Assembly: GCA_964532425.1 (NCBI GenBank)
Contig: CAZHIA010000003.1
Span: forward strand, 5,594 to 69,593
DNA length: 64,000 bases
DNA from: an uncultured Candidatus Saccharibacteria bacterium
GTDB lineage: Bacteria; Patescibacteriota; Doudnabacteria; UBA920
Reading direction: 5' to 3'
A program made the translations under genes and the position numbers. Of this stretch, positions 1 to 64,000 are shown piece by piece (positions within the stretch are counted from its first letter, which is position 1; every line of letters begins with the position of its first letter). Under the pieces are notes generated by a model. That model ran no database searches, was not told where the DNA came from, and saw only the letters and a list, made by a program, of their open reading frames with translations.

Positions 1-289
1 AGCCCTGCTCGGGATAATACAGGTACGCATACTTGATGCTGCCAATAAATTCGTAACGATTGAACAGTTCTACTTTCGACAGATCCAAATCCATACCCAT
101 TTCTTCCTTGATCTCCCGGACCAAGGCCAGGTCCGGCGTCTCTTCCCTTTCCGCTCCCCCGCCCCAAAATCCGAAATGGCTGGGAAGCACCCGGACATCA
201 GCGGATCTCCGTTGTAAGTAGACACGAAGCTCGTCCCCATCGCGCCTCAAAGGGATCAAAATTGAATTTTGTCGTTTTATGGCTTGCAT
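1..289 (-). CDS. NUDIX hydrolase (partial; C-terminus beyond window start)
   Basis: Reverse-strand ORF starting at ATG (complement 287-289). Translation MQAIKRQ...GGGAERKEETPDLALVREIKEEMG matches the Nudix box GX5EX7REUXEEXGU. Runs off the window edge. Confidence 0.7.
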   Translation of the reverse strand, partial: MQAIKRQNSILIPLRRDGDELRVYLQRRSADVRVLPSHFGFWGGGAEREETPDLALVREIKEEMGMDLDLSKVELFNRYEFIGSIKYAYLYYPEQG

Positions 290-299
290 AAGTAGAATA

Positions 300-328
300 T
301 TGACCTGAAACTGCTATTATTGTATCAT
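300..328 (+). promoter_or_regulatory. sigma70-like promoter: TTGACC, 17 nt spacer, TATCAT
   Basis: TTGACC at 300-305 and TATCAT at 323-328 with a 17-nt spacer, about 10 nt before the AAGGAGG RBS of the downstream HTH gene. Confidence 0.5.
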
Positions 329-351
329 TGTTCTACTTAAGGAGGAATACT

Positions 352-537
352 GTGGAATCGAATCCACTCCAACAAGCGCTCGCGGACTACTTTCAAAAAC
401 ACCCGAACACCGAACGGCAGCTTGCCGATGAGCTCCGTATTTCCCACCCCACGATGATGCGTTGGAAGAATGGCAGGAGCAGGCCGCATCGGGCAATCGA
501 AGACCAGACCATCGAGCACATCAAAGCCAAAACGTAG
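352..537 (+). CDS. small helix-turn-helix DNA-binding protein (XRE-like), 61 aa
   Basis: SD AAGGAGG at 339-345 followed by an in-frame GTG at 352. The motif QLADELRISHPTMMRWKNG is a typical HTH. The ORF track begins at a TTG at 328, but the GTG after the SD is the better start. A terminator follows. Confidence 0.55.
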   Translation: MESNPLQQALADYFQKHPNTERQLADELRISHPTMMRWKNGRSRPHRAIEDQTIEHIKAKT

Positions 538-540
538 CAC

Positions 541-576
541 CAAAAAGACCCTCAGCAATGAGGGTCTTATTTTTAT
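541..576. terminator. bidirectional rho-independent terminator (hairpin AAGACCCTCA/TGAGGGTCTT plus T-run)
   Basis: Perfect 10-bp stem at 545-568 flanked by T-runs on both strands. Sits between the convergent HTH gene and secA. Confidence 0.7.
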
Positions 577-3323
577 ATATTCTTTCCGTGGCACTTCTTA
601 AATTTTTTATGCGATCCATCAGGATTTTTCGCTCCACACGGGCAGGCATCGTTGCGGCCGACTTTGGCCAGGTCTTCGGGCGACATCTTGAGCTGGCTGG
701 CTAAGGCTGTCAAATCCCCGCTTCCGCCGGTTTGGACTGGGGCGCCGGAATCGGACTTGTTGAGTACCACCTGCTGCGGTGCCGCTTCTACGGTCTGAAT
801 GTTTACACCGACATGAAAAATGGTATAGACAATCTGTTTGTTGACTTCGGCTAGCATGCGCTGGAACATGGTATACCCTTCTTTCTTGTATTCCACCAGC
901 GGGTCGCGCTGGCCCCAGCCGCGCAAACGCACGCTGTCGCGCAAGTGATCCATGGTATCCAAGTGTTCCATCCAAAGATTGTCGACCGATTGCAGGGCCA
1001 CAAAACGCTGGGCACCTTCGAAGATCTCCTTACCCATTTGCTTTTCCCGCTGATTCCAAAAATCCTCAGCGAACTTATACAAGCCGTCGGCAATGGCGAA
1101 CTCGCGGTCAGCCGCGTTCCCGCTTTCTTCTTTGATCTTGTTCACCAGATTCTGATCCACCGGTATTATGGTCGCCACAGATTTAAGCAGCGCGTCCCAA
1201 TCTTCCTTTTTGCCGCCATTCTCATCAAACGAATTCAAATTGATAGTGACCAGCTCGGTGATTTCCTGCTTGACCAGGTCCAAAATTTCAGTCTTTAAAT
1301 CCACGTCTTTGCTTTCCGGCGAGCCGGCCAAGTAGCGTCTGCGCCGCTTGTAGATGACATTGCGCTGATGGTTTAAGACGTCGTCAAATTCCAATACATG
1401 TTTTCTGGTATCGAAGTTCAGACCTTCAATCTTCTTCTGTGCCTGTTCAATTGACTTGCTGACCATGCCGGCTTCAATGGGCTGGTCGTCCGGCAAACCA
1501 AGGGTGTTCATGAGATTCTTCATACGCTCGCCGCCGAACAGACGCATCAGGTCATCTTCCATGGACACGAAGAATTGCGAAGAGCCCGGGTCACCTTGGC
1601 GTCCGGCGCGACCACGTAACTGGTTGTCGATGCGGCGCGATTCATGCCGTTCAGTCCCCAATATATGCAGTCCGCCGGCTTCTCTTACAATTTTCGCTTC
1701 TTCAGCATCAACCGGGTTGCCGCCGAGCAGAATATCGACACCGCGGCCGGCAATATTCGTGGCTAAGGTAATCTGTCCTGGACGGCCAGCCTGGGACACG
1801 ATATGGGCTTCGCGTTCATGGTTCTTGGCGTTCAAAAGCTCGAAGGGCAGGCCTTCTTTTTTCAAATATTCAGCCAGCATTTCATTTTTAGCAATACTGA
1901 CCGTACCAATGAGCACGGGTTGTCCTTTTTGATAGCGTTGCTTGACCTCGGCAGCGATAGCTCTGAATTTGGCTTCTTCGGTCTTATAGACCGCGTCCTG
2001 CTGGTCGCCTCTCACCATCGGCTTGTTCGTCGGAATCTGTTCGACCGTGAGTCCGTAAATTTTGAAAAATTCTTCTTCTTCGGTCTTAGCCGTACCGGTC
2101 ATGCCGGACAACTTAAAATATAACCGGAACAAGTTCTGGAAGGTGATGGTGGCCAGCGTCTTGCTCTCCTGCTGGATTTTGACATTCTCCTTGGCTTCGA
2201 TGGCCTGGTGCAAGCCTTCGCTATACCTGCGTCCGAACATCAACCGTCCGGTGAACTCGTCAACGATGATAATTTCACCTTCGCGTACCACGTAATCGCG
2301 GTCTCGCTTGAACAAAGCCCGGGCACGCAACGCCTGCTCGATGTGGTGGATAGTAGCCACGCCTTTGCTGGTATCGTAAATATTGGGGACATTCAGAATT
2401 TTTTCGATCTTGGTAATACCCACGTCGGAAAGACTGGCTGCTTTGTGCTTTTCATCCACCGTATAATCCGCATTCTCTTCCAGCCGGTCCACTAGCTTGG
2501 CAAAATCGTAATACTTCTGGGTTGGTTCGGCATCGGGTGCGGAAATTATCAACGGGGTTCTGGCTTCATCGATCAAGATGGAGTCGACTTCGTCTACAAT
2601 GACAAAGAATAATTCGCGCTGGACCATCTGTTCGAAATGCTGGACCATATTGTCACGCAAATAGTCAAACCCGAACTCATTGTTCGTGCCATAGGTAATA
2701 TCGGCCCGATAAGCTTCCTTACGGGTAATAGGTCGCATATGTTTGACATCCATAACCAGCCCTTGCGTCTCCCCTTCCAGTCGCTCGATCTCTTCCTGTT
2801 CGGGCTTGTACTGGTTGTCGTATAAAAACGAAGCTTCATGCTGAATTGAAGCGACGGACAATCCTAAATACGCATAAATAGGGCCCATGAGACTCGCTTG
2901 CCAGCGTGCCAAATAATCGTTGACCGTCACCAAATGAGCGCCTTTACCGGCCAGCGCATACAAAACCAAGGGCAGTGTAGCGGTTAAGGTTTTACCTTCA
3001 CCGGTCTTCATTTCCGCGATTTTGCCATTTGAGAGGGTGAACCCGCCGACCAACTGTACGTCATAATGAAACTGGCCGATAGAGCGCTTGGCCGCTTCGC
3101 GGGTGAGAGCAAAAACGCGCGGCGCAATTTCGAGCAGCCGCTTCTGTTTGTCCTTGTCCGACTCCAGTTCGGTGAGTTGCATCCGAAAATCCAAAATTTC
3201 CTTCTGAATCTGCTCCTGGGTCAATGCCGCAACCTCATCTTTGCAGCCGTTTACTTCGTCAAGCTGGGACCTATATTTATCCAATGGGTTTTTATCCCCG
3301 AAAAGATTGCTTAAAAAAGACAT
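573..3323 (-). CDS. secA: preprotein translocase ATPase SecA
   Basis: 916-aa ORF with DEAD-like motor motifs and the C-terminal zinc-binding tail CPCGAKNPDGSHKKFKKCHG characteristic of SecA. Confidence 0.95.
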   Translation of the reverse strand: MSFLSNLFGDKNPLDKYRSQLDEVNGCKDEVAALTQEQIQKEILDFRMQLTELESDKDKQKRLLEIAPRVFALTREAAKRSIGQFHYDVQLVGGFTLSNGKIAEMKTGEGKTLTATLPLVLYALAGKGAHLVTVNDYLARWQASLMGPIYAYLGLSVASIQHEASFLYDNQYKPEQEEIERLEGETQGLVMDVKHMRPITRKEAYRADITYGTNNEFGFDYLRDNMVQHFEQMVQRELFFVIVDEVDSILIDEARTPLIISAPDAEPTQKYYDFAKLVDRLEENADYTVDEKHKAASLSDVGITKIEKILNVPNIYDTSKGVATIHHIEQALRARALFKRDRDYVVREGEIIIVDEFTGRLMFGRRYSEGLHQAIEAKENVKIQQESKTLATITFQNLFRLYFKLSGMTGTAKTEEEEFFKIYGLTVEQIPTNKPMVRGDQQDAVYKTEEAKFRAIAAEVKQRYQKGQPVLIGTVSIAKNEMLAEYLKKEGLPFELLNAKNHEREAHIVSQAGRPGQITLATNIAGRGVDILLGGNPVDAEEAKIVREAGGLHILGTERHESRRIDNQLRGRAGRQGDPGSSQFFVSMEDDLMRLFGGERMKNLMNTLGLPDDQPIEAGMVSKSIEQAQKKIEGLNFDTRKHVLEFDDVLNHQRNVIYKRRRRYLAGSPESKDVDLKTEILDLVKQEITELVTINLNSFDENGGKKEDWDALLKSVATIIPVDQNLVNKIKEESGNAADREFAIADGLYKFAEDFWNQREKQMGKEIFEGAQRFVALQSVDNLWMEHLDTMDHLRDSVRLRGWGQRDPLVEYKKEGYTMFQRMLAEVNKQIVYTIFHVGVNIQTVEAAPQQVVLNKSDSGAPVQTGGSGDLTALASQLKMSPEDLAKVGRNDACPCGAKNPDGSHKKFKKCHGKNI

Positions 3324-3398
3324 AATAACGAAAAGTCCTTTCTGGTGGAATACCGTTTAACCAGATAATTGTACCAGAAAAGTCCCTTTTTGACCACC

Positions 3399-3432
3399 AT
3401 ATATAAAATAGGGAACGGGCCAGCCCGTTCCC
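3399..3432 (-). terminator. rho-independent terminator downstream of hpf
   Basis: Hairpin GGGAACGGGC..GCCCGTTCCC followed on the minus strand by TATTTTATATAT. Confidence 0.6.
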
Positions 3433-3445
3433 TGCGAGTGCGTAT

Positions 3446-3775
3446 TTATATCAATTCTTTCAATGGTTTTTTTCGGCGGCGCTGGGTAACTTTCTTTGCT
3501 TTCGTTTTAGTCAGCTGCTCCTTGATTTTAGGCAGCACCAGGTCAAAGGCCGCATAAATATCCAAGCCCCGCGCTTCGGCATAATGTCCCCTGGGTTGAA
3601 TGTCGATCTCCGCGCGGAACGGCGGCTCCTTGGTCCGCTTTTTATCAACTTCAATCTCTACGCGGATCTTGTCTTCGGGCTTGATAAACTTGGACAAAGC
3701 ATCTAGCTTATCTTCTATAAATGACTGGATCGCCGGGGTCAGGGTGGTATTGGTGGCCTTGATGTTTAGGTTCAT
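3446..3775 (-). CDS. hpf: ribosome hibernation promoting factor / ribosome-associated inhibitor (HPF/RaiA family)
   Basis: [30 protein letters not shown]...[20 protein letters not shown] matches the sigma-54 modulation / YfiA family. Start placed at the internal Met (complement 3773-3775). Confidence 0.8.
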
Positions 3776-3865
3776 AAGATTAGTGATTAGTGAATAGTAA
3801 TTAGTAAATAGTGATAAAACAGCACCCAAACTCTTCGCTTAACACTAAGCACTATTAGCTACACG

Positions 3866-3876
3866 TATTATATCAG
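3866..3876 (-). promoter_or_regulatory. extended -10 element TGATATAAT upstream of hpf
   Basis: Minus strand reads GTCTGATATAATACG, a TGnTATAAT extended -10. It is followed by a repetitive CACTAAT-rich 5' leader. Confidence 0.35.
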
Positions 3877-3893
3877 ACGGGCCATGTGGATGG

Positions 3894-4964
3894 CTAAAAT
3901 CCCACGAATTCCGGCTCAATTTCCAGGTCCACGTCAAATGCTTCTTTTATAGTCCGCAGCACATAGTCCCGCAGTTCCAACACGTCCCGCGCGGTAGCTG
4001 TTCCGGTCGCATTCAATACAATAGCAGGCTGTCGGGGGTTAACCTGCGCACCTCCGACTTGGAACCCCTTCAAATTGGCAATATCCAAAAGGAAAGCCGT
4101 GGGTGTCTTATATCCTTGAGGTACGCGCAGCCGGTCTTTCATTGCCGCTAGTCGCGTTGCCGCTTCCTGCCCGTACTTCTCAGATACAACCGTTTCTATC
4201 CGTACCAGATGCTCTTCGGTGATCAGCGGGCCGCGGAAGAACGACCCAGCGCTTCCATTAACCGGTCCTGAGGGATACGGGAATTTGGTATCCCGGATGG
4301 CTGTGATTGCTTCTCGGATCTGCTGCTGGTTAGGATTTTGGATACCACGATCGGTAAAATATTTCTGAACATCTCCATACGAAATGTTTGGCGCCGGTAG
4401 TTTGGACAATTCGAGAGTCACCGACAAAATGACATAAGCTCCCCTTCTCGTCGTGTTAAAAATACTCTTACGGTATTCAAAAGAGCACTCCTTATTGGAC
4501 ACGGTTTTAATCTGGCCGTCCGCGATATCGAACACCTCGACGTTTTTTACCACCTGGCTCGCTTCTTGGCCGTACGCCCCGACGTTCTGGACTGCAAAAG
4601 CGCCGCACGTACCCGGTATATGCGAAAGGTTCTCCATCCCCCACCAGCCGCGTTCCACCGCCCAAGCTACGGCATGGTCCCAATCTTCGCCAGCTGCAAG
4701 TTTAATCGCAACATGAGTATCTGTCTCCTCAATAATCTCTCGCCCCTCCATGGAGGGGTGAATAACCAACCCATGGAAACCTTCATCGGAAACTAAAATA
4801 TTGCTGCCGCCTCCCAATATAAAAACTGGCAAACGGCGCTCTGCCGCATAACCAAAAGCTGTCTGGAGATCTTCTACAGACCGAGGTTCACAATAATGTG
4901 TCGCCGGCCCGCCGATAACAAAAGTGGTCAGCGGCGCAAGCGGTATATTGTTCCGAATTTCCAT
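3894..4964 (-). CDS. murB: UDP-N-acetylenolpyruvoylglucosamine reductase MurB
   Basis: N-terminal FAD-binding PCMH signature LAPLTTFVIGGPA...ILGGGSNILV. The 356-aa length fits MurB. Adjacent to murC. Confidence 0.85.
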   Translation of the reverse strand: MEIRNNIPLAPLTTFVIGGPATHYCEPRSVEDLQTAFGYAAERRLPVFILGGGSNILVSDEGFHGLVIHPSMEGREIIEETDTHVAIKLAAGEDWDHAVAWAVERGWWGMENLSHIPGTCGAFAVQNVGAYGQEASQVVKNVEVFDIADGQIKTVSNKECSFEYRKSIFNTTRRGAYVILSVTLELSKLPAPNISYGDVQKYFTDRGIQNPNQQQIREAITAIRDTKFPYPSGPVNGSAGSFFRGPLITEEHLVRIETVVSEKYGQEAATRLAAMKDRLRVPQGYKTPTAFLLDIANLKGFQVGGAQVNPRQPAIVLNATGTATARDVLELRDYVLRTIKEAFDVDLEIEPEFVGF

Positions 4965-4970
4965 GTATGT

Positions 4971-6425
4971 TTAGAGATTGTCTTTGAGCTCGTATGCCAG
5001 CTTGTTGAATGACCCCACAGCCATGACAATAATCACATCGTTCGGCTGGGCGTGCTGTTTAAGCAAATCCAAAGCTTCCTGCTTAGTATGAACAAGATGT
5101 TTGCGTTCATCGGGCAGTTCGAGGGCCTGGACCACCTCTTCTGAGGTGATAGTAGCATCTTTCGCTGACTCCCGCGCGGGATAAATTTTGGAGATGACCG
5201 CCTCATCAGCCGCGTCGAACGCTTTGGAAAGTTCAGGAAGCGTGGCTTTGGTCCGGCTAAAGGTGTGTGGCTCGAATACGGCCCAAATCTTGGCATTGGG
5301 ATAGCGAGTCCGCGCGGCTTCCAAAGTTTCCTTGACCGCAGTCGGGTGGTGGGCATAATCATCAATAAGCGTTATACCATTCTTCTTACCGACCAATTCA
5401 AATCGCCGCTTAACCCCCAAATAACTTGCCAGTTCCAGCATAATCTGATCTTGCGGAAATCCCAGCGCTCTGAGCAATGCCACCCCTGCCAATGCGTTAT
5501 AGACGTTGATCTTTCCAGGAAGCTGGATTTTATACTGCTCAGTTTTGTCCATCAGTTGCTGCGTCAAATCCCGAGAAAATTTATTACGCACTTCGATTGT
5601 GGTAAATTCTTCCCCATATTCGACCGTAACTGCCTTATAATCAGCTTCGTTATCTATGCCAAAACTGACGCTGCTGACTTCGGTCCGATTGATGAGTTTA
5701 CTTAAATTTACATCATCCGCATTGTAGATGATCAGCGCGTCTTCGGGCAGATTCGCAATAAGCAGGGAAAATTCTTCCTCCATAGCCTCGAGATTCTCAA
5801 ATACGTCAGGATGGTCGAATTCCAAATTTGTCAGCACCGCAATGTCAGGCCTATAGTAATGGAATTTTGGCGTCGGATCATCAAATTCCGATTTGTACTC
5901 ATCGCCTTCGAACACGACATAATGGCCATCGCCCCAATGAAAATTGCTGCCATAATTTTGCAGTACAGCACCAGCCACGAAACTACTATCATCAAGATTC
6001 TTGAGCAAGTGGCCAACCAGTCCAGTGGTGGTGGATTTGCCGTGTGTGCCTGCTACAACAATGCGCAAGGAACTTTTGGTCAGTTCCCCTAAGAGCTCCG
6101 CGAACGAACAATGTCGCAAACCATGTTCTATGATATATTTTACTTCCGGATTTTGCATACCCTCACCGGCGGAAAGTATATGCAAGTCCGCCTTGGCGTT
6201 CTGGACCCGTTCCGCGTTATAGCCTACTTCGTACGGAATTTTTTCTCGGTCTAAAACGTCTTTGGACGGCGAATAAACCTCTGTGCTGTCGGAACCCGAA
6301 ACCTCATAGCCGAGTTGTTTTGCTATGCCTGCGGCAGCGGACATGGCAATGCCGCCGATGCCAACAAAATATATTTTAGCGCCAGGTTGGAGAATTTCTT
6401 CAAGGGATTGTTCGGTTTGAGTCAT
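4971..6425 (-). CDS. murC: UDP-N-acetylmuramate--L-alanine ligase MurC
   Basis: Mur ligase motifs IYFVGIGGIAMSAAA and GTHGKSTTTGL. Start chosen at the internal Met (MTQTEQ...) typical of the MurC N-terminus. Confidence 0.9.
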   Translation of the reverse strand: MTQTEQSLEEILQPGAKIYFVGIGGIAMSAAAGIAKQLGYEVSGSDSTEVYSPSKDVLDREKIPYEVGYNAERVQNAKADLHILSAGEGMQNPEVKYIIEHGLRHCSFAELLGELTKSSLRIVVAGTHGKSTTTGLVGHLLKNLDDSSFVAGAVLQNYGSNFHWGDGHYVVFEGDEYKSEFDDPTPKFHYYRPDIAVLTNLEFDHPDVFENLEAMEEEFSLLIANLPEDALIIYNADDVNLSKLINRTEVSSVSFGIDNEADYKAVTVEYGEEFTTIEVRNKFSRDLTQQLMDKTEQYKIQLPGKINVYNALAGVALLRALGFPQDQIMLELASYLGVKRRFELVGKKNGITLIDDYAHHPTAVKETLEAARTRYPNAKIWAVFEPHTFSRTKATLPELSKAFDAADEAVISKIYPARESAKDATITSEEVVQALELPDERKHLVHTKQEALDLLKQHAQPNDVIIVMAVGSFNKLAYELKDNL

Positions 6426-6541
6426 AACTGAAGCCAACATTTGACATTTAACCATTAACATTTGACCACCTTGGGCTTTGTCAAAGGTCAAATGTCACAT
6501 GTTAAATGTTATATTTTAATTGTTAATGGTTAATTGTTGAT
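6426..6541. repeat. intergenic word-repeat / palindromic element (ACATTTGACC / GGTCAAATGT family)
   Basis: TGACATTTAACCATTAACATTTGACC ... CAAAGGTCAAATGTCACATGTTAAATGTT ... TTAATGGTTAATTG. Contains the inverted copy of the ACATGTGACATTTGACCTTTG core also found at 26409 and 29713. Confidence 0.7.
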
Positions 6542-7516
6542 TTATGTTTTCACCATCTGTTTCGCTTTTTCTTCAATCAAAAGTTTAATCTGCGCGGCAT
6601 ATTCCGCGGCGACTTCCCGTCCGGCACTGTAGTAGGGTTCAAATTGGAAAATTTTACTACGATGCAATAACGGGATATCCGGAGTGATCATTAAATCGCA
6701 TGACCAGTCTTGCTGCCGCTCTTCCTGTTTACTGGCCTTAATGGCCAAATCCAGACTTTTGCCAAGGACCGTAAAAATTCCCGGCTTTTCTTCCAAATCA
6801 ACCTCGTCTTCATTCCGTAACCCATTCATCCACGACTCGATCTGTTCGATAAAGAATAACTTCCGTAAAACCCGGATAATGCGGTGCAGATTGAGCTGTG
6901 TTTCGGTAAATATGAACTTTGTGCCCCGCATGTTGATGCCGATCTTAATATCCATTCCCGCCTCATGCAATATATGCAAAGGCACCTGATTTAAAAGACC
7001 ACCGTCAACGAGCGTTCTTCCACCCCACTTCGCAGGCTCGAAAATTCCCGGTAAGGTACAGGAAATACGTGCAGCTTTAGCGATATCACCCATGGATAGC
7101 AGCACGAGTTCCCCGTTTTCGATGTCTACGGCTAAAAATCCAAGCAGCGGCCGCACTTCTTCAAAGGCCATATTGCCGGTGTACTTCCGAAGTTCTTCCT
7201 CAAGCAGGTCCAAGGAGTAGAGCCCGCCCTTATTCTGACTAGGAACGATTAAGCCGCGTAAAAATTTCTCATCGATCGATGAGAAGGTATCTTTCAACTC
7301 ACGCAGCTTCCCACAAGCGAATGCAGCTGCAACCAGAGAACCCCCAGAGCTGGCGGCGATATAATCGATGGGTATACCCTGCTCGGCCAGGACTTCCAAA
7401 AAGCCAATATAGAAAGTGATCCGGTTACCGGACCCGCTCAGCGCCAGGCCGACCGTCGGCCGGCTACTGCCAGGTAAATTACCCATGGAGAGCATGTTTA
7501 ATAATAATGTCCGCAA
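6542..7516 (-). CDS. patatin-like phospholipase
   Basis: GLALSGSGNRITF oxyanion motif and AASSGGS (GxSxG) serine motif. The 5' end overlaps the murG 3' end, and alternative starts at 7495 or 7486 are possible. Confidence 0.8.
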   Translation of the reverse strand: MRTLLLNMLSMGNLPGSSRPTVGLALSGSGNRITFYIGFLEVLAEQGIPIDYIAASSGGSLVAAAFACGKLRELKDTFSSIDEKFLRGLIVPSQNKGGLYSLDLLEEELRKYTGNMAFEEVRPLLGFLAVDIENGELVLLSMGDIAKAARISCTLPGIFEPAKWGGRTLVDGGLLNQVPLHILHEAGMDIKIGINMRGTKFIFTETQLNLHRIIRVLRKLFFIEQIESWMNGLRNEDEVDLEEKPGIFTVLGKSLDLAIKASKQEERQQDWSCDLMITPDIPLLHRSKIFQFEPYYSAGREVAAEYAAQIKLLIEEKAKQMVKT

Positions 7517-8567
7517 TTCCGCGCGCGCCGTCTTTCGGCATAATGTGCGAGATGTTGTTTTTCAATTCTTTCTGCAATGTGATATTAAATAGCAGTTTCC
7601 TGATCACGCGGACGAGCAGCTCGGGTTCCGCGGCTTCCTGTTCGATCACAATGGCCGCGCGCGCCCTGCCGAGCAGTTCGCCATTCTGTTCCTGGTGGCT
7701 GCTTGGCATAGGGATGATTATAGCAAGCTTGCTCAGGTTCGACAACTCCGTAATAGTGGCCAGGCCTGCCCGGCCGAGCACAATGTCCGCCGCAGCGTAG
7801 GCGTCTCCCATATTATTGATAAACGGGTGGGGCTGGTATCGCGGAGCCGGGACCGCCGCAGTCCGCCCCCCGGTCACATGCAACACCTGGATGTACTTGG
7901 TCAGCTCAGGCACGGCTTTCGCGATAAGAGAGTTAATAAAACTGGCGCCTGTCCCGCCGCCGAACGCCAACAGAACCGGCATGTGACTATCGAGTCCGAA
8001 CGCCTTCAGCCCTTGTTCTCGGGAAATTCCAACCAGCTCTTTCCTGAACGGATTGCCAGTTACGACGACCTTGGACTGCGAATCTTTATAGTCGAGGCCT
8101 GCACCCGAAGTGAAATCCTTTTCAGAACTTTCGAATGTCACCGTAATTTTTTTTGCACACATTTGGCACAGCACATTAGCCAGGCTAGGGACGACATCCT
8201 GCTGGTGAATAATGACCGGCACCCGCTTCAACCAGGCCGCCCACAGAACAGGAACTTGGACAAAACTGCCGGTCCCGAATACGACATCAGGTTTAAACTT
8301 TCCAATAAGCTGTAACGACTGGAAGAATCCCACTATCACCTGAAAGGGCATGACGAAATTGGCAAAAGAAAAATATCTTCGCAATTTGCCCGCAGTGATG
8401 GGAACGAATGGGATGCCCGCATTGGCCACCATCCCCTCCTCCGGCCCTTTTTTGGTGCCGATCATGAGGAATTCTGTTTTATTCTTTTGTTCCCTAATTT
8501 CCCGGGCGACCGCGAGCAGTGGAGAGACTGACCCCCCGGTGCCTCCGCCGACAAAAAGAATTTTCAT
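7479..8567 (-). CDS. murG: undecaprenyldiphospho-muramoylpentapeptide beta-N-acetylglucosaminyltransferase MurG
   Basis: MKILFVGGGTGGSVSPLLAVA is the MurG G-loop. Start placed at the internal Met (complement 8565-8567). Confidence 0.85.
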   Translation of the reverse strand: MKILFVGGGTGGSVSPLLAVAREIREQKNKTEFLMIGTKKGPEEGMVANAGIPFVPITAGKLRRYFSFANFVMPFQVIVGFFQSLQLIGKFKPDVVFGTGSFVQVPVLWAAWLKRVPVIIHQQDVVPSLANVLCQMCAKKITVTFESSEKDFTSGAGLDYKDSQSKVVVTGNPFRKELVGISREQGLKAFGLDSHMPVLLAFGGGTGASFINSLIAKAVPELTKYIQVLHVTGGRTAAVPAPRYQPHPFINNMGDAYAAADIVLGRAGLATITELSNLSKLAIIIPMPSSHQEQNGELLGRARAAIVIEQEAAEPELLVRVIRKLLFNITLQKELKNNISHIMPKDGARGIADIIIKHALHG

Positions 8568-8710
8568 ACGATACAACAATCTAGTTAATGGAGTAATCTC
8601 TAATATCGCGAATACAGCGCAAATATACAAATGACTATTGGCCGCTCAAAGAAATAAAGGACGGTGTGCTATATTCGTATATTTGTGCTTGATTCGTATA
8701 TTCGAGATTA

Positions 8711-9832
8711 CTATACAACTTGTTTATATATTTCCATCGTTTCCCGCGCTGCCTTTGCCCAGTCAAACAACTCGCTGCGTTTGAGGCTGTTTATCTGGAG
8801 CTGCTGGTGGAACTGGATATCTTGCGCCAGCAGATGCAATTTTTCGGCAATATCTTCAGGGTCGAGCGGGTTAAAATAAATAGCGGCATTATCATACACC
8901 TCGTTGAACACTTCCAGGTTTGAGACAGCCAGCGGCAAGCCGAATTTCATGGCTTCCACCCCCGGCAGGCCGAAGCCCTCATGCAGCGAAGCGGAGACAA
9001 AGGCATGGGCGCCGCGATACAACGCTGAAAGTTCCTTATCAGTCACATATCCGGTAAATACCAAATGGTCGCGGAACTTGATATCCATGGCTTTGTATTT
9101 CACTTCCGGGTAATGTTTATCCTCTTTTCCGGCAATGACCAGATCAATGTCGTGCCGGTATTTCTTCAGCAGCACATCGAGTCCCCGGGTCAAACTTTTG
9201 ATATTCTTTTTCCGTTCTAGTACGCCAACAAAAAGGAAATATGGCCGGTGCAGCAGGAATCCGGCCCTTACCCGGTCAATGTCACTGGCAGGAACCTCTG
9301 TGGCGAGTGATGTTCCCTCGTACACAACTGAAATCTTCTCAAGCGGAACTTGCAAATAGGATGCGATATCCTTTTTACTGTACTCGGACACCGTAATAAT
9401 GCGCTTACTGCGATGGGCAGCATTCTCAATCACTTTCTTGTACGCCCAAAAATGGATAAGATGGGATTTCTTGGCCCCACTGATCTTATGATGCACCATA
9501 TCGTGGATGGTCACTACATAAGGCCGCTTGTACATTAATGGTACATTGAAGTTCGGAAAATGCATCAGGTCTAGCTGATAAGAGTTCAGCAGCTGTAGAA
9601 ATTTAGTCTGCTCCATCAATGAATAATGGCGAAACGGGGCACTTACGAGCGAAACATTCCCGAGGCCGGAGAATGCCTGCAGATCCTTCTGGTCCGCATC
9701 CAAACCATGGTAAAACAATACGTATGAATTGACGGTGTCCAGCGTGACGATATTTTTCACCAATTCGAAAACATACCTTCCAATACCGCCATGGCGGTTT
9801 CCGAGCATGCGAATATCAATACCGATCTTCAT
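8711..9832 (-). CDS. glycosyltransferase family 1 (GT4)
   Basis: C-terminal EGFGLPGVEAM motif of GT-B retaining glycosyltransferases. 4-bp ATGA overlap with the upstream GT gene. Confidence 0.8.
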   Translation of the reverse strand: MKIGIDIRMLGNRHGGIGRYVFELVKNIVTLDTVNSYVLFYHGLDADQKDLQAFSGLGNVSLVSAPFRHYSLMEQTKFLQLLNSYQLDLMHFPNFNVPLMYKRPYVVTIHDMVHHKISGAKKSHLIHFWAYKKVIENAAHRSKRIITVSEYSKKDIASYLQVPLEKISVVYEGTSLATEVPASDIDRVRAGFLLHRPYFLFVGVLERKKNIKSLTRGLDVLLKKYRHDIDLVIAGKEDKHYPEVKYKAMDIKFRDHLVFTGYVTDKELSALYRGAHAFVSASLHEGFGLPGVEAMKFGLPLAVSNLEVFNEVYDNAAIYFNPLDPEDIAEKLHLLAQDIQFHQQLQINSLKRSELFDWAKAARETMEIYKQVV

Positions 9833-10956
9833 GTGTGGAGTGTATTTAGTCCTTGCAAAATAACGTTGGCAGTCCTGTCCCAATCGAATCGTTCAACCCG
9901 TCGCAAACCGCGGTCTATAAATACGTCCCGTACACGGCCATCGGAAACGAGCTGGCGCAAGGCATACGCAATTTCGGCAGGTTGATAGGGACTAACGAGC
10001 AGTCCAGCCTCTCCTACAACTTCAGGGACGGAAGTCACGTTACTAGCCACGACCGGAGTGCCAACAGCCATCGCTTCGATCGGCTGGAACCCAAACCCTT
10101 CATAAAAACTTGGGTACGCTACGGCTCGGGCTAATTTCAAAATAGCCGCTTTGTCTTCTTCGCTGTCTATATAACCAATGTAGTGAATGAGGCGCCGCTT
10201 ACTGCTGCGCTGCAACGCCTTGAACAGCTCTCCATACTTCCAGCCTTTGCGTCCGGCTACGACGAGATGCATATCGCCGGGCAGCTGCTCAAAAGCTGCC
10301 AGTAATCCGGTCAGATTTTTTCTCGGCTCGATGGTATTTAAAAAAAGGATAAACTCGCCCGGCAGTCCATACCGGTTGCGAACATCGCGCAACACCTCCA
10401 CGCTGATGCTGGGGTGAAATATGGTCCGGTCAATACCCGGGTACGCGACCGTAATGCGGCTCGGCTCTAAATGAAATAATCTGACGAGATCGTCTTTCGT
10501 ATGATGAGAAACTGCAAAAATTGCATCTGCTCGCACAAACGATGACCGGTAACCCAAAAAACGATGCCAGAGCCGGCGACGCAAATCATAAAATTCCGGA
10601 GCGACGACCGGAGACAAATCGTGGACAGTAATAGCCAGCTTTGTCCGTGCTGAGACAGAAAATGGGCTTAAGTTCGGCAAAAACAGGCAATCTATTCGCC
10701 CGACGAGGCTTTCAATATTGATCGCGCGGGTCTTGAAAGCCGCATTCAGGAGCTTGTTAGGAATATGTGATGTTTTGACCTTGGAATTTATAAAATGAAA
10801 ATCAACCGGGTTTCCACCGGTCCAGGAATTATAGAACAATGTGTATTCGTTTTTACGGTCTAGAGCCAGCAGATGGTCTATCAGGTTGACGATATAATTC
10901 TCAACCCCGCTCAATTTTCCGCTGGAGAGACTCCTGAGATCTACTGCGATATGCAC
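9829..10956 (-). CDS. glycosyltransferase family 1 (GT4)
   Basis: [20 protein letters not shown] motif. Translationally coupled to the next GT. Confidence 0.8.
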
Positions 10957-10993
10957 GGTAACAATATCAAAAATTAAATGTCAAAGATCAAAT

Positions 10994-12091
10994 TTACTGT
11001 ACAGCATTGATCTTCTGAAAAATAAAGTCACTCATCTTCCGATTAAATATTTCTTCTGTAAAGTTTGCCGCGTGGCTGACCAGTGCTGCCTGTGAATAGC
11101 GGTTTGCGTTCCATTGTATAATCATTTCTTTTATTGCTTCCTTGTCTGGTTCATAGAAAAATTCGCCGGTGACTCCCGGTCTGACTGTTTCCAACGCTCC
11201 GCCTTTTCCATATGCCAAGGTCGCCGTACCGCATGCCGCCGCCTCAAGCGGCATCAGCCCGAAATCTTCCAGTTGCGGATAAATAAATCCGAGGGCCCCG
11301 CTGTACTGATCGCGCAATTGTTCGTCAGTCACCCGCCCCAGGAACCGAATGGTCTTACCTGCCCGCTTTTTCAGATCGCGTTCATGGCGGCCCGTTCCGA
11401 TCACATGCAGGATCCAACCGATCTCATTGAACACATCTATAACGACATCGAGATTCTTATGCGCTTGGAGCCTGCCGCCAGCCAGAAAATATTTTTCCTT
11501 CGGTACGGTCGGCTTCCAGAAATCGGTCCGAATTCCGGGATGAATAACCACACTGTCCCTGCCATAATACATCTGAATGCGCTGCCTGACCTCTTCCGAG
11601 TTCGCAATGAAGAAATCGACCCGCTGCGCTCCGTCATAATCCCACACTTCCATTCTGTTCAGGAAAAACCTCAGGATATCTTCCACAAAGGGTCGAATAA
11701 CCCACGGAACTTCCTGCCTGACATACTCCTTGTTATGCCAGAGAAAACGGGTCGGCGTATGGCAATAACAAATATGCAGCGACCCTTTCGGTACGGTAAT
11801 ATTTTTGATAAAAGAAGAGCTGGAAGAGACTACTACCTGAAAGCCTTCAAATTTGAGAGAACCGACTGCTGCCGGTATGACGGGCAGCCAGTACTGCAAT
11901 TTAGGAAGCAAGCGATACCAACCGTTAAGCCAGCTGGTTCGAAAGTCATAAGACCCCAGCTGAGATGCAAGCTTTGAATCAACCACCAGAGTGAAAACCG
12001 GACTCTTCGGGAAGAGTTTCCGAATGCTACTGAACACCTTCTCAGCGCCGCCGAGCTGAGTAAAGCTATCGTGAGCTAAGGCAATTTTCAT
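10994..12091 (-). CDS. glycosyltransferase family 1 (GT4)
   Basis: GT4-like motif near the C-terminus (LEAAACGTATLAYGKGGALE). Start set at MKIALAHDS. The longer ORF N-terminus is just the translation of the intergenic TTGACAAAAT repeats. Confidence 0.7.
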   Translation of the reverse strand: MKIALAHDSFTQLGGAEKVFSSIRKLFPKSPVFTLVVDSKLASQLGSYDFRTSWLNGWYRLLPKLQYWLPVIPAAVGSLKFEGFQVVVSSSSSFIKNITVPKGSLHICYCHTPTRFLWHNKEYVRQEVPWVIRPFVEDILRFFLNRMEVWDYDGAQRVDFFIANSEEVRQRIQMYYGRDSVVIHPGIRTDFWKPTVPKEKYFLAGGRLQAHKNLDVVIDVFNEIGWILHVIGTGRHERDLKKRAGKTIRFLGRVTDEQLRDQYSGALGFIYPQLEDFGLMPLEAAACGTATLAYGKGGALETVRPGVTGEFFYEPDKEAIKEMIIQWNANRYSQAALVSHAANFTEEIFNRKMSDFIFQKINAVQ

Positions 12092-12290
12092 AGAATTGAC
12101 AAAATCGACGAAATTGACATAATTGACAAAATTCGGAAACAAAGAAATACAGTAGAAACACTATAGAAATATGGTAGAAATACAATTGTATTTCCATGTA
12201 TTTCTATTGTATTTCAATCGTATTTCTCTCTGATGTTTGTATAATTTTGTCAATTTTTTAAATTATGTTCAATTTTGTCAATTATTAATA
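12092..12290. repeat. composite intergenic palindrome (about 200 bp) built from AATTGACAAAAT and GAAATAC words
   Basis: Left arm AATTGACAAAATCGACGAAATTGACATAATTGACAAAATT and right arm AATTTTGTCAATTTTTTAAATTATGTTCAATTTTGTCAATT in inverted orientation. The core is GAAATACAATTGTATTTC (perfect 18-bp palindrome) flanked by GTATTTC repeats. Confidence 0.8.
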
Positions 12291-13721
12291 GTCTTCCCTC
12301 GACTTCGCTCCGAACAAAAGCAGGTAAAAGCTTTTTGCGAGAATCTTAATATCCAGCCATAAAGACCAATTCTCAATATAATAGGTGTTCTGACGGATCT
12401 CTTCCTCGAACGGCAAATCCGGCCAGGAGACCTGGGCAATCTGCGACATGCCGAAGATGCCAGGCTTGATAGAGAACATGCGGCGGTAGCGGTTGCGATA
12501 ACGGTCGACTTCGTCGAGTACGTGAGCGCGCGGTCCGACCATGCTCATATCCCCTTTCAGCACATTCCAAAACTGGGGAATCTCATCCAACTTCGTCTTG
12601 CGCAAAAATCGCCCGACTTTCGTCACGCGCGGGTCATCCTTGATCTTTAAGAAAGGTCCCGAAGCTCCGCCGCGGCTATTGATCTTCCAGAGCTGCTGGC
12701 GCACTTCTTCTGCCTGGCTGCCTCCGTATTCTGCGCCGACGCTTAAGTGAGTATACATGGTACGGAACTTATAAAAATTAAAATCTCGCCCCCGGCCTCC
12801 GCGCAACGCGGCATAAATGATCTTACCCCTGCTATCAATTTTAATTGCAAGTGAAATGATGATAAAGAATGGCAGCGTAAGCACCAGGCAAATAAGTGAA
12901 GCAATGACATCGAAGATGCGCTTCGCCACTTGGCCCCAGCCGTCCAGCGGCGTATTTTTCAAAGCAATGACAGGAATACCCTGAAGGTTATACATTTCAA
13001 CCGAATTACGCTGAACCTCGAATAGGTTCGGAACGAAGCTAAAGCTCAGTCCTTTGTTTCTGGCAAATTGCACCAGTTTCAAATTCACTTCGTCGCCGAG
13101 TGTGGGATTAGCCTGAATGATCTCGTCAATGCGCTGCTGCACATAGAGTTGTTCCAGTTCGTCCAGAGTTCCGTCTGTAAACTTTAATTCAGCACTGACT
13201 TCGTAGCCGTATGCTTTGTTTTTATAGACACTTTCTATCACGCTGGCATTATTCTCGTACCCGTTAATAATCACCAGCCGGTGCAAACCGATGTTTCGCA
13301 AGAATAGCAGCGTTTGAATGCCGCGGAGGACCAGTCTGCCAAAAATGACGAACAGGATACCCAGTGCCCAGGTTGCCAAAATAATAAAACGGGACGGGAA
13401 AATGGTCTGGTCGAAGAAGAACAGTAGCATCACAATAAGCAAGCCCAAAGAGACACCCACAACGATGCGTCCGAATTCATCCTGAAACTTGCGCGTGCCC
13501 CGCAAATTGTACAGCCCGAGCATTGCGAAAATGAGTATGAGAAACGGGACAATTTTGTTCGTCGTGACCAAAAAATCATGCAACTGCAGCTGGTAGATGA
13601 TTGGCTTGGAGATAATCATCGTCTGCTGGCGCAAATAAAAAGAAACTATACCGGCGCAGAGCAGCATGATAGCGTCCACAGGTATAGAGACCAGATTGAA
13701 TACGAGCTCGGTTTTCTTCAT
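12285..13721 (-). CDS. polyprenyl-phosphate hexose-1-phosphate transferase (WbaP/bacterial sugar transferase family)
   Basis: N-terminal multi-TM region plus C-terminal sugar transferase domain ([19 protein letters not shown] ... [38 protein letters not shown]). Confidence 0.85.
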
Positions 13722-13832
13722 GTCTTTTTCCTACCCTCTTCCCTGCTGGAAAACAGCAGAAAGAGGGGTAATACAACAGTTATAGCTATAGCAATTATAC
13801 CATTTATGCCCAAAAAATTCCATGGCTGTTTA

Positions 13833-13877
13833 AAGGCATAAAAAATACCACTTCTCAAATGAAAAGTGGTATTTTTA
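13833..13877 (-). terminator. rho-independent terminator after RNase P RNA
   Basis: Perfect hairpin AAAAATACCACTTTTC/GAGAAGTGGTATTTTT with U-run on the minus strand, immediately 3' of rnpB. Confidence 0.7.
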
Positions 13878-14280
13878 GGCTTCCAGCAAACTCATAAGCC
13901 GAATTCTGTTTGAAACAATCATCTATCTGGGACTGACATTGCTGCCAGCCTCGAGCGGCCTACCAAACTTGGCCTTGCGCTCTGGTAAGGATTTAGCCGT
14001 TTCACCCTCTATGTTGCCATGGAGGATCGCCCTGTACCAGTCGTCCCCCTAAGGAGGACTCCGGTTCAGGGCGCTTTCACCCTTTCGGGTTCAAGCGTTT
14101 CTGTTCGCACCTCTAAGGTTACCCTCGGCGGGCGTTACCCGCTACCATTGTTGATTTTTCTAAAGAGTTGCCCTCTTTAGAACCATCAACCGAGTGTTCG
14201 GACTTTCCTCCCCGCCCTTTGGATTGCATAGAAAGACTATTGTGAATTCTTAGCCTGAGATGTCCCCACGAACTTCCGTA
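13878..14280 (-). ncRNA. rnpB: RNase P RNA (bacterial type A); 5' boundary approximate
   Basis: Minus strand contains GGAGGAAAGUCCGAACAC (P4 5' strand with the conserved bulged U), ACAGAAUUCGGCUUAUGAG (P4 3' strand with covarying GG>AA / CC>UU), AGGGUGAAAGCG and GGGUGAAACGG motifs, and ends at a strong terminator. I could not resolve P1, so the 5' end is uncertain. Confidence 0.8.
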
Positions 14281-14487
14281 TTTCTTTAAGGCTCGTTCTC
14301 TTGCCAAAGCGTCTTTCTTTTCAGCATATGCTTCGTAATATACCAATCTAAAAGGTGTATATGCTTTTGTTGATATTTCCTGACCTGCATTATGTTCAGC
14401 GAACCTACGTTTAAGATCATTAGTTTGGCCAATATAAACAAATCCTTGTTTATTGGCCAGACTTTTGATTACGTAGACATAATGCAT
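14119..14487 (-). CDS. GIY-YIG nuclease family protein (small YhbQ-like); ORF tail reads into the rnpB 5' region
   Basis: MHYVYVIKSLANKQGFVYIGQTNDLKRRFAEHN is the canonical GIY-YIG motif. The domain ends around 14235. The open frame continues with low-complexity sequence through the RNase P RNA 5' part on the same strand. Confidence 0.7.
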   Translation of the reverse strand: MHYVYVIKSLANKQGFVYIGQTNDLKRRFAEHNAGQEISTKAYTPFRLVYYEAYAEKKDALARERALKKYGSSWGHLRLRIHNSLSMQSKGRGGKSEHSVDGSKEGNSLEKSTMVAGNARRG

Positions 14488-14621
14488 ATGCAATCCAAAG
14501 AGCGGGGCGATTGTTCGATTTGCTGAAAGCTTCACAAATCATAGCAAAAATTGGGCATTCTGTCAATATAAGAAAAGCCGCCCCAGAGCATCTGGGACGG
14601 CCACAATGGTGCGCAAACTGA

Positions 14622-14936
14622 CTATGCGCTGGCGGCATGTGCGAGATGATAGCGTCCTCGCCGAGTCGGCTGAGGCCGTTTCTGCTCACTGTGGATCTCG
14701 ATGGTCTTCAGGTATTGGAAACCCGCCTTTTTCAGATTTTCCTTGACGGGATGTTCCAACACCCTGTCATCCATCTGGATCCGGTACGTACCGTCGATGA
14801 GTGCAAAATCGTTGCCGTGGCGTGCCACTTCGAGGTCAGGAACAATGATTCGCAACCGCGAATTTAGGTATCTGAGCTGTTCTCTGGTATTGCCGTTTCG
14901 CAAATCATTTCCTGGCACAAAGCAAATATGCACCAT
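14622..14936 (-). CDS. hypothetical protein (104 aa)
   Basis: Clean ORF co-directional with neighbours (MVHICFVPGNDLRNG...). No family recognised by eye. Confidence 0.4.
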   Translation of the reverse strand: MVHICFVPGNDLRNGNTREQLRYLNSRLRIIVPDLEVARHGNDFALIDGTYRIQMDDRVLEHPVKENLKKAGFQYLKTIEIHSEQKRPQPTRRGRYHLAHAASA

Positions 14937-15020
14937 TTATAACTGCCTCCTGGGGTAATGTGAGTACTAGCCATATGGCTATAACATACATTTAAGCACT
15001 CTCCTACTCCCCTGTCAAAT

Positions 15021-15060
15021 AGCTAAAACACCCCGCCCTTTGCTGCAAAGGGCGGGGTGT
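15021..15060 (-). terminator. rho-independent terminator
   Basis: Hairpin ACACCCCGCCCTTTG/CAAAGGGCGGGGTGT, downstream of the SIMPL-domain gene. Confidence 0.65.
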
Positions 15061-15072
15061 TCGACTATAAAA

Positions 15073-15852
15073 TTATTTCACTTCAAATATCACACTCATG
15101 GTTTCGGTAATATCCTGGCTGCCAGGCTGAATATCAGGAGCGATCGATTTGGCTTCATTCATCGCCGCTCCGCCCCTACCGGCCGCGTAATCCATGGCGT
15201 ATGGGACCGGCCCTGGAAAACTCGTATTAGATTCGGAAACGCTCACGATCTTCCCGAGGGTTAAACCTGCTTCGGAAGCGAGTTCCTGCGCTTTGGTTTT
15301 GGCATTGGCAATAGCCTGTTTGCGGGCTTGCTGCTTGAGATTGTCAGGATCGTTGAAGCTAAAGCTGACATTCTGGATCTCATTCGCTCCGTTATTAACG
15401 GAACCATCCAAAATGGCTTCCAATTTTGTCTGACCCTTGTCAATATCGTGAACTTTAACCGTTACGGTCTGATTGCCCTGGTAGCCGATAATGCGTGCCG
15501 TGCCATTGCTCCAGTCTTGCTGCGGATAGAAGTTGTATTGGGACGTCTTAATATCTTTGGCATCGATCCCTTGCTGTTTGATGAACTCAATAACTTTGTT
15601 AACCTTGGTATTGTTCTGGTCTTTAACATCCTTGGCCGTGGTCCCCTGGGACATGACCCCGATGGTTACAGTAGCCAGATCCGGCGTAGCCTGCACCTTT
15701 CCATCAGCTGAAACAGCCATGGTCTGGGCCGGTTTCCTATTCTTGATCTTGTCATTCAAATCCGTCCCTTTTTGGACAATCAAAATGGCCACAAAAATAA
15801 CGAGTAGTGCGCCCAGGGTGACAACAAGCCACTTTGGCAAGGTTTGATTCAT
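15073..15852 (-). CDS. SIMPL domain (DUF541, BP26/YggE-like) periplasmic protein
   Basis: N-terminal TM/signal (WLVVTLGALLVIFVAILIV), then a beta-rich domain whose pattern resembles SIMPL/DUF541 proteins. Confidence 0.5.
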   Translation of the reverse strand: MNQTLPKWLVVTLGALLVIFVAILIVQKGTDLNDKIKNRKPAQTMAVSADGKVQATPDLATVTIGVMSQGTTAKDVKDQNNTKVNKVIEFIKQQGIDAKDIKTSQYNFYPQQDWSNGTARIIGYQGNQTVTVKVHDIDKGQTKLEAILDGSVNNGANEIQNVSFSFNDPDNLKQQARKQAIANAKTKAQELASEAGLTLGKIVSVSESNTSFPGPVPYAMDYAAGRGGAAMNEAKSIAPDIQPGSQDITETMSVIFEVK

Positions 15853-15972
15853 ACAATCTTTCGCTGATACATGGATTGCGCGGAGAATGCCGGATCCTGT
15901 ATCAAATTAATTTCATTATAATTATACGCTACCACAAGCAAAAGGTAACTGTGTATAAAGCGACATAAACCA

Positions 15973-18900
15973 TTATGAGATTGCAATAGTTTTATTGAGC
16001 ACACCTTGCTTGCCGATCGTAACTTGCCCTTCATACACCAATACTGCACGATCTTCGGAAATCTCCTTTACTTTAAGCAGATATGTTCCCGGTTGGCTCT
16101 TGAGGAAGAAAACCCCGTTCGGTTTTGTAACAGCTTTACCCATGACAATAGTGGGGAGAGCCACCGGAGAGAGCTCTAAATACAATCCGCCGACATCTCT
16201 GCTGCCGGCCAGACGACCGAGCAATCTCGCATGGGGAACGACCTTCCTGAGCACAGCAAGCACGACATACACTGCCAGGAATAATCCATTGAGCCAATTT
16301 GGCCTCATTGCAAATACCAGCAATGTCCAAGCCAGCCCCGCCCAAAAAACAAGCTCCAAAGTTATATTCAATATGTGCTCGATGCGGGGATGGAATTTGA
16401 CGATCCTTTTTTTGTCTTCCTGGTTCCAATCAAAGGCCTGCTGATCCATCGGAATATTCGGCGTCAGTGGCGCAGAACCATTGCGAACACTCAATTCTTC
16501 CCCATGGTAGACATTTTCATAGATGCCGTCACTTGATCCTGCCACGTGCACGGAAGGGAAAGTGTAGTTAGTTTTTCTTGCCCGGATTCGGTACAGTCCC
16601 GGCTTATCGAGGAAACCAAACTTCCCGTAGAGATCGGTAATGGCATGATCCACTTCTTTACCGGAACGAACGTCTATTAAATCAACCAATACCGGATCGA
16701 GCGGCTGCTTATTCTTACTGTCATAGACCGTTCCCCAATGCCGCCGGCGGGCACGTATTCCAAGCATGCCGAGCAGTCCATACACCAACCGAAGGAAATA
16801 CAGCCAGATGTCAGAAGCGCTGCCGGCATTCATGGACAAACCATACGTCGAAAGTGATGATTCAAGAGTTAACGTAGTCGGCGCAATAGCAATAGTGGCC
16901 ATTCTTGATGTCAATTCCATTGATCGCAGCTGCGGCATAGACACTATACCGGTTCGACCAGCGGAAATTTTTTCGCCCAGTTGCCGAACCACGTTTGAAG
17001 CAACACTGGTGATTCCTTCAAGAACCGGCGATATTGGAGTAACTGGCGATGCAGGAATACTGCCGGAACCACCAGAAGGCGGCTGCTCTCCAGGTATCTG
17101 CTGAATTGGCGTCGAGGATCCGGCCTGGCTTCCAGGCAAAAGGTTGCCAGTTTGATGAGGAGGATTTTCTGCAGGTGCCACCGGCGGCTGTACCGAGTCC
17201 GGGTCACGGTGAGAAGCGGGTTGATTGCTGACCGGAGCCGGCTCAGGCGGCAGCGGTACTAAGACAGGCTCCCGACCGGTATCTGTCGGCGGCACTGACG
17301 GGGTTTGAGGAGGAGCTTGTGAAACCGGCGGCGTCGCGGGTCCACCACCTCCCCCGCTCGGTGGATTCTGAACAGGTAAATCGCAAGCCGACGTAGTAAT
17401 GTCTAGAGCAGGAGAAAAACCGGTCTCCTGGGCATTAGCATTCCTCGCTTTAACATGGAATTGGTAATGACTGTTGCATGCCAGCCCGGATACTGTTGTG
17501 GTGGTCGCAGATATCCAAGAGGTCGTGGTGCTTGCCGTCATATTTTCGACCTGATATTCCGTCCCAATCGGATTTCCATTAGCATCCCATGTTAGCCCTA
17601 CCGCAGTAGCGGTAACCGTTGTCGTCGAAACATTTCCCGGGACATTCGCGAGCGTGTACGCAAACACGTCCGGCGCATAACCGCTCGTATTGTTTGCGTT
17701 CGTGACGATAGCGTAAAAATCGTACTGGGTATTTGGCACCAGGCTGGTACTGAGCCAGCTTGCGTTTGATGTCGTAGCGCTGCTGCCGGCTGTGGTTCGG
17801 TTAAAGTAGCGGTATGGTTGAGCAGCCAGTCCATACGCTGCATCAGCTGAGCCGGTTAGAGAAACACTAACCGAACTTGCAGTTACCGCAGAAACAGACA
17901 GCGTGCCTGGAACAAGTGAGGTGAGGTTTTGAAATAGAATCGAGTCAGTTACCCTGCCCGAGCTCTGGCCTGAGCCATTCAGGAATTTTGCATAAACCGA
18001 ATACGTACCATTTCCGCAGCTCCCCAAATTTTGGCAAATATCCCATGACTTTGTCGTTACATACGACTCAGGAGTCGCATCGGATAAGTCAGGTAAATTG
18101 GAAACCAGCATCAGCGTGGTTCCCGGCTGACCGGTAAGCTGGAGCGTAACATTCCGAGTCGACGTGATCGGGTCGTTTTGGTTTACATAAACACTGAAGC
18201 CCAGCGTTTCACTGCCTGAAGCCCACGGATCGAATGTGCCTCCCCCGCCAGAAGCAGCAGCTCCTTGAACTGAAACCTGACTGCTCAGCAGTGCTTCGCC
18301 GACATTTCCCGCATTGTCGAACACTCTAACTTTATAGTGGTACGTACCCGCTGGAAGGTTAGTGTCCGTCCAAGTTGTTGCCGCAGTAGATCCGGAGTTG
18401 TCCCAATTATCCGTATTGGAAAATACATACGGGGCAACACTCAATCCGGATTCAGCATCCTGGGAACCCGAAACAGCAATCGTAACAGAACCAGTACTCG
18501 TGCTGACTAAGGACAACGTTCCCGAATTCGGTAAAATAGTATCTATCCTGAAGGCAACCAGCCCATTATTTGCCACAGACCAAGGAGATTCCGCCCCTGC
18601 CTGATCCAAAGTTTTGACTCTCCAATAATAACCACTAGCCGAATCCGGCAGGACTTGCGCGCTTGAGCCGACGGAATAGAAACCGGATCCGGCATTTTGA
18701 CCGACGACAAAAGTTTTATCCCCTTGCGCGGCAAGAGCAGACGTATAGTCCACGGACAGTCCGCTAAAATCACTCGTCGTGGAAATTTGCATGCGGTAAC
18801 CGACTAAATCGGACGCGTCCGGATCAGTCAGGTTAAAATGCAAATCCGGTTGAGCAAGATTTATCCAGCTCCCATTGACCAACGGGCCGTTACCGAGGTA

Positions 18901-21900
18901 TGCGGGACTGTTTGGATTTTGATTACAGGGGGAAGCCGGCGGACTGACCATTGCGCTGTACGCGGTTTCGACTCCGTCATGGTTGCGGGCTTTGACGTGA
19001 AAAGAATATGAGTTTCCACATGACAAGCCGGCAAAAACAGTGCTCGTTGCCGTAACCCAACCTGAATTGGACGTAGCACTTGAGTTCTCGGCATAATATT
19101 CGGTTCCAGGAGGGTTTCCGTTCGTGTCCCAGGTTAAACGGACCGATGTGGCAGAAAGTACGGTCGTAGTGGCATTGGTTGGAATCTGTGCAGCTGTATA
19201 AATACTGCTCGTTGCGGTACTTGCCGAATTACCGGCGATATCAACCACCTGGGATTGAAACACGTATTTGGTGTTCGGCGTGAGGCCGCCACTGGTCCAC
19301 GTCGCGCCTCCCGGCGTACTCGTCGCCGAATTCGTCAGGTTGATAAAGTTATACGAAGCTATCCCGGAAAGATTATCCGAAGCTCCGGACACCACAACAT
19401 CCACATGGTCCGGATTCAGCCAATTAAACGTAATGGAACCGGGGTTCGGAGGAGTCGAGTCGAGTTTGAATGCTATACTTCCCGAATTAGCAAGGCTAAA
19501 CGGTGACGTTCCGCCGTTGCCATCAATCGCCTGCACCTCCCAATAGTACGAGCTATTATCGGACAAAACCTGCCCAGGCCCACCAATAGCATACGTTCCT
19601 GTACCAGCCAGCTGCCCCACGGTGAAACCATAGGAACCCTGCGGATTAAGCGCTGACGTGTAATCGAGCTGCGAAGAAGAAAAATTACTATTGGTATCTA
19701 TCCGAATGCGATACTTCACTGAATCCGCCCCATCAGGATCAGAAAGGTTGAATGTAAAATATGGGGACGTACTTGCAGTCCAGGTATTGGTCACGAACAG
19801 GTTCGGACCAAGCGAGCTCGGCGAATTCGGCGCATTGTTGGGAATGCCGGTGGTAATGGTTTTGTCTGTTCCATAGACCGACCCCTTTAAGTTCATGGCA
19901 AACATACGGACATGGTAGGTTGTTGACGGAGCCAGTCCGGTTAATGACGAAATGAAAGTCCCGCTCGCATTCGTTATCCCATTGCTCGCCACAGAACCGG
20001 CAGTGTCATACAACTTAAACTCCGCAACAGCGGTATTTCCGCCCCCGTTATTCGCGGAAATATTTAAACGATATTTTGCGTAAGGCGTTGTGTTGACGAA
20101 ATTAAAAGAACGCGATTCTCCATTTGCCCAGCTGACTTGGTTGGAAATTGATTGCAAGCTCACCCAAGCGCTTCCGTCCCATGCTTCAAAAGTCCAGTTG
20201 CGAGGAGAGTCGCCGCCGCCGGAATAATTATTTCCGGTTATCGTATACTTGTTGACGACAGTCGAAACAGGAAAATCGTATTCTAAATCATAACTCATCC
20301 CTTGGTTGGATGACCAGTATGTGTTCGGATTACCATCAAAAGCATTTGAGGCAGAACCGATGTTTGCTTTTGACGCGGCAGCGGTACCAGTCTCAAGAAT
20401 AGCCAGATTTACATTCGGCACGGACGGGTTTGGATAGGTTGCCCACACGCTCCCGTAACCAGTGATCTGATAAAATGGTAAATCTAAAATTGTGCCGTGG
20501 CCAGTGGCGGTTGTAGACAGAATGTCGGTAACGTCATCGGAGGTGACACTCGGTACTGACGCCGGATAGAGCGAGCCAGCCGCTCCAGCGCCGTAACCAA
20601 CCCCTCCGGAAACACTGCGTGAGACGCTGTTATTATAGACGGAGCTTAACACTGAAATCCTACCGCCGCTTCCACCACCGCCGTTATTGCAACCGTTCCC
20701 CCCGTTTGAAGTTAAACTACCGGAGCCGGCAAAGTTTGTGGTGGTGATGAAAATACTCCCGCCGCTTCCACCACCCGGACTCCAACAATTGAATGCGTTA
20801 GAACCGTTTGCAGAAATTACTCCATCAACGGTAGTTGTGCCGGTTACACTGAAAATCGCCGCACCGCCACCCGCACCACCTCCGTCATTCGAACTGCCGA
20901 ACTGACTTGAGTTCCCCCCACCACTCCCAAGATCGACTGGATTCACCAAGGACCCATAGGGGCTACCAGCATTCACCGCAGACCCGTTACCACCAGAACC
21001 ACCATATGACCCTCCGGCATTATTGTCACGAGGAGTTATTTGGGAGGTTCCCGGCCCCTGCCCGCCGACGTATCCGCGGCCGTTAACGTTTACCGAACCA
21101 CTGCCGCTTACGGTAAGGTTTCCGTTTACCTGCCAATTCAATTTATAGAGACTCGCCGAACCAGTTGTGGCGGTTGTGTTATACGCATGGGTCAACATAC
21201 CGTCAATTGTCACATTATTATACGTTCTACTCGCACCCAGTGCCGCCACCACAAGAGTTGTGCCCGAAGGGATTGTAATGTTCTGATTCTGCCTCAGCAC
21301 CGCAAGGTCACCACCACTGTCAACAACAGTGCCGGACCAAGTCAGGGACGAATAGGAGAACGATGTGCCCGATTGCGCGTAGTATGCCGAGTTGCTTAAG
21401 ATTGTCAGGACAGTTGATGTAGATGAGGATCCAACCAGGTAAACGGCTGCATTATTTTTTAGAGTCACACTATCCATCACAAAAACAGGCAACGGAGTCT
21501 TTCCATACCCACGCTCGTCTGTCGCACCAGATGAATTCAGGTTGTTGTTATCGAGAAGCAAGTCTCCATTTGCTTGGGCTGCGGCTTTCTTGTACAGCGT
21601 TCCACTGCCGCCATAGTTTGGCCATGTGGTTCCGCTGTAATAGGCATAGCTCACCGAAGACACATCTGTCGTGTACTTTATCGCAATACGACCCCCGCTC
21701 CCGTTACCAGAGGCGTTTCCGCACGCATTACCGCCACGCGCGGTGATTGCACCGTTACCCGCCAGAGTTCTCGTCACCACATTAACGCTTCCCCCGCTGC
21801 CGCCACCGGCATCCCAGCAGCTAAACGCATTCCCCCCATTAGCAGAGATAGCACCACTGACGGTCGTAGTAGCCGCTACGTTCAGAATGATTGAGCCTCC

Positions 21901-24354
21901 GCCGCTCCCGCCACCATCGTTCGAACCGCCGAACGCGGTAATATTACCACCGCCGCTCCCGAGATCGGTAGGGTTAGTTATCGAACCGTATGTACCGGTC
22001 GCATTCACCTGGCTGCCGTTTCCCCCACTGCCTCCATAGGAGGCCCCGGCATTAAAATTGTGCGGCGTTATTTGAGCTGTCCCCGGACCATATCCTCCGG
22101 TAAAACCTTTCGAGTCAGCCGAAATAGAGCCGCTGACAGTTAAGCTGCCGCCAATATTTGCATTAATCCTTCCTCCGATTGTGCCCGAGGTTGCAACACT
22201 GTGAGTAACTACTGCTCCGGAATATACAATAAAATCCCCGTTTGTACTTAATGGCGCAGACAGGGCGTCATAATTAAAATTGAGGACTGACGCAACCCCT
22301 CCACCCACGACTCCGAGCGTCAGTGAGTTTATTGCAGTCGGACCGTTTATATTGACAGTCGCAGCTGACGCTATCACCGCATCATCTGTTGGTCCAGGGA
22401 CGCTACCGCTGCTCCAGTTTCCACCGTCTTCCCAATTATTCGTACCTGCCCCGCCGGTCCATGAGACCGCTGAATTATAGGCATCGGCGCGAACTCCACC
22501 AAAATCAAAAACCATGTGATGATCTCCCGTACGGAGGTCAAGAAATTTTACGGTAGCCACACTATCACATTGCCACTGGGGAACGTACACGGAATGGTCA
22601 GGACGCTCCTGGACACTAACCGCCTGATCGCCGCAGGCCAAGCTCTCAAACTGCATATCGGCCACGGTATCCTGATCAGCCGGCGAGATCACTAAGTCGG
22701 AAACTCCCGTGGTCATGAATTCGATATCCCAATACTGACCAGTTATCGGATGGGAATATACGTTCAGTACCGAAATTTCTACTGTCGGGTCGACAATGAC
22801 CGGATACGAGGCATCCTTGAGCCACTCGGCGTCCGGGATAACAGTGAGCAAATTATTCTTAAGCTTTAGTTCCAGCTTCTGGCTGACACGGCCAGCACTA
22901 TCGCTCATTTGTGGAGCGGTGATTGAATACAGTTTGTAGAGCGATTGGCCGAGATATCCTTTTTTGTAGAGGTCAATTCTGTTTGGTGAAGCTTGAAGGA
23001 AGTCGTAAGTATCCATATTCAGCAAATACCGGAATTTACGGGGATGGTGAGAATTTTTCAATACAATAGATTCTTTCAAACTTCTTGCAGAGATGTCGTA
23101 CTTCACATCAGTATTCTCAAAAACATCCGAATACGTTACCGTATCACCGGACCTTGTTCCACCTGCTGCTGCCCGAGAACCAATCATAAGCATGGACAGC
23201 ACACTTGGCGCTGGCGACGACCCTTCCGCAATGGTAATCGGTTGTGACAAATCACTCGGTAAGGCAACGTCCGCGGTTTTGGTGGAACGGTGGATCAGCG
23301 AAAATTTCTGCTGGTCTCTGAGTCGATCCTGCAGTGTGTCCGAATTCTGCACTACCCCTTCCTCAGCGACCGGTTCAGAGTATTCGGCTTTAATTTTAAC
23401 TCCATCGATGGAAAGCAGTGCATCGCTCTCATCTCCCTCTCGTAAGGAACCGGGAATGAATCGCATACGAACAGTACTGCTTCCAATTTTCGTCAAAAAA
23501 GGACGAGGAAGCTCATATTCGATAAAGCCACCCATGGCGGCGTTGGAAAATCCGCCATCCAAATTGACCACTCCTGCTTTTTTCCAGGTCTGGTCCTGGT
23601 CAAAATATTCGACTTGCAACTTGGCACCAGGCAGCGGTACAGAAGCCATCGAAATATCAATCTTTAACGTTCGTAGGTAGTCAAGATTTGGAAGGGTTGT
23701 CGAGGAGTCCTCCTGGTGAAAACCAGAAAATTCAAGATCGTAGGCAGTGGCAGAATCCTCCTGGTTTTCATTCGGACTTTGTGTGACTGATGGCTCAGTT
23801 GTGGTTGCTAATACGGACGACTCCGAGCTGCTCGGAGCGGCCTTGTCATCAGAGACGACAGGGTCTGAAATTTGTGGCACAAGATCTGCGCCAACCTCTA
23901 CCGGACCAGAACTGGCAACAGTACTTGTCGCAGCGAGGTTTGCCAATTCTGATTCAATACCAAACGCCTGAACAGCCTGAGTAACATCATCCCCAGCAGA
24001 AGATTTTTCTTCCAGATTGCCAAGAAAACTCAGCTGAGCAGAATTCGACGAAGTAAACATTGATGAATCAGCGTCTGCACCAAGCTCAGTTACGAGAGCA
24101 TTATTTACATTCTTCCAAGCAAATTTTTGGCCACCAGCCCCTGCTACTGCGGTCACCACTTGCGGAACGAATCGCAAGCTGTACAGACTATTGTTTTGGT
24201 CACCTGGAGCGTCAGATTGGCTGGTCGTATCGGCTTTCACGAGGATAACACCAGACTGAAATAATTGCGCAACAAAAAAAACGGCCACCAGAATTCTGGT
24301 TGCTAAAACGGCTAACCTGGGGTAAGTTTTATTTCTGGTTTTTATCAGTTTCAA
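15973..24354 (-). CDS. giant secreted/surface protein (2793 aa) with signal peptide, Gly-rich beta-helix-like repeats, FN3/Ig-like repeats, F5/8 type C (discoidin) domain, Pro-rich stalk and C-terminal TM anchor region
   Basis: N-terminal MKLIKTRNKTYPRLAVLATRILVAVFFVAQLF. Repeated GGSGGNGS / NGGNAFSCW tracts. NAFDGNPNTYWSS discoidin-like motif. Duplicated ~110-aa modules (SSLGPNLFVTNTW... / AYLGNGPLVNGSW...). PPSGGGGGPATPPVSQAPPQTPSVPP linker. C-terminal hydrophobic helices and a carboxypeptidase-regulatory-like segment (VLVDLIDVRSGKEVDHAITDLYGKFGF). Confidence 0.85.
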   Translation of the reverse strand: MKLIKTRNKTYPRLAVLATRILVAVFFVAQLFQSGVILVKADTTSQSDAPGDQNNSLYSLRFVPQVVTAVAGAGGQKFAWKNVNNALVTELGADADSSMFTSSNSAQLSFLGNLEEKSSAGDDVTQAVQAFGIESELANLAATSTVASSGPVEVGADLVPQISDPVVSDDKAAPSSSESSVLATTTEPSVTQSPNENQEDSATAYDLEFSGFHQEDSSTTLPNLDYLRTLKIDISMASVPLPGAKLQVEYFDQDQTWKKAGVVNLDGGFSNAAMGGFIEYELPRPFLTKIGSSTVRMRFIPGSLREGDESDALLSIDGVKIKAEYSEPVAEEGVVQNSDTLQDRLRDQQKFSLIHRSTKTADVALPSDLSQPITIAEGSSPAPSVLSMLMIGSRAAAGGTRSGDTVTYSDVFENTDVKYDISARSLKESIVLKNSHHPRKFRYLLNMDTYDFLQASPNRIDLYKKGYLGQSLYKLYSITAPQMSDSAGRVSQKLELKLKNNLLTVIPDAEWLKDASYPVIVDPTVEISVLNVYSHPITGQYWDIEFMTTGVSDLVISPADQDTVADMQFESLACGDQAVSVQERPDHSVYVPQWQCDSVATVKFLDLRTGDHHMVFDFGGVRADAYNSAVSWTGGAGTNNWEDGGNWSSGSVPGPTDDAVIASAATVNINGPTAINSLTLGVVGGGVASVLNFNYDALSAPLSTNGDFIVYSGAVVTHSVATSGTIGGRINANIGGSLTVSGSISADSKGFTGGYGPGTAQITPHNFNAGASYGGSGGNGSQVNATGTYGSITNPTDLGSGGGNITAFGGSNDGGGSGGGSIILNVAATTTVSGAISANGGNAFSCWDAGGGSGGSVNVVTRTLAGNGAITARGGNACGNASGNGSGGRIAIKYTTDVSSVSYAYYSGTTWPNYGGSGTLYKKAAAQANGDLLLDNNNLNSSGATDERGYGKTPLPVFVMDSVTLKNNAAVYLVGSSSTSTVLTILSNSAYYAQSGTSFSYSSLTWSGTVVDSGGDLAVLRQNQNITIPSGTTLVVAALGASRTYNNVTIDGMLTHAYNTTATTGSASLYKLNWQVNGNLTVSGSGSVNVNGRGYVGGQGPGTSQITPRDNNAGGSYGGSGGNGSAVNAGSPYGSLVNPVDLGSGGGNSSQFGSSNDGGGAGGGAAIFSVTGTTTVDGVISANGSNAFNCWSPGGGSGGSIFITTTNFAGSGSLTSNGGNGCNNGGGGSGGRISVLSSVYNNSVSRSVSGGVGYGAGAAGSLYPASVPSVTSDDVTDILSTTATGHGTILDLPFYQITGYGSVWATYPNPSVPNVNLAILETGTAAASKANIGSASNAFDGNPNTYWSSNQGMSYDLEYDFPVSTVVNKYTITGNNYSGGGDSPRNWTFEAWDGSAWVSLQSISNQVSWANGESRSFNFVNTTPYAKYRLNISANNGGGNTAVAEFKLYDTAGSVASNGITNASGTFISSLTGLAPSTTYHVRMFAMNLKGSVYGTDKTITTGIPNNAPNSPSSLGPNLFVTNTWTASTSPYFTFNLSDPDGADSVKYRIRIDTNSNFSSSQLDYTSALNPQGSYGFTVGQLAGTGTYAIGGPGQVLSDNSSYYWEVQAIDGNGGTSPFSLANSGSIAFKLDSTPPNPGSITFNWLNPDHVDVVVSGASDNLSGIASYNFINLTNSATSTPGGATWTSGGLTPNTKYVFQSQVVDIAGNSASTATSSIYTAAQIPTNATTTVLSATSVRLTWDTNGNPPGTEYYAENSSATSNSGWVTATSTVFAGLSCGNSYSFHVKARNHDGVETAYSAMVSPPASPCNQNPNSPAYLGNGPLVNGSWINLAQPDLHFNLTDPDASDLVGYRMQISTTSDFSGLSVDYTSALAAQGDKTFVVGQNAGSGFYSVGSSAQVLPDSASGYYWRVKTLDQAGAESPWSVANNGLVAFRIDTILPNSGTLSLVSTSTGSVTIAVSGSQDAESGLSVAPYVFSNTDNWDNSGSTAATTWTDTNLPAGTYHYKVRVFDNAGNVGEALLSSQVSVQGAAASGGGGTFDPWASGSETLGFSVYVNQNDPITSTRNVTLQLTGQPGTTLMLVSNLPDLSDATPESYVTTKSWDICQNLGSCGNGTYSVYAKFLNGSGQSSGRVTDSILFQNLTSLVPGTLSVSAVTASSVSVSLTGSADAAYGLAAQPYRYFNRTTAGSSATTSNASWLSTSLVPNTQYDFYAIVTNANNTSGYAPDVFAYTLANVPGNVSTTTVTATAVGLTWDANGNPIGTEYQVENMTASTTTSWISATTTTVSGLACNSHYQFHVKARNANAQETGFSPALDITTSACDLPVQNPPSGGGGGPATPPVSQAPPQTPSVPPTDTGREPVLVPLPPEPAPVSNQPASHRDPDSVQPPVAPAENPPHQTGNLLPGSQAGSSTPIQQIPGEQPPSGGSGSIPASPVTPISPVLEGITSVASNVVRQLGEKISAGRTGIVSMPQLRSMELTSRMATIAIAPTTLTLESSLSTYGLSMNAGSASDIWLYFLRLVYGLLGMLGIRARRRHWGTVYDSKNKQPLDPVLVDLIDVRSGKEVDHAITDLYGKFGFLDKPGLYRIRARKTNYTFPSVHVAGSSDGIYENVYHGEELSVRNGSAPLTPNIPMDQQAFDWNQEDKKRIVKFHPRIEHILNITLELVFWAGLAWTLLVFAMRPNWLNGLFLAVYVVLAVLRKVVPHARLLGRLAGSRDVGGLYLELSPVALPTIVMGKAVTKPNGVFFLKSQPGTYLLKVKEISEDRAVLVYEGQVTIGKQGVLNKTIAIS

Positions 24355-24755
24355 AATAATATTCGCCTATTTCCTATATATTTATTATAACAATGTTACG
24401 TCAAATTTTCGAAAAAAATTCAATATTTTTTATAAAAAATATATCAAAAATTTCAAATCTAAAGACATTGGTAATATGAAAAAAGTTAATGTGATATTTG
24501 TGACGGATTTTCATTTTACAAAACTTTCTTATCATTTTGCTCGTACCGCATTTAAAGTATAGTACTTTTTTATTTCACCCTTCATTCATTAATCAAATCT
24601 GATCTGATTTAATTGCAGTAAATCTCATGATTTTAGCTATATGTTATCCACATAAATTTATAAAATAGTAATTCAGGGTAGGGGTACTTTTGCGGTACGG
24701 GATTGACGGTTGACCCATTCTAATTTTCATTGAACTCTTTTGAAATCAATCGATA

Positions 24756-24784
24756 TTGACTTTTAATGTTTGAAGCTCTATCAT
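24756..24784 (+). promoter_or_regulatory. sigma70-like promoter: TTGACT, 17 nt spacer, TATCAT
   Basis: TTGACT at 24756-24761 and TATCAT at 24779-24784 with a 17-nt spacer, in a 450-bp AT-rich divergent region. Followed by the AGGAGG RBS of the small gene at 24807. Confidence 0.5.
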
Positions 24785-24806
24785 ACCAGGATACTAAGGA
24801 GGCTCC

Positions 24807-25049
24807 ATGGATTATCAGGCTGAATATGACCGCCTGCAACAGGCATGGGACGAAGCCCTTGACCGGGTCTACGATACCAATGAACATACCAAAGTCGTGG
24901 CGTTCACCCAAGACCATCGCGCAGTAACGGACGTTGCGATATACCTGGAGGACAATCGGGCAAACCTAACCGTTGAAGAGACTTTCTTTCTTCAGGTAAC
25001 TGTTGAGCTTCGCAAGGTTGCGCAAAAGATCAGGGAACACAAATCGTAG
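24807..25049 (+). CDS. hypothetical small protein (80 aa), paralog of 25373..25603
   Basis: Strong SD AAGGAGG 7 nt upstream. Weak but consistent similarity to the convergent downstream ORF (DEAL, V.F.QD, YL.DN..L blocks). Confidence 0.6.
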   Translation: MDYQAEYDRLQQAWDEALDRVYDTNEHTKVVAFTQDHRAVTDVAIYLEDNRANLTVEETFFLQVTVELRKVAQKIREHKS

Positions 25050-25303
25050 GACTGGAGGATAATGTGGCAATATGCAATAGGAGCAATGACACGGAAGCAT
25101 AGAAACGGGCAACAACGATCTGCCGTGCGATAGTCCCGCAGGCGACCGTGCCTTGTTCAATCAGGCAGGTGTTGACGGCCCGGTAACAGGAGCCGAGATC
25201 AAACAGCATTTCCTCAACAGCTCTCCCGAGCCGATCCGAACCGGCAAAAAATCAATCCCCGCCTCCAGCCTGCCCGGCCGGCGCTCAGCCGATTAAAAAT
25301 CAA

Positions 25304-25340
25304 ACGACCCGAAATGCAATTTCGGGTCGTTCTTATTTTG
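25304..25340. terminator. bidirectional rho-independent terminator
   Basis: Hairpin ACGACCCGAAAT/ATTTCGGGTCGT with T-runs on both strands, between the two convergent small paralog genes. Confidence 0.65.
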
Positions 25341-25372
25341 TCATTCTCGAAAGAGGCTGGGGTTCATGAAAG

Positions 25373-25603
25373 TCATGGCGACTTGACTGCAATCTTATGA
25401 TACTCGTAGGCCGCACTGAGCATGTAGATTTCCCCATCCGACAACGCATTAACGTTGTCAGCCAGATAGTTGCCGATCGCTTGAGGATCAGTACGATCCT
25501 GTACAAACACAACGGCGGAAGAATCAGGTTTGGAACTCCTGGCACCTCTGAGCGCTTCATCGTACAGCGTTTTCAATAATTCAAGCTCCTCTTCTCGGGT
25601 CAT
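25373..25603 (-). CDS. hypothetical small protein (76 aa), paralog of 24807..25049
   Basis: SD AGGAGG upstream of the ATG. Shares conserved blocks with the 24807 protein. Confidence 0.6.
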   Translation of the reverse strand: MTREEELELLKTLYDEALRGARSSKPDSSAVVFVQDRTDPQAIGNYLADNVNALSDGEIYMLSAAYEYHKIAVKSP

Positions 25604-25770
25604 AAAATCCTCCTGTGGCTGTGCGCATTTTACTCGATTTTACGTACCTCGTCAAGAATATTTTACCAACCCTTGGGTATTGAAAAGTTATCGGACCACC
25701 TTGAAAGAAATAGATGTGCAGTGGATAGATGGATTGCCAGGTTTTAGACATGCCTTACTCGGAATTACCT

Positions 25771-25800
25771 GCAAATAAAAACACCCCTATTCGGGGTGTT
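25771..25800 (-). terminator. rho-independent terminator after rpsI
   Basis: Hairpin AACACCCCTATTCGGGGTGTT followed by a U-run on the minus strand. Confidence 0.6.
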
Positions 25801-25838
25801 TTGATCTGTGTAATCTGCGTGCAGGAGTGATCTGCGAT

Positions 25839-26408
25839 CTAGCGTTTAGCCCACTGCGGGGAGCGGCGAGCTCTCTTGAGTCCGGGCTTCTTGCGTTCCT
25901 TTTCGCGCGGGTCGCGGGTAAGGAAACCGTTCTTCTTGAGCACTTTGCGAATATCATCAGAGAGGCCGGCAAGCGCCATGGAAATACCGTGGCGCAAGGC
26001 CTGGGCCTGGCTGTGCGGACCGCCGCCGGAAACGTTGGCCGTGAAATGAAAATCACTGGCCAGACCGGTCAACTGGAACGGTTTTAAAGCTTCTTCACGA
26101 TAGAAAGAGTAGCCGAAATAATCCTTGAGCGGTTTCTTGTTCACGACCGATTCCCCTTCTCCGGAGAATAATCGCACGTTGGCGATGGAGGTCTTGCGGC
26201 GTCCAGTCGAGAAAATATACTTGTCCTTGGACAAGTGCGGCTTTACGGCAATCACTGGAGTCTCGGCGACGGCAGCGGCTGCAACAACCACTTCCTTTTC
26301 CTTGGCCGGCTCTTTCTTCTTTACGGTGCGCGGCTTGCGCGGAGCCTTGGCTCCGGCGGCTGCGGTTTTCGTAGTCTTAGTTGGCATAATACTTAGTACA
26401 TGTGACAT
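25839..26408 (-). CDS. rpsI: 30S ribosomal protein S9 with Lys/Ala-rich N-terminal extension
   Basis: C-terminus GFLTRDPREKERKKPGLKRARRSPQWAKR and core YIFSTGRRKTSIANVRL are canonical S9. About 55 extra N-terminal residues rich in K/A/P. Confidence 0.9.
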   Translation of the reverse strand: MSHVLSIMPTKTTKTAAAGAKAPRKPRTVKKKEPAKEKEVVVAAAAVAETPVIAVKPHLSKDKYIFSTGRRKTSIANVRLFSGEGESVVNKKPLKDYFGYSFYREEALKPFQLTGLASDFHFTANVSGGGPHSQAQALRHGISMALAGLSDDIRKVLKKNGFLTRDPREKERKKPGLKRARRSPQWAKR

Positions 26409-26476
26409 TTGACCTTTGACATGTGACAGTCAGTATCAAATGTTAATGGTCAAATGTTAATGGTCAAATGTATGAT
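26409..26476. repeat. intergenic word-repeat element (ACATGTGACATTTGACCTTTGACATGT core plus GGTCAAATGTTAAT repeats)
   Basis: CATGTGACATTTGACCTTTGACATGTGACAGTCAGTATCAAATGTTAATGGTCAAATGTTAATGGTCAAATGTA, near-identical to 29713-29775. Confidence 0.8.
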
Positions 26477-26902
26477 CTATATCTTCTTATCTACCTTAAA
26501 GGAATGCTGTGTTCCTTCGACCAGTTTGAGGCGGGCCATGAGCTTCTTGCGGAATTTGAGGTCATCAAGCATGTTGTAGACGGCGCGCTTTAAAACCTGC
26601 TCAGGGTGCTTTTGCAGCTCGGTCTTGAGGGTAGTCGACTTCAGTCCACCGAGATATCCGGAGTGGCGGTAGTACTTTTTCTGCTCGAGCTTCCGTCCCG
26701 TGAATTTAAGCTTGTCGACGTTCGTAGCAACCACGAAGTCACCCATATCCATGTGCGGAGTAAACGCACGCTTGTGCTTACCGCGCAGGAGGTTTGCAAT
26801 CTTGCCGGCAACGCGTCCCATGGTCTGGCTAGTGGCATCGACTTCGATCCACTGCCGCTTGATCTCGGAGACTTTGGGTAATGTTATTTTCTGGCTTTTC
26901 AT
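26477..26902 (-). CDS. rplM: 50S ribosomal protein L13
   Basis: IEVDATSQTMGRVAGKIANLLRGKHKRAFTPHMDMGDFVVATN matches L13. Confidence 0.9.
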   Translation of the reverse strand: MKSQKITLPKVSEIKRQWIEVDATSQTMGRVAGKIANLLRGKHKRAFTPHMDMGDFVVATNVDKLKFTGRKLEQKKYYRHSGYLGGLKSTTLKTELQKHPEQVLKRAVYNMLDDLKFRKKLMARLKLVEGTQHSFKVDKKI

Positions 26903-27022
26903 AAATGTATCGAATCTACGAATCAGACGAATCTTCGAATGTTCTGCGAATCTACGAATCCCTACATTCGTAGTCCTTCGTAGATTCGTTCCATTCGTTG
27001 ATTCGATGTATTAACTGTTAAC
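26903..27022. repeat. imperfect 110-bp palindrome built from ACGAAT/ATTCGT words
   Basis: CGAATCTACGAATCAGACGAATCTTCGAATG...TACGAATCCCTACATTCGTAGTCCTTCGTAGATTCGTTCCATTCGTTGATTCG, centred on TACGAATCCCTACATTCGTA. Confidence 0.75.
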
Positions 27023-27367
27023 TTATTCTACAAATTCCAATACTGCTTTGGACTTCCCCGCTTTGGGATCGTTCAATTTGGTAAGCCGGGTATAACCGCC
27101 CTTGCGCTCTTTGAACTTTGGCCCAAGTACTTCCAGGGCTTTCTTCGCAGCCATCGGAGTCAATTTAGACAGCAGTAACCTGCGGGAATGCAAGGAATTA
27201 ACCTTCGCTTGGGTTACCGCCTTTTCAACATAACTCTTTGCGGCGCGGGCATTGGCATAGCTCGTCTCGATGCGTTCGTACAAAATTGCCGAAGAGGCCA
27301 AGGTGCGGAGCAGTTTGCGCTTGTGGTCGGTTCCCTTACCGATTTTCTTCTTTTTTGCGTGGCGCAT
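27023..27367 (-). CDS. rplQ: 50S ribosomal protein L17
   Basis: MRHAKKKKIGKGTDHKRKLLRTLASSAILYERIETSYANARAAKSYVEKAVTQAK matches L17. Confidence 0.9.
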   Translation of the reverse strand: MRHAKKKKIGKGTDHKRKLLRTLASSAILYERIETSYANARAAKSYVEKAVTQAKVNSLHSRRLLLSKLTPMAAKKALEVLGPKFKERKGGYTRLTKLNDPKAGKSKAVLEFVE

Positions 27368-27463
27368 AATGTTAGTTCAAAATTTAAAGTTCAAAATGCA
27401 AAATTTAGGTGCCGCTTCGCGGCTTCTATAATTTTTCATTTTGCACTTTTCACTTTTAATTGA
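27368..27463. repeat. repeated r-protein leader element (copy 1): AGTTCAAAATTTAAAGTTCAAAATGCAAAATTTAGGTGCCGCTTCGCGGC...
   Basis: About 60 bp nearly identical to 29125-29185. Contains the GCCGC-TTC-GCGGC hairpin and AU-rich tracts. Lies immediately upstream of the rplQ start codon, which has no SD. Confidence 0.8.
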
Positions 27464-28402
27464 TTATTGTCTTCCTAAGAAATCAAGGATCTCTTTCACG
27501 GTTTTCTCCCCGAGTCCTTCCATGTTCGAAATGTCGTCGCTATTCAAGCCTTGCAGCTGGGTCAGCGTCGTCACCCCGTTCTTGGTCAGTGCATTCTTGG
27601 CGCGGGTAGACAAAGGAGAAGCTTCAATTTCATTTTCTCCTGCCGGTTCCGCCATGGCGACAGCGCCTTCCAGCACCGGGGCATCCACAGCCGGCTGAAG
27701 CTCAGCTGGAGCAGTGAAGGTGTCAGAGAAGATCATGGTAAAGTGGTCGACCAGGATATGAGCCGCGATATCAAAGGCTTCTCCGCCTTCAATGCTCCCG
27801 TCAGTCTCCAGGACCATAACCAACTTTTCATAGTTCGTGAATTGTCCCACGCGGACATTCGACACATCGAAGTACGCGCTGCGGACTGGGGTGTAGATTG
27901 CATCAACGCCGATCACACCAACTTCCGGCTTAACGTTCTCGCGGGTCTCAACGGGCTGGTATCCCCTGCCTTGCTCAACCGTGATCTCCATGTCGAACTC
28001 GGCATTCTTGTTGTCCAGCGTAGCGATATGTAGGTCTTTGTTGATGACCTGAACCTGGTCGGTTTCCTTGATATCAGCCGCGGTCACCACACGTTCACCC
28101 TTGACCTTCACCTGAAGCTTCACCGGTTCAGCGGAAAAGCTCTTCACTCTGAGTTGCTTGAGGTTGAGGATGATCTGGATGACGTCTTCCTTGACGTTCG
28201 GAATGGTAGAGAACTCGTGGTCAACGAACTTGATCTTGACCGATGTTACAGCTGCGCCAGGCATAGAGGACAAGAGTACTCTCCTCAAAGCGCTGCCGAT
28301 GGTCACGCCGTAGCCAGGGTAAAGCGGCTCGAGCGTTAAGCTGTACTTATTGCTGCCCAAGGATTCTACCTTGGCCCGATTGGGAAGTGGAATTGCTTCC
28401 AT
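27464..28402 (-). CDS. rpoA: DNA-directed RNA polymerase subunit alpha
   Basis: NTD LTLEPLYPGYGVTIGSALRRVLLSSMPGAAVTSVKI and CTD NALTKNGVTTLTQL are typical RpoA. Confidence 0.92.
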   Translation of the reverse strand: MEAIPLPNRAKVESLGSNKYSLTLEPLYPGYGVTIGSALRRVLLSSMPGAAVTSVKIKFVDHEFSTIPNVKEDVIQIILNLKQLRVKSFSAEPVKLQVKVKGERVVTAADIKETDQVQVINKDLHIATLDNKNAEFDMEITVEQGRGYQPVETRENVKPEVGVIGVDAIYTPVRSAYFDVSNVRVGQFTNYEKLVMVLETDGSIEGGEAFDIAAHILVDHFTMIFSDTFTAPAELQPAVDAPVLEGAVAMAEPAGENEIEASPLSTRAKNALTKNGVTTLTQLQGLNSDDISNMEGLGEKTVKEILDFLGRQ

Positions 28403-28513
28403 ATGTGAGACCCCCTAAGTTTAAGACTTAAGCCGGACGCGGAACGCGTTCGGTGAATTGATACTATGAATGAAGACACATGCGTTCGAATTGTCGAAAC
28501 ACATGAATCTCCT

Positions 28514-29122
28514 TTATGTGCGGCTATAATGTTCAACAATCAACTGGGTGTTGATGGTGTTGCTGATCATTTCCGGCGTGGGCTGTGTCAATACTTTACC
28601 GGAGAGCTTCTGTGAATTCAGCTCCACCCATTCCTGGGTCTTGGAGTTTTTAAGCTGCTCCTTCAACTTTTCCACGAAGGCCTTGCTCTGCTTGACTGCG
28701 CGGATCGCAACGGTATCGCCGACTTTCACGCTGTATGACGGGATATCGACTTTCTTGCCGTTAACTTCGAAGAATCCATGGCTGACAAGCTGGCGGGCTT
28801 GGGCGCGGGTCGCGGCAAAACCCAGACGGAACACCACATTGTCGAGGCGCAACTCGAGCATCTTCAATAAATTGTCGCCGGTTACTCCAGGTTGCTTCAA
28901 TGCCTTCTCGAAGTAAATGCGGAATTGGCGCTCGAGTACTCCGTAATTGATTTTGGCTTTCTGCTTCTCACGAAGCTGCAAGCCGTATTCAGACGGGCGG
29001 CTGCGGCCCTGGCCATGCTGGCCAGGGGCATAGGCTCGCTTTTGAAGGATCTTGGCATCCTTATCCGTAAAGGCCATGCCAAACCTTCTCGCCTTTTTTA
29101 CTTTAGGTCCTGTGTATCGCAT
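28514..29122 (-). CDS. rpsD: 30S ribosomal protein S4
   Basis: MRYTGPKVKKARRFG...LESRLDNVVFRLGFA is canonical S4. Confidence 0.92.
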   Translation of the reverse strand: MRYTGPKVKKARRFGMAFTDKDAKILQKRAYAPGQHGQGRSRPSEYGLQLREKQKAKINYGVLERQFRIYFEKALKQPGVTGDNLLKMLELRLDNVVFRLGFAATRAQARQLVSHGFFEVNGKKVDIPSYSVKVGDTVAIRAVKQSKAFVEKLKEQLKNSKTQEWVELNSQKLSGKVLTQPTPEMISNTINTQLIVEHYSRT

Positions 29123-29232
29123 AATAGTTCAAAATTTAAAGTTCAAAATGCAAAATTGAGGTGCCGCTTTGCGGCTACTATAGATGTCCGCCGAAGGCGG
29201 ACTCCATAACTTTTCATTTTGCACTTTGCATT
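29123..29232. repeat. repeated r-protein leader element (copy 2)
   Basis: AGTTCAAAATTTAAAGTTCAAAATGCAAAATTGAGGTGCCGCTTTGCGGC plus a second hairpin CCGCCGAAGGCGG. Immediately upstream of the SD-less rpsD start. Confidence 0.8.
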
Positions 29233-29703
29233 TTACACTCTCCTGGGTTTCTTGGGACGGACTCCGCCGTGCGGAATAGGAGTCTGGTCCTTAATGGATA
29301 ACACGTTGAGACTGGAGCCTTGCAAGGCTCTGACTGCCGATTCACGTCCGCTGCCGATACCCTTAATGAGCACATCGACTTCGGAAAGGCCGCGATCGCG
29401 GATCCTGGTCAGGACGTCTTCCATGGTCTTCTGGCCGGCGTACGGAGTGGACTTCTTGGAACCTTTAAAACCGATTTTGCCTGCACTGCTCCAGATAATC
29501 ACATTGCCATTCACATCAGTCACGGAAACGATGGTGTTATTGTACGTGGAGTTGATGTAAATCTTGCCTTTAGTGATCTTCGCCTTGGATTTCTTCTTTT
29601 TAGACTTGATCTTCGCAGTAGCATCCGTAGCAGCTGTTTCTTCGGCGGCAGGAGCGGCAACGACGGTCTCTTCGGTAATTGGATTGGTAAGTTCTTCTGC
29701 CAT
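29233..29703 (-). CDS. rpsK: 30S ribosomal protein S11
   Basis: [44 protein letters not shown] matches S11. Start set at MAEEL. Confidence 0.9.
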
Positions 29704-29780
29704 AAATAATCTGATACATGTGACATTTGACCTTTGACATGTAACCGTCAATTGTCAAATGTTAATTGTCAAATGTTAGC
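29704..29780. repeat. intergenic word-repeat element (same family as 26409)
   Basis: CATGTGACATTTGACCTTTGACATGTAACCGTCAATTGTCAAATGTTAATTGTCAAATGTTAGC. Confidence 0.8.
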
Positions 29781-30170
29781 TTAGGTTTTTTCTGCCGATC
29801 CCTTGCGTCCGCTGCCGGCGGTCTTTCTGACGTTGCCGCGGCGGGTGCGGGAGTTGGTTTTGGTGCGTTGGCCGCGAACCGGAAGGCCGCGAATGTGGCG
29901 GATACCGCGATACGCGCCGATTTCCTTGACGCGTTTGATATTCAGCAGCACCTGCTGGCGCAATTCACCTTCGACCTTGTAGTTCTTTTCGATATAGTCA
30001 CGCAAGCGGTTGAGTTCGGCCTCGGTAAGGTCCTTCGTCCGCTTGTCAGGGTCGATGTTGGTTGCAGCCAGGATCTTCTTGGACATCGAGAGCCCAATGC
30101 CGTAAATATACGGCAAAGAAGCTTCAATACGCTTTTCGTTCGGAATGTTGATTCCAGCTATTCTCGCCAT
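29781..30170 (-). CDS. rpsM: 30S ribosomal protein S13
   Basis: [26 protein letters not shown] is canonical S13. Confidence 0.92.
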
Positions 30171-30264
30171 AGATATATGTTAACTTTTTAGCTCCTTAGC
30201 TCATAACGGGTGCGTTGTGTAGTCCGTAATAAGCTAACGAGCAGAAAGCTAAGCCCGAGAGAGC

Positions 30265-30378
30265 TTAACCTTGGCGCTGCTTATGCTTGGGATTTTCGCA
30301 AATGATATAAATGCGACCGAACCGCTTTACCACCTTACACTTCTTGCACATCGGTTTCACACTGGCGCGTACTTTCAT
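30265..30378 (-). CDS. rpmJ: 50S ribosomal protein L36 (37 aa; below ORF-track cutoff)
   Basis: Minus-strand translation [37 protein letters not shown], the zinc-ribbon L36 signature C..C...C..H. Confidence 0.85.
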
Positions 30379-30485
30379 ACAGTTAAAAATTCAAAATTAA
30401 AATTTAAAGTTGACTAAAACGCCTGCAAAGCCCCGGCGTTGACCCTGTTGGGCGGCGGGATAGGCTTTGCGCTGTTAACTTGTAA

Positions 30486-30737
30486 TTATCTGAGTCGTCT
30501 GGTGATTCGTCCTCGAGACAAATCATACGGCGTAAACTCCATGATAACCCGGTCTCCAGGGAGGACCCGGATCTTGTTCATGTGCATTTTTCCGGACAGA
30601 TGTCCTAAAACCAGCTGGCCTGAGTCCAGCTGGACACGAAAAATGGCATTAGGCAAATTCTCGATGACTTTGCCCTCGAGCTCAATGACGTCTTTCTTTG
30701 TCCCAGACTTCCCAAAGTCTTGATTACGGTTTTGCAA
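30486..30737 (-). CDS. infA: translation initiation factor IF-1 (apparent TTG start)
   Basis: [68 protein letters not shown] matches the IF-1 S1-like fold. The ORF track's first codon is TTG and there is no in-frame ATG. Confidence 0.85.
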
Positions 30738-30907
30738 AGAAGGTATTTGAATTTATTAAATTCCCGTATATTATAGCACAGGTTCCAAATATGTCAAATA
30801 TAATGGTGACTTTAGCTGTCAGCTTACAGCTTATAACTTTCAGTTTGACAATTTATCAATAAATCAGTATAAATAATTTTACCAATAACCCTTTAAAATA
30901 GCATGAT

Positions 30908-30947
30908 TTATTAAGAAAAACCTCCGCCAACAGTGGAGGTTTTTTTG
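30908..30947 (-). terminator. rho-independent terminator (hairpin AAACCTCCGCCAAC/GTGGAGGTTT)
   Basis: Downstream of the 30996..32690 gene. Flanked by AGCTTATAGCT-type motifs. Confidence 0.6.
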
Positions 30948-30995
30948 GCTTCTGCTATAAGCTAATACCTATAACCTGAAAGCTTCTCGTTTTAA

Positions 30996-32690
30996 CTACT
31001 TTTCCACCCTCACCTCTATCTCCCGGGCAAACCATGGGAAGCTGTTTTGCCAGGACGGAGCTATTGTAATATCAATCTGCTCGATCTGCTGGTTAGATTT
31101 CAGTATTTCATTGGCTTGTTGGCGGGACTTCCCGACGAGTTGGGATTTTATGTCACCGAGATCCAGGTCATACACAGCCTTGCTTTCATAATGTACGGTT
31201 ATAACCGCCAGGTTCTGATTCAGGTCGATCGACTTTAACTTATAGTTGATTGGATCGGGGGAAGATTCTAAAACCTTGTCAGCTGACAATGTCGAACCAA
31301 TGCGGTCAGAGATGAGCTTTTTGAGCTCATCCTGGTTAAATGCAAGCCCGGTCACCTTAGCCTTCAAGGTGGCGGTAAAACTAGGACTCTCTGCTCCCGC
31401 AGCTTTGTCAGTAGTGAAGGACAACGGTTCCAGCATGTAAGATTTTTGGGCAAAACTCAGGTTTTGACCGGCCAGTTTATCATTTAGCTCATTGAGCAGC
31501 TTCTGGCCAAGCGCGGCCTGGCTGCTCGCGATGTCCTGCTCAGAAACGACCGATAAATACCTGGTGGTACCTCCGGTCACGGCTGTGGCAGTTTTAGCGA
31601 ATAGGAATTGGGGCTTGCTGCCGAAAACCTGGTTAGATATTTCCATGCGGGTACCGGCAGGCACGTTCGAGTCTTCCCCGCCCTGCTGCGCTATGACCTC
31701 TACCGGTTCTGATAGGGTAGCTTCATCTACTTCTTTTGTATAAGGATTTTTATACGCAGTCGGTCGGATGCCGGAAACATCCTCGGTAAGCACATACGTT
31801 TTACTACCGACCGTAAAGGTGGTCGTCGAAGCTTTTAAATTCAGGGGTGCCCGGGTAAAATTATAAATTTGTACCGTTCCCAGCGCCCGGTTCCCTACCT
31901 GTTTTTTCCCCTGGCTGTCGTACTTGCCGCTGACTTCTACGGTGTCAGATACCGGGGTACCGGGAAGCTGCAGCGCATCAGGATTCGGCTGCTGTGTCTG
32001 ACTGCTGATGGTAATTTCCATATCGCGCGTGATCGGCTCTGTCTTTGGGTATACGACCACCGAAGCGCGCGGAAGCACCACAAACACCAGGACCAAAATG
32101 ATAACCAGCGACAACGCTACCAGCCCCGTCAGAAACCTGCCATAAAAGTGACTGCGCTTCTTGGCTGTTTCTTCCTGGTTTGTGAACGGGAGTTGTTCTT
32201 CGTCAAAGATCAGATCGGATGTATCCTCCCCGGGAGCGTCCTTATAAACTGTTTTGTGGGTCACCTCTACTTTCGGGGCGGCGCGATGGACCTTCGACTC
32301 ATGAGACTTCTCTGTGTGTTTGATTGGTTCGGAATGTTTGACTGCGACCTTGCTTGCGGCAGCCGGTTTTTTTGCGATCTGGGTGGAAATAGGATGGGTC
32401 GGCCGGACATCGGATACCGCGCTGGGCGACTTGGGCCGCGGGAGAGTTTTCAACCCAAACCCGGCTTCTTTGGCGTATAGTTGGCCGCGTTCATCCATGG
32501 TAAGGATAAAAACCTCCCTGCCCAGCAGGTCGACCTGCTTCTTAAGCAGTCTCAGGTTTATGCTGTCATTAAATAAAAAACAGCGCTTTGGACAGACCAA
32601 AACCAGCTGCTCGGCCTTCTCGCGCTTGATCCGGGTTACGATCTTGGAAACATCATCTTCGAGATTGATATAGATGCTGGGTATGGGCAT
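30996..32690 (-). CDS. hypothetical single-pass membrane protein (564 aa)
   Basis: About 190-aa cytoplasmic N-terminus, K/H/P-rich linker, one TM (FLTGLVALSLVIILVLVFVVL), about 350-aa extracytoplasmic domain. No family recognised. Confidence 0.5.
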   Translation of the reverse strand: MPIPSIYINLEDDVSKIVTRIKREKAEQLVLVCPKRCFLFNDSINLRLLKKQVDLLGREVFILTMDERGQLYAKEAGFGLKTLPRPKSPSAVSDVRPTHPISTQIAKKPAAASKVAVKHSEPIKHTEKSHESKVHRAAPKVEVTHKTVYKDAPGEDTSDLIFDEEQLPFTNQEETAKKRSHFYGRFLTGLVALSLVIILVLVFVVLPRASVVVYPKTEPITRDMEITISSQTQQPNPDALQLPGTPVSDTVEVSGKYDSQGKKQVGNRALGTVQIYNFTRAPLNLKASTTTFTVGSKTYVLTEDVSGIRPTAYKNPYTKEVDEATLSEPVEVIAQQGGEDSNVPAGTRMEISNQVFGSKPQFLFAKTATAVTGGTTRYLSVVSEQDIASSQAALGQKLLNELNDKLAGQNLSFAQKSYMLEPLSFTTDKAAGAESPSFTATLKAKVTGLAFNQDELKKLISDRIGSTLSADKVLESSPDPINYKLKSIDLNQNLAVITVHYESKAVYDLDLGDIKSQLVGKSRQQANEILKSNQQIEQIDITIAPSWQNSFPWFAREIEVRVEK

Positions 32691-32749
32691 ACAAAAATAG
32701 CTGTTTACCTACAGCTATTGTAGGATAATCGGAAAAGGAAGGCAAGGGA

Positions 32750-32863
32750 AAAGAAATGACAAAAATGACATAATTGAACAAAATTGACAAAATTATATAA
32801 CTGCATCTGCAGTTTAATTTTGTCAATTTTGTTCAATTTTTTTAAATTTTGCTCAATTCCCCC
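32750..32863. repeat. composite intergenic palindrome (TTGACAAAAT family), copy 2
   Basis: GAACAAAATTGACAAAATTA TATAACTGCATCTGCAGTT TAATTTTGTCAATTTTGTTC: perfect 20-bp inverted arms around a CTGCATCTGCAG core. Confidence 0.8.
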
Positions 32864-34030
32864 TTATACCAAGCCCTTATACCCTAATCGCTTCGTAAAG
32901 CTGATATTTTTGCTGTTCTCCACCTGCGGCTGGTTGAACGGGTCCACGCCGCGCAGCGCTGAAGCGTAGACTGCGTAGAGCTGCCAGAACGCGGTCAACT
33001 GACCGATCTCCTGGGCCGAAAAACCGGCTGCCGCCAAGTGGACCAGCGGAATGCCGTGAATGCGGGCGTCCTCCATGGTGCCCTGCAATTCGCATTCCAT
33101 AGATTGCTCCAGTGGAATTTTGTTCAGGTCAAAGAGCGCCCGACTCTTCAGTTGTACGCTGTGGATGGAAGCCGGCAAAATATTCACGGTCGGATGCAAA
33201 AAAGTCTCAGTTGAAACAAAGAACCCGCAGATATTTTTTTGCCCTCCGAAAAACCGCTGATTGGTATGATGCTGGGATTCCGGCGCCTCATGGGCAAAAT
33301 ATGTCTGGCCTTTACCGTCCTTGCCGAATGATTCGTGGCACAGCTGGACGATTAGACTGCTGAGTGGAAACAGATTGTGGCTATAGAACGGCATAAAGAC
33401 GTCCACATACCCATCCTGTTCCAGCTGCCAGAACACGCTCGCGGCCTTAAAAGCCAGATTGTCTTTCGGATACTGGGCGTAAACTGCCCGGGCGCCTTCA
33501 TAGAGGCTTTTCACATCCAGCCCACAAATCGCAGCCGGCAACAGCCCGACTTCGGTCAAGCCAGTGTACCTGCCGCCGATCGGCGGATGCATGACAATCT
33601 CCATTTTCAGCTTTTCCGCAATCGCCCGTACCGGACTGGACCTACCGGTTACCACCACCATGGGATACTCGGTAAACTGCATCATCGCCTCTATCTGCGT
33701 TGTGTTTTCGCCGGATTTAGTAATCGCCATGACCAGTGTATTCTCTGGTTTGAGGGCACTCTTGAGCTCGTAAATATAATCAGGGTCAGTAGTATTCAAA
33801 AAAAATGCACGTTTGGTTGCCTGGTACTTCAAGGCGTGGTAAAAGCCGTAAAAACTCGTAATACTGCCGCCATGACCGATGACCAAAATATTTTCGTACG
33901 CCGTGAACTCTCTGGCATATTTGTCCATCAGATCAAAATCCGGCTGATAGCCCAAAAACGCCGGCGCTTCGGGCAAAAGCTGGAGGTCAAGCGTTTCCGG
34001 CTCAGGGCAATTATAAAAATCGAGTTTCAT
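32864..34030 (-). CDS. pgi: glucose-6-phosphate isomerase (SIS-domain PGI)
   Basis: VIGHGGSITSFYGFYHAL and MAITKSGENTTQ (SKSG-T motif) of phosphoglucose isomerase. Confidence 0.65.
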   Translation of the reverse strand: MKLDFYNCPEPETLDLQLLPEAPAFLGYQPDFDLMDKYAREFTAYENILVIGHGGSITSFYGFYHALKYQATKRAFFLNTTDPDYIYELKSALKPENTLVMAITKSGENTTQIEAMMQFTEYPMVVVTGRSSPVRAIAEKLKMEIVMHPPIGGRYTGLTEVGLLPAAICGLDVKSLYEGARAVYAQYPKDNLAFKAASVFWQLEQDGYVDVFMPFYSHNLFPLSSLIVQLCHESFGKDGKGQTYFAHEAPESQHHTNQRFFGGQKNICGFFVSTETFLHPTVNILPASIHSVQLKSRALFDLNKIPLEQSMECELQGTMEDARIHGIPLVHLAAAGFSAQEIGQLTAFWQLYAVYASALRGVDPFNQPQVENSKNISFTKRLGYKGLV

Positions 34031-34066
34031 ATTTTTAGCTTATAGCTTTTAGCTGTCAGCTTATAG

Positions 34067-34432
34067 TCAGGCAGCGGGTGTTAATTTTTTGATAATTACA
34101 TTTAACATTTTCATTACCTCTATCGCGAGGGAAACGACTTTGGCATATGATTGTTCATCGCAAAATCCAAGTTTGTGAGCAATCTCTATTTGCGTTTCCA
34201 ATTCCGCCCCTGAGGCCAAGGCAATAATTAAGAACTGACGAAAGTCCTTCCTCGTTCCGCGTGTCCTCCCTTCCGCAATATTCGACGGAATGGACACGGC
34301 ACACCTTCTGCTTTGCGAAACCAAACCGAACAATTCGGATTTGGGATAGCATGATGTCATTTGATATACAGCAATAACCAAATCCATCGATTTCTGCCAA
34401 ACGATTAAATTTCGATAGCTCTCGATTGGCAT
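34067..34432 (-). CDS. four-helix-bundle protein (TIGR02436; 23S rRNA intervening-sequence protein family)
   Basis: YRNLIVWQKSMDLVIAVYQMTSCYPKSELFGLVSQSRRCAVSIPSNIAEGRTRGTRKDFRQFLIIALASGAELETQIEIA is a near-consensus match to this family. Flanked by inverted AGCTTATAGCT-type repeats. Confidence 0.85.
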   Translation of the reverse strand: MPIESYRNLIVWQKSMDLVIAVYQMTSCYPKSELFGLVSQSRRCAVSIPSNIAEGRTRGTRKDFRQFLIIALASGAELETQIEIAHKLGFCDEQSYAKVVSLAIEVMKMLNVIIKKLTPAA

Positions 34433-34467
34433 TGGTGTTCTATAAGCTATAAGCTGGAAGCTAAAAG

Positions 34468-36288
34468 CTACTCAACCGTCGCCTTAATCCTCCTCACTCC
34501 TGCCGAGGAGGCTTCTTCTTTTTGTATTTTGAAATTACCGATCATTCCGGTATGTTCGACGTGCGGGCCGCCGCAAAATTCGCGGGAGACTACTTCATCC
34601 GTTTTGGGATCGTATACGGTATAGACGGAGACCGTATCCCCGTATTTTTCTCCGAATACGCCGATGGCATTCAATTTCTTAGCTTCTTCCAAAGGTAAAA
34701 CATCTTTTTTCACCGTTAGATCACGATTGATCCAATTATTAACCATTTTCTCGACTTCCTGCTTCTGTTCGTCGGTCATTTTTTCGCCATGCGTAAAATC
34801 GAACCGCGTGCGTTCTTCGGTAATATTACTCCCCTTTTGCCAGACGCTGTCGCCAAGCACTTTGCGCAAAGCAGCGTTCATCAAGTGGGTAGCCGTATGC
34901 AGCCTCACGATCTTGTCACTATGACTGGCTAAGCCGCCTTTAAATTGGCCTGCACTGGCTGTGCGGGAAAGTTCCTGGTGCTTTTTGAACTCCGATTCGA
35001 ACTCGGTCTTGTCGATTTGCTGGCCCATTGATTCGGCAAGTTCTTTGGTCAGCTCCCAGGGAAAGCCGAAAGTTTGGTAGAGATCGAAGGCATCCTTGCC
35101 GGTTAACCCCTGCTCCCCTGTACGGGAGGGTCGCGACCCTCCCCTACTCTGTATGATCTTTTCAAATTCCTTCAAGCCCTTTTCCAGCGTGGCCTCGAAC
35201 TTCTTCTGCTCTCCCTCGATCACGGCAAATATCCGCTCCGACTTATCGATCAAATCAGGATACGCTTCGGCATACGTTGCCACTACTTTGCCGATCAAAG
35301 CCTTCAGCCATTCATGCTTGAGTCCTAAAAGTCTTCCCATGACCATGGCGCGGCGCAGCAGGCGACGCAAAACGTAGCCGCGATCCTTATTGGACGGATC
35401 TACGCCGTCACCCACGATAAAGACCGAAGCCCTGATGTGGTCAAGCACGATCCGGGCTTTTTTCACCTCGTCGTTGGTCATAATGGCCTGGTCCAAGGCG
35501 ATCACTTCCCACATCGGTTTGAACAGCTCGGTATCGTAGACGGAACTGTGGCCATTCAAAGCGACCAGGGTACGGTCTAAACCCATACCGGTATCAACAT
35601 TCGGCTTTGGCAGCGGGGTCAGCGTACCGTCCGCATGCTTTTCGAACTGCATAAAAACGTCGTTCCAGATCTCGACCCAGCGCTTGTCGTTCTTCGTCTC
35701 CGCAAAATTCTTCGGCGCTGGAGTGCCGTCATCAACCCAATAGAACATTTCCGTATCCGGCCCGCACGGCCCGGTCGTTCCCGCAATCCACCAGTTATCT
35801 TCCTTAGGCAAATACGCAATACGCTCTTCGGGCACGCCAAGAGATTTCCACATCGAAGCCGCTTCTTCGTCGCGCGGAGCATCACTGTCACCGGCGAAGA
35901 CCGAAAACGCCAAACGCTCGAGCGGCAGCCCGAGATGTTTTGGATCGGTCAAAAATTCGAAGCTCCAGGAAATGGCTTCTTTCTTGAAATAGTCGCCAAA
36001 GCTCCAATTGCCGAGCATTTCGAAAAACGTCAGGTGGGTGTTATCCCCGACTTCGTCGATATCGCCGGTACGGATGCACTTTTGCACATCGGTCACGCGC
36101 GTACCGCCCGGATGATTCTCGCCCAAAAGGTACGGCACCAGCGGATGCATGCCGGCAGTGGTGAACAAAACGGAAGAGTCATTTTCCGGCACCAGACTGG
36201 CGGACGGAATTATTGTGTGGCCTTTGGACTTGAAGAATTCCAAATATTTGGTACGGAGTTCTTGGGCTGTAATGTGGGACATAAGCAA
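34468..36288 (-). CDS. alaS: alanine--tRNA ligase, short form (catalytic, tRNA-recognition and editing domains; no C-Ala domain)
   Basis: ELRTKYLEFFKSKGHTIIPSASLVPENDSSVLFTTAGM ... FEMLGNWSFGDYFK ... HTATHLMNAALRKVLGDSVWQKGSNITEERTRFDFTH editing motif. 606 aa. Carries the in-frame palindromic insertion at 35120-35147. Confidence 0.9.
   Translation of the reverse strand: MLMSHITAQELRTKYLEFFKSKGHTIIPSASLVPENDSSVLFTTAGMHPLVPYLLGENHPGGTRVTDVQKCIRTGDIDEVGDNTHLTFFEMLGNWSFGDYFKKEAISWSFEFLTDPKHLGLPLERLAFSVFAGDSDAPRDEEAASMWKSLGVPEERIAYLPKEDNWWIAGTTGPCGPDTEMFYWVDDGTPAPKNFAETKNDKRWVEIWNDVFMQFEKHADGTLTPLPKPNVDTGMGLDRTLVALNGHSSVYDTELFKPMWEVIALDQAIMTNDEVKKARIVLDHIRASVFIVGDGVDPSNKDRGYVLRRLLRRAMVMGRLLGLKHEWLKALIGKVVATYAEAYPDLIDKSERIFAVIEGEQKKFEATLEKGLKEFEKIIQSRGGSRPSRTGEQGLTGKDAFDLYQTFGFPWELTKELAESMGQQIDKTEFESEFKKHQELSRTASAGQFKGGLASHSDKIVRLHTATHLMNAALRKVLGDSVWQKGSNITEERTRFDFTHGEKMTDEQKQEVEKMVNNWINRDLTVKKDVLPLEEAKKLNAIGVFGEKYGDTVSVYTVYDPKTDEVVSREFCGGPHVEHTGMIGNFKIQKEEASSAGVRRIKATVE
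35120..35147. mobile_element. 28-bp palindromic element GTACGGGAGGGTCGCGACCCTCCCCTAC inserted in-frame in alaS
   Basis: Near-perfect palindrome centred on TCGCGA. Same architecture and termini as the elements at 59381, 39389 and 41359. Encodes the GGSRPSRTGEQG-type insert in AlaRS. Confidence 0.6.
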
Positions 36289-36383
36289 TAGTTATTTCAC
36301 GGATACACGGACTTCGCGGATGACGCGGAGCCCTTCAGCGGAATCCGCGTTTTCAGCGTATCCGCGAGAGAACTGAAATTGAG
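36289..36383 (-). promoter_or_regulatory. alaS upstream leader with multiple CGCGGA/TCCGCG inverted repeats
   Basis: CGGATACACGGACTTCGCGGATGACGCGGAG...CGGAATCCGCGTTTTCAGCGTATCCGCG. A possible operator or structured leader (E. coli AlaRS autoregulates via a palindrome at its promoter). Confidence 0.3.
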
Positions 36384-36854
36384 TTAATCAATTTTGTGAT
36401 ATTTCCTTACTAACCACTCCGATACATACCCAGTATACTTTCTTCTTACTTTGTCTGGCATATTTCGGTAGGCTCCAATAATTCCCCGGCAGCTTTCCGT
36501 TTCGCACTTGCACTGCATCCGCCACCAGGTGCTATCCTCGGTCATTTCATAGTCCCAGGTAATCTCCTCGCCAGGTTCTATATCCCGCATCGCCACGACT
36601 TCGACTAAATTCCGAATGCCACAATTCGGCTCGCATGAATGATTGATTAAATGGGCAGATCCGGCCGGCATGCGCCATTTCGCCGGGGCGATTTGAATGG
36701 AGTGGTGAAGCTCGTAGGAAGTAAAGTCGTCCTTTGCCGTAAGTATTTTTCCGTCAAAAGCCTCAACTAACTCCCCTTTCTTAATCTTTTCAGTAACAAA
36801 AACTCCCCAGCCGCCTACGCGACTTTTTTTTACCTTCAATTTCGGATTTTTCAT
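36384..36854 (-). CDS. SET-domain protein (putative protein-lysine methyltransferase)
   Basis: NHSCEPNC and EITWDY motifs plus a C-terminal Cys cluster (post-SET-like CKCETESC). Confidence 0.8.
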   Translation of the reverse strand: MKNPKLKVKKSRVGGWGVFVTEKIKKGELVEAFDGKILTAKDDFTSYELHHSIQIAPAKWRMPAGSAHLINHSCEPNCGIRNLVEVVAMRDIEPGEEITWDYEMTEDSTWWRMQCKCETESCRGIIGAYRNMPDKVRRKYTGYVSEWLVRKYHKID

Positions 36855-37060
36855 GAATACTTCTATTCGGAAATGGCCGGGCGGTAAGCCCGGCCAGTCT
36901 ATAATTTTGCAATTTCTGATTACTTGCCGGAGGTGATAAATTTTTTAATTGTAATTCGTTTTGTCTTGTCCGCCAAAGCCTTGCATTGCCCGGCATAACC
37001 CTGCCTACCGGCAGGCAGGTTTATGCGAAGCCGGGGCGACGGCGGATCAATTTTATTTAT

Positions 37061-38383
37061 TTACTTCGTCACTTCTTCCAAGGCCTTGTCCATCTGAGGA
37101 TCCTGGCCCTTGTCCACGTTCTCCTGGGTCAAGGTAACCTTCACGTCCGGTTCCAAACCGTCATGGTTCAGGTTTTTGCCGCCCGGGGTGATCCACTTGG
37201 CCACTGTGATCTTTAAGGCACTGCCGTCTTTAAGGGAAACTAATTCTTGGACACTACCCTTGCCGAAGCTCTTTTCTCCAATAAGTTCCGCTGCCTGGTG
37301 GTCATGCAAAGCTCCGGAAAGGATTTCCGCAGCCGAAGCGCTGCCGCCGTTAATCAGAACCACGGTTTTCACACCTTTAAGCTTGGCCTGGCCTTCCGCA
37401 TTGTATTTGGTCGGGTCACCCTCGCTCTTGGCTTCGGTTACCACCAGGTCTCCGGGAGCAAGCCAGTTGGAAGCCACGTCGACTGCAGTCTGCAAATAAC
37501 CGCCAGGGTTGTTGCGTAAATCGATCACAATCCCATTAACGTTCTTGGTCAGGATATCGTTCACTGCCTGGTCAAACAAGGGCTTAGTATCGTCGCCGAA
37601 CTGGGAAAGGGTAACGACTGCAATTTTCTTTCCATTCACATCTTTATAATCCCACTTCACGCTCTTCACTTTAATCTCGTCACGCACGATCGGCACATCG
37701 AACGGTTTATCCTTGCCCTGGCGGATGATCGTAAGCGTCACTTTGGTACCTTTGTCGCCGCGGATCTTGGCCACTGCCTGATCAACTGACCATTCAGCGG
37801 TCGATTGGCCATTGACCGCAGCCACTACGTCTTTGGCCTGCAGTCCCGCTTTTTGTGCAGGTGAACCGTCAATGGGCGCCACAATAGTAATGACACCGTT
37901 CTTCTGTCCGATCTCAGCGCCAATGCCGAAGAATTTGCCGCTTAGGTTTGTTTGGAAATCTTTTAATTCCTGCGGTTCAAAAAATGTAGTGTAAGGATCA
38001 CCTACCGAAGACACAGCTCCCTGGATGGCACCATACAACACCTTTTGCTGATCAACCGGCTTATCGATGTACTTGCTGTTTAACGTGCTGACAGCGTCCC
38101 ACAGCAGGTTATAATCCACTACTTGCGGCTGATTGGCTTGGTTGACGACCTTAAATTCCTTAGGAATAAAAATAAAGCCTCGATGGCCGGCGGCATATCC
38201 CGCACCGTAGCTGATTCCGACAATGAGCAGGACGGCGATGATTCTCACAAACAAATTATTACGGAGCGGAGCCGGGACAGCAGCGGAAGCAAGCGGTGCG
38301 GCAGCAGGCACAGCATGGGCGCTGGGGGCCTGAGGGACCGGAGGTTGCGCATTCTGGTTCTGGCTGTTTTCAGATGAATCCAT
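37061..38383 (-). CDS. ctpA: carboxyl-terminal processing protease (S41, PDZ-containing)
   Basis: PDZ segment GIGAEIGQKNGVITIVAPIDGSPAQKAGLQAKDVV and S41 catalytic region GGSASAAEILSGALHDH. N-terminal TM anchor. Confidence 0.88.
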   Translation of the reverse strand: MDSSENSQNQNAQPPVPQAPSAHAVPAAAPLASAAVPAPLRNNLFVRIIAVLLIVGISYGAGYAAGHRGFIFIPKEFKVVNQANQPQVVDYNLLWDAVSTLNSKYIDKPVDQQKVLYGAIQGAVSSVGDPYTTFFEPQELKDFQTNLSGKFFGIGAEIGQKNGVITIVAPIDGSPAQKAGLQAKDVVAAVNGQSTAEWSVDQAVAKIRGDKGTKVTLTIIRQGKDKPFDVPIVRDEIKVKSVKWDYKDVNGKKIAVVTLSQFGDDTKPLFDQAVNDILTKNVNGIVIDLRNNPGGYLQTAVDVASNWLAPGDLVVTEAKSEGDPTKYNAEGQAKLKGVKTVVLINGGSASAAEILSGALHDHQAAELIGEKSFGKGSVQELVSLKDGSALKITVAKWITPGGKNLNHDGLEPDVKVTLTQENVDKGQDPQMDKALEEVTK

Positions 38384-38464
38384 AAAAAATCTTATATTTT
38401 CCTGTTAAATATAATGAGCAGATGGGAATATTATAACACAAATAGGTTGCGTGATGCCAATAAA

Positions 38465-38562
38465 ACATTTAACCTTTGACAATTGACATTTAACCGATGA
38501 AATCAAAATCATCGTGTGGCATTATGTCAAAAGTTAAAGGTCACAGGTCAAATGTTGGGAAC
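38465..38562. repeat. intergenic word-repeat element (ACATTTAACC/TTGACA family)
   Basis: AACATTTAACCTTTGACAATTGACATTTAACC ... AAAGTTAAAGGTCACAGGTCAAATGTTGG. Confidence 0.6.
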
Positions 38563-39555
38563 TCACCTGCTTACCCTCGGATCACTCTTAACAGAATTGA
38601 TGACGATCAGTGTCCACATCCGCGCATAAATGCCGCAATAGACCAGCCAATTGAACCAAAACGGATATTTTTCGCGATAATGCTTGCGGTAAAAAATCCA
38701 CATAGCGTCATGGAACCAACGGAGGGCTTTGGTTGCGACCTTGCGGCTAGATTCGCCTTTGTAATGAGTAATGAACGTTTGAGGATAGTACCAAACCTTA
38801 AAACCCGCTTCCTTGCAGCGCCAGCACCAGTCCAGGTCTTCGCCGTACATGAAAAACGTTTCATCCAGCAGCCCGATCTTTTCGACAACATCCTTCCGCG
38901 CCAGACAGAAGGCTCCAACCAGACTGTCAATCTCCGATTCCTGGTCAGCCGTCTCATCCGAAAAGTTATACGCCGCATCTCCGGCTACCTTTTGCAAGTG
39001 TAAAAACCGCAGCATGGCATTCCACGGGTTCGGGAATTTCCGCCGCGCCGCGCGATCCAGGCTACCATCCGGCTTCATAATTTTGCACGTGCTCATGCCC
39101 ACATCCGGATGTGTTTCCATAAAATCGAGCATCACTTTGAACGTGTCCGGTTCGACCTTGGTATCGGGATTAAGCAGGAGGACGTAACGTCCGGTTGACT
39201 GTTTAATGCCGATGTTGTTGCCAGCCGCAAAACCGTTGTTGATGTTACGGATAAGCTTATAGCTATCAGCTGTCAGCTTATAGTTTTCGAGCCATTCATA
39301 GGTGCCGTCCGGTGAACCATTGTCGACGATGATAACCTCACCGGTATATTGCGCTCCATGAGGCTGGCTATTGGCTTGCTGTTCGGATGTAGGGGCGACT
39401 ACCAGCCGCCCTTCAGATTGCGGGCGGCCAGTGGCCGCCCCTACAAAAACCACCCTCTTACTACCCCAAATCGAAGGCAGCAGCACTTTAAGGTGTTCTT
39501 TGGACCGGTAGGAAAGAATAATAATGGAAAGATCAAACCTATTGACAGAATTCAT
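38563..39555 (-). CDS. glycosyltransferase family 2 (rhamnosyltransferase-like), with about 40-aa in-frame insertion
   Basis: LSIIILSYRS ... IIVDNGSPDGTYEW ... NNGFAAGNNIGIKQSTGRYVLLLNPD are GT2 motifs. An insert (WGSKRVVFVGAATGRPQSEGRLVVAPTSEQQANSQPHGAQYTG) is encoded by the palindromic element at 39389-39444. Confidence 0.8.
   Translation of the reverse strand: MNSVNRFDLSIIILSYRSKEHLKVLLPSIWGSKRVVFVGAATGRPQSEGRLVVAPTSEQQANSQPHGAQYTGEVIIVDNGSPDGTYEWLENYKLTADSYKLIRNINNGFAAGNNIGIKQSTGRYVLLLNPDTKVEPDTFKVMLDFMETHPDVGMSTCKIMKPDGSLDRAARRKFPNPWNAMLRFLHLQKVAGDAAYNFSDETADQESEIDSLVGAFCLARKDVVEKIGLLDETFFMYGEDLDWCWRCKEAGFKVWYYPQTFITHYKGESSRKVATKALRWFHDAMWIFYRKHYREKYPFWFNWLVYCGIYARMWTLIVINSVKSDPRVSR
39389..39444. 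mobile_element. 56-bp palindromic element GTAGGGGCG...CGCCCCTAC inserted in-frame in the GT2 gene
   Basis: Termini GTAGGGGCG / CGCCCCTAC are exact reverse complements. The inner GCCGCCC / GGGCGGC arms add a second stem. Confidence 0.55.
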
Positions 39556-39595
39556 AAATTGTAGTATAACAAATGGTCAAAGGAGGAAAAAGATA

Positions 39596-39985
39596 ATGTT
39601 TTTTGAAGGAAAACAGGTCTATATTCTCATTATCGAGGAAGGCAAAAAGGTCCTCGCCAATGTCATCGGCTGGCATCTTGAACCAAATGACCAACAAGGT
39701 GCTTTCGAAAAACCCGAAAAGATCCTCTACGAAACCGGCACAGAACGGCTGCCACTGGAGCACAATCACAAGATCCAACTACTCTGTGACCCGACCCTGT
39801 TTGTCAAAGGCGGACCTGAATGGGGAGAATTTGTTCCCCGCAGGGACGACGAACGGAACGGCCGCGGAGTCTTGATTGTTTTCGATGACTTCGACGGCAA
39901 TACGGTGTGCGGGCTCTTGAACTCTCAGTGGTCTGCGTTCGACACCTGCAGCCTGTATGAAGGCTCGCTCCTTGTCTTTCTTTGA
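39596..39985 (+). CDS. hypothetical protein (129 aa)
   Basis: Strong SD AAAGGAGG 8 nt upstream of the ATG. Followed by a terminator. Opposite strand to the flanking GT genes. Confidence 0.55.
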   Translation: MFFEGKQVYILIIEEGKKVLANVIGWHLEPNDQQGAFEKPEKILYETGTERLPLEHNHKIQLLCDPTLFVKGGPEWGEFVPRRDDERNGRGVLIVFDDFDGNTVCGLLNSQWSAFDTCSLYEGSLLVFL

Positions 39986-39999
39986 GCTGTGTCCCGCTT

Positions 40000-40040
40000 C
40001 CGGCCATGCGTCAAAAACGCATGGCCAGCTTTATTTTATT
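40000..40040 (+). terminator. rho-independent terminator
   Basis: Hairpin GGCCATGCG/CGCATGGCC followed by CTTTATTTTATT. Confidence 0.6.
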
Positions 40041-40129
40041 ACAATAATACTGACAGTATTATAGCGCTCTTTCAACACTGTTTTTCAAATGGGCAAAACG
40101 TGCTATTGTTGTATTGAAAAGGTGGGACA

Positions 40130-40513
40130 ATGGAACAATTGAAGTTTATATTCGAGCCGGTTTCGCTGCAAGTTGGCGACACCCTCCGGGTTTCAAAGGT
40201 TGCATGGAAAATATCTCTTACCAACGAGATTGGTTTTGCCACCAAACTCCCGGAAGAATCCACAGAAGTCATCGTGCATGCCTGCGCCTTTATCCCACTG
40301 GCTGGCATCGGTCATTCCGCCCTCAAAGGCATCATCCATTACAGGAACGGAGAACTGTTATTTTACCGGCAAAACCATTTTGGCCATGCCTGCAGAGAAC
40401 CGCTCTACCTTTCCCGTTTCTGGGATGGTGATATCATTACCATCACCAGCACCCCGAGCCGGCACCCTTCATCAATTCAAAACACCCAGATGCCGTGCTT
40501 GACCACTCAGTAG
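40130..40513 (+). CDS. hypothetical protein (127 aa)
   Basis: SD AAGGTGGG upstream. No family recognised. Confidence 0.5.
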   Translation: MEQLKFIFEPVSLQVGDTLRVSKVAWKISLTNEIGFATKLPEESTEVIVHACAFIPLAGIGHSALKGIIHYRNGELLFYRQNHFGHACREPLYLSRFWDGDIITITSTPSRHPSSIQNTQMPCLTTQ

Positions 40514-40549
40514 CGTGCACTATAGACATCCGACGGGCTGGAGGATTTA

Positions 40550-40753
40550 ATGTCGAAGAACAAAACAAGAAAAGCTGAGGTTATGGAATACGTAACTTCA
40601 AAAGATGGTAAGCTGATCGGCCGAAAAGGACAAGAGGTTTACCTTCCAGAAGGCTATGTAGCCCAAGTCATCGCTGTCCCGGTCAACTCGCCGGAGGGAC
40701 AAGTATTAAAATCACACGATGCACGCCAGTGTCCGAACATCGCCTCAACATGA
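40550..40753 (+). CDS. hypothetical small protein (67 aa)
   Basis: SD GGAGG upstream. Terminator downstream at 40810-40838. Confidence 0.45.
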   Translation: MSKNKTRKAEVMEYVTSKDGKLIGRKGQEVYLPEGYVAQVIAVPVNSPEGQVLKSHDARQCPNIAST

Positions 40754-41788
40754 CCTGGCGACATCTCCTGGTCTCTGAACGATTTGGCGCTTCCGCCACA
40801 TTTTCGGCAACTGCCTGAACATTTCAGGCAGTATTTTTAATGTCGAAATTTCGAACAGCACTATATAGCCTAGCATAAAAAATTCCCGGATAAAAAATTG
40901 AGGATAAAAATGCCGCGAATTTTTGACATACATAAAAATATGGTTCTTATAGTTGAGCTGCTTCACCCGCGGACTAATCATTTTATGATGTTTGATAAAC
41001 CCCGACACATCAGCATATCCATTTTTCGATGAGCCTGCACCCCTGCCGTGATAGCCGACCGCCTCAGGCACAAACACGCATTTCCAGCCTGCATTCCGCA
41101 GACGCCACGCCAGGTCAACATCTTCCCAGTAGGAATGGAAGTCCTCGTCGAAATACTCGAACTGACCTTTGGCATTTGGCATTTGACACTTAACCGCTTC
41201 CAAAGCGGTGCGTCGATAAGCACATCCGGCACCGGAAACCGCATCGACGACTAGCTCATTGTCGTACTGGCCCCGATCAATCTCATGCTGCCCGCGGTCG
41301 CGTGCGCGCCCAGATTTGCTAATAGAAACACCGGTCGTGTCTAAAATATTGGTCTTCTGTACGGGACGGCTCGCCTCGCTCGACACGAGTCGAAGCGGGT
41401 CACGACCGTCCCCTACGGGAAATCCAAAATTGCACCGCAACAACTTCCCCGTCGCCGCCCCCACCTTCTCATCTTCAAACACTTTCACCATCCGCTCAAT
41501 GTAATCCGGCTCCATGATAAAATCCGGATTAACCAACTGAAAAAGATCGCTCTGGTATTTCTCGAACACTAAATTGTGCCCTTTAGAAAATCCGATGTTA
41601 TACCCAGGATCTATTATCTCCACCTGGGGGAACTTTTCCGTGAGCAGTTCTTTGCCATGGTCATCATTGCCGCTTATAACCGCCACGACGTGGATATTCT
41701 TGTATGTCTGGTTAAAGATAGCCGAAAAGACCGGTTCAATAAATCGGCGGTTGTTGTAAATGACTTGAATTACGATAACCTTAGGCAT
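40745..41788 (-). CDS. glycosyltransferase family 2 (rhamnosyltransferase-like) with in-frame palindromic insertion
   Basis: GT2 N-terminal fold (VIVIQVIYNN...AVISGNDDHG) and C-terminal DVDLAWRLRNAGWKCVFVPEAVGYHGRG. The segment VGDGRDPLRLVSSEASRPV is encoded by the element at 41359-41416. Confidence 0.8.
   Translation of the reverse strand: MPKVIVIQVIYNNRRFIEPVFSAIFNQTYKNIHVVAVISGNDDHGKELLTEKFPQVEIIDPGYNIGFSKGHNLVFEKYQSDLFQLVNPDFIMEPDYIERMVKVFEDEKVGAATGKLLRCNFGFPVGDGRDPLRLVSSEASRPVQKTNILDTTGVSISKSGRARDRGQHEIDRGQYDNELVVDAVSGAGCAYRRTALEAVKCQMPNAKGQFEYFDEDFHSYWEDVDLAWRLRNAGWKCVFVPEAVGYHGRGAGSSKNGYADVSGFIKHHKMISPRVKQLNYKNHIFMYVKNSRHFYPQFFIREFFMLGYIVLFEISTLKILPEMFRQLPKMWRKRQIVQRPGDVARSC
40810..40838 (+). 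terminator. rho-independent terminator
   Basis: Hairpin CTGCCTGAACATTTCAGGCAG followed by TATTTTT. Confidence 0.6.
41359..41416. mobile_element. 58-bp palindromic element GTACGGGACGG...CCGTCCCCTAC inserted in-frame in the GT2 gene
   Basis: Termini are reverse complements with the same single C/G asymmetry as the alaS copy. Inner GGTCACGACC resembles the GGTCGCGACC core of the other copies. Confidence 0.55.
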
Positions 41789-41830
41789 AAAAATTTAATG
41801 AGCAACATTTGACATATGACATTTAACCTT
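41789..41830. repeat. intergenic word-repeat (AACATTTGACATATGACATTTAACC)
   Basis: Same word family as 6426, 26409, 29704 and 48717. Confidence 0.55.
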
Positions 41831-41972
41831 TACCTGTAGTGCAGGCCCTCGGCCTGCCTGTATTCAAATCGCACTGATCTATGGCAGCCCACGGGGCTGC
41901 ACTACATCAATTCTTTAATTTTGAATCAACTAAAAAGTCGAATCTCAATTATCCAAAGTTTAAATGTTGCAC

Positions 41973-43583
41973 TTATTCTGCTTTCATCTCCTCATATCGC
42001 CTAATTATCCCTCCTGAAAGCCCCAGGGACAACAGGAAAAAGAACAACACCTTGTCATTCATGAGCGTCACGTCAAAGAAGGCAGAGGTAAGGATCCAGA
42101 GCACGACCAACAACTGAAGGAACACAAAAAATACCAACACATCCTCAGCCTGCCGGTGCGCCCAGAGGAAGTTGACGAACGTGTGGAGAATGTTGACCCA
42201 AAACACCGCAAAAGCGATTAGGCCGGCCAGACCCAATTCCACCAGCACTTGGATGTACAGGTTGTGCGCTGACACGAATTTGAGCGGCAAATTGTAGCGC
42301 TTGCTGTGGATCTCGGCTGCCTGCTGGTAGCTTTCTACGCCAGGACCGGAAAGTGAAATGAGAAAGTTGCCCAGGCCCACGCCCTGCGGGTGGCGGGCTG
42401 CAAACTTCAGCGAGTCTTTCCAAATTGCCAGGCGCCCGGCATTACTAACGTCCTCCGGATCGTAAATGCTCTGTGCGCGCTGCAAAAAGTTTTCCTGGAA
42501 TTTGGAACCGAACCGCAGGTAATTAAACGCCCTGTTATAGAGCGGCGAGGCGGCAAAGAATACCAAAATGATAATAAATATCCAGAACATTTTTTTGGCA
42601 AAAAGATGAAATACATTCTTACGGTACAGAACGCCGCTCACGAGCAGTGGCGCCGTGATGCCGACCCAGACAGCGCGTGTTCCAGACAGAATGATGGCCA
42701 GCGAGGCAAACCGGATACCCGACCACAGCCAGTGTCTGACCCGGTCGCGCACCACCAGCACCAGTGCGGTCGCCCAGCCCACGGCCATCATGGTCATGTA
42801 CCCGAATGACTGAGAGTCCGGCATGATGCTGAACATGCGCAGCTCACGGCCTGCGGTATACGAAAACCACGAGTTGGAATATAAGGCAATCCCCGCAAAA
42901 TTAGCACCATAATACAACCTGGTAATAAAGCTGTCCCAAAAGACCCAAAACGTGTCCAGGTTCGTAAAGAATGTCGAGAACAGTTGAATGTACCCGAGTA
43001 GTATGATGGCCGTAAAAGACCAAACCGCATACTTCATGAGCAGAATAGCTTGGGCTCTGGTTTTCAGCACGTTGGCCAGGACAACATAGGGCAGATAGAT
43101 ATTCAGCCAGAAAATTGCCACGCGATACCCCTGCATCGGAAATTTAGCAAAGGTTGCAGTCACCACGACGGCAATTACAAAAAACGCGGCTAAAAATTTA
43201 TCCCATGAAAAAAATTCCAAGCCCGACAGAAAGTTACTCGCTGCTTTGAGTGGGTCGCGGTTACCACCGCTCCGAAATTGCTGCCATACCCCTTTGACCG
43301 CCCATGCCGCAAATAGCACGGCGAACCAAATGCGCCAGACAGACAGCGTATCGAACCTCTTATTGGGTACCGCAACATACCAAGGCACGGACAATACCAG
43401 AAACAACAAACCGTCGAATGGATCCGCCGCAATAAGAAACAACGCGCCGAGCGCCAGCGTGGCCCAAATGATACGGTCAGGCCAGCCGCCCAAGACGATC
43501 ATCAACAGACTGATGAGCTGCCAAAGAAATAATATGAAAATATAGAATCTGGGGTTTTTCAATAGAGCTTTCTGTATGATCAT
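41973..43583 (-). CDS. O-antigen ligase/polymerase-like membrane protein (Wzy_C / WaaL family)
   Basis: At least 10 predicted TM helices. VSAHNLYIQVLVELGLAGLIAFAVF resembles the O-antigen ligase motif. Large periplasmic loop. Confidence 0.65.
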   Translation of the reverse strand: MIIQKALLKNPRFYIFILFLWQLISLLMIVLGGWPDRIIWATLALGALFLIAADPFDGLLFLVLSVPWYVAVPNKRFDTLSVWRIWFAVLFAAWAVKGVWQQFRSGGNRDPLKAASNFLSGLEFFSWDKFLAAFFVIAVVVTATFAKFPMQGYRVAIFWLNIYLPYVVLANVLKTRAQAILLMKYAVWSFTAIILLGYIQLFSTFFTNLDTFWVFWDSFITRLYYGANFAGIALYSNSWFSYTAGRELRMFSIMPDSQSFGYMTMMAVGWATALVLVVRDRVRHWLWSGIRFASLAIILSGTRAVWVGITAPLLVSGVLYRKNVFHLFAKKMFWIFIIILVFFAASPLYNRAFNYLRFGSKFQENFLQRAQSIYDPEDVSNAGRLAIWKDSLKFAARHPQGVGLGNFLISLSGPGVESYQQAAEIHSKRYNLPLKFVSAHNLYIQVLVELGLAGLIAFAVFWVNILHTFVNFLWAHRQAEDVLVFFVFLQLLVVLWILTSAFFDVTLMNDKVLFFFLLSLGLSGGIIRRYEEMKAE

Positions 43584-44677
43584 TTCTGTGTCGTAAGTAC
43601 TTGTAAAGTCTGCCGCGCGCAGCGCTCCCAGCCGAACTGTTGTAAGCGTACCTTGCCTTGTTCCCTAAGCCGCTCAACGAGAGACTGGTCGCAGAGCAAA
43701 GCTTTGAGACAGTTTTTTATATCATTCTCATCGGTTGGGTCAAAATATACCGCCGCCTCCCCTGCCACTTCGGGCATGCTGGAAATGTTGGAAGTAGCCA
43801 CTGGAATCCCGGCATCAAACGCTTCTAACAAGGTCATACCAAACCCTTCATACAGGCTCGGCAATATGAACGCATCCGCCCGCCGCATCACTTCAAGGCG
43901 GTCAGAATCACCTATGTGCCCAAGGTACTCCACACAATCGCGATGTTGCTCTATTTCCTCCATTGACTCCTGGAATTTCCAGCCTTGCCGCCCCGCTATG
44001 ACCAGCTTATGCGGCAGCTCGGGCAGTTCAGTTTTTAACTTGGCAAAAGCACGGACCAAGGCCGGAACATTTTTTCTCGGTTGTAGCGTGGATAAAAAAT
44101 AGACATACCGTTCCGGCAGCCGCTCTGCAATCTTGCCAGCGAGCTGCATACCCGAGGGCGGACGCGGTTCAAATCCATGGTGAACAACTGCAATCTTGTC
44201 AGCTGGCAGGTGGTAGACGCGCATAATGTCCTGTTTGGTGGATTCTGAAACTGCAATGAGGCGCGATGCCGAGCGGGCGGCGAACCAGGAAGAAATCTTC
44301 AGAAAATTACGATTGAACCAGGTTTCCGCTTCGGGATAAAACAGCCATGCCAGGTCATGAATGGTGACCACGCTCTGGCGCGGGTGCACGAGTGGCAATG
44401 CCGAGGCCGGAATGAACAAGACGTCTACCGGATGGAAAAGTATCTCCCAGCTGATGCGCAGCTGCGTCCAGAACAGCGGAAATGGCATAACCTTTACTGA
44501 AAAATTTTTAGGCAAATTTAAAAACCAGTCCTGAGGCTTGGTTCTAAGATACAGAATATACTCATTGTCGCGGTCGAGCGCCGCCAAATGCAAAATAAGC
44601 TGTTTGGCGTAATGTTCTACACCGGTCTTTTGAAGGCTGTTAGCCCGCTCTGCTTCTATGCCAATGCGCATAGGCAT
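43580..44677 (-). CDS. glycosyltransferase family 1 (GT4)
   Basis: EGFGMTLLEAFDAGIPVATSN motif. ATG chosen after a TTG-initiated extension. 4-bp overlap with the downstream ligase gene. Confidence 0.8.
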   Translation of the reverse strand: MPMRIGIEAERANSLQKTGVEHYAKQLILHLAALDRDNEYILYLRTKPQDWFLNLPKNFSVKVMPFPLFWTQLRISWEILFHPVDVLFIPASALPLVHPRQSVVTIHDLAWLFYPEAETWFNRNFLKISSWFAARSASRLIAVSESTKQDIMRVYHLPADKIAVVHHGFEPRPPSGMQLAGKIAERLPERYVYFLSTLQPRKNVPALVRAFAKLKTELPELPHKLVIAGRQGWKFQESMEEIEQHRDCVEYLGHIGDSDRLEVMRRADAFILPSLYEGFGMTLLEAFDAGIPVATSNISSMPEVAGEAAVYFDPTDENDIKNCLKALLCDQSLVERLREQGKVRLQQFGWERCARQTLQVLTTQK

Positions 44678-44707
44678 ATTATACCGCAATTGCAGCCGCG
44701 GGAACAA

Positions 44708-44742
44708 ATACCAAAACTAAAATCAGCCCTTCGGGGGCTGAT
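44708..44742 (-). terminator. rho-independent terminator
   Basis: Hairpin ATCAGCCCTTCGGGGGCTGAT followed by a U-rich stretch on the minus strand. Confidence 0.6.
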
Positions 44743-44747
44743 AGACC

Positions 44748-45047
44748 TTAGCGATTATTCCGGTGGATTCTTGACAGGGGCTGAGTATCCGGCACCTGAG
44801 CGCCATGCTCGCCGGTAGCACCACTTGGTTGCTGCACTGGAAACAGTTCGGCCGCTCGTGCATGGTTTATCCATTGGATACTGAGCAAATCATTCTCAAC
44901 CGCTTGCATTTGAGCTTCGTAGAGTATGATGAAACCCGCCAGCACTGCCACCGACCCCACAATGAACACCGGCCAGAATAAGCCGAGATGCTTTTTCCAA
45001 AATGGAAGAACACCCGGACTGTTCGATTTTTTGGCTTGTTTATGCAT
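44748..45047 (-). CDS. hypothetical small membrane protein (99 aa)
   Basis: One TM (LFWPVFIVGSVAVLAGFIILY). TGATATAAT lies 5 nt upstream of the ATG (possible leaderless transcript). Own terminator directly downstream. Confidence 0.4.
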   Translation of the reverse strand: MHKQAKKSNSPGVLPFWKKHLGLFWPVFIVGSVAVLAGFIILYEAQMQAVENDLLSIQWINHARAAELFPVQQPSGATGEHGAQVPDTQPLSRIHRNNR

Positions 45048-45090
45048 GATTTATTATATCATTATCCCTCAAAATCTTCAAATCGGTTAT

Positions 45091-45567
45091 TCACAAGGCG
45101 CTACTTTTAAGTCTTGACGATTTGAATTTCTCCGGGTAGTGCGGCTTTAATCTGACAATATGTGCATGAATCCCGGCCTGCAGCAGACTGGTTTTTAAAT
45201 TGCTTACATACTCACCCCGCTGATCATACCCCAAGGCAATAATGTCCGGACGTTGCCGCTTGATATGGGGAATGTGATCGCCCAGAGCTCCCAGCACGGC
45301 CCGGTCAACCAAACCGGTCCGACGGACAAACTCCAGCCTCTGGCGCTCGGTATATAGAGGCTTCCGCCCTTTGATCTTTTCAACATTCTTGTCCCGCGCT
45401 ACGGAAACGATCAAATGCGGATGCGAAGCCAAACCCCGGGCTTGCCTAAAAAAGCTCCGATGCCCTTCATGCAGCAGATCGAACGTACCGAAGAGCATGA
45501 TGCGGGTCAGCGTATAATCTTTCTTCAATCGTCTGTGTGCATAAGATATTTTTTTCGGAGTGACCAT
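45091..45567 (-). CDS. cytidylyltransferase-like nucleotidyltransferase (HxGH motif)
   Basis: MLFGTFDLLHEGH matches the (H/T)xGH nucleotidyltransferase signature (TagD/RfaE-domain-II-like). Confidence 0.7.
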   Translation of the reverse strand: MVTPKKISYAHRRLKKDYTLTRIMLFGTFDLLHEGHRSFFRQARGLASHPHLIVSVARDKNVEKIKGRKPLYTERQRLEFVRRTGLVDRAVLGALGDHIPHIKRQRPDIIALGYDQRGEYVSNLKTSLLQAGIHAHIVRLKPHYPEKFKSSRLKSSAL

Positions 45568-45690
45568 ACAACAATAATTGACAAAAATGACAAAATTGAA
45601 CAAAATTGACAAAATTATGCTGCAATTCTATCTTCAATTTTTGTCAATTCTGTCATTTTTTTAAATTTTGATCAATTTCTAACAAGCATT
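45568..45690. repeat. composite intergenic palindrome (TTGACAAAAT family), copy 3
   Basis: AATTGACAAAAATGACAAAATTGAACAAAATTGACAAAATT ... AATTTTTGTCAATTCTGTCATTTTTTTAAATTTTGATCAATT. Confidence 0.75.
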
Positions 45691-47105
45691 TCCTTCACCA
45701 TTACCCACTCCTCTTTTCCCACAAACCCCGTCGCTAAAAGAACAACAATATATGTTCCTGCTCCGGCGGCCAAGGCCAAACCCAGGTTCATGTTCCGCAT
45801 CGGCCAGAGTACAACACCCATCACTGCGGCTGCCAGCAGCGGTTTAAAGAGCGATCTGAGAAAATCAAAATGCGTAATGGAAGACCGAACGAAATAGAAA
45901 TAGAAAGTCCCCTGGAGGAATTCGGAAGCTACGGTCATGCACGCAGCCGCTTTAATGCCAAACAGCGGAATCAGCAGCAAGTTGCCCGCAATGTTTATGA
46001 CGACATTGGCGCCCGTAATTGCTAGGGCTTTTTTTGTCAGCTGGGAAATAACCAAAGAATTGACCGGAATGTAGACGAAGAGAATAGCCGGCGCCCATAT
46101 AAGAATAGACAATACAGGTGCGGCAGCTTGGTACTGGGGACCGGCTACCAGCAGGATCAGTTTGGAAGAAAGCAGCATCCCCCCAACGGCCATAGGCAGT
46201 GCCGCCGCGATCATGAGCCGCACATACTTTTCCAAATGCCTCCGCACTTCGGCAATCGCTCCTCGCGACATAAGTGACGCGAAAAACGGAAAAAGCGTAT
46301 ACGATACGACCGACGGGAAAAATCCGAGCAGATCGAAAATCTTATACGCGGCAGTATAGTACCCCGTTTGTTCATAGCCTTTGAGCAGTGTAATCAAGAC
46401 GACATCTATGCGGTTATAGATGGCGGAGAAACCAACCAGCAGTGCAAACGGCCAGCCCTGGCGGAGTATGTCTTTGATCAACGAAAAATTGAACAGCTGC
46501 AACCCGCGGAGTATTTGCGGATCGCTCAGGTGCTTTTTAATAAAAATTCGATATAAAATCAAGTCTACTACCCCGAATACTAGTTGCACACTGGCCAAAT
46601 ACACGATATACCGGTGAAAAAAAATCGCCGTGAAAATGACCGAGACATTCACGACCGAGTTAATGAAGTTGATCCACGCCACTTTGCGCAAATCCTGATA
46701 CGCCGCCATGACTGCCAAATAGGGATACGTTAAAGCATTGGCAACCATACCGAGACCAGCCAAACCGATCCCAAAAAAGACGGCCCGGTCATAGTGCCTC
46801 AAGAATGCAATTCCGATCAGCGCAGCATACAGCACCGTCGCTATAACGATTTCAAAAGAAAAAAATTGATGGAAAAATTTGCGAGTCTCTCCGGGATTTT
46901 CGCTGATCTTTTTGGTGATGAACTGTTGAATACCGAAATCGACAATAGTCGAAAACAACAACACATACGACAAAATATACTGGTACTGTCCAGACCCGAA
47001 AGGCCCCAGATACCGGAACAACTGCGTGTATGCAAAAAACAACAGGACCAATGCGGCAACCCGGGACAACGTAAGCCAGAAGATGTTTTTTGAAACGACG
47101 TGCAT
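45672..47105 (-). CDS. polysaccharide biosynthesis flippase (Wzx / MOP superfamily)
   Basis: 12-14 predicted TM helices. The N-terminal region and length fit the PF01943 polysaccharide biosynthesis protein family. Confidence 0.7.
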   Translation of the reverse strand: MHVVSKNIFWLTLSRVAALVLLFFAYTQLFRYLGPFGSGQYQYILSYVLLFSTIVDFGIQQFITKKISENPGETRKFFHQFFSFEIVIATVLYAALIGIAFLRHYDRAVFFGIGLAGLGMVANALTYPYLAVMAAYQDLRKVAWINFINSVVNVSVIFTAIFFHRYIVYLASVQLVFGVVDLILYRIFIKKHLSDPQILRGLQLFNFSLIKDILRQGWPFALLVGFSAIYNRIDVVLITLLKGYEQTGYYTAAYKIFDLLGFFPSVVSYTLFPFFASLMSRGAIAEVRRHLEKYVRLMIAAALPMAVGGMLLSSKLILLVAGPQYQAAAPVLSILIWAPAILFVYIPVNSLVISQLTKKALAITGANVVINIAGNLLLIPLFGIKAAACMTVASEFLQGTFYFYFVRSSITHFDFLRSLFKPLLAAAVMGVVLWPMRNMNLGLALAAGAGTYIVVLLATGFVGKEEWVMVKEMLVRN

Positions 47106-47220
47106 GGAAAAGTAAAAAGTTTAAAGTAAAAAGTTAAAAGTTAGGAACCAGAGCAGGCTGCAAGTATAGTACCATAATAGCCGTGATGACACCAAAGAAA
47201 TCGCGAGCAATGTTTGCCTC

Positions 47221-47246
47221 TTAACATGTGCAAGTCATGATATAAT
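47221..47246 (+). promoter_or_regulatory. extended -10 promoter TGATATAAT abutting the start codon (putative leaderless)
   Basis: TTAACA ... TGATATAAT (47238-47246), then ATG at 47253. Confidence 0.35.
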
Positions 47247-47252
47247 GTATAT

Positions 47253-48716
47253 ATGCTGAAAACCAAATTTTCTCCATTTTTTTTCTTACTTGTATTTGCA
47301 ATTGTGCCTTGGCCAGCTTCCGCTGATACTTCAGCCAGTTCTACGATCGGTGATATGAATACCGCAACAGCAACCGCGCCGACATTAACCATAGGAAACA
47401 GCGCGGCAATATCCACAACTACTGCAGGCTCGGTCCTTGGCCTGCAGGCCCCTGCCAAACCCCCGCTCATACAGGCAATCGAGAATGCCAAAGCGCAACT
47501 TGTTCCGGTCAGCTTGAACCATGCATTGACACCGGTCTCCAAGAACATCAAAAATAAAAAAACGAAAAAAACGACCAAGGTTATTACCGGGTATAACCTT
47601 ACGGCTAAAGATATTGCCCTGGCCATTCTCGATCCCGCCACTCAAAACGTTACCATTGTTAAAGGCATGCAGACCGGTAAAACCATGACCTTCAATGATC
47701 CGGCGGCGGATGTTAAATTGACCAGCTTCAATGGCGTCAATAGCCGCTTTTCCGTGAGCCGGCCTGCGGGAGGCACGGTCATTGCCCTAAAATATCTCAT
47801 CACCGGCACGGAATCCAGCAGCAAAGCAGCCATTGAGAATAGCATCTCGGAAGCCATCTACGTCCCCTATTCACCGGCACTTTCCAGCCCGGATGTCGTT
47901 GCCTATGGCGCCAATTACTTAAATGGTGTTATCAGACAGGTTACCGCAGGCTTGCAAGGCCTCCCTTCCCAGGCAGTACCCGGAAAAACCATCACCGAGG
48001 CCATCAAACCGTCACTGGTCAAGGCTCTGGTCTACGCCGAACATACGGATACCGGCAAGATCCTTTCCGGCAATCAAGATGACATCTTAGGCACCATAGA
48101 CCAGTTGAATATCTTGTTTGCTACCAACGAAGAAGACACCTACCGCTACAGCGTCAGCTCGGCCGGCGCCCGCGGTATTGCGCAATTTATGCCCTCCACG
48201 TACGCTTCACTGGTCCAGCGCCACCCTGAAGCGGCGCTGAATCCCGATTTTGTCGCGGGCATGTCCGACCATGTCAACGCCATTAAGGCCATGTATCTAC
48301 TCATCGACGACTATGCCGGTACGGTGCGCGTCAAAGCCCAGCAAGGCTATGCCGAAGGCCAACTGTTCGATTATGGAGCTGCTTCGTACAACGGCGGTAC
48401 CACGCGCGTAGCCAAGGCCGTCAATGCGTTCGGACAAAACTGGAACGCGGACCGGTCAGGCGAGATTGCCAGCATGCAGGCGCAAATCAATTCGCTGTCC
48501 TCGCAATCGAAAACCTTAGCTTCAAAGATCAAGAAGGCGAAGGACAAAAAGACCAAGGCTGATCTGCAGGCGCAGCTGTCCCAAGTCAAGAACCAGCTTG
48601 CCTCCACCTCAAACCAACTGGACACCATGCAATCAGCTACTCTGCGGAATGAAACTGTCAATTACCTGAAAAAAATCTACAATGTCATTCATGTCTTTAA
48701 TGACCAGCAGATTTAG
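47253..48716 (+). CDS. secreted protein with lytic-transglycosylase-like motif and C-terminal coiled coil
   Basis: Signal peptide MLKTKFSPFFFLLVFAIVPWPASA. SSAGARGIAQFMPSTYA resembles the SLT-domain motif S.AGA.GLMQ.MP.T. C-terminal heptad-rich KKAKDKKTKADLQAQLSQVKNQL. Confidence 0.5.
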   Translation: MLKTKFSPFFFLLVFAIVPWPASADTSASSTIGDMNTATATAPTLTIGNSAAISTTTAGSVLGLQAPAKPPLIQAIENAKAQLVPVSLNHALTPVSKNIKNKKTKKTTKVITGYNLTAKDIALAILDPATQNVTIVKGMQTGKTMTFNDPAADVKLTSFNGVNSRFSVSRPAGGTVIALKYLITGTESSSKAAIENSISEAIYVPYSPALSSPDVVAYGANYLNGVIRQVTAGLQGLPSQAVPGKTITEAIKPSLVKALVYAEHTDTGKILSGNQDDILGTIDQLNILFATNEEDTYRYSVSSAGARGIAQFMPSTYASLVQRHPEAALNPDFVAGMSDHVNAIKAMYLLIDDYAGTVRVKAQQGYAEGQLFDYGAASYNGGTTRVAKAVNAFGQNWNADRSGEIASMQAQINSLSSQSKTLASKIKKAKDKKTKADLQAQLSQVKNQLASTSNQLDTMQSATLRNETVNYLKKIYNVIHVFNDQQI

Positions 48717-48855
48717 GAGTCCAACATTTAACATATGACAATTGACCCGTGACCCGTTCTGCTCCGCTCAGGGTCATTCTGAGCTTCCCGAAAAATGCTC
48801 ATTAACCTTTGACCCATACAACCCTGTTAATGGTTCAATGTCAATTATCAATTGT
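48717..48855. repeat. intergenic word-repeat (AACATTTAACATATGACAATTGACCCGTGACCCG ... CATTAACCTTTGACCC...TCAATGTCAATTATCAATTG)
   Basis: Same TGACA/TTGAC/AACATTT vocabulary. Confidence 0.55.
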
Positions 48856-48900
48856 TTAAATAAACCCCGTTCCGCGCAACTGCGGAACGGGGTTTTGTTA
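48855..48900. terminator. bidirectional rho-independent terminator
   Basis: Hairpin AACCCCGTTCCGCGCAACTGCGGAACGGGGTT between convergent genes. Confidence 0.7.
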
Positions 48901-49704
48901 TACCTCTGCCTCAACCCGAGGCACGGTTTCGATCGAGGTCTTCCCTAGCGACTGCATGATACAGAGCCGAATCGCCTCGGCAACTTCGGAATCTTCAGCC
49001 ATGTCAGGCAGAGCCAGCTTGGCTGCCTCCGCATGCTTCTTGATCAAAGCGACGTGGCTACGGATGTCCTCAATCCTGATGAAGCCGAGCAAGAGCTGTT
49101 GCCTGAGCGAAAGCGCAATACGCGCATGATCATTGGTGACCAGCTCCTGCAGCTCATCTTCGCTGAGCGGATGGCCTTCGATGACCTCCAGCTCGGACAA
49201 GGGCGCACTTATAGCACTGAGCAAGGACCTAATTCTTTCGGCTATCGAGTCGGGATTGCCGCCGGTCGGACCCTCAACGAGCGTCCGTAAAAGTGATTGG
49301 GCATGCGTTATGGTTTTCCGGCGCCGGTACTCGTCGAAACTTGCCTGCGCTTCATCCACCACTTCTCCAAAAAACTTGTGGTCGACGCCAAGCTGGTTAA
49401 ATTCCAAACCGAGCGACTTCAGGTGGTCAGCAACATCCAGGCCGATGTTTATCGGCTGGCGAGCTCCCCGCTTGTCATACTCCTCGGGTTCTGAGCAGAG
49501 CAATCCCTGCATAGTCCGGAGCACATAGACTGTTGCATCCAGGCGCGAGGCTTCAGCATGGTGAGCAGCCATAACGCGCTCCATTTCGGCCTTATGCTCA
49601 GCTTTGAGCAATTTGATCTTGTGGAATTGCATAAACAACAGAGCCCACCCCACGACACCGATAGCAACAACCACGAGGTCAAAAAATACTATTCGATCGA
49701 ACAT
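48898..49704 (-). CDS. hypothetical membrane-anchored protein (268 aa)
   Basis: N-terminal TM (IVFFDLVVVAIGVVGWALLF), then a helical soluble domain. SD ACAGGAGGAATG upstream. Confidence 0.5.
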   Translation of the reverse strand: MFDRIVFFDLVVVAIGVVGWALLFMQFHKIKLLKAEHKAEMERVMAAHHAEASRLDATVYVLRTMQGLLCSEPEEYDKRGARQPINIGLDVADHLKSLGLEFNQLGVDHKFFGEVVDEAQASFDEYRRRKTITHAQSLLRTLVEGPTGGNPDSIAERIRSLLSAISAPLSELEVIEGHPLSEDELQELVTNDHARIALSLRQQLLLGFIRIEDIRSHVALIKKHAEAAKLALPDMAEDSEVAEAIRLCIMQSLGKTSIETVPRVEAEV

Positions 49705-49923
49705 GCTTCATTCCTCCTGTTTCCTTTCTCACTCCCTTGCCAGACCGCCTGCTTGGCAGCTGGACTCGCAAGAAAGCGCATTCAGCCCGCTGATGGTTGT
49801 TTTGGTTTTACCTGTAATTAAAGCATTTCCCAACCCAAATGTCAATTGAGGCACCAATACTAAATAAAACTGCCTTTGTATGTCAACAAAGGCAGTGCTA
49901 CTTACCTAAAACCGGCGTATTAC

Positions 49924-50346
49924 TTATTGATTATTGAATGCGTGGTCAAATTCCCGGTTTACTTCCAGCCGCAAAGCCCGGCGGTGCGCCCATGCGCCTA
50001 GCCGAGCTGCGGCGATGAACGATCCGCCAATTGCCGCACAAGCGCTCAACATGAATTCAGCATCCTGCAGCCCTCTGCCGGCGTGGCGCGAGAAATAGAC
50101 CCAACCGCCATTTCCCACAGCCAGAATTAGAGTCTCGATCGCTAATCGGAGCTTATTTGCCGTCCCCTTGAGAACGCCTTCTTTCGCGGCTATCCAAACT
50201 TCGCCAATCATAATCATGGAAAAGATCAGGCAGACGAAACTAGCGAAGGCATTGAACTCCCAGTGAGCCACGGAGGCGTAAATAATCAGCGCGTCCGCAC
50301 CAAGGAAAAGGACAAACATCCATTCATACAACAATCGCAGCCACAT
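49924..50346 (-). CDS. hypothetical small membrane protein (4 TM, about 140 aa)
   Basis: Start at MWLRLL preceded by ACAGGAGGAATG SD, the same motif as the 48898 gene. Confidence 0.5.
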   Translation of the reverse strand: MWLRLLYEWMFVLFLGADALIIYASVAHWEFNAFASFVCLIFSMIMIGEVWIAAKEGVLKGTANKLRLAIETLILAVGNGGWVYFSRHAGRGLQDAEFMLSACAAIGGSFIAAARLGAWAHRRALRLEVNREFDHAFNNQ

Positions 50347-50414
50347 ACATTCCTCCTGTTTTTGTTTGAGATGAATACCTATCATTTAAGCATATCGTTA
50401 CCCATACGTCAATC

Positions 50415-50457
50415 TCCCAATTAAAACAAACCCTCCCGGAAATCTCCAGGAGGGTTT
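50415..50457 (-). terminator. rho-independent terminator
   Basis: Hairpin AAACCCTCCCGGAAATCTCCAGGAGGGTTT. Confidence 0.6.
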
Positions 50458-50474
50458 CGAACTTGCACGAAGTT

Positions 50475-50975
50475 TCATTTTACCGGGTTTTCCGGAGCTG
50501 GCGCCGGGGTGTCGTACACCATCGGCAGGCGCTGGGCGAGAAATTGATTGATCAGCTTGCAGCCGGAATCAATCTGCTTCCTTTTGTCCGGCGAAACACC
50601 ACCCCCCAATAAGAATTCAATTTCGTCAAGCCAGCCAGTTGCCAAGTCCCGGCTCAGTTCGAACACGGCTGAAACCGGGTGCGTCTCGCCTACTCCGAGA
50701 CAAAATCGGTTTCCACTACCGATCCCCATTTTCCTGTTTTTAAGTTTGCTCAAGCACCAACCCTGGGGATATTGTTTTGGATTTCCCAAACAGTTGTGAA
50801 CCACATACCCGCGAGGAAACACAGTGCGGTGACCAAATGTTTCACCCAGCCAAACAATCAGAGCATCGATTGATTGGCGATTCTTTTCCATCAGCTGAGA
50901 GTAATCGCTCCCATACCTGAGCAGTCGGCTTACCGCTTCCGTGAGAGAAGCATTCAAGGCATTAGCAAACGACAT
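50475..50975 (-). CDS. hypothetical protein (166 aa)
   Basis: Clean ORF with a terminator downstream. No family recognised. Confidence 0.45.
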   Translation of the reverse strand: MSFANALNASLTEAVSRLLRYGSDYSQLMEKNRQSIDALIVWLGETFGHRTVFPRGYVVHNCLGNPKQYPQGWCLSKLKNRKMGIGSGNRFCLGVGETHPVSAVFELSRDLATGWLDEIEFLLGGGVSPDKRKQIDSGCKLINQFLAQRLPMVYDTPAPAPENPVK

Positions 50976-51070
50976 TGCAGTACTCCGTGTTTTAGGTCCA
51001 CTTGACCGTTGAGTGTCCTCCTTACATCAGGACTGGCTATTATAATACAACGAGACCGTCCTGTCAAGAG

Positions 51071-51111
51071 CAACAAAAAACGCAAGGCCGGGTTTCAAAC
51101 CCGACCTTGCG
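51071..51111 (-). terminator. rho-independent terminator
   Basis: Hairpin CGCAAGGCCGGGTTTCAAACCCGACCTTGCG with a U-run on the minus strand. Confidence 0.6.
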
Positions 51112-51125
51112 AATGTGAGTGAGTT

Positions 51126-52994
51126 CTATTTTTCTATCGTATCACCCTTGCCGTAACCATCCACTTCCGACTGCGGTAATGTGGTAATCTGCTTCGGCTT
51201 GATTCTGCGGTTGTTGAAGGCTTTCAGAGTTAGCGGCCTCAGCTGTCCTTTTTGCACCAGATAGACCGTACCGTCCTTGTCACCCTTGATGATCGTGCCA
51301 TCCTTGGGCGGGACCGGCATGCCAAGCTGCCACGTACTGGCTACGTCCTGGGAAAAGACGTAATCAGGAGTAATCTTGCGCTGCTTGATCACATAATCGG
51401 AGATGGGGTGCATGGACCCTTCCTTATACTCGTATTGCTGCCCGGTCTTAGAACCGATGGCGAAGAACGTGTAATCTTTAGGCGCCGCAAATCCTCCGGC
51501 TGGCAGCGCGTCCACCTCCTCGGGAGCCAACGAAGCAATCTGCTTATAGCTGAATCCGCGGTTCTTGAAGATTTCACCGAGCACCGGCTGTTTCAGACCA
51601 TTCTGGATCTGATAGACCGTACCGCTATTACTGGCTTTGACCAGAGTGCCGTCAAGCGGCGGCACGAAGCCGTTTTGCGTATACGTGGAAATCTCATCAT
51701 CCGGCACGGAATAGATGGACTTGGCCGTCACCTTGCGCTGGCCGAACGTAAAGGCCGAAAATAGCTTAATCTTGCCGTCCTGGACCAAATATACGGCCTT
51801 ATTCGTGACTCCGCGGATGACCGTGCCGTCTTTCGGCGGCAAGACTGTTCCGTTGTCGAACAGCATGGCATCCTGAGCGCTGACGGTAATTACCTTTTCC
51901 GGATTGAGACCGCGTTGTTTGAGCACTAAGTCAGACGCCAGGTGTTTGATATTATTCTGGAACAAATATTTTTTATTCTCTCCCGCTACCGTCACGATGG
52001 TATCATCGACCGGACCTAAAACCTTGTCGGTTTGATAGCTGTCGAACTCATTCGGAGAAACGACAACTGTGGTGTTCAAATTCAAATTGCGGGCTTGGGC
52101 GACGAACAACGGCACCAATTGTTTGACTCCATTCTGAATTATGTACGTATCGAGCCCGTTGGCGAGCTTCAGGAGCGTACCGTTTGGATATTTGAACCAA
52201 GCCTGAAAATATTTCCAAAAATTATAATTGCCGTTATAGACATGCGGCGTAAAACGGTATAGCGCGGCAGTCGCGCGGTTGGAAAGCTGCAGGGTCTGCT
52301 GCGGCATAATGCCGTCATAGCCGCCCATAGTGTTTTCCAAAGTAATGACGTCCCCGACATGGGAAACGCTGCCGTTGAATTCCGGCCCGCGCCCATTCGG
52401 CGTGGAAAATGATTTCATCAAGGATTTGGCAGCGCCTAAATAACGGTTGCCGCTGGAATCGAAATTCCCGAACAGTTGATAATAGAATCCCGGGTACATA
52501 CTCTGGCTGCAGCCGGTGCTATCGGGGCAGCCGAAGCCCAAAGCAAAATCCAGCGCCCGCTGGAGTCCCTGCTGGTTCGGATCGGAAAAGGCGGTAATCA
52601 GCCCCTGTTCCTTATTGAGTGTGACCAAAATAACTTGCGGGTTCAGGCCGCTGGCCCGCGATGCGTCCCAGATCAATTCGGCTGCCGTACGCAAACGCCC
52701 GAGATTCGGCTGTGGATCATCAAGCCCTTGTTTGAGCATGGTCACCGTCGGCTCTTTGAGTTTGACCAAAAAATCAGGACTCGTATTGGCTAGGACCGAC
52801 CCCTTAATTTCCAGAAACTTTTGAATACCCTGCGGCCCGCCGAATGTTTCCATATCGCCAAACACCTTATCGTCAATAAGTTTTTCCGGATTGAACGCCG
52901 AGTCAACCGCCTGGCCTTGTGCCAGGGCAGGAAGCGGCAATAAGACCAACATGATTATCACAAGCAGCTTGGCGAATTTTTTATTGATGGGCAT
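51126..52994 (-). CDS. secreted protein (622 aa) with N-terminal uncharacterised domain and three C-terminal about 60-aa repeat modules
   Basis: Signal peptide MPINKKFAKLLVIIMLVLLPLPALA. Repeats DGTVIRGVTNKAVYLVQDGKIKLFS... / DGTLVKASNSGTVYQIQNGLKQPV... / DGTIIKGDKDGTVYLVQKGQLRPL... shared with the adjacent S8 protease. Confidence 0.6.
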   Translation of the reverse strand: MPINKKFAKLLVIIMLVLLPLPALAQGQAVDSAFNPEKLIDDKVFGDMETFGGPQGIQKFLEIKGSVLANTSPDFLVKLKEPTVTMLKQGLDDPQPNLGRLRTAAELIWDASRASGLNPQVILVTLNKEQGLITAFSDPNQQGLQRALDFALGFGCPDSTGCSQSMYPGFYYQLFGNFDSSGNRYLGAAKSLMKSFSTPNGRGPEFNGSVSHVGDVITLENTMGGYDGIMPQQTLQLSNRATAALYRFTPHVYNGNYNFWKYFQAWFKYPNGTLLKLANGLDTYIIQNGVKQLVPLFVAQARNLNLNTTVVVSPNEFDSYQTDKVLGPVDDTIVTVAGENKKYLFQNNIKHLASDLVLKQRGLNPEKVITVSAQDAMLFDNGTVLPPKDGTVIRGVTNKAVYLVQDGKIKLFSAFTFGQRKVTAKSIYSVPDDEISTYTQNGFVPPLDGTLVKASNSGTVYQIQNGLKQPVLGEIFKNRGFSYKQIASLAPEEVDALPAGGFAAPKDYTFFAIGSKTGQQYEYKEGSMHPISDYVIKQRKITPDYVFSQDVASTWQLGMPVPPKDGTIIKGDKDGTVYLVQKGQLRPLTLKAFNNRRIKPKQITTLPQSEVDGYGKGDTIEK

Positions 52995-53004
52995 AGAGTA
53001 TCCG

Positions 53005-53165
53005 GTTAATGTTTTTAGTAGAAATTCATTGAAACTGATTGAAATTAGTCGTGTCTCACGATTAGTTTCAATAAATTTCTACCAGTTTCTATTAATTTCG
53101 TGCAGTATGCAGCAACAATTTTGTCAATTTAAAATTTTGCTCAATTTTGTCAATTATAATATATA
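53005..53165. repeat. composite intergenic palindrome (GAAATTGATTGAAATT / TTGTCAATTT words), copy 4
   Basis: GAAACTGATTGAAATTAGTCGTGTCTCACGATTAGTTTCAATAAATTTC plus TTTTGTCAATTTAAAATTTTGCTCAATTTTGTCAATT. Confidence 0.65.
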
Positions 53166-55004
53166 CGCTTCCCCTTTCGGGTAGTTCGGTACATCCTTGT
53201 CCGAGATTATAAAAAGCGGAAATACGTTAAGACCGCGCTGCAGGTAGAAACCGCGGTTAATGGGATGCAAAGCTCCGGCCACTACCCAATATACGGTCTG
53301 GCCGCGGCTGCCCCGGACCAGCGTACCGTCAGTCGGCGCCAAAAACGGCCCTGTAATCCACGAACTGACTTCCGGGTAACTGACCGTGTTAACATCGCTG
53401 AATTTGAAACCGCGCTGCTGAAAAACCTGGTATGTAACCGGCTGCTTTAAACCTTTGGAAATTATATAGACCGTACCGTCGGAGATACCTTTAACCAGGG
53501 TATTTTCGAGCGGAGTCGCATATGCCCCCTCCGGATACATGCTGAGCTTGGCTTGGGACACAATCTTAATGCCGATGCCAAAGAAGCGCTGATTATAGAC
53601 AAAAGAAGAAACAAGCCGCCGCTGGCCGCCCGCAATCTGGTACACCGCATCGGAGTCCTGAGATTTGACCAAGTCACCATCCATAATAGCCGTCACCAGA
53701 TCGCTCTGAAGCGCTTTCACCACATTAATCCTGCCGGTTCCCAGCTTGCCTTTGCACGAACCGCCGCCGCATTGAGTCAGGTTCAAATCATCTATCGGAT
53801 CGACTGCGGAAACAATTCGGTCGCGAATCTGGATATTGGTCGCTGTTGGATACATGGCTTTCAGCAGCACCGCTTCGGCTGAAACGAATGGTGCAGCCAA
53901 GCTGGTCCCAGAAACGTAGGCATACGAATTCGGAGCCAGATTGTTGTTCACCGGCTCATGGTTGATGGTGGAAAGAATGCGCTTGCCCGGGGCGGACACG
54001 TCGATACAATTTTTGCCATAATTGGAAAAAGTAGGCTTCAGGTCATTCTGATCCACCGCAGCTACGCCGATGACCATATTTTGGTCATTATCATTGCAAA
54101 TAGGAAAGACCGGTTTTGCATCAAGATCGCCTCCCGTGGTAGCAACATCGTTTCCGGCAGCGGCAACAATAACCACTCCTTTACCGAATGCGTAAGAAAT
54201 GGCGCTGGCCAGGGCAGCATCATGGGAGAAACCACTGCCACCGAGACTAATATTGATAATAGATGCTTTATGATCGGTGGCCCACACAATAGCTTCTGCC
54301 ACGGTTGCGGCATCACCCCGGCCTTCTGCGTCGAGGGCTTTGAGCGGCATAACCGTCACATTCCAGGCGCCACCTGCAATCCCCTTGTTATTATTCGGTA
54401 CGGCAGCCAAAATCCCGGCGATCAGCGTGCCATGACCGTTATCATCGGAATTCACGTCACCACGGAGGGGCTGGTTGGCCACAAAATCAAAACCGTCAGC
54501 CTTGCGGATACCTTGAAGGTCCTCATGGGTAAAATCTATGCCAGTATCGATGATAGCCACAGTCGCGGTAGCGGTACCGGTAGTTTTTTCCCAGGCAATC
54601 GGGAACCCCGCCTTGGTAAGACCCCACTGTTTGTCAATATCCCGGGGATTCAAAGTAAACCCAGGGTCATTAACCGTCACGGTCTCTTCCTGCATCTGGC
54701 CTAAAGGCTCCAGGGATACCACCGATGACCCGAAGCGGCGCTGTAGTTCCTCTAAAGAATATACGGAGCGGAAGGTATAAATGTTTCTGAATTGCTGTTC
54801 ATGAGAAAAAACAAACCGATGGCGCACATCAGTCCCCGCCTGCTGCAGCACGGCTGCATCATCTGATTTCAATTGTACGACGTAGGAGGCTGGGGCTGAC
54901 GCATTCGCTGGTGCGGTGATACTGCCGGCCATAGCAAAAAAAACTGAGAATATCAGTACGGTTATCGTGATGTGCGTGCGTTGTGAGGCTACCTTTAATT
55001 CCAT
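53154..55004 (-). CDS. subtilisin-like serine protease (S8) with C-terminal triplicated about 60-aa repeat modules
   Basis: Catalytic triad motifs AIIDTGIDFTHEDL (Asp), HGTLIAGILAA (His), GTSLAAPFVSAEAVLL (Ser). C-terminal repeats DGDLVKSQDSDAVYQIAGG..., NTLVKGISDGTVYIISKG..., DGTLVRGSRGQTVYWVVAG.... Confidence 0.85.
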   Translation of the reverse strand: MELKVASQRTHITITVLIFSVFFAMAGSITAPANASAPASYVVQLKSDDAAVLQQAGTDVRHRFVFSHEQQFRNIYTFRSVYSLEELQRRFGSSVVSLEPLGQMQEETVTVNDPGFTLNPRDIDKQWGLTKAGFPIAWEKTTGTATATVAIIDTGIDFTHEDLQGIRKADGFDFVANQPLRGDVNSDDNGHGTLIAGILAAVPNNNKGIAGGAWNVTVMPLKALDAEGRGDAATVAEAIVWATDHKASIINISLGGSGFSHDAALASAISYAFGKGVVIVAAAGNDVATTGGDLDAKPVFPICNDNDQNMVIGVAAVDQNDLKPTFSNYGKNCIDVSAPGKRILSTINHEPVNNNLAPNSYAYVSGTSLAAPFVSAEAVLLKAMYPTATNIQIRDRIVSAVDPIDDLNLTQCGGGSCKGKLGTGRINVVKALQSDLVTAIMDGDLVKSQDSDAVYQIAGGQRRLVSSFVYNQRFFGIGIKIVSQAKLSMYPEGAYATPLENTLVKGISDGTVYIISKGLKQPVTYQVFQQRGFKFSDVNTVSYPEVSSWITGPFLAPTDGTLVRGSRGQTVYWVVAGALHPINRGFYLQRGLNVFPLFIISDKDVPNYPKGEAYIL

Positions 55005-55113
55005 TAAAAATTCAGATTATTCAATGGTTCCATACGGGAATCCATGGCTCACGTCGGGCGAGGCGAACCACCGCTTCCTATAAACTATAACCTACAAACT
55101 ATAAACTATTCCC

Positions 55114-55833
55114 TTATTTGTACTTTCCCGACCACAAATTCAACCGTACTTGAATAACTTCAAGTAGCATGTTGACCATGCCGGAAAACTTCACATGACT
55201 TGCCTCGTCATTGACCCACGTAATAGGCAGCTCCTGGATCTTGCAGCGGGAGCGTCGCGCCAGGGCAAGGATCTCGACATCAAAGGCCCAGCGGTAAATG
55301 GTCTGTTTGGGAAAAATGGCTTGGGCTGATTTGGCCGTAAAAGCCTTAAATCCGCATTGAGTGTCAGTGACACCGACCGGCACCAGAATATGGACAATAG
55401 TCCTAAAGCACCAGCCGAGAAATTCCCGGATCATTTTTTGATCCTTGGCCACATGCGAGCCGGCAATGCGCCGGGACCCGACCACCGCATCAAACCCCTG
55501 GTCAAAGTAAGGCAAGAAATTGCCGATTTCGTCGATCTTGGTGGAGTTGTCCGCATCCATAAATACGCGAACATCTCCGCTTGCTTCCAGCATGCCCTGC
55601 TTGACCACCCACCCTTTCCCGTGATTTTCCTGGTTGTCCAGCAAGCGAATACGCGGAATTTGCGGCTGTAGTTGTTTCACTACTTCGGCGGTATTGTCTT
55701 TGGAACCGTCATTCACCACCACAATCTCCGACTCATAACTCTGCGCCGACAGGTATTCATTGACTGAAATGAGGGTGTGGGAAATGCGGGATGCCTCGTT
55801 ATACGCCGGTATAACGACCGATAATTTTTTCAT
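55114..55833 (-). CDS. GT2 polyprenyl-phosphate glycosyltransferase (dolichyl-phosphate mannosyltransferase-like)
   Basis: KLSVVIPAYNEASRI ... EIVVVNDGSKDNT ... DADNSTK ... GSRRIAG is the typical DPM1/ArnC-like GT2 arrangement. Confidence 0.8.
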   Translation of the reverse strand: MKKLSVVIPAYNEASRISHTLISVNEYLSAQSYESEIVVVNDGSKDNTAEVVKQLQPQIPRIRLLDNQENHGKGWVVKQGMLEASGDVRVFMDADNSTKIDEIGNFLPYFDQGFDAVVGSRRIAGSHVAKDQKMIREFLGWCFRTIVHILVPVGVTDTQCGFKAFTAKSAQAIFPKQTIYRWAFDVEILALARRSRCKIQELPITWVNDEASHVKFSGMVNMLLEVIQVRLNLWSGKYK

Positions 55834-55947
55834 TTTTGATATTTTAATGGCACCTATAGTATACCAAAATCAGCCGCTTTTTCATAATTCCCTGCCTTAG
55901 CAAAGACGAAGGTGTCCGATTTTTTGTTACGAAAAGAACCAGCAGCA

Positions 55948-56406
55948 TTACTGCTGCTGGTGCGAGAGATTTCTGCACTGGGCGGATTGATGCGCATGGA
56001 GCCTGGAGACCACCTGTGCCGGTAGGCACGCGGACAAATCGCTTAAGAGGTCTGGATCCTGTCCTTGGCCGCCGAGAATGGTTTCGATCATTTCCACAAG
56101 CAATAGCATAGCATCTTCTACGAGTGGGTGATCTAAAGCCAGCCGGCTTGAAGTTTGCAGACGCTTAATCTCCCCTTCCAGAAGCTGAAGATCGGAAAGG
56201 TTCAGATTGGTATTCCTGCGTATGCGGCACAAACCTCTCAGCCGAGCAAGCGGTTTTTCGTTTTTCAATGCCTCAATCTGCAAAAGGATTTCCGGATGAG
56301 TGCCGGCGGTGTCCTGGACGGGCTTGAGACGCAAACCTGCTGGTTTACGGTAATCCGAAGTTTCAAAAGTTCTCATACTGCCATCAGTTTCTGCGACGTG
56401 CATCAT
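55948..56406 (-). CDS. hypothetical protein (152 aa)
   Basis: Clean co-directional ORF. No family recognised. Confidence 0.4.
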   Translation of the reverse strand: MMHVAETDGSMRTFETSDYRKPAGLRLKPVQDTAGTHPEILLQIEALKNEKPLARLRGLCRIRRNTNLNLSDLQLLEGEIKRLQTSSRLALDHPLVEDAMLLLVEMIETILGGQGQDPDLLSDLSACLPAQVVSRLHAHQSAQCRNLSHQQQ

Positions 56407-56513
56407 GCCTCCTTACCACCACTATAGCAGCGCGATTTAGGGAACGCAATTCAGATTACGCACGAGCGTCTCCATTCACTATCATATGAAATGTGCCGGG
56501 CAGGGACCGCGCA

Positions 56514-56547
56514 CGATTAAAAACCGCCGCACGGTATCGTGCGGCGG
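56514..56547 (-). terminator. rho-independent terminator after galE
   Basis: Hairpin CCGCCGCACGGTATCGTGCGGCGG followed by UUUUUAAU. Confidence 0.6.
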
Positions 56548-56579
56548 TACATACCCGGCTATTTCGCCTCAACGCTTTT

Positions 56580-57758
56580 CTACACGGAATTTTTTTCCAT
56601 AGAGCGCTGCATTTGCGTCCAGCTGGTAGCAATAATCGTATCCAGGTCCGAATGCTGCAATTCAAACCCAAGCTCTTCCCTGAGCTTCCTGTTGTCAGCC
56701 ACTGTGGCCGGAGCATCCCCGGCGCGGCGCGGTCCAGCTTCCATAGGAATCATGCGTTCCAGAATTTCCGACGCTTTATTGACAACTTCCCGCACGCTGC
56801 TGCCGTGTCCGGTGCCAATGTTGTATATGCGGTAGCTTTCGGTCGCTTCAAGTTTGGCAAGTGCTACGACATGGGCACGTGCGATATCGAGCACATGGAC
56901 ATAATCGCGGACGCAGGTGCCGTCCTGGGTGTTATAATCAGTTCCGTTGATCAAAAGGTACGGACGCTTGCCCAAGACCACTTCCAGAACTATCGGAATT
57001 AGGTGAGACTGGTGCGTCGGCATAATCTCTCCGTCAAAATCGCAACCGCAGGCATTAAAATACCGGAACACCACGGCTTGAAAACCGGAAAAATGGCAGT
57101 GGTATTTAATCAGGCGTTCGGCCAGCAGCTTGCTGTAGCCGTACGGGTTATTCGGACTCAGTTTGGCGGTCTCCGGAATCGGCACAACCTGTTGTTCGCC
57201 GTAGACGGCAGCGGTTGAAGAAAATATGATTTTTTTGACGTCATATTCAGCCATCGCCGAAAGCAGGACAGCCGTATTCAGCGTATTGTTCTTTAAATAC
57301 TTCTCCGGCTCGCGGACCGACTCTTCAACTTCAATACTCGCGGCAAAATGCATGACCGCATAAAAGCGTTCCTGGGCAAAAATATCACGCAGAAGGTTCG
57401 CATCTCCGACACTGCCTTCAATAAAACGGACTCCGGCCGGGACATTCTCGCGTTTACCGCTGGAAAGGTTATCCAGGATGGTCACCTGGTAGCCGGCTTT
57501 TAACAGTTCGCGGGTGGCATGTGCGCCAATATACCCGGCTCCCCCGGTCACCAGAATCCGCCGATTCTGGCTTTCCTGCTGCTGGAGACTCTCGATGGCT
57601 GATTCCAGCACCGCATGGTCGCTGCCGTTCTTAAGCAGCTGGTTGTATTTATCCACGGTCAATACCACTACTTCCGGACGGTTTTGCAGGTTCAGCACCA
57701 TGCCGCCTCCCCTATTTTTCACTTCGGCTATCAACTCTTCTAAATATTGTTGATCCAT
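56580..57758 (-). CDS. galE: UDP-glucose 4-epimerase with about 65-aa N-terminal extension resembling a Phd/YefM-type fold
   Basis: RILVTGGAGYIGAHATRELLKAGYQVTILDN, YxxxK region and C-terminal GalE. Upstream in-frame MDQQYLEELIAEVKNRGGGMVLNLQNRPEVVVLTVDKYNQLLKNG with no Met at the epimerase domain start. Confidence 0.8.
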   Translation of the reverse strand: MDQQYLEELIAEVKNRGGGMVLNLQNRPEVVVLTVDKYNQLLKNGSDHAVLESAIESLQQQESQNRRILVTGGAGYIGAHATRELLKAGYQVTILDNLSSGKRENVPAGVRFIEGSVGDANLLRDIFAQERFYAVMHFAASIEVEESVREPEKYLKNNTLNTAVLLSAMAEYDVKKIIFSSTAAVYGEQQVVPIPETAKLSPNNPYGYSKLLAERLIKYHCHFSGFQAVVFRYFNACGCDFDGEIMPTHQSHLIPIVLEVVLGKRPYLLINGTDYNTQDGTCVRDYVHVLDIARAHVVALAKLEATESYRIYNIGTGHGSSVREVVNKASEILERMIPMEAGPRRAGDAPATVADNRKLREELGFELQHSDLDTIIATSWTQMQRSMEKNSV

Positions 57759-57873
57759 AACCTTAGCGCAAATTAATTTACCCAGGCACCTTTCGCGAAT
57801 GAACAAGCGCCTGAGGCGAAAATATCACTTTCTATGAACCGACAGGCAGAACGATATAAAAAGGTGCCTGGGT

Positions 57874-57918
57874 CAAAAAAAACAGCTTCGTTTTTCAAAA
57901 TCAAGCTGTTTTTGTTTT
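57874..57918. terminator. bidirectional rho-independent terminator
   Basis: Hairpin AACAGCTTCGTTTTTCAAAATCAAGCTGTT with T-runs on both sides. Confidence 0.6.
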
Positions 57919-58061
57919 GATTTTTCGCTTGTGGGTATTTGTACTAAACCAATCATAGCACGGTAAAAAAATAATGCAAATTTTCAGACCTGTAACGTGC
58001 CGATTTATCGGCCGAAAATGAGAAAGCCGATAAAATCGGCACGCTACGATTGTTGAACCTT

Positions 58062-58097
58062 CATAGAAAAAGCCACCCCAGTGTAAGCCAGGGTGGC
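58062..58097 (-). terminator. rho-independent terminator after 58118 gene
   Basis: Hairpin GCCACCCCAGTGTAAGCCAGGGTGGC followed by UUUUUCU on the minus strand. Confidence 0.55.
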
Positions 58098-58117
58098 CGC
58101 AAAGCGCTCGCCTCCGG

Positions 58118-59248
58118 CTAGCGCAAATAGACGTAAGCAGTGCCGATGGTCCCCACATCAGCGGGATCCTTTGTGTTCGTGTAGGTGACCATCAGCAGGT
58201 GGGCCCCGTCGGAAACAATGCCGGTGCCGACCAAATTTTTCGGAACCTGAAGGTTGATCTGGTCGAGTCCCGGAAACTGGGACGGTCCGACGTAGGTGAG
58301 CGCGTTCGGGATCTCCTTGTTGTCCAGGAGAACCTTAAACGTATACCCGGTCATTTTGCGGACCGGATTTGTGCTCGGATCATCGATCCCGAGCCCCGTC
58401 GCCCACAGAATGAGCACATATGAAGGCAACGACGAACTGTACACGGTGGCCGGCGTGTCCTTGCCCGAGGTCGTGTATTTGTCCTTGCCCTCGTTGGCAT
58501 ATTGAATGATCGCCGTGCCCCCGCTCTGGAAGAATCCAGGAACGAGCGGCTTGACCGTCACGGTCATAATATCACCGATCAGCGACCCGAACTGATTCTT
58601 CCGCCGCACATGCACCTGGATGTTTCCGAACGGCGTGAACAACGGAACCACGAAATTGATCTGTGTGTTGCTCACATAGTACAGCTGGGCAGGAGCCCCA
58701 TTGACCAGAACCTCGACATCGAGTGCCGAAGTCGGCAATTGCCCGTTGGCCGTGAATATGGCCGCCGGGTTCAGCGTGAACCCAGTTCCCATGATGGTCG
58801 CGATCTCCATGGGCGCAACTATGCCGTAGGATTGGAACGTAGCGCCATGGACCACACCTAACTCATCGACGGGGTTGTCTTTGTTCACGATCTGAACCCA
58901 TGCACTCGCCGTGGTTGTCGCACCAGTGGCATCGGCACAGGTATACGGGTAGTCTACCGTAACCATCGACAAAGTCGTCGGCAGTAACGCCTGTAACACT
59001 TCTTCTCTGCCCGGCTGCCGCGCTGCGTTGTTATTCCAGACCGCGCGGCAGGATGTTGCATCCGAACCGGCCGCGATGATGAGCCCGAACATGTCCCCGC
59101 TCCGAATGCGGAGCGGATGTCCGGCATCCGTGGTCACGAATGAGTTAACGCCCTTGCCGGGCGGAACCACGCGCGCGATCACGTTGAATTGTGGCGCCGC
59201 CGAAAGCAGGCCGACGGAAAACAAAGCGCAAAATAGTTTGCTTAACAT
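58118..59248 (-). CDS. hypothetical secreted protein (about 376 aa, Ig-like/beta-rich)
   Basis: Start at MLSKLFCALFSVGLLSAAPQ (signal peptide) preceded by SD CAGGAGGGG. Beta-rich, no catalytic motif recognised. Confidence 0.55.
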   Translation of the reverse strand: MLSKLFCALFSVGLLSAAPQFNVIARVVPPGKGVNSFVTTDAGHPLRIRSGDMFGLIIAAGSDATSCRAVWNNNAARQPGREEVLQALLPTTLSMVTVDYPYTCADATGATTTASAWVQIVNKDNPVDELGVVHGATFQSYGIVAPMEIATIMGTGFTLNPAAIFTANGQLPTSALDVEVLVNGAPAQLYYVSNTQINFVVPLFTPFGNIQVHVRRKNQFGSLIGDIMTVTVKPLVPGFFQSGGTAIIQYANEGKDKYTTSGKDTPATVYSSSLPSYVLILWATGLGIDDPSTNPVRKMTGYTFKVLLDNKEIPNALTYVGPSQFPGLDQINLQVPKNLVGTGIVSDGAHLLMVTYTNTKDPADVGTIGTAYVYLR

Positions 59249-59380
59249 CTGTATCCCCTCCTGAGGGTTGTAAACGTTCACCTGTAGCTGTCTCATGACA
59301 GCCATTCAAGTTACACAATAGGCGCACCCTCTCTTGGATGCGCCTGTTTTGGAACTTGATGTTTGTTTAGTATTGTTCCC

Positions 59381-59408
59381 GTAGGGGCCGGTCGCGACCG
59401 GCCCCTAC
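59381..59408. mobile_element. 28-bp perfect palindromic element GTAGGGGCCGGTCGCGACCGGCCCCTAC (intergenic copy)
   Basis: Perfect palindrome centred on TCGCGA, immediately 3' of the giant repeat gene. Same family as 35120, 39389, 41359. Confidence 0.6.
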
Positions 59409-59426
59409 AAATTCTGTCCACTAGTA

Positions 59427-62400
59427 CTAGTTATTCAGTATCAGCCACGAAAGCAACTTCCGCTTCCGGTACACTGCGAATCCTGCCATCGCCAGGGCGC
59501 CAAAGGCCAAAGCCATGGTATCCGCACCGGTCTTCGGGGCAATGAACGCACCCTGGACCTGCGGGGTATTGATGTTGATCCGCACGGTGTTGCCGTACGT
59601 ATTGGTCATGACGTAATTCAGGTTGCTTGCCAGGAAGTACTTGACGCGCACCTGGAAGGACTTGCTGACACTGCCGCCGGCCGGAATGGTGACTGCTGGG
59701 AAGGTAATAACCTGCCCGTTCACCTGGCCGCCGCCGTAATCAACCATGTCCGCAAACGGCAGGACACCGGAGAGGTCATCGGTAATGACGAAGTTGGTCG
59801 CCGGGGAATTACCGTTGTTTGTCACAGTCAGCGTATAGGTGATGAAATCTTCCTTAGATGCAGGCACGGACTGGGCATCCACATTCTTGGTAATGTTCAT
59901 CGCCCGCTTGTTGTAAGTCAGGTTAATGTTACCACCCTGAACCTGGCCGACGTAGACCCAAGCGCTTGCTTGGACCTGGCCGACGTTATCAGCCTGGGCA
60001 TAAGCAATGTTCTGAATGCCGTTCTGACCATAGGTAGTAGTCGTGTAAGAGGAGTTGACTCTGGCCTGGAATGTGATAGTGCGGGACTGGTACGAACCCA
60101 AGTTTCCAATGTACAGCGTGCCGCTGTTGCCAAAACTGTCGGAAGCTCCGGTACCGTCCATCTGCACCGTGCCCGGTACGAAGCTCAAGCCTTGCGGCAA
60201 GGTATCGGTTACGCGCACATTGGTCAGATTCTGACTGCCCGGGTTCTGGACGCGAATCTGGAACTGCACAGTATCACCGCTACTGACTGTAACACTGCTC
60301 TGGTATGAGGCGCCGTTTAATGTGCGCACCAGTTTAGTAATGGTCAGTTGTCCAGGCTGGTTGTATTGCTGGATCACGATAGTGTTAGCAATGAGCAGCA
60401 CGTTGCAGTTGGCATCGTACATATAGAAGGTGTACGAATTACCCGCGGTCATGTTGGTTACCTGGTAGGTACCGTTCGGGCCGCCAGTAATAACCGTGTT
60501 TGACAAGGTGCCCTGGGTAATGCGGATCTGGTTGGAGCCGCTGGAAGACCAGGTCAAAGTTGAGGACCAGGTGTTGCCGTTCTGTACCGGAGTACTAAAC
60601 GTCAGACTGGCATTAGTGTTGACCACGCACTGGTTATTGACATCCTTGCGGATGACCAAGGTCGCCACCAGCGCACCACAGGAAGAGGTGTCATACAGTT
60701 TGACGATGTAGTTCTTATTGGCCTGAATCTGGTTGAATGTATAGGAACCGGGGCTGACGGTAATATTTTGCACCAGCACGACTTCCTGTCCGTTATCCGG
60801 ATTGACGTAAGTCAACCGCATCGGGTTGGAACCGGAATAGCTGTAGGCAATCACGGCCTGGTAGTACCCGTTGCCCATATCGGTAATTGCACCAGTGGTC
60901 AGGCTCACGTTGCTGTTGATGACACAGACCGGGGGCTGCTGGCTAATCTGGACCGTACAGATCGAAGATTGGCCGTTGCTTGTGACTGTTGCGGAGTATT
61001 GGCCGGAGCCACTGAAGACGTTCGAGAACGAAGAACCGCTGCCGGTCCTGCCGTTGCTGGAGGTCCAGGAATACGTGCCATTACCGCCAGTGGCGGTGAA
61101 GTAGACAGTCTGGCCGGAGTTGGCAGTCTGGCTTGCCGGGCTGCACTGCACCTGCTGAGGATTCGGAGGCGTACTGACATTCACGTTACAATTAGCCGTC
61201 GTGCTGCCATCGCTGACCGTTACGGTCTTGCTGCCGCCGCTGGCATAGGAAGTGTTGAAAGAAGAGCCATAACCGCCGGTCGGGTAACCGCCGTTGGCAG
61301 TCCAGGTATAGTTTCCCGTACCGCCGGTAGCGGTAAAGTAGACGGTCTGGTTGACATTGGCACTCTGATTGGAAGGAGAACACTGCAAGGTCTGGGTCGG
61401 CGGAGTGGACACCTGTACCGTACAATTTTGAGACTGTCCGTTGCTGGTTACAGTTGCGGTCTGTTGGCCGGCCTGGTTAAAGACATTCGTGAAGGTATTT
61501 CCGGAGCCGGTCCTACCGTTGGTGGAGGTCCATGAGTATGTACCGTTACCGCCGCTGGCCGAGAAGTACACGGTCTGTCCGGTCTGGGCAGTTTGGCTCG
61601 CCGGGCTGCAGATGAGCTGCGGGTTGTTCGGTTGGTTGACAATAGCCTTACAGGTGGCGGTCTGTCCGCCGCTGGTCACGGTGACAATGTAGCCATTCGG
61701 ATTTGCGGAATTGTAACTCGTGTTAAAGGATAACCCGCTGCCTGAGGTGTTTGAAGAAAGCGGAGCAGACCAGGAGTACGCGCCAGTGCCGCCGGTGGCG
61801 GTGAAGTAGACCGGCTGGCCGACATTCACCGTCTGGCTGGGAGGAGAACACTGCAAAGTCTGAACTGGCGGAGTGCAATCGCGCACTGTAAAACTGACTG
61901 TACGGCTAATGCCGGAAATGGTCGCTGTCTTGGTCCAGTTGCCAATATTGGCCGTGGTCCAGGTTGAACCCACGTCACTCCAGAATCCTAAACCGCCGCT
62001 GCCGGAAACAATCTGGCCGACGTAGTAGTTGTTCTCACCGGTATTCTGGCCGTTGAGGGTGGAATTCCACAAGATCCGTTCGCCAATCAAATTCGCGGTG
62101 GCCACGATGGTGTAACGGGTGTTTTGGCCGACACAGAAATTGTTGTCGGTCGTTAACGTGAAATCTTTTTGCTGTGGCGGAGTCTGGTTCACCGTGACAT
62201 TACAATTGGAGGATACTCCCCCGCTCGTTACGGTGACTGTTTTGGCACCGCTCGTGCTGTAGGAAGTTGAGAAGCTGTAGCCGGAACCGCTCGCCGGACT
62301 GCCGCCATTGGCAGACCAGGAATAGGAACCGTTGCCGCCGGTCGCCGTAAAGTAGACTGGCTGGCCTTGGTTGGCTGTCTGGTTGGAAGGAGAACACTGC

Positions 62401-64000
62401 AAGGTCGGATTCGGAGGCGTGCTAACGTTCACGTTACAATTAGCAGTCGTACTACCATCGCTCACCGAGACAGTCTTTGAGCCGCCCGAAGCATACGAGG
62501 TATTGAACGAAGAGCCGTACCCACCGGTCGGGTAACCACCGTTAGCGGTCCAGGTATAGTTGCCCGTACCCCCAGTTGCGGTAAAGTAGACGGTCTGGTT
62601 AACGTTGGCATTTTGATTGGACGGAGAACACTGTAATTGAGTTGGCGGAGGCGGTGTAACGCCGCAGTTCTTCACGTCAAAAGATACCGTGCGTGAAATG
62701 CCGTTGATGGTCGCTGTCTTGGTCCAGTGACCAATATTGGCCGTGGTCCAAGTAGAACCGACATCACTCCAGAAACCTAAACCGCCGCTACCAGAGATAA
62801 TCTGACCGACGTAGTAATTATTCTCGCCGGTATTCTGGCCATTCAAGGTGGAATTCCAAAGGATTGACTGACCGATCAAATTGGCAGTAGCTGTGATGGT
62901 ATAACGGGTATTCTGACCCACACAGAAGTTGTTGTCAGTAACCAGCGTGAAATCATACTGCTGAGCCGGCTGCTGATTGACCGTGACATTACACGTCGAG
63001 GATTGGCCGGAACTGGTAACGATCACCTGTTTTGAACCGGAAGCAGAATACGTAGTAGAGAAGGACTGGCCATTGCCGGAAGCCGGAGAGCCGCCGGTGG
63101 CAGACCAGGTATAGCTTCCATTGCCGCCCGTTGCCGTAAAGTACACCGGCTGGTTCGGATTAGCAGACTGGGTCGCCGGGCTGCACTGCACTTGTTGGGT
63201 AGGCGGAGTGGCTACAGCGACATTGCAATTCGCTGTGGTACTGCCATCGCTGACCGTAACTGTTTTAGCACCGGATGAAGCGTATGAAGTATTAAACGAG
63301 GAACCATAACCGCCAGTCGGATAGCCGCCATTAGCAGTCCAGGTATAATTACCGGTACCGCCGGTGGCTGTGAAGTACACGGTCTGATTAATATTGGCGT
63401 TTTGGTTAGAAGGAGAGCACTGCAAAGTCTGAGTCGGAGGTGGGGTCGTACCGCAGTTCTTCACGTCAAAAGATACCGTGCGTGAAATTCCGTTGATGGT
63501 CGCTGTCTTGGTCCAGTGGCCAATGTTGGCCGTGGTCCAAGTGGAACCGACATCACTCCAGAAACCAAGGCCGCCGCTACCGGAGACTACCTGGCCCACA
63601 TAATAATTATTTTCACCGGTATTCTGACCATTCAAGGTCGAATTCCACAGAATCGACTGGCCAATTAAATTGGCAGTAGCTGTGATAGTGTAACGGGTAT
63701 TTTGTCCGACACAGAAATTATTGTCTGTGACTAATGTGAAATCATATTGCTGGGCCGGCTGCTGGTTGACGGTCACATTACAATTGGCTGTAGTTCCCCC
63801 GCTCGTAACAGTGACCTGTTTAGATCCGGACGCTGAGTAGGTCGTAGAGAAGGACTGACCGTTGCCATTAGACGGGCTGCCACCATTGGCTGACCAAGAG
63901 TAATTACCATCACCGCCGGTTGCGGTAAAGTAGACCGGCTGGTTCGGATTGGCCGACTGGGTTTGAGGGGAACACTGCAAGGTTGGGTTCTGAGGCGTTG
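59427..64000 (-). CDS. giant repetitive surface protein (partial, at least 1517 aa; N-terminus beyond window) with Ig-like repeat units, two DUF11 domains and LPXTG-like C-terminal sorting signal
   Basis: Alternating about 95-aa (LQCSPSNQ.AN.NQ.VYFTATGG.G.Y.W.ANGG...) and about 110-aa (YDFTLVTDNNFCVGQNTRYTI...GLGFWSDVGSTW...) modules repeated at least 6 times with near-identical DNA. DUF11-like ITYTLTVTNNGNSPATNFVITDDL. C-terminus APKTGADTMALAFGALAMAGFAVYRKRKL. Confidence 0.85.
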   Translation of the reverse strand, partial: TPQNPTLQCSPQTQSANPNQPVYFTATGGDGNYSWSANGGSPSNGNGQSFSTTYSASGSKQVTVTSGGTTANCNVTVNQQPAQQYDFTLVTDNNFCVGQNTRYTITATANLIGQSILWNSTLNGQNTGENNYYVGQVVSGSGGLGFWSDVGSTWTTANIGHWTKTATINGISRTVSFDVKNCGTTPPPTQTLQCSPSNQNANINQTVYFTATGGTGNYTWTANGGYPTGGYGSSFNTSYASSGAKTVTVSDGSTTANCNVAVATPPTQQVQCSPATQSANPNQPVYFTATGGNGSYTWSATGGSPASGNGQSFSTTYSASGSKQVIVTSSGQSSTCNVTVNQQPAQQYDFTLVTDNNFCVGQNTRYTITATANLIGQSILWNSTLNGQNTGENNYYVGQIISGSGGLGFWSDVGSTWTTANIGHWTKTATINGISRTVSFDVKNCGVTPPPPTQLQCSPSNQNANVNQTVYFTATGGTGNYTWTANGGYPTGGYGSSFNTSYASGGSKTVSVSDGSTTANCNVNVSTPPNPTLQCSPSNQTANQGQPVYFTATGGNGSYSWSANGGSPASGSGYSFSTSYSTSGAKTVTVTSGGVSSNCNVTVNQTPPQQKDFTLTTDNNFCVGQNTRYTIVATANLIGERILWNSTLNGQNTGENNYYVGQIVSGSGGLGFWSDVGSTWTTANIGNWTKTATISGISRTVSFTVRDCTPPVQTLQCSPPSQTVNVGQPVYFTATGGTGAYSWSAPLSSNTSGSGLSFNTSYNSANPNGYIVTVTSGGQTATCKAIVNQPNNPQLICSPASQTAQTGQTVYFSASGGNGTYSWTSTNGRTGSGNTFTNVFNQAGQQTATVTSNGQSQNCTVQVSTPPTQTLQCSPSNQSANVNQTVYFTATGGTGNYTWTANGGYPTGGYGSSFNTSYASGGSKTVTVSDGSTTANCNVNVSTPPNPQQVQCSPASQTANSGQTVYFTATGGNGTYSWTSSNGRTGSGSSFSNVFSGSGQYSATVTSNGQSSICTVQISQQPPVCVINSNVSLTTGAITDMGNGYYQAVIAYSYSGSNPMRLTYVNPDNGQEVVLVQNITVSPGSYTFNQIQANKNYIVKLYDTSSCGALVATLVIRKDVNNQCVVNTNASLTFSTPVQNGNTWSSTLTWSSSGSNQIRITQGTLSNTVITGGPNGTYQVTNMTAGNSYTFYMYDANCNVLLIANTIVIQQYNQPGQLTITKLVRTLNGASYQSSVTVSSGDTVQFQIRVQNPGSQNLTNVRVTDTLPQGLSFVPGTVQMDGTGASDSFGNSGTLYIGNLGSYQSRTITFQARVNSSYTTTTYGQNGIQNIAYAQADNVGQVQASAWVYVGQVQGGNINLTYNKRAMNITKNVDAQSVPASKEDFITYTLTVTNNGNSPATNFVITDDLSGVLPFADMVDYGGGQVNGQVITFPAVTIPAGGSVSKSFQVRVKYFLASNLNYVMTNTYGNTVRININTPQVQGAFIAPKTGADTMALAFGALAMAGFAVYRKRKLLSWLILNN

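Follow-up and report, generated by a model that had tools for sequence, protein, structure and literature searches.

A repeat family between ribosomal protein genes

Copies of one repeat sit between the genes of a ribosomal protein cluster in the 64-kb stretch of DNA analysed here (the window). Do they serve the operon, as a processing site, attenuator or protein binding site, or are they an actively spreading element? The host is a member of Candidatus Doudnabacteria (Patescibacteria, CPR) with a small genome, and CPR/Patescibacteria genomes are regarded as streamlined.

The repeat family reported in a preliminary description is real. The 27-mer ACATGTGACATTTGACCTTTGACATGT occurs exactly at 26398-26424(+) and 29716-29742(+) and, inverted and with 3 mismatches, at 6476-6502(-); it had no match in 100 shuffles, and GGTCAAATGTTAAT gave 6 matches at up to 2 mismatches where 0.54 were expected. 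A repeat search grouped sites at 6436, 26397, 29715, 38457, 41804 and 48723 as a single family whose partner arms are complementary, which brings in the degenerate relatives at 38465, 41803 and 48723. In addition, a degenerate two-unit pattern matched 8 window sites, 7 of them intergenic, against 2 matches in shuffles of all sequences. The gene names first assigned agree with Pfam.

Each member of this family (family B; Table 1) is an AT-rich quasi-palindrome of 60-110 nt and ~30% GC, in spacers of 30-33% GC, whose arms consist of tandem 7-nt units; the unit core, TTRAC/GTYAA, forms the conserved columns of the family alignment. Copies 1 and 2, in the rplM-rpsI and rpsM-rpsK spacers, share 88% identity across 75 nt, in an alignment with 3 gaps. 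Only the left arms agree fully and the right arms differ, so 'near-identical' was slightly generous; copy 1 begins near 26395, not at 26409. Perfect 14-nt duplications, which differ in a single base between the two copies, build the right arms. The complementary arms of copy 3 bear out the inverted copy claimed between murC and the patatin gene. Because the rpsM-rpsK copy recurs at 100% identity in independent Logan assemblies from two runs (contigs L062/L063), it is no assembly artefact. The copy at 48723-48855 lies between the stop of a + strand gene and a bidirectional terminator (48862-48895), and the arms at 41803-41969 are separated by a nested insert, a ~110-nt GC-rich GTAG-type hairpin pair. 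Separate GTAG-tagged GC-rich palindromes also occur in the window.

Table 1 Repeat elements and their parts in the window
Feature	Coordinates	Strand or spacer	Details
Family B copy 1	26395-26474	rplM-rpsI	Tandem-repeat search (TRF); RNA folding energy -26.9 kcal/mol on the + strand (z -3.6) and -22.1 on the - strand (z -2.9)
Copy 1 left arm	26398-26428		ACATGTG ACATTTG ACCTTTG ACATGTG, loop after
Copy 1 right arm	26436-26471		(TCAAATGTTAATGG) x2.6, perfect; TRF period 7 and 14, 100% matches
Family B copy 2	29713-29779	rpsM-rpsK	Left arm 29716-29742 same as copy 1; fold z -3.9 and -4.9 (two strands)
Copy 2 right arm	29747-29778		(AATTGTCAAATGTT) x2.1, perfect
Family B copy 3	6426-6541	patatin-murC	Orientation opposite to copies 1 and 2; fold z -3.4 and -3.2
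Copy 3 arms	6436-6468 + 6479-6538		Second an 8.6-unit array; 24/24 complementary
Family B degenerate copy	38465-38558		Arms 38465-38497 + 38526-38558; small inner hairpin 38499-38514; -31.7 kcal/mol, z -4.2
Family B arms	41803-41969		41803-41834 + weak partner 41951-41969
Family B degenerate copy	48723-48855	Convergent spacer	Arms 48723-48757 + 48801-48855; fold z -2.5
Family B single-arm fragment, short	10975-10993		AAATGTCAAAGATCAAAT
Palindrome	26911-27005	rplQ-rplM	Unit ACGAATCNN, period 8-9; 39 bp, -42.1 kcal/mol
Element	27372-27457	rpoA-rplQ	TTCAAAA/TGCAAAA arms; GC mini-hairpin GCCGCTTCGCGGC at centre
Element	29125-29239	rpsK-rpsD	Copy of 27372-27457 element, 95% over 58 nt; additional second GC mini-hairpin inserted
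AATTGACAA family palindrome	32757-32858		Period 9-10; centre CTGCAG
Further AATTGACAA copies	45571-45678, 12094-12133/12243-12283, 53116-53155		
11-nt-unit palindrome AGAAATACAGT	12143-12227		Nested within AATTGACAA arms 12094-12133 and 12243-12283
IVS-like cassette	34033-34470	-	Inverted AGCTTAT heptad arrays around PF05635 23S_rRNA_IVP gene (34067-34432)

Elements of the same build lie in operon spacers across one clade

This build recurs, with other units, in at least eight families of the window. Of the six spacers between rpsM and rpsI, five contain such elements, drawn from three families, a situation usual in the clade, and the operon is therefore not 'otherwise compact', as had been supposed. 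CTGCAG-like centres mark only ~13% of palindromes and so are not a general loop motif. An arrangement of arms flanking rpmJ as cargo was dismissed on inspection: these are separate palindromes in neighbouring spacers, none of them split.

We extended the search to 121 sequences centred on one operon region, with genes called by a simple longest-ORF rule, and found 584 arrays, 267 of period 7, the commonest period. Inverted partners lay within 250 nt for 169 arrays, against 4 in the control, and direct partners for 16. The resulting palindromes span 63-140 nt (median 83 nt) with a median stem of 26 bp and 28% GC, and are built from dozens of very diverse units; arm pairing reaches 83% in the best register, 76% when slipped by one unit and 26% out of phase. 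Several arrays fall within over-called 5' ends of ORFs.

Intergenic arrays make up 429 of the 584 (73%), compared with 17% non-coding DNA, and arrays occupy 26% of co-directional spacers but only 6% of convergent ones (p=0.001), with divergent spacers at 18%. Hairpins typically start ~5 nt past a stop codon and end ~10 nt ahead of the next start, and the final 15 nt match empty spacers in A/T content. Intergenic arrays become scarce below ~65% RpoA identity to the window and, with one exception, are absent below ~62%; distant Doudnabacteria that lack them have spacers of 1-30 nt. The elements thus appear, from the sequences compared, to be restricted to one Doudnabacteria clade and common there in ribosomal protein spacers. 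RpoA scans, one of genome contigs and one of metagenome contigs, found no relative above ~75-85% amino-acid identity, and the sole exact matches to window proteins came from short Logan contigs identical to the window.

Rapid turnover and probable copying within genomes

At orthologous junctions of genomes 80-88% identical we found unrelated units, or presence against absence, and turnover is therefore fast. Within genomes, 16-mers are shared 7.6-fold more often than between them (40/2315 vs 383/167744). Together with the 27-mer repeated at three loci, the perfect 14-nt duplications and the wholesale replacement of spacers, this sharing fits the suggestion of an actively spreading element.

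In an alternative reading, polymerase slippage would have produced a separate heptamer array in each spacer, without any copying from one locus to another. This we consider improbable. Extreme unit diversity and perfect local duplications are what such in-situ microsatellites would give, and heptamer copy number likewise varies among Coxiella strains; moreover, 7 is the commonest period of LSSRs in bacteria according to Mrazek 2007, as relayed in PMC4679880. Slippage in place does not, however, readily yield 27-mers shared by three loci that lie as much as 23 kb from each other and have homologous partner arms, the 95%-identical pair at 27373/29125 or the excess of shared 16-mers, and the inverted pairing goes beyond what slippage alone would give.

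As to how copying proceeds, the three best copies have no target-site duplication (flanks AGT|..|ATG, GAT|..|TAG and TTA|..|TGG), and a comparison of ~50 proteins from the 64-kb window with Pfam revealed neither a transposase or RAYT nor any other gene for mobilisation. In keeping with spread within the genome, Logan contigs are interrupted at the repeats. In viral contigs the 18-mer GACATTTGACCTTTGACA had 3 matches, all isolated, in coding-like sequence and without a palindrome, and these are attributed to chance.

Structure without strand preference

The hairpins fold more stably than shuffles, with z from -2.5 to -4.9. Covariation is absent at the level of the family: RNAalifold on 9 family members found a double change in only 1 of 12 pairs, in an alignment that periodicity makes ambiguous. 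At the DNA level the palindromes are symmetric. Across 62 palindromes there was no sense-strand excess of G·U (38, vs 59 A·C), and minimum free energies put the antisense strand level with or ahead of the sense strand (114 against 166).

These results bear on the possibility that the elements are selected RNA signals: intercistronic hairpins acting as processing or stability sites (for RNase III, or as 3'-exonuclease blocks) or in translational coupling. Beyond the folding itself, such a role would agree with stems of ~26 bp, a length that matches the RNase III stem (28 bp) in the Coxiella intervening sequence, with the favouring of co-directional spacers, with the fixed placement relative to stop and start, with an architecture kept while sequence turns over, and with concordant change of both arms of the IVP cassette described below. 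We nevertheless judge it unlikely, if the strongest of the functional readings, given the absent G·U excess, the equal or better antisense folds, the scarce double changes, the occurrence of the same element in both orientations, arms that pair almost as well when slipped by one unit, and relatives with 1-10-nt spacers that do without elements. The function first proposed (processing site, attenuator or protein binding) found no direct support, and what plausibility an RNase III reading keeps comes solely from the analogy to stems of rRNA IVSs.

At the gathering threshold, RNase P RNA was the sole Rfam match in the window, with none to the elements, and a permissive Rfam scan of the operon gave the elements only a sub-threshold miRNA-hairpin match. 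A scan of 25700-31000 placed no intrinsic terminator inside the elements, whose stems are AT-rich and lack a T-run. The window holds no rRNA, every copy lying between protein-coding genes, and no rnc gene was seen in its 64 kb.

Might the arrays instead be DNA sites for a sigma factor, a regulator or a nucleoid protein that recognises TTGAC(A) cores? Among pentamers, enrichment in the arrays is strongest for TTGAC, TGACA and ATTGA (4-5 fold; 83 of 429 arrays), TTRAC/GTYAA columns are conserved, and TTGAC(A) matches the -35 hexamer of the organism's consensus, TTGACA-16-TATAAT, represented by a 12/12 promoter at 30797-30770. Copy 1, however, contains only weak 9/12 sigma-70 matches, with no -10 box at the proper spacing. 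Some 80% of arrays have unrelated units without TTGAC, units at one junction are replaced by unrelated ones between close relatives, and a 7-nt spacing sets successive sites on differing helix faces. We regard this as the least probable explanation, and a very doubtful one.

A cassette that may link the elements to rRNA intervening sequences

The window also contains a cassette in which inverted heptad arrays surround a 23S_rRNA_IVP gene. S23p/IVP proteins are four-helix bundles. The cassette arms (34033-34066 and 34440-34470) are 92% complementary over 24 nt, and its first unit supplies the TAG stop codon of alaS. Inverted heptad arrays flank the IVP gene in 7-8 of 9 contexts, in differing neighbourhoods and lineages, and 7 of the 9 score beyond all 200 shuffles. 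Both arms change concordantly across genera, and the cassette is also found in other Patescibacteria. ORF-bearing relatives are lacking for family B itself, whose link to rRNA intervening sequences (IVSs) runs through this sister family.

The best-described counterpart is the helix-45 IVS of Coxiella burnetii 23S rRNA, with an S23p ORF, a 28-bp RNase III stem and strain-variable heptamer repeats (PMC4990558). Like rRNA IVSs, the elements have terminal inverted repeats forming a stem of ~28 bp (here median 26 bp), an optional PF05635 (S23p/IVP) ORF in the loop, heptameric tandem repeats of variable copy number beside that ORF, ORF-less versions of ~100 nt and a sporadic distribution. Unlike them, they sit in the spacers of protein operons and not in 23S/16S rRNA helices, their entire stem is made of heptamer units, and they comprise many sequence families. 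RNase III excision is a feature of rRNA IVSs that may be extended to the present elements by analogy.

Comparison with other repeat systems

REP sequences are marked by a tetranucleotide tag, GTAG or CGTC, at one end and are associated with RAYT transposases (PMC3733652). As in the REP/BIME systems of Proteobacteria, our elements are short imperfect palindromes in many copies, intergenic and often within operons and presumably co-transcribed, in both orientations, clustered and nested. Whereas REPs are 20-40 bp and GC-rich, family B members measure 60-110 nt at 30% GC and have tandem arrays as arms. Their three best copies end in ACATGTG...CAAATGT with no GTAG/CGTC tag, and a Pfam scan of ~50 proteins from the 64 kb found no RAYT (IS200/IS605-like Y1 transposase). 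MITEs resemble them in that the arms are inverted repeats, but the three best copies lack a target-site duplication; within the window, the Pfam scan found no parent IS.

Heptamer repeats of the TAACTGA type are known from Beggiatoaceae, cyanobacteria and Bacteroidetes, alongside cyanobacterial STRRs and LSSRs (PMC4679880). Shared traits are 7-nt units in 2-6 copies, an intergenic position just upstream of starts, including in ribosomal protein operons, a lack of SD sequences and a patchy phylogenetic distribution; with LSSRs and STRRs the elements have in common intergenic tandem arrays in direct orientation, of units 5-11 nt long with 7 nt the most frequent length. TAACTGA-type repeats, however, are direct arrays with about one heptamer per genome and 1 inverted case in 170 (PMC4679880), whereas here arrays form inverted pairs and dozens of units coexist. 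Fusarium mitochondria contain palindromic (A)n/(T)n microsatellites (PMC7218506); these, like Volvox and Lobosphaera palindromes and sponge hairpin elements, are also palindromic and microsatellite-like, lie between genes, can be present or absent in close relatives and are inferred to move. Those are eukaryotic organellar sequences with mononucleotide or other units, and ours are heptamers on a bacterial chromosome. TIGR arrays, which alternate two 8-12-nt repeats with 9-nt spacers in a 36-nt unit beside a Nop-domain Tas gene (PMC12045711), were rejected: the units here are 7-11 nt, dispersed, without repeat/spacer alternation and with no Nop-domain protein nearby. Literature searches found no paper linking Doudnabacteria with intergenic repeats, and broader ones found analogues only. 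No description of the elements themselves came to light in the literature that could be searched.

Discussion

We favour, at a probability of roughly 0.55, the reading of family B as one family of clade-specific, small, non-coding selfish hairpin elements, IVS/REP-like and co-transcribed with their operons. The elements are multi-copy in the genome, in either orientation and nearly all in spacers, and they look like rapidly evolving selfish sequences related to rRNA intervening sequences rather than a tuned regulatory signal. Such elements would spread by copying or recombination inside the genome, and their arms, which lengthen and shorten by unit slippage, would then be homogenised by it. 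Co-transcribed with the operon mRNA, they would be looped out, and tolerated because the RNA folds back and so holds the stop codon near both the A/U-rich leader and the start that follows; if IVS stems are a guide, RNase III may cut the ~25-bp stem.

Some observations sit less easily with a selfish origin. A purely neutral parasite would not be expected to favour co-directional over convergent spacers, a bias that could mean function, and the retention of architecture under changing sequence could reflect selection for structure over mutational drive.

To our knowledge, IVS-type hairpin elements have until now been known only as insertions in rRNA genes. A bolder and rather speculative extension is that they radiated into the spacers of ordinary operons in one Doudnabacteria clade, with stems made of heptamer arrays, the S23p/IVP gene as their own cargo and the palindromes without an ORF, among them family B, as non-autonomous derivatives. 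If so, operon mRNAs would routinely be cut or looped at these sites, and long-standing questions, the role of the IVS ORF and the mode of IVS spread, would become testable.

On a practical level, the repeats break short-read assemblies and inflate ORF calls. Although CPR/Patescibacteria genomes are regarded as streamlined, about a quarter of co-directional spacers in this clade carry ~80-nt hairpin repeats, combining heptamer microsatellites with extragenic palindromes, which are usually described apart. They offer a natural system in which the co-evolution of palindromes and tandem arrays, through slippage and arm homogenisation, can be studied, and a way to test the tolerance of tightly coupled operons for 80-nt insertions. 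Via the IVP cassette they are also tied to rRNA intervening sequences and to the questions of their origin, spread and ORF function.

A hairpin repeat family in ribosomal protein spacers

The 27-mer ACATGTGACATTTGACCTTTGACATGT occurs exactly on the + strand in the rplM-rpsI (26398-26424) and rpsM-rpsK (29716-29742) spacers, copies 1 and 2 of the intergenic repeat family B, and again on the - strand at 6476-6502, with three mismatches, in the murC-patatin spacer; 100 shuffles gave no match. GGTCAAATGTTAAT, with up to two mismatches allowed, matched 6 times against 0.54 expected. A repeat search of the window put sites at 6436, 26397, 29715, 38457, 41804 and 48723 in a single direct family and gave every one a complementary partner arm; a degenerate two-unit pattern had eight window sites, seven of them intergenic. 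These results bear out a preliminary description that had placed a repeat family within the ribosomal protein cluster, an inverted copy between murC and the patatin gene, and relatives near 38465, 41789 and 48717. Its view that the two ribosomal protein copies are near-identical is a little too strong, since the left arms are identical but the right arms differ (copies 88% identical over 75 nt); the start of copy 1, put at 26409, moves to near 26395. The flanking genes confirmed by Pfam (murC, patatin, rpsI, rplM, rplQ, rpoA, rpsD, rpsK and rpsM) all lie on the - strand. Because the region is reproduced at 100% identity in Logan assemblies from two sequencing runs, with contig ends falling within repeats, the elements are real and multi-copy. 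Purely local microsatellite growth, which would build each array in place, is contradicted by the same 27-mer at three loci, and we consider it improbable.

Every full member is a quasi-palindrome whose arms are tandem arrays of period 7 or 14 (Tandem Repeats Finder, TRF); in one example, ACATGTG ACATTTG ACCTTTG ACATGTG leads through a loop to (TCAAATGTTAATGG) x2.6. The conserved alignment columns read TTRAC on one arm and GTYAA on its partner. Copies 1 and 2 carry perfect 14-mer duplications one base apart (TCAAATGTTAATGG versus TCAAATGTTAATTG), so slippage or homogenisation postdates their separation. Hairpin folding is predicted on both strands (z-scores -2.5 to -4.9), copies 1 and 2 being more stable on the antisense strand, and GC-rich hairpin insertions split the arms of two members.

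Numerous further window spacers share this build with other units (table). From rpsM to rpsI, five of six spacers hold elements; the sixth, rpsD-rpoA, has a different structure. One or two GC mini-hairpins are frequent in the apical loops of AT-rich palindromes, including the rpsD-rpoA spacers of three related sequences (L022, L028 and L060); in GCCGCTTCGCGGC, for example, one strand has C(UUCG)G and the opposite strand the highly stable DNA mini-hairpin GCGAAGC. Two arrays (3778-3815 and 12094-12133) fall within the 5' ends of ORFs called by the longest-ORF rule, which suggests that starts are set too far upstream in genes preceded by arrays.

Coordinates of repeat elements and other features (window positions unless a related sequence is named)
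Feature	Position	Remarks
Family B copy 1	26395-26474	rplM-rpsI
Family B copy 2	29713-29779	rpsM-rpsK
Family B members with split arms	41803-41969; 48723-48855	GC-rich hairpin insertions
ACGAATCNN element	26911-27005	
TTCAAAA/TGCAAAA element	27372-27457; 29125-29239	95% identical; one with additional GC mini-hairpin
Apical GC mini-hairpins	27405-27425; 29158-29206	
AATTGACAA element	32757-32858; 45571-45678; 12094/12243	
11-mer palindrome	12143-12227	nested within AATTGACAA copy at 12094/12243
GATTAGT x5.4 array	3778-3815	inside 5' end of ORF call
AATTGACAA x4.4 array	12094-12133	inside 5' end of ORF call
TTTGGCA x2.6 array	41157-41192	within CDS
AGCTTATAGCTATCAGCTGTCAGCTTATAGT heptamer array	39254-39284	in frame in GT2 gene, peptide ENYKLTADSYKLI; 94% identity to 34037-34067 array
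AGCTTAT arrays	34033-34066; 34440-34470	
23S_rRNA_IVP/S23p gene	34067-34432	PF05635
alaS-pgi cassette	34031-34470	units TAGCTTA/TAAGCTA
alaS-pgi cassette, L008; L025	4060-4510; 3320-3770	units TAGCTTG/CAAGCTA
alaS-pgi cassette, L006	4100-4560	units TAGTTAG/CTAACTA
PF05635 cassette, L130	2950-3420	
GTAG...CTAC palindrome	39389-39444	GT2 CDS 38563-39555
GTAG...CTAC palindrome	41395-41421	GT2 CDS 40745-41788
GTAG...CTAC palindrome	53615-53639	subtilase CDS
GTAG...CTAC palindrome	59381-59408	intergenic; perfect GTAGGGGCCGGTCGCGACCGGCCCCTAC at 59381
Operon promoter	30797-30770 (-)	perfect TTGACA-16-TATAAT with TG, upstream of infA
Alpha_RBS (S4-binding) match	30138-30242 (-)	sub-threshold, upstream of rpsM
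RNase P RNA, bacterial class A	13879-14193 (-)	104 bits; 5' part overlaps 3' end of small GIY-YIG nuclease ORF call (14119-14535)
2793-aa ORF	15973-24354	probably giant surface protein
ORF of at least 1517 aa	59427-63980	leaves window; internal repeats of 234 and 789 nt; probably giant surface protein
564-aa ORF	30996-32690	no Pfam match; repeat-rich spacers either side
T4SS-like protein gene	47253-48716	among few + strand genes

An IVS-like cassette between alaS and pgi

One sister array pair encloses a gene for a 23S_rRNA_IVP/S23p four-helix-bundle protein, the family encoded in rRNA intervening sequences (IVSs). The inverted AGCTTAT arrays that bracket it are 92% complementary, and the first array unit supplies the alaS stop codon. 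The same gene lies at the alaS-pgi junction in three related sequences, L006, L008 and L025, with units changed concordantly in both arms. Period-7 arrays also flank homologues in other neighbourhoods and lineages (among them tsaC-MFS in a Doudnabacteria, DegV-thiolase, Collierbacteria pilin genes and rpiB-rpe), and in 7 of 9 contexts they are inverted beyond all 200 shuffles. The PF05635 gene and its inverted heptamer arrays form an IVS-like cassette that lies outside rRNA. In the classic Coxiella IVS, which encodes a member of this ORF family, RNase III cuts a 28-bp terminal stem, and the ORF is preceded by two or three tandem heptamers, which differ among strains (PMC4990558); such ORFs and short ORF-less IVS-like inserts also occur in CPR rRNA genes (PMC11270868). 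ORF-less palindromes with TAGCTTT units and a AGGGAATTCCT centre in L038 and L040 look like the L138 cassette minus its ORF. Family B therefore has at least one sister family that is an IVS-like element in an mRNA spacer.

More broadly, TAGNTTN...NAANCTA inverted heptamer arrays surround PF05635 in many Patescibacteria and varied neighbourhoods, further loci being L130, L133, L138 and L139. The alaS-pgi junction is an insertion hot spot (~55 loci, including window 34031-34467), measuring 4 nt in distant Doudnabacteria and elsewhere holding arrays or unrelated small genes of 0.3-1.6 kb; TTCCCTCCTTTTAAAGGAGGGA-type hairpins bound several inserts (L020, L024, L030, L038, L059 and L060).

Clade-restricted distribution and rapid turnover

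RpoA relatives of the window are Candidatus Doudnabacteria/Patescibacteria MAGs (56-85% identity) that keep the rpsM-to-rpsI gene order, distant members having 1-30-nt spacers and many closer members 70-130-nt spacers packed with tandem-unit palindromes. Across 121 sequences (1.36 Mb), all centred on a single operon region, TRF at thresholds that miss degenerate arms gave 584 arrays, 267 of period 7 and 115 of period 9. With genes in relatives called by a longest-ORF rule, 429 of the 584 (73%) were intergenic, against 17% non-coding DNA; 169 had an inverted partner within 250 nt, versus 4 against flanks of unrelated arrays, and 16 a direct partner nearby. Intergenic arrays are scarce already below ~65% RpoA identity to the window and, with one exception, essentially absent at or below ~62%. 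A distant Doudnabacteria sequence otherwise without them, L055, has a large palindrome in its 191-nt alaS-pgi spacer with arms of CCCTAAA/CCTAAAC-like heptamers, the plant-telomere unit.

Family B elements recur in L015, where the copy again sits between rplM and rpsI, and in L022, L028, L060 and L004. In genome pairs with 80-88% DNA identity, the rpsD-rpoA leader can be aligned, as can the flanking coding sequence, but same-junction palindromes have unrelated units or occur in only one of the two genomes. Array units are extremely diverse. A 16-mer was shared by 40 of 2315 array pairs within a genome versus 383 of 167744 between genomes. Pairing between arms reaches 83% in the best register; it falls to 76% after a slip of one unit and to 26% out of phase. 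Since pairing is nearly kept after a one-unit slip, complementarity resides in the unit consensus.

A DNA-level symmetry without a match among known elements

Of 281 ribosomal protein spacers that measure 60 nt or more, 166 were more stable on the antisense strand and 114 on the sense strand. In 62 palindromes of known orientation we counted 1481 Watson-Crick pairs, 38 sense-strand G.U, 59 A.C and 223 other mismatches, and RNAalifold on nine family members found 1 of 12 pairs compensatory. The symmetry is therefore a DNA-level property, and strand stability, mismatch spectrum and RNAalifold revealed no detectable signature of RNA-specific selection. That the hairpins are selected RNA processing or coupling elements accordingly seems unlikely to us, though a less remote prospect than local growth. 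Protein-binding TTGAC arrays are less probable still: a 4-5-fold pentamer enrichment hints at them, but ~80% of arrays lack TTGAC and would be left unexplained.

Rfam gave no matching family. Terminators were excluded (no T-tract after the stems), as were promoters (no usable -10 box) and TIGR arrays, which have 36-nt units and a Tas gene; viral contigs gave chance matches only. No transposase appeared among ~50 proteins of the 64-kb window searched with Pfam, and the three best family B copies have no target-site duplication, which separates them from MITEs.

Among known elements, those nearest in kind are rRNA IVSs, REP/BIME palindromes, heptamer direct repeats (TAACTGA, STRR and LSSR; PMC4679880) and organellar palindromic microsatellites (PMC7218506). 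The present elements lie outside rRNA, are neither GC-rich nor GTAG-tagged as REP/BIME are, and differ from the direct single-unit arrays of heptamer repeats; they are best called elements that combine these kinds, each of which has defining features that they lack. We found no description of such elements in the searchable literature. The window's separate GC-rich GTAG...CTAC palindromes, some apparently in frame within coding sequences and encoding ...FVGAATGRPQSEGRLVVAPT..., are reminiscent of GTAG-tagged REPs and of the palindromic in-frame inserts seen in Rickettsia.

We favour, at a probability of roughly 55%, the reading that family B belongs to a clade-specific class of hairpin elements, selfish and IVS/REP-like, whose arms are heptamer arrays. 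They would be copied within the genome and then remodelled by slippage; they would be co-transcribed and looped out and, by analogy with IVS stems, RNase III may cut them. Of co-directional spacers 26% contain arrays, compared with 6% of convergent (Fisher p=0.001) and 18% of divergent ones. The median distance from stop codon to hairpin is 5 nt, and the hairpin ends 10 nt ahead of the next start, leaving a leader as A/T-rich as short empty spacers. Together, the co-directional preference, placement and leader composition point to constraint from co-transcription. A self-folding insert would keep stop, leader and start adjacent and avoid a long unstructured untranslated stretch, which would explain why it is palindromic inserts that persist in coupled operons.

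Follow-up and report, generated by a model that had tools for sequence, protein, structure and literature searches.

Inverted arrays of short words at gene junctions of a Doudnabacteria genome: a candidate family of dispersed palindromic insertions

Four intergenic regions built from recurrent short words had been reported in the initial annotation of the 64-kb stretch analysed here (the window), and all four are present at the positions given. As described there, each is bounded by the stop codon of a minus-strand gene (12285-12287, 32864-32866, 45672-45674 and 53154-53156 for loci 1-4) and the ATG of the next gene (12091, 32690, 45567 and 52994, respectively). The TTGACAAAAT-type arrays of these loci and the palindromes associated with them are as follows.

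12240..12289, minus strand: locus 1 arm A, on the gene strand TTGACAAAA TTGAACATAA TTTAAAAAA TTGACAAAA; overlaps the stop codon of the Bac_transf gene
12137..12239, no strand: locus 1 inner palindrome, nested between arms A and B of the outer one; four GAAATAC/GAAAYAY words (11-nt period), centre AATT, four GTATTTC words
12092..12136, minus strand: locus 1 arm B, on the plus strand TTGACAAAA TCGACGAAA TTGACATAA TTGACAAAA; its end abuts the GT1 glycosyltransferase ATG (12089-12091)
32815..32858, minus strand: locus 2 arm A, on the gene strand TTGAGCAAAA TTTAAAAAAA TTGAACAAAA TTGACAAAA; begins 5 nt past the stop codon
32796..32814, no strand: locus 2 centre, with the small CTGCAG-bearing palindrome AACTGCAGATGCAGTT
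32753..32795, minus strand: locus 2 arm B, on the gene strand TAATTTTGTCAATTTTGTTCAATTATGTCATTTTTGTCATTTC; followed by ~60 nt with a TTGCCT-17-TACAAT promoter-like site and then by the ATG
45633..45678, minus strand: locus 3 arm A, on the gene strand TTGATCAAAA TTTAAAAAAA TGACAGAA TTGACAAAAA; the outer word contains the flippase stop codon TGA
45576..45617, minus strand: locus 3 arm B, 95% identical to locus 2 arm B, L020 and L053; ends ~8 nt ahead of the ATG
53117..53157, minus strand: locus 4 arm A only, on the gene strand TTGACAAAA TTGAGCAAAA TTTTAAA TTGACAAAA; its start coincides with the S8 peptidase stop codon
53018..53099, no strand: locus 4 separate palindrome, made of GAAAT/GAAAC words repeating every 10-11 nt

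The exact word TTGACAAAAT was found nine times in the window, against 0.26 copies expected from shuffles, and all nine copies lie within the four loci. GAAATAC was found 20 times (7.9 expected); six of these copies fall within 12144-12226. The exact cores described earlier were recovered as GAAATACAATTGTATTTC at 12177-12194 and GAACAAAATTGACAAAATTA...TAATTTTGTCAATTTTGTTC at 32776-32834, and the N-terminal ORF extension LFPNFVNYVNFVDFVNS-MKIAL is a genuine artefact, as had been suggested. The statement that all four palindromes share the same words held only in part: loci 1-3 are imperfect palindromes, but locus 4 has no arm B counterpart and is not a TTGACAAAAT palindrome, and exact GAAATAC, named as a common word, occurs among the four loci in locus 1 only, where it does form a palindrome. 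Pairing in this inner palindrome is confined to the words, leaving the 4-nt spacers unpaired. Folding of the single-stranded DNA, compared with dinucleotide shuffles, gave z-scores of -7.5, -8.9, -2.5 (weak) and -4.85 for loci 1-4. The arms are consistently unlike each other, a TTTAAAAAA word in one facing ATGACATAA in the other. The element is 95-115 bp long: a short, variable centre, often with CTGCAG in it, is flanked by two inverted, distinguishable arrays, and each array has about four TTGACAAAA-type words of 9-10 bp. With moderate confidence, a single family of non-coding palindromic insertions is taken to account for the four loci, three of them being complete copies and the fourth a half copy.

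Intergenic word palindromes proved to be far more numerous than these four loci. The TTGACAAAAT family is one of at least seven such families in the window; at least six further ones, also inverted arrays of 7-11-nt words, occupy its gene junctions.

6426..6541, no strand: inverted arrays of the ACATTTG/TTTGACM heptamer family; further copies at 26409-26476, 29714-29780, 38457-38558, 41790-41839 and 48723-48855
26903..27022, no strand: CGAATC-word palindrome at the L17-L13 junction, folding z -8.1
27368..27463, no strand: GTTCAAAAT/GCAAAAT-word family, the words surrounding a GC hairpin
29123-29232: second copy of the GTTCAAAAT/GCAAAAT family, 95% identity over 58 nt, with an additional nested GC hairpin
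34031..34467, minus strand: AGCTTAT-heptamer family, inverted arrays at 34433-34467 and 34031-34066
34067-34432: PF05635 gene (23S rRNA-IVS protein, four-helix bundle) enclosed by these AGCTTAT arrays; arrays without an ORF at 30800-30990, 39249-39284 and 55078-55111
36289..36383, no strand: CGCGGAT-word palindrome, folding z -6.5

Together, the families make up about a quarter of the non-coding DNA of the window and are located exactly in the stop-to-start spacers. The period is 7 nt in some families and 9-11 nt in others. Only 11.5% of the window is non-coding, yet 13 of its 14 strong close inverted repeats lie between genes (binomial estimate ~1e-11). ATCCGCG words, related to the CGCGGAT palindrome, are present in the relatives L002 and L004, and in four CPR genomes AGCTTAT arrays enclose a PF05635 gene, the four junctions being unrelated to one another. 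A separate GC-rich GTAG...CTAC family was also observed in the window.

The window was compared with 5-21-kb pieces of other genomes. An nhmmer profile built from 14 element copies detected only the four loci in the window and, elsewhere, only element-carrying contigs, labelled Patescibacteria-type except L028, together with the soil contigs L053 and L054. No match was obtained with ~30 loci from other phyla. The TTGACAAAAT family is one that Doudnabacteria-like (Patescibacteria/CPR) genomes have in common; the genome of the window is itself a member of the Patescibacteria, most probably related to Doudnabacteria. The same ordered arm words were found in L004, L009, L014, L020, L025, L028, L035, L038, L043, L049, L053 and L054. 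Arm B of the window copies was 92-97% identical to that of L020, L053 and L054, in genomes whose proteins are 45-80% identical; in contrast, the L004 copy at the orthologous junction had just 67% overall identity. The words were invariant, and the spacers and centres were variable, the spacers being hypervariable and not complementary. No description of these elements was found in Rfam or the searched literature.

Two checks proposed in the initial annotation, orientation bias relative to genes and presence or absence in related genomes, were performed on the relatives. Both orientations were observed, arm A lying upstream in six genomes and downstream in five. The element occupied orthologous and non-orthologous junctions, and at orthologous ones it was present, replaced or missing. 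Between the PGI-like gene and p590, it was found in the window, L004 and L025 (flipped in the last); L049 and L052 had an AGGAAT-word palindrome instead, and in L047 the two genes overlap by 4 nt. The Bac_transf-GT1 spacer was 193 nt long in the window, and eight relatives had spacers of 111, 102, 80, 66, 61, 23, 20 and 2 nt, in which four other word families were represented. The rpoA-L17 and L17-L13 spacers were 1 nt in L047 vs. 96-163 nt where a palindrome was present. Junctions of L047 and L048 function without any palindrome. Other families were similarly scattered: TACGAA words at non-orthologous sites in L049 (three copies), L050 and L038, and four copies of the CCGAAT family in L004. 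Nesting was observed in locus 1, and GC hairpins were added within the copies at 29123-29232 and at L004 4540.

The explanation we prefer, at about even confidence, is that the family represents dispersed, dispensable palindromic insertions similar to MITEs, REPs or rRNA intervening sequences (IVS), and not promoters or classical terminators. A MITE-like family was among the roles suggested initially, and conserved arm order, both orientations, presence/absence at orthologous junctions and nesting fit it; mobility itself, and an enzyme responsible for it, are inferred. The confinement to intergenic DNA, the closure of predicted stems beside stop and start, and the PF05635-carrying AGCTTAT relative also speak for this explanation. 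Neither a transposase nor another candidate mobilising gene was present in the 64-kb window, no target-site duplications were definable, and phage, plasmid and IMG/VR collections gave no matches. Purifying selection on a host function could equally explain the 92-97% arm conservation and the invariant words beside hypervariable spacers, and loss from L047 and L048, instead of gain elsewhere, would likewise account for the pattern of presence and absence.

MITEs and the Correia/NEMIS, RUP, ERIC and REP/BIME repeats are likewise short, non-coding and multicopy, with inverted arms, lie only in the intergenic DNA of co-directional genes, in either orientation, differ in presence between relatives, can form hairpins and nest with other elements. 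However, they have a unique terminal inverted repeat in place of tandem 7-11-nt word arrays, and searches for a target-site duplication and for an autonomous IS or RAYT partner of the TTGACAAAAT family gave neither. A GTAG/CGTC head is also missing from the element, although the separate GC-rich family of the window has one. IVS of 23S rRNA, some with a PF05635 ORF, are sporadic, AU-rich extended stem-loops as well, inserted in a transcribed unit that is kept intact, and in the AGCTTAT family, too, inverted arms surround a PF05635 gene. IVS reside in rRNA helices, whereas the elements described here lie between protein-coding genes; the TTGACAAAAT family carries no gene, and its excision by RNase III would be hypothetical. 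STRR heptamers of heterocystous cyanobacteria, described as direct arrays, are tandem words in intergenic DNA, as in the ACATTTG and AGCTTAT families; the arrays studied here are paired and inverted, and the TTGACAAAAT words are 9-10 nt long. At a general level, the organelle DNA of Volvox carteri and Fusarium is comparable: palindromic repeats fill the intergenic DNA of the former and are interpreted as selfish DNA (PMC2670323), and palindromic microsatellite repeats occur in that of the latter (PMC7218506). There, too, the spacers of a small genome are colonised by short palindromic low-complexity families, but the lineage and the sequences are different.

Alternatively, the elements could be host-selected RNA elements, each a long AU-rich mRNA stem cut by RNase III or acting as a 3' stabiliser or weak attenuator, and punctuating operons into separate messages in analogy to the excision of rRNA intervening sequences. 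We consider this possible but unlikely. The PF05635 gene of the sister AGCTTAT family is enclosed exactly in the manner of 23S rRNA IVS stems. Folding was strongly non-random (z -4 to -12), the stems close beside stop and start, and the perfect inner stems of 20-24 bp are long enough for RNase III. However, no sense-strand RNA signature was detected: in 43 junction palindromes, G-U pairs numbered 119 in the sense vs. 114 in the antisense strand, and the more stable strand was the one or the other in 18 vs. 16 cases. The element occurs in either orientation, no compensatory changes were seen among the invariant words, and the palindrome-free junctions of L047 and L048 work.

Arrays of protein-binding sites, another role suggested initially, are doubtful. 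They would be ribbon-helix-helix heptad/iteron operators, direct repeats of response regulators or sites of a nucleoid protein, and the palindrome would be a by-product of head-to-head arrays. Invariant words beside hypervariable, non-complementary spacers (also in the GAAATAC palindrome) favour this role, as do the fixed, unlike word order of the two arms across genomes and the 9-11-bp periods near one helical turn; sites on duplex DNA are naturally independent of orientation. But 7-nt periods are present as well, and the unrelated word families, at least seven in number, would call for equally many cognate proteins in a ~1 Mb genome. Known ribbon-helix-helix operator and centromere arrays (omega of pSM19035, ParR/parC) have similar 7-11-bp direct and inverted repeats with a conserved core and free flanks, and they are located at promoters or partition sites beside the cognate gene. 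The arrays of the window, in contrast, comprise many word types, lie not at promoters but at many operon-internal junctions, where core genes are translationally tight, and are dispensable there, relatives having the same junction without an array or with a different family.

Local origin without mobility, in which short words multiply on the spot through replication slippage, with template switching between arms and no need of a function, is improbable. A lineage with reduced repair might be prone to such processes; the arms do consist of tandem repeats, many of the loci use a word of their own, and different genomes have different words at the same junction. However, word variants follow one and the same order, and the arms are asymmetric in the same way, across junctions and genomes, and, contrary to what unit slippage and template switching predict, spacers are not homogenised and arms are not symmetrised.

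The promoter/terminator cassettes proposed in the initial annotation are hardly tenable: TTGACA is the -35 consensus used in this genome (infA operon, TTGACA-16-TATAAT, the canonical form of real promoters in the window) and on the plus strand of locus 2 the inner stem is followed on one side by seven T, but the gene strand has no -10 at 16-18 nt from any TTGACA as would suit the downstream gene (the nearest TATAAT-like hexamer is 22-23 nt away), the TTGACA boxes of the two arms face inward on both strands, and, as regards an intrinsic terminator for the upstream gene, the T-run is antisense in all four window loci and sense in other genomes, the stems are AU-rich (~25% G+C) and lack a consistent U-tract, and terminators of the usual GC-rich kind are present elsewhere in the window. 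At loci 1 and 3, no space is left in which the downstream genes could have their own promoter; the element lies within 2-10 nt of the next ATG, and therefore these genes can be expressed only via read-through.

Under the preferred reading of dispersed insertions, the repeated words, as the conserved units, would either be recognised by a mobilising or binding protein or form helical segments of the hairpin, and hairpins or cruciforms would probably form in vivo. At many junctions, predicted stems close 0-10 nt from both the stop and the next start. The elements behave like dispensable DNA dispersed into tight gene junctions, as MITEs, REPs or rRNA intervening sequences are. Two properties would make them tolerable there: when complete, a palindrome would fold back in the transcript, so that the stop codon stays next to the following start, and the operon would still be read through because the element lacks strong-terminator features. 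Their presence would then be neutral for operon expression.

The four intergenic regions singled out in the initial annotation were present as described, and the palindromes built from the TTGACAAAAT word are a real, statistically solid feature of this DNA. Where 0.26 exact copies of the word would be expected in 64 kb, nine were counted, each of them inside one of the following regions:

12092–12290, locus 1, between the Bac_transf and GT1 genes
32750–32863, locus 2, between the PGI-like and p590 genes
45568–45690, locus 3, after the flippase gene
53005–53165, locus 4, after the S8 peptidase gene

At up to two mismatches, the word formed head-to-head arrays with a spacing of 9–10 nt. The earlier description of all four regions as composite palindromes held for loci 1–3; in locus 4, only one TTGACAAAAT arm is present, and after it comes a different palindrome, made of GAAAT/GAAAC words. 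The GAAATAC words reported alongside were real in locus 1, where they belong to a second palindrome nested in the centre of the TTGACAAAAT element. Folded as single-stranded DNA and compared with dinucleotide shuffles, loci 1, 2 and 4 gave z-scores of −7.5, −8.9 and −4.85, respectively, and locus 3 only −2.5. The whole 193 nt of locus 1 were predicted to form a single long stem.

The TTGACAAAAT element was 95–200 nt in size, with inverted arms of 40–50 nt that were not mirror images of each other. Toward the centre, arm A typically read TTGAGCAAAA-TTTAAAAAAA-TTGAACAAAA-TTGACAAAA and arm B TTGACAAAA-ATGACATAA-TTGAACAAAA-TTGACAAAA. Only the inner two words paired perfectly from arm to arm (approximately 22 bp in locus 2), and the centre was short and variable, often with CTGCAG. 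The ends were usually (G)AATTGA...TCAATT(C), abutting or overlapping stop and start codons. Nearly all genes of the window were on the minus strand; in gene orientation each element began 0–5 nt past the stop codon (the stop codon of locus 3, TGA, falling within the word TTGATCA), and in loci 1 and 3 it ended 2–10 nt upstream of the next ATG. The adjoining genes were polysaccharide and cell-envelope genes and one subtilase gene. The suspicion that ORF calls run artefactually into the repeats was borne out, the "protein" LFPNFVNYVNFVDFVNS being arm B translated from an upstream TTG.

A whole-window repeat search, together with a reading of every intergenic spacer, revealed sister families of the same design, inverted arrays of short words, built from other words.

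Sister word-palindrome families in the window
ACATTTG/TTTGACM heptamers: six sites
AGCTTAT heptamers: five sites
CGAATC words: 26903–27022
GTTCAAAAT/GCAAAAT words: 27368–27463 and 29123–29232, 95% identical over 58 nt
CGCGGAT words: 36289–36383
GAAAT-type words: within loci 1 and 4

When close inverted repeats were sought (20 or more of 24 positions matched, loop of up to 120 nt), 14 regions came up in the window, 13 of which were intergenic, where the non-coding share is 11.5% (approximately 1e-11 by our own binomial estimate). The same scan gave five regions in approximately 100 kb of loci from other phyla. By our tally, the word-palindrome junctions total approximately 2 kb. The elements nest, as in locus 1 and in individual copies with small GC hairpins inside them. 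Near-identical copies of a palindrome (27368–27463 and 29123–29232 in the window; 4540–4655 in the related locus L004) were told apart by a small additional GC hairpin that one copy carried (GTCCGCCGAAGGCGGAC for the window, CCGCCAGCTGGCGG for L004), and a second class of nested insertions, smaller in size, is suggested by this.

The window was compared with nine syntenic loci of related genomes (L002, L004, L025, and L047–L052); the comparison covered 64 kb of this genome and pieces of 5–21 kb of the others. The TTGACAAAAT element with its arm words in the same order was found in ten loci (L004, L009, L014, L020, L025, L028, L035, L038, L043, and L049) and in the soil contigs L053 and L054. 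With a profile made from 14 element copies, the loci of other phyla gave zero matches, and a metagenome scan with a 25-mer, too specific a query, gave only 2 matches. Presence and absence at orthologous junctions, which the initial annotation had proposed to compare, showed that the elements are dispensable and turn over.

Occupancy of orthologous junctions
PGI-like/p590 (locus 2): TTGACAAAAT element in the window, also in L004 and L025, flipped in L025
PGI-like/p590, other relatives: AGGAAT-word palindrome instead in L049 and L052; 4-nt gene overlap in L047
Bac_transf/GT1 (locus 1): spacer of 193 nt in the window; 111, 102, 80, 66, 61, 23, 20, and 2 nt in relatives
Bac_transf/GT1, relatives with a palindrome: words TACGAA, CCGAAT, ACGAAT, or TAGGTT
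rpoA/L17 and L17/L13: 96 and 120 nt in the window; 1 nt in L047; 88–163 nt with palindrome

Orientation relative to the genes was mixed, arm A lying upstream in 6 genomes and downstream in 5. Families recurred at non-orthologous junctions: TACGAA with three copies in L049 and also in L050 and L038, and CCGAAT with four copies in L004. Similarity did not track synteny. Locus 2 was 67% identical to the orthologous L004 copy vs. 76–79% to the copies in L020, L053, and L054; locus 3 was 86% identical to the L020 copy; and arm B alone was 92–97% identical in comparisons among locus 2, locus 3, L020, L053, and L054. Sharing, turnover, mixed orientation, non-orthologous recurrence, similarity independent of synteny, and nesting are what characterizes a dispersed insertion family, not a site-specific signal.

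The genomic setting included an S13-S11-S4-rpoA-L17-L13-S9 cluster, recognized by synteny with annotated relatives, and an RNase P RNA gene. For the Bac_transf protein, the nearest homologues with a named source came from "Candidatus Doudnabacteria" and Patescibacteria. Spread across classes to Saccharibacteria was considered, since four matching records are so titled, and withdrawn, since the GAPDH adjoining the element in one of them, L020, was 82% identical to Doudnabacteria-named proteins. The titles "Candidatus Saccharibacteria" of L006, L014, L020 and L043 look unreliable, and the TTGACAAAAT family is therefore claimed solely for Doudnabacteria-like genomes.

We prefer, with a confidence that is about even, to read the loci as a non-autonomous palindromic insertion family occupying tight gene junctions of Doudnabacteria-like genomes and tolerated by folding back without strong termination. 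A MITE-like family, one of the candidates proposed at the outset, agrees with the inverted arms, small non-coding size, dispersed copies in either orientation, and presence or absence among relatives. In a folded transcript, a complete palindrome would return the stop codon and the next start side by side, and at many junctions the stems were predicted to close 0–10 nt from both ends; the elements may be tolerated because of this rejoining and because they do not terminate strongly. Mobility, a mobilizing enzyme and hairpin formation in vivo are inferences. No target-site duplication was definable, and no relative was close enough to supply an empty site for alignment at the DNA level. None of the window genes scanned had a transposase domain, the TTGACAAAAT elements themselves contained no gene, and phage, plasmid and IMG/VR collections gave no matches.

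Selection by the host for hairpins that process or stabilize RNA is rather unlikely, as the strand asymmetry sought in 43 junction palindromes of eight genomes was not seen: G-U pairs numbered 119 on the sense and 114 on the antisense strand, and the more stable strand was divided 18 vs. 16. RNAalifold gave no usable consensus since the repeated words permit many registers. Loss of SD motifs was uninformative on hairpin-mediated translational coupling, because most genes of these genomes have no SD-like motifs anyway. Among Rfam 15 models, only RNase P RNA passed its gathering score in the window, and at E ≤ 1 the loci matched only eukaryotic microRNA hairpin models, by chance and far below threshold.

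The conservation pattern bears on two further alternatives. In the TACGAA family, the words were identical in five copies from three genomes, and the 4-nt spacers and centres were completely different between copies and mostly non-complementary. The spacers of the GAAATAC palindrome were AGTA/TATA/GGTA in one arm vs. CATG/TATT/AATC in the other. Invariant words beside variable spacers mark the words as the conserved units, which could fit recognition sites in duplex DNA, for a mobilizing enzyme or a host protein, or helical segments between internal loops. Arrays bound by a protein would account for this pattern, a reading to which we give a small probability. A purely local origin through unit slippage or arm-to-arm template switching is quite improbable, for it would homogenize the spacers and symmetrize the arms.

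Promoter or terminator cassettes, also proposed initially, are hardly credible on the following evidence. TTGACA had been noted as the sigma-70 −35 hexamer; no −35/−10 pair with a 16–18-nt spacing pointed toward a gene, and only low-scoring antisense coincidences between words were found. In loci 2 and 3, the inner TTGACA was 22–23 nt away from the closest TATAAT-like hexamer, and the TTGACA boxes of arms A and B face each other. A canonical promoter of this genome, TTGACA-16-TATAAT, precedes infA on the minus strand. An outward promoter on the arm-A side, TTGTCA-17-TAAATT, was rejected for its inconsistent spacing (17, 15, and 6 nt in loci 2, 3, and 1). As intrinsic terminators, the stems are AU-rich (approximately 25% G+C) and have no consistent U-tract directly after them on the transcribed strand. 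The T7 run of the TTTAAAAAA word lay on the antisense side of the stem in 4 of 4 window loci and on the sense side in other genomes; the terminator scan flagged only the 6-bp CTGCAG tip, and ordinary GC-rich terminators were found elsewhere in the window. An asymmetric bidirectional terminator was rejected because the element occurs in both orientations to the genes (6 vs. 5 genomes). For expression, the genes that follow loci 1 and 3 depend entirely on read-through.

Set against known systems, the element is a bacterial intergenic palindromic repeat with an unusual word-array architecture. REP/BIME sequences differ in being palindromes of 20–40 bp with a GTAG or CGTC head, whereas the element here is 95–200 bp, AT-rich, and begins with AATTGA; no RAYT (Y1 transposase) gene was found within the window, which covers 64 kb of a 285-kb contig (285,837 bp). 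An integron cassette array was rejected since the elements are flanked by core genes that keep their synteny across nine genomes (ribosomal-protein, mur, and glycosyltransferase genes as well as rpoA). No attC core site (RYYYAAC/GTTRRRY) was present, GTTCAAT failing GTTRRRY, and the window held no integrase. The word is not a DNA uptake sequence (DUS/USS), because all exact copies are inside the four elements and none elsewhere in the 64 kb. Full-text searching, with most subscription journals outside its coverage, found no description of these elements and nothing relevant on PF05635.

One sister family encloses a gene. At 34067–34432 the window encodes a 121-aa protein of PF05635 ("23S rRNA intervening sequence protein"; four-helix bundle, Avd-like), with inverted AGCTTAT heptamer arrays on both sides (34031–34467); the gene is absent at the same junction in L004. 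PF05635 homologues were abundant among CPR genomes. In three other genomes they occupied unrelated junctions (Sua5/MFS, DegV/thiolase, and CorA/CysS), and in 3 of 3 the gene was flanked by inverted AGCTTAT/ATAAGCT arrays (L055 2430–2900, L057 2430–2880, and L058 2501–3000); one of the three proteins was identical to a Moranbacteria-named protein. The arrangement is a word palindrome that carries a gene, and such gene-in-a-palindrome cassettes look conserved. A PF05635-type ORF enclosed in a stem that RNase III removes is found in some 23S rRNA intervening sequences (IVS), which the cassette resembles. The TTGACAAAAT element shares with IVS a predicted extended stem-loop and sporadic occurrence among relatives. 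It differs in that only the AGCTTAT family encloses a PF05635 ORF, and in that IVS are located in helix 25 or 45 of 23S rRNA, whereas the elements here lie between protein-coding genes in a window without rRNA.

A bolder reading, which we consider doubtful, is that word palindromes are undescribed junction-seeking hairpin elements of CPR bacteria, related to IVS, with PF05635 recognizing the words and RNase III cutting the hairpins. Gene-carrying members would encode the PF05635 protein as the recognizer of the repeated words, and ORF-less members such as the TTGACAAAAT family would ride on it or on another factor. Hairpins in the transcript might be excised or cut by RNase III, leaving operons punctuated by mobile spacers.

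Several other features were recorded. The RNase P RNA (13879–14193, minus) is directly followed by an ORF with a GIY-YIG nuclease domain (14194–14535). At 30138–30242 (minus), directly upstream of the S13 gene as expected for that element, a sub-threshold Rfam match to the alpha-operon ribosome-binding site was found (22.6 bits against a gathering score of 38). At 30860–30945 (plus, antisense to the operons), a TTGACA-17-TATAAA site precedes, by approximately 60 nt, a GC-rich hairpin and its T-run; the two may mark a small antisense RNA or be no more than the bidirectional terminator of the p564 gene. GC-rich GTAG...CTAC palindromes (GTAGGGGCCGGTCGCGACCGGCCCCTAC type) were located at 35117–35147 in an alaS-like gene, at 39388–39445 and 41386–41416 in two GT2 genes, and at 59378–59408 in an intergenic region. 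Where the alaS copy lies, the gene has 9 aa (GSRPSRTGE) inserted in frame when compared with its L025 ortholog, which resembles the palindromic elements inside genes of Rickettsia. The GT2 ORF 38563–39555 has an insertion of approximately 40 aa around its palindrome at 39388–39445. The same GT2 ORF carries an AGCTTAT heptamer array at 39249–39284, translated as YKLTADSYKLI. Two giant ORFs were present: 15973–24354 (2793 aa), an insertion between SIMPL and S9 when compared with the other genomes, and 59427–63980 (at least 1517 aa), with internal repeats spaced approximately 789 nt. An unrelated repeat was present in over 20 copies in a Prevotellaceae MAG, RUG12065 (L007, L010, L012, L013, L015–L017, and others): a T-run and the 20-mer TTGAACAAAATTGACAAAAT followed by GGCCATTTTTGGCCTCCATATTTC..., probably a repeated promoter region or MITE of that genome. 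Matches of the 20-mer in Acidobacteria and others were discounted, as they encode LNKIDK of Era-type GTPases.

CPR genomes are very small and gene-dense, and mobile DNA and regulators are usually said to be scarce in them. About a quarter of the non-coding DNA of this window consists of word-palindrome families, even between ribosomal-protein genes. In practice, they lead gene calling to add spurious N-terminal extensions and may hamper assembly and binning. In evolutionary terms, they turn over fast at junctions otherwise frozen in synteny. The mechanistic question is what spreads or selects hairpins conserved as short repeated words, and the suggestive link of one family to PF05635 opens a testable way into a protein family whose function is unknown.

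Follow-up and report, generated by a model that had tools for sequence, protein, structure and literature searches.

A GIY-YIG nuclease gene nested in helix P3 of an RNase P RNA gene, as one copy of a hairpin-closed gene cassette in stable-RNA genes of Patescibacteria

How is a small GIY-YIG nuclease gene arranged with respect to the RNase P RNA gene (rnpB) into which its reading frame runs? This question was raised by a 64,000-nucleotide stretch of DNA from an uncultured Candidatus Saccharibacteria bacterium (hereafter, the window). The original prediction, made from the sequence alone, described a GIY-YIG ORF immediately upstream of rnpB on the same strand, with no stop codon until position 14119, inside the 5' region of the RNA. 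It proposed that either both are co-transcribed, with the RNA processed out of the 3' part of the mRNA, or that the nuclease gene is a recent insertion next to rnpB, small GIY-YIG genes being often mobile and associated with structured RNA genes.

The observation itself was confirmed, because all the elements described are present. On the minus strand, an ORF starts at an ATG at 14487 and remains open until a TAA at 14121-14119 (122 aa), and its residues 1-70 match the Pfam family GIY-YIG (PF01541) at E=2e-16, with 60.5 bits against a cut-off of 22.6. The Rfam model RNaseP_bact_a (RF00010) hits 14193-13879 on the minus strand with 104.2 bits against a gathering score of 100, a hit that is marginal because the model cannot span the ORF, and the ORF overlaps the covariance model hit by 75 nt. 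A 5' end of this hit downstream of 14119 had been set beforehand as the result that would refute the observation, and it was not found. However, the 5' boundary given by the model is itself wrong. The Rfam alignment lacks the universal 5' strand of P4, GAGGAAAGUCC, which lies upstream of the hit, its P1 and P3 are full of non-canonical pairs, and it mis-assigns a lineage-specific hairpin as P3. The real 5' strands of P1, P2 and P3 lie upstream of the ORF, at 14530-14487, directly after a near-consensus promoter, and pair across the ORF with the 3' strand of P3 and with the 3' end of the RNA (Table 1). The ORF is thus inside rnpB, not upstream of it, and fills the loop of an extended P3 of 21 bp.

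Table 1. Coordinates of the features identified at the rnpB locus of the window. L numbers designate loci from other assemblies.
Position	Strand	Feature	Sequence	Supporting evidence
14576..14602	-	Terminator of the preceding gene, which isolates the rnpB transcription unit		
14538..14566	-	rnpB promoter; the only promoter for both the RNA and the ORF	-35 TTGACA, 17-nt spacer, TG-extended -10 TATGAT	11 of 12 matches; the same TTGACA-17-TAnnnT lies just 5' of P1 in nested (L001, L004, L130, L049, L058) and empty (L035, L110, L125) rnpB loci
13879..14533	-	Full RNase P RNA gene (rnpB), about 655 nt including the nested cassette		The unconstrained MFE fold recovers P1, P2 and the long P3 (z = -10.3)
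14519..14530	-	P1, 5' strand	GCUUUCAGCAAA	Pairs with 13890-13879; 97.9% paired in the covariation analysis, with double changes in 6 of 12 pairs
14509..14516	-	P2, 5' strand	GAACAAUC	Pairs with 13920-13913; 95.2% paired, with double changes in 4 of 8 pairs
14487..14507	-	P3/cassette stem, 5' arm; its last base is the A of the ORF's AUG	CCCCGCUCUUUGGAUUGCAUA	Inverted repeat of 21 nt, 95% complementary, 256 nt between arms; duplex of -40.0 kcal/mol against -14.2 ± 3.2 for shuffled strands; covariation
14119..14487	-	GIY-YIG ORF as it reads in this genome, 122 aa; residues 1-85 (14487-14233) are the domain, residues 86-122 are read-through encoded by the P3 3' arm, P4, P5 and the P5.1-like hairpin		Profile match and comparison with homologues
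14226..14236	-	Site of the lost stop codon	window ...GUCUUUCUAUGCAAUCC; L001 ...CUCUUUGAUACAAUCC; L004 ...GUCUUUAAUACAAUCC	Direct sequence comparison with relatives
14210..14230	-	P3/cassette stem, 3' arm, abutting GAGGAAAGTCC	UAUGCAAUCCAAAGGGCGGGG	Inverted repeat, duplex energy and covariation
14200..14210	-	P4, 5' strand (universal core motif), absent from the Rfam alignment	GAGGAAAGUCC	Motif search; Rfam alignment
14150..14190	-	Lineage-specific hairpin between P5 and P7 (P5.1-like), mis-assigned as P3 by Rfam		Inverted repeat; Rfam alignment; MFE fold
13913..13920	-	P2, 3' strand	GAUUGUUU	Motif search; covariation
13895..13909	-	P4, 3' strand	ACAGAAUUCGGCUUA	Motif search; Rfam alignment
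13879..13890	-	P1, 3' strand	UUUGCUGGAAGC	Inverted repeat; covariation
13841..13876	-	Intrinsic terminator of rnpB		Hairpin of -20.2 kcal/mol followed by a U-run

We next evaluated whether these long-range helices are maintained. In the window, the duplex of P1 and P2 across the ORF has an energy of -23.6 kcal/mol, against -9.5 ± 2.5 for shuffled strands, and both P4 strands (GAGGAAAGUCC ... ACAGAAnnCGGCUUA, with the bulged U) are present and invariant in all relatives. In an alignment of eight sequences, P1 and P2 are 96.8% paired and 10 of 20 pairs show double changes; none of 500 shuffles reached the observed value, and slid controls gave 32-51%. Because MAFFT alignment of the stem arms slid unrelated stem sequences out of register, the formal covariation count was used only for P1 and P2, and P3 was counted on fixed-register 42-mers. 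In this closing stem, 132 of 133 cells are paired and 16 of 19 positions are compensatory, a value not reached by any of 2000 shuffles. The arms were picked as the best complement in each locus and these statistics carry some ascertainment bias, although the positions of the arms are fixed by the ends of the ORF and by P4. P1 and P2 could not be assigned with confidence in L007/L008.

The same nesting recurs in at least 10 independent Patescibacteria assemblies, from different studies and lineages, and was seen in L001, L004, L007/8, L130, L049, L058 and L085, as well as in L151, L180, L191, L193 and L196. Although the window comes from a metagenome-assembled contig, this recurrence makes an assembly chimera or other sequencing artefact hardly credible as the origin of the arrangement. 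Conversely, close relatives have an empty P3, and only about 4 of the roughly 105 sampled Patescibacteria rnpB loci in which the P4 motif was located carry an ORF. The empty loci L035, L110 and L125 share the P1 and P2 sequences of the window but have a short P3: L125 reads CCCAGCTCT-ATTC-AAAGGGCTGGG, while the window reads CCCCGCTCTTTGG-ATTGCATA[ORF]TATGCAAT-CCAAAGGGCGGGG. These empty-site relatives, which align base for base with the upstream segment of the window, score 108-134 bits with the Rfam model, whereas nested relatives score only 51-71 bits because the model cannot bridge the ORF. The interpretation in the original prediction was only partly supported. Co-transcription is supported, because the only promoter precedes both the RNA and the ORF, as is membership of the gene in a mobile-looking family associated with structured RNA genes. 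The proposed geometry, with a co-directional gene upstream of an rnpB that starts near 14193, rests on the Rfam alignment and on the single upstream promoter, and is contradicted by the P1, P2 and P3 strands that precede the ORF and covary with their 3' partners; we consider it very unlikely. The insertion is also not recent, because it is shared by lineages whose ORFs have saturated synonymous divergence.

The ORF is under purifying selection, with dN values of 0.13-0.5 and a saturated dS; since dS is saturated in most pairs, it can only be stated that dN is much smaller than dS. The GIY, YIG, Arg and Glu motifs are conserved, and residues Y3, V4, Y5, Y18, G20, R28, H32 and E52 are invariant in 12 sequences. 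Homologues are 83-86 aa long and stop at the tip of the stem, whereas the window has lost this stop, which explains the read-through into the ribozyme core. The loss is a peculiarity of this genome, whose copy may be a freshly damaged ORF, or the missing stop may be a local assembly error, as no independent assembly of this genome was found. For annotation, the 5' boundary of this rnpB should be 14533, not 14193, and the 122-aa ORF is an 85-aa protein with a read-through tail.

GIY-YIG enzymes such as I-TevI are classic intron-encoded homing endonucleases, and structural RNAs of CPR bacteria are often invaded by introns (PMC8172020, PMC11270868), which suggested that the insert might be a group I or II, or otherwise spliced, intron. 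This is very unlikely. The 256 nt between the stem arms are filled by the 255-nt domain-coding region, leaving no room for a ribozyme, and a permissive Rfam scan (E<=1) of 13800-14650 returned the RNase P hit and three sub-threshold chance hits, with no intron family. Besides, the protein is a bare catalytic domain, without the linker and DNA-binding domain of I-TevI (83 aa against about 245 aa), and in CPR rRNA all GIY-YIG ORFs are likewise in non-intron insertions (PMC11270868). It is also very unlikely that this rnpB is a pseudogene killed by the insertion, with RNase P activity supplied by a second rnpB or a protein-only enzyme, although the Rfam score is marginal and our analysis of this genome is confined to the window. 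All core elements (both strands of P4, P1, P2, and P8-P12 and the remaining 3' helices) are intact, the promoter and terminator are conserved, and P1, P2 and P3 keep pairing through compensatory changes across lineages whose ORFs are saturated at synonymous sites, which is not expected of a dead gene. Additionally, CPR genomes are reported to carry one, often diverged, rnpB (PMC8172020).

Together, our results indicate, with good though not complete confidence, that the window carries a Patescibacteria rnpB with an 83-85-codon single-domain GIY-YIG gene nested in the apical loop of P3. What the analysis establishes directly is the order of promoter, P1, P2 and P3 5' strands, ORF, P3 3' strand, P4 and rest of the ribozyme; the 21-bp stem whose arms directly flank the ORF, its 3' arm beginning at the stop codon in relatives; the conservation of helices and ORF in many independent genomes; and the empty, short P3 of close relatives. 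The remainder is inferred from sequence alone: that the whole unit is transcribed as one RNA from which the ORF is expressed, that the closing stem stacks on P3, a peripheral helix, holding both halves of the ribozyme in register so that the catalytic core folds normally, and that the RNA is active on pre-tRNA and the protein is a nuclease. By analogy with the RNase III-excised intervening sequences (IVS) of bacterial rRNA, the roughly 20-bp perfect duplex is probably an RNase III site, and cleavage there would release the ORF-bearing loop and leave a two-piece RNase P RNA held together by P1, P2 and the base of P3. In the window, however, a fragment released in this way would be a non-stop mRNA, and translation of the full transcript would unwind P4.

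Alternatively, the insertion might simply be retained, the mature RNA being the full 655-nt molecule with a 256-nt coding expansion segment on P3, and a subpopulation of these RNAs, or nascent transcripts, being translated. This variant differs only in the processing step and remains possible, although we hold it only tentatively. P3 is peripheral and CPR RNase P RNAs tolerate large helix extensions (PMC8172020), as also seen in the expansions of L007, L001 and L004, and ORF-less long hairpins of the same type persist in rnpB helices of L117, L039 and L058. Moreover, in several copies (the window, L133 and L049) the start and stop of the ORF lie within the stem arms, or the ORF reads through them, which is awkward if the stem is cut. 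On the other hand, a perfect duplex of about 20 bp maintained by compensatory changes is longer than is needed merely to close a loop, and matches RNase III substrates such as the stems of rRNA IVS (PMC11270868), but none of this is direct evidence.

More broadly, the stem plus ORF behaves as a cassette. About 50 of 70 metagenomic ORFs of the family are bracketed by stems of 14-32 bp, and relatives of the window's copy have stems of 19-27 bp. In rnpB, besides the tip of P3, the cassette is found at the tips of P9 (L185), P12 (L152) and P15 (L047, L133); it also occurs in 16S rRNA (L157, L184) and 23S rRNA (L198) genes, and 18 of 70 ORFs lie at most 130 nt 5' of a co-directional tRNA or tmRNA gene. 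The arms begin with CCCC(N)C and end with G(N)GGGG in nearly all of the 50 copies, and 13 of these 50 are flanked by direct repeats of 4 nt or more, against 0.86 expected, although none is present at the window's copy or at other rnpB-P3 copies. In our interpretation, the cassette appears to be a promoter-less mobile gene that rides on highly expressed stable-RNA transcription units. It is possible, although rather less likely than not, that the stem and the 83-aa ORF constitute an autonomous, minimal mobile element of a kind not yet described, TIR-like and inserting at G-run junctions and hairpin tips of stable-RNA genes, with excision and integration putatively catalysed by its own product. 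Its closing stem would make it harmless at the RNA level, either by clamping the host helix or by allowing RNase III excision; these organisms would then have, respectively, a ribozyme that carries a translatable mRNA in one of its helices or a naturally two-piece RNase P ribozyme. ORF-less derivatives of the cassette would in this view be the source of many of the unexplained helix expansions in CPR RNase P RNA and rRNA.

The closest described systems are the GIY-YIG-encoding, non-intron insertions in rRNA genes of CPR/Patescibacteria (Tsurumaki et al. 2024, PMC11270868, which credits the first report of GIY-YIG families in these insertions to its reference 2). They occur in the same phylum, carry a small GIY-YIG ORF without a group I or II intron, are located at the tip or base of a stem-loop of an essential stable RNA and are sporadically distributed, with the RNase III-cleaved IVS as proposed analogue. 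That work does not mention rnpB, the host in the window, nor does it describe the closing 20-bp stem, the shared C-run/G-run arm motif, the tRNA and tmRNA leader sites or the flanking direct repeats. Likewise, the rRNA IVS of Salmonella, Leptospira, Coxiella and others, excised by RNase III without religation, are extra segments at a helix tip closed by a long duplex, are sporadically distributed and sometimes carry an ORF, with the host RNA still functional; in our case excision is only inferred, the host is a ribozyme instead of rRNA, and the ORF is a predicted nuclease, not a four-helix-bundle protein of the 23S_rRNA_IVP family. The diverged RNase P RNAs of CPR bacteria (Lui, Nielsen and Arkin 2021, PMC8172020) are type A-like, with large helix extensions and scores below the Rfam thresholds, but that study reports extended or missing helices and not a protein-coding gene inside the RNA. 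Intron-encoded GIY-YIG homing endonucleases share the catalytic domain, residence in a structured-RNA gene and a mobile-looking distribution, whereas the insertion sites found here are not one conserved target sequence but hairpin tips and G-run junctions. The nearest solved relatives of the protein are single-domain UPF0213/COG2827 proteins of unknown function (BH0048, 1ZG2; EF2693, 1YWL; the E. coli YhbQ type), similar in size, architecture and sequence (E=1e-5 to 1ZG2); these are ordinary free-standing genes, for which no nesting in RNA genes or closing hairpin is known to have been described. Finally, small TIR-bounded transposons and MITEs, and REP/RAYT-type hairpin elements, also have inverted terminal arms with a conserved end motif, ORF-less hairpin derivatives and short flanking direct repeats, the latter seen here in only 13 of 50 copies, but here the arm sequences covary to keep pairing rather than being conserved, no GIY-YIG-only transposase is known, and the window's own copy shows no target-site duplication.

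We found no report of a bacterial rnpB with a protein-coding gene inside one of its helices, in a full-text literature search whose coverage was incomplete. If confirmed, this arrangement explains why rnpB is missing or below threshold in many annotations of Patescibacteria genomes, and it gives a natural test case for how much foreign RNA a ribozyme helix tolerates and for whether a fragmented RNase P RNA works in vivo. It would also extend the phenomenon of CPR rRNA insertions to other stable RNAs, pointing to a single cassette family with a defined hairpin architecture as the cause, and suggests a new lifestyle for a minimal GIY-YIG nuclease gene, parasitising stable-RNA transcription units.

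We considered that the ORF lacks a Shine-Dalgarno sequence and might be translated leaderless after cleavage of the stem, but this idea was discarded because these signals are weak for most long ORFs in the window (median -1.2 kcal/mol). A tblastn search did not find a second copy within the window. Among apparently free-standing homologues, L132, L134 and L135 first looked like ordinary genes located between protein genes, but they still carry the closing stem, whereas L136, on a 1.3-Mb contig, has none.

The open reading frame on the minus strand begins at an ATG and lacks a stop codon for 122 codons, and its first 70 residues match the Pfam GIY-YIG profile (PF01541, E=2e-16, 60.5 bits against a cut-off of 22.6). 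The bacterial type A RNase P model of Rfam hits the same strand at 104.2 bits, against a gathering score of 100, and the RNA is terminated by a hairpin of -20.2 kcal/mol followed by a U-run. A scan of the whole 64-kb window at the gathering threshold found no other RNA gene, not even a tRNA. The ORF thus runs 75 nt into the covariance-model hit, whose 5' end does not lie downstream of the ORF stop codon, the outcome that had been set beforehand as a refutation. The observation of the original prediction, that the frame of the GIY-YIG gene runs into a co-directional RNase P RNA gene, is therefore confirmed.

The Rfam alignment, however, is defective in two ways, because it has no counterpart for the universal P4 5' strand GAGGAAAGUCC and because its 'P1' and 'P3' are built from a local hairpin, with many non-canonical pairs. 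This 18-bp hairpin lies between P5 and P7 (P5.1-like, unusual for type A), and its mis-assignment as P3 is why the window still scores just above the gathering threshold; a similar element occurs in three related loci, L035, L110 and L125 (L numbers designate the loci compared here). The P4 strand GAGGAAAGTCC is in fact present, upstream of the hit. A search for inverted repeats found two long-range pairings, a 21-nt, 95%-complementary stem whose arms flank the ORF, with 256 nt between them, and a second pairing that includes both strands of P1. Read as RNA, the promoter (11 of 12 matches) is followed by the 5' strands of P1, P2 and P3, the ORF, the P3 3' arm, the P4 5' strand, the remaining helices, the 3' strands of P2, P4 and P1, and the terminator. 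The boundary given by Rfam is thus wrong and the ORF is inside the RNA, so that the original interpretation is only partly supported: co-transcription and mobility hold, as inferences, whereas the geometry, with the gene immediately upstream of or inserted next to rnpB, was wrong.

Coordinates of the features in the window
Feature	Position	Strand	Remarks
Terminator of the previous gene	14602-14576	-	precedes the promoter
Promoter	14566-14538	-	TTGACA-17-TG-TATGAT
rnpB, corrected annotation	14533-13879	-	655 nt
Second long-range pairing	14537-14519 with 13890-13872	-	inverted-repeat search
P1 5' strand	14530-14519	-	
P2 5' strand	14516-14509	-	
GIY-YIG cassette	14507-14210	-	in the P3 tip
P3 5' arm	14507-14487	-	last base is the A of the AUG
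GIY-YIG ORF	14487-14119	-	ATG at 14487, TAA at 14121-14119; properly about 85 aa, with a genome-specific read-through to 14119
P3 3' arm	14230-14210	-	
P4 5' strand	14210-14200	-	
Rfam type A RNase P hit	14193-13879	-	
P5.1-like hairpin	14190-14150	-	mis-assigned as P3 by Rfam
P2 3' strand	13920-13913	-	
P4 3' strand	13909-13895	-	
P1 3' strand	13890-13879	-	
rnpB terminator	13876-13841	-	
ORF-less hairpin with cassette-type arms	15031-15057		right after the stop of the SIMPL-domain gene
SIMPL-domain gene	15073-15852	-	
2793-aa ORF	15973-24354	-	probable giant surface protein

Duplex energies for the strands that must pair across the ORF are far from chance, with -40.0 kcal/mol for P3, against -14.2 ± 3.2 for shuffled partners, and -23.6 for P1/P2, against -9.5 ± 2.5. 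Likewise, an unconstrained MFE fold of the 655-nt RNA (-249.7 kcal/mol, z = -10.3) forms P1, P2 and the long P3 closing the ORF, and folds the rest of the ribozyme separately.

The ORF has 39 homologue clusters, mostly of 83-86 aa, and the only two that carry a source name are Patescibacteria. Their contexts showed the same nested architecture in independent assemblies, namely in L001 (GCA_964348995.1), L004 (GCA_023484515.1), L007/L008 and L130. The rnpB of L007/L008 (2470-3540) is more than 1 kb long and has several further large expansions, with 677 nt between the two P4 strands, in addition to the nested ORF. A scan of species-representative genomes, using an rnpB motif that lies outside the insertion, gave 120 loci, almost all from Patescibacteria, of which three carry an ORF directly 5' of P4 (L049, L058 and L085) and one carries an ORF elsewhere in rnpB (L047); a metagenome scan added L151, L180, L191, L193 and L196. 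Having been found in more than 10 independent assemblies, the arrangement is not an assembly artefact. Empty rnpB genes score 108-134 bits with the Rfam model, whereas nested ones score 51-71 bits, below the gathering cut-off.

The closest empty-site relatives of the window (L035, L110 and L125) share its P1 and P2 sequences and have a short P3. L125 reads CCCAGCTCT-ATTC-AAAGGGCTGGG, whereas the window reads CCCCGCTCTTTGG-ATTGCATA[ORF]TATGCAAT-CCAAAGGGCGGGG, including the same U·G wobble. In an alignment of five ORF-deleted nested genes and three empty ones, 96.8% of the cells in P1 and P2 are paired and 10 of 20 pairs show changes on both sides; 0 of 500 shuffles reach the observed values, and slid controls give 32-51%. 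In the closing stem, counted in fixed register over seven loci, 132 of 133 cells are paired and 16 of 19 positions show compensatory double changes; for instance, L049 has CCCCCCCACTAAAATTTAT and L058 has CCCCCCACTTTCTCAAATC, against CCCCGCTCTTTGGATTGCA in the window. None of 2000 shuffles reach the observed value, although this statistic is partly ascertained, because the arms were identified by their complementarity; their positions are nonetheless fixed by the ORF ends and by P4. All nested and empty loci have a TTGACA-17-TAnnnT promoter at the equivalent place, just 5' of P1. Given the compensatory maintenance of P1, P2 and P3 and the intact core, it is unlikely that this rnpB is a pseudogene.

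Synonymous sites of the ORF are saturated in all comparisons (dS above 1.6 or not computable), while dN is 0.13-0.5, and the GIY (YVY), YIG, Arg, His and Glu positions are invariant; the protein is therefore under purifying selection. It is a bare catalytic domain, and the nearest solved structures by sequence are the UPF0213 proteins BH0048 (1ZG2, E=1e-5) and EF2693 (1YWL), not multi-domain homing endonucleases. In relatives, the ORF ends at a stop codon at or inside the 3' arm, as in L001 (...CTCTTTGATACAATCC) and L004 (...GTCTTTAATACAATCC). The window has ...GTCTTTCTATGCAATCC, which removes the stop, and translation would then continue for 37 codons through the P3 3' arm, P4, P5 and the P5.1-like hairpin. 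This is the feature noticed in the original prediction and it is specific to this genome, although similar read-throughs occur sporadically elsewhere (L133, P0006). The nested ORF of L058 (403-650, in the orientation analysed) appears frameshifted, with two tblastn segments in different frames, while its 20-bp closing stem is perfect; either the ORF is decaying while the stem is retained or this is an assembly error. The insertion is not a group I or II intron, because the loop is filled by the ORF, because no intron model matches at E<=1, and because in CPR rRNA genes all GIY-YIG ORFs are reported to lie in insertions that are neither group I nor group II introns (PMC11270868).

Among 70 ORFs located in 80 metagenomic loci, about 50 are bracketed by stems of 14-32 bp, where shuffled controls reach at most 10-17, and the arms begin with CCCC(N)CAC and end with GTG(N)GGGG. 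Besides P3, where the nested loci named above carry it, the cassette occurs at rnpB P15 in L047 and L133, and tentatively, as judged by its flanks, in L154; in the P12 loop of L152 (208-849, 304.5 bits) and at P9 of L185 (1398-2049, 245.1 bits). The last two are high-scoring type A RNase P RNAs in which, unlike at the P3 site, Rfam bridges the ORF. The cassette is also found in 16S rRNA (L157 and L184) and in 23S rRNA (L198 and the near-identical loci L197, L203 and L209). In addition, 18 of the 70 ORFs lie at most 130 nt upstream of a co-directional tRNA or tmRNA, often at 1-25 nt. The cassette sits 1-25 nt upstream of co-directional tRNA genes in L009 (2400-2900), L141, L144, L158, L161, L167, L173, L190 and L218, while in L201 (962-1569) the cassette lies 4 nt upstream of a tmRNA gene (tag peptide ANYQPALAYA). 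Some copies lie between protein genes but keep the stem (L132 and L135). At least half of the classified copies are thus in or abutting stable-RNA genes.

Of 50 unique copies, 13 have direct repeats of 4 nt or more abutting the outer ends of the inverted arms, against 0.86 expected by permutation, which is a signature resembling that of transposons with TIR and TSD. These comprise repeats of 4-5 nt (TATGA, CTTA, TTGA, TAAA, TTTA and CACA) in L132, L135, L146, L164, L182, L183, L187 and L212, together with five tRNA-adjacent copies that have 7-nt repeats. In tRNA-adjacent copies, the GGGG of the 3' arm doubles as tRNA nucleotides 1-4, and nucleotides 5-11 are duplicated upstream, on the other side of the cassette, which looks like insertion into the 5' part of the tRNA with the tRNA then regenerated. 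The rnpB-P3 copies, including that of the window, have no such repeat, and their G-run merges with G|GAGGAAAGUCC.

Hairpins with the same arms but without an ORF also occur. The rnpB of L117 has the same hairpin, with a stem of roughly 21 bp (CCCCGCTCTTTTAG...), in three different helices; L039 has a 16-bp hairpin at P15, with arms identical to those of the P15 cassettes of L047 and L133, and L058 has one at the P5.1 position. These hairpins may explain some of the 'helix extensions' of CPR RNase P RNAs. In the window, a perfect 13-bp hairpin, CCCCGCCCTTTGC·GCAAAGGGCGGGG, has arms with the same sequence as the P3 arms and is followed by TGTTTT, so that it acts as the terminator of the SIMPL-domain gene. 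Its 12-mer occurs in the 64-kb window only there and in the P3 arms (4 matches against 0.39 expected), and it may be an ORF-less relic of the cassette.

Our results establish the nesting, the single promoter, the closing stem, the conservation of the long-range helices of the ribozyme, purifying selection on the protein, sporadic presence and absence among relatives, and multiple host sites, all of them hairpin tips or RNA 5' junctions. From these we infer, without direct evidence, that the unit is co-transcribed with rnpB, that the stem stacks on the peripheral P3, so that the core folds, and that the ORF is expressed from the precursor. By analogy with rRNA intervening sequences, it is feasible that the duplex of about 20 bp is cut by RNase III, which would give a two-piece RNase P RNA held together by P1, P2 and the base of P3; alternatively, the insertion is retained as an expansion segment, and we give roughly equal weight to both outcomes. 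The flanking repeats and the conserved arm ends suggest DNA-level mobility, which might be catalysed by the putative nuclease.

The closest described systems are the GIY-YIG-bearing non-intron insertions of CPR rRNA genes (PMC11270868), the classical rRNA intervening sequences excised by RNase III, and the diverged, extended RNase P RNAs of CPR (PMC8172020). Full-text literature searches, in a collection that is incomplete, found no report of a protein gene nested in a bacterial RNase P RNA, nor of the hairpin-closed cassette architecture or its tRNA and tmRNA sites. CPR stable-RNA insertions with GIY-YIG ORFs are a known class of element, whereas the host RNA appears to be new and the architecture newly defined.

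Cassette copies in L137 (1501-3254) and L138 (1501-3474) lie next to bAvd and a reverse transcriptase (RVT_1), that is, beside a diversity-generating retroelement; the arms of the L138 copy (CCCCGCCCTTTG/CAAAGGGCGGGG) nearly equal the P3 arms of the window, although no rnpB motif is nearby. Close to rnpB in the window there is also a 2793-aa ORF with repetitive Gly/Ser-rich and fibronectin-like segments and C-terminal transmembrane helices, which is probably a giant surface protein.
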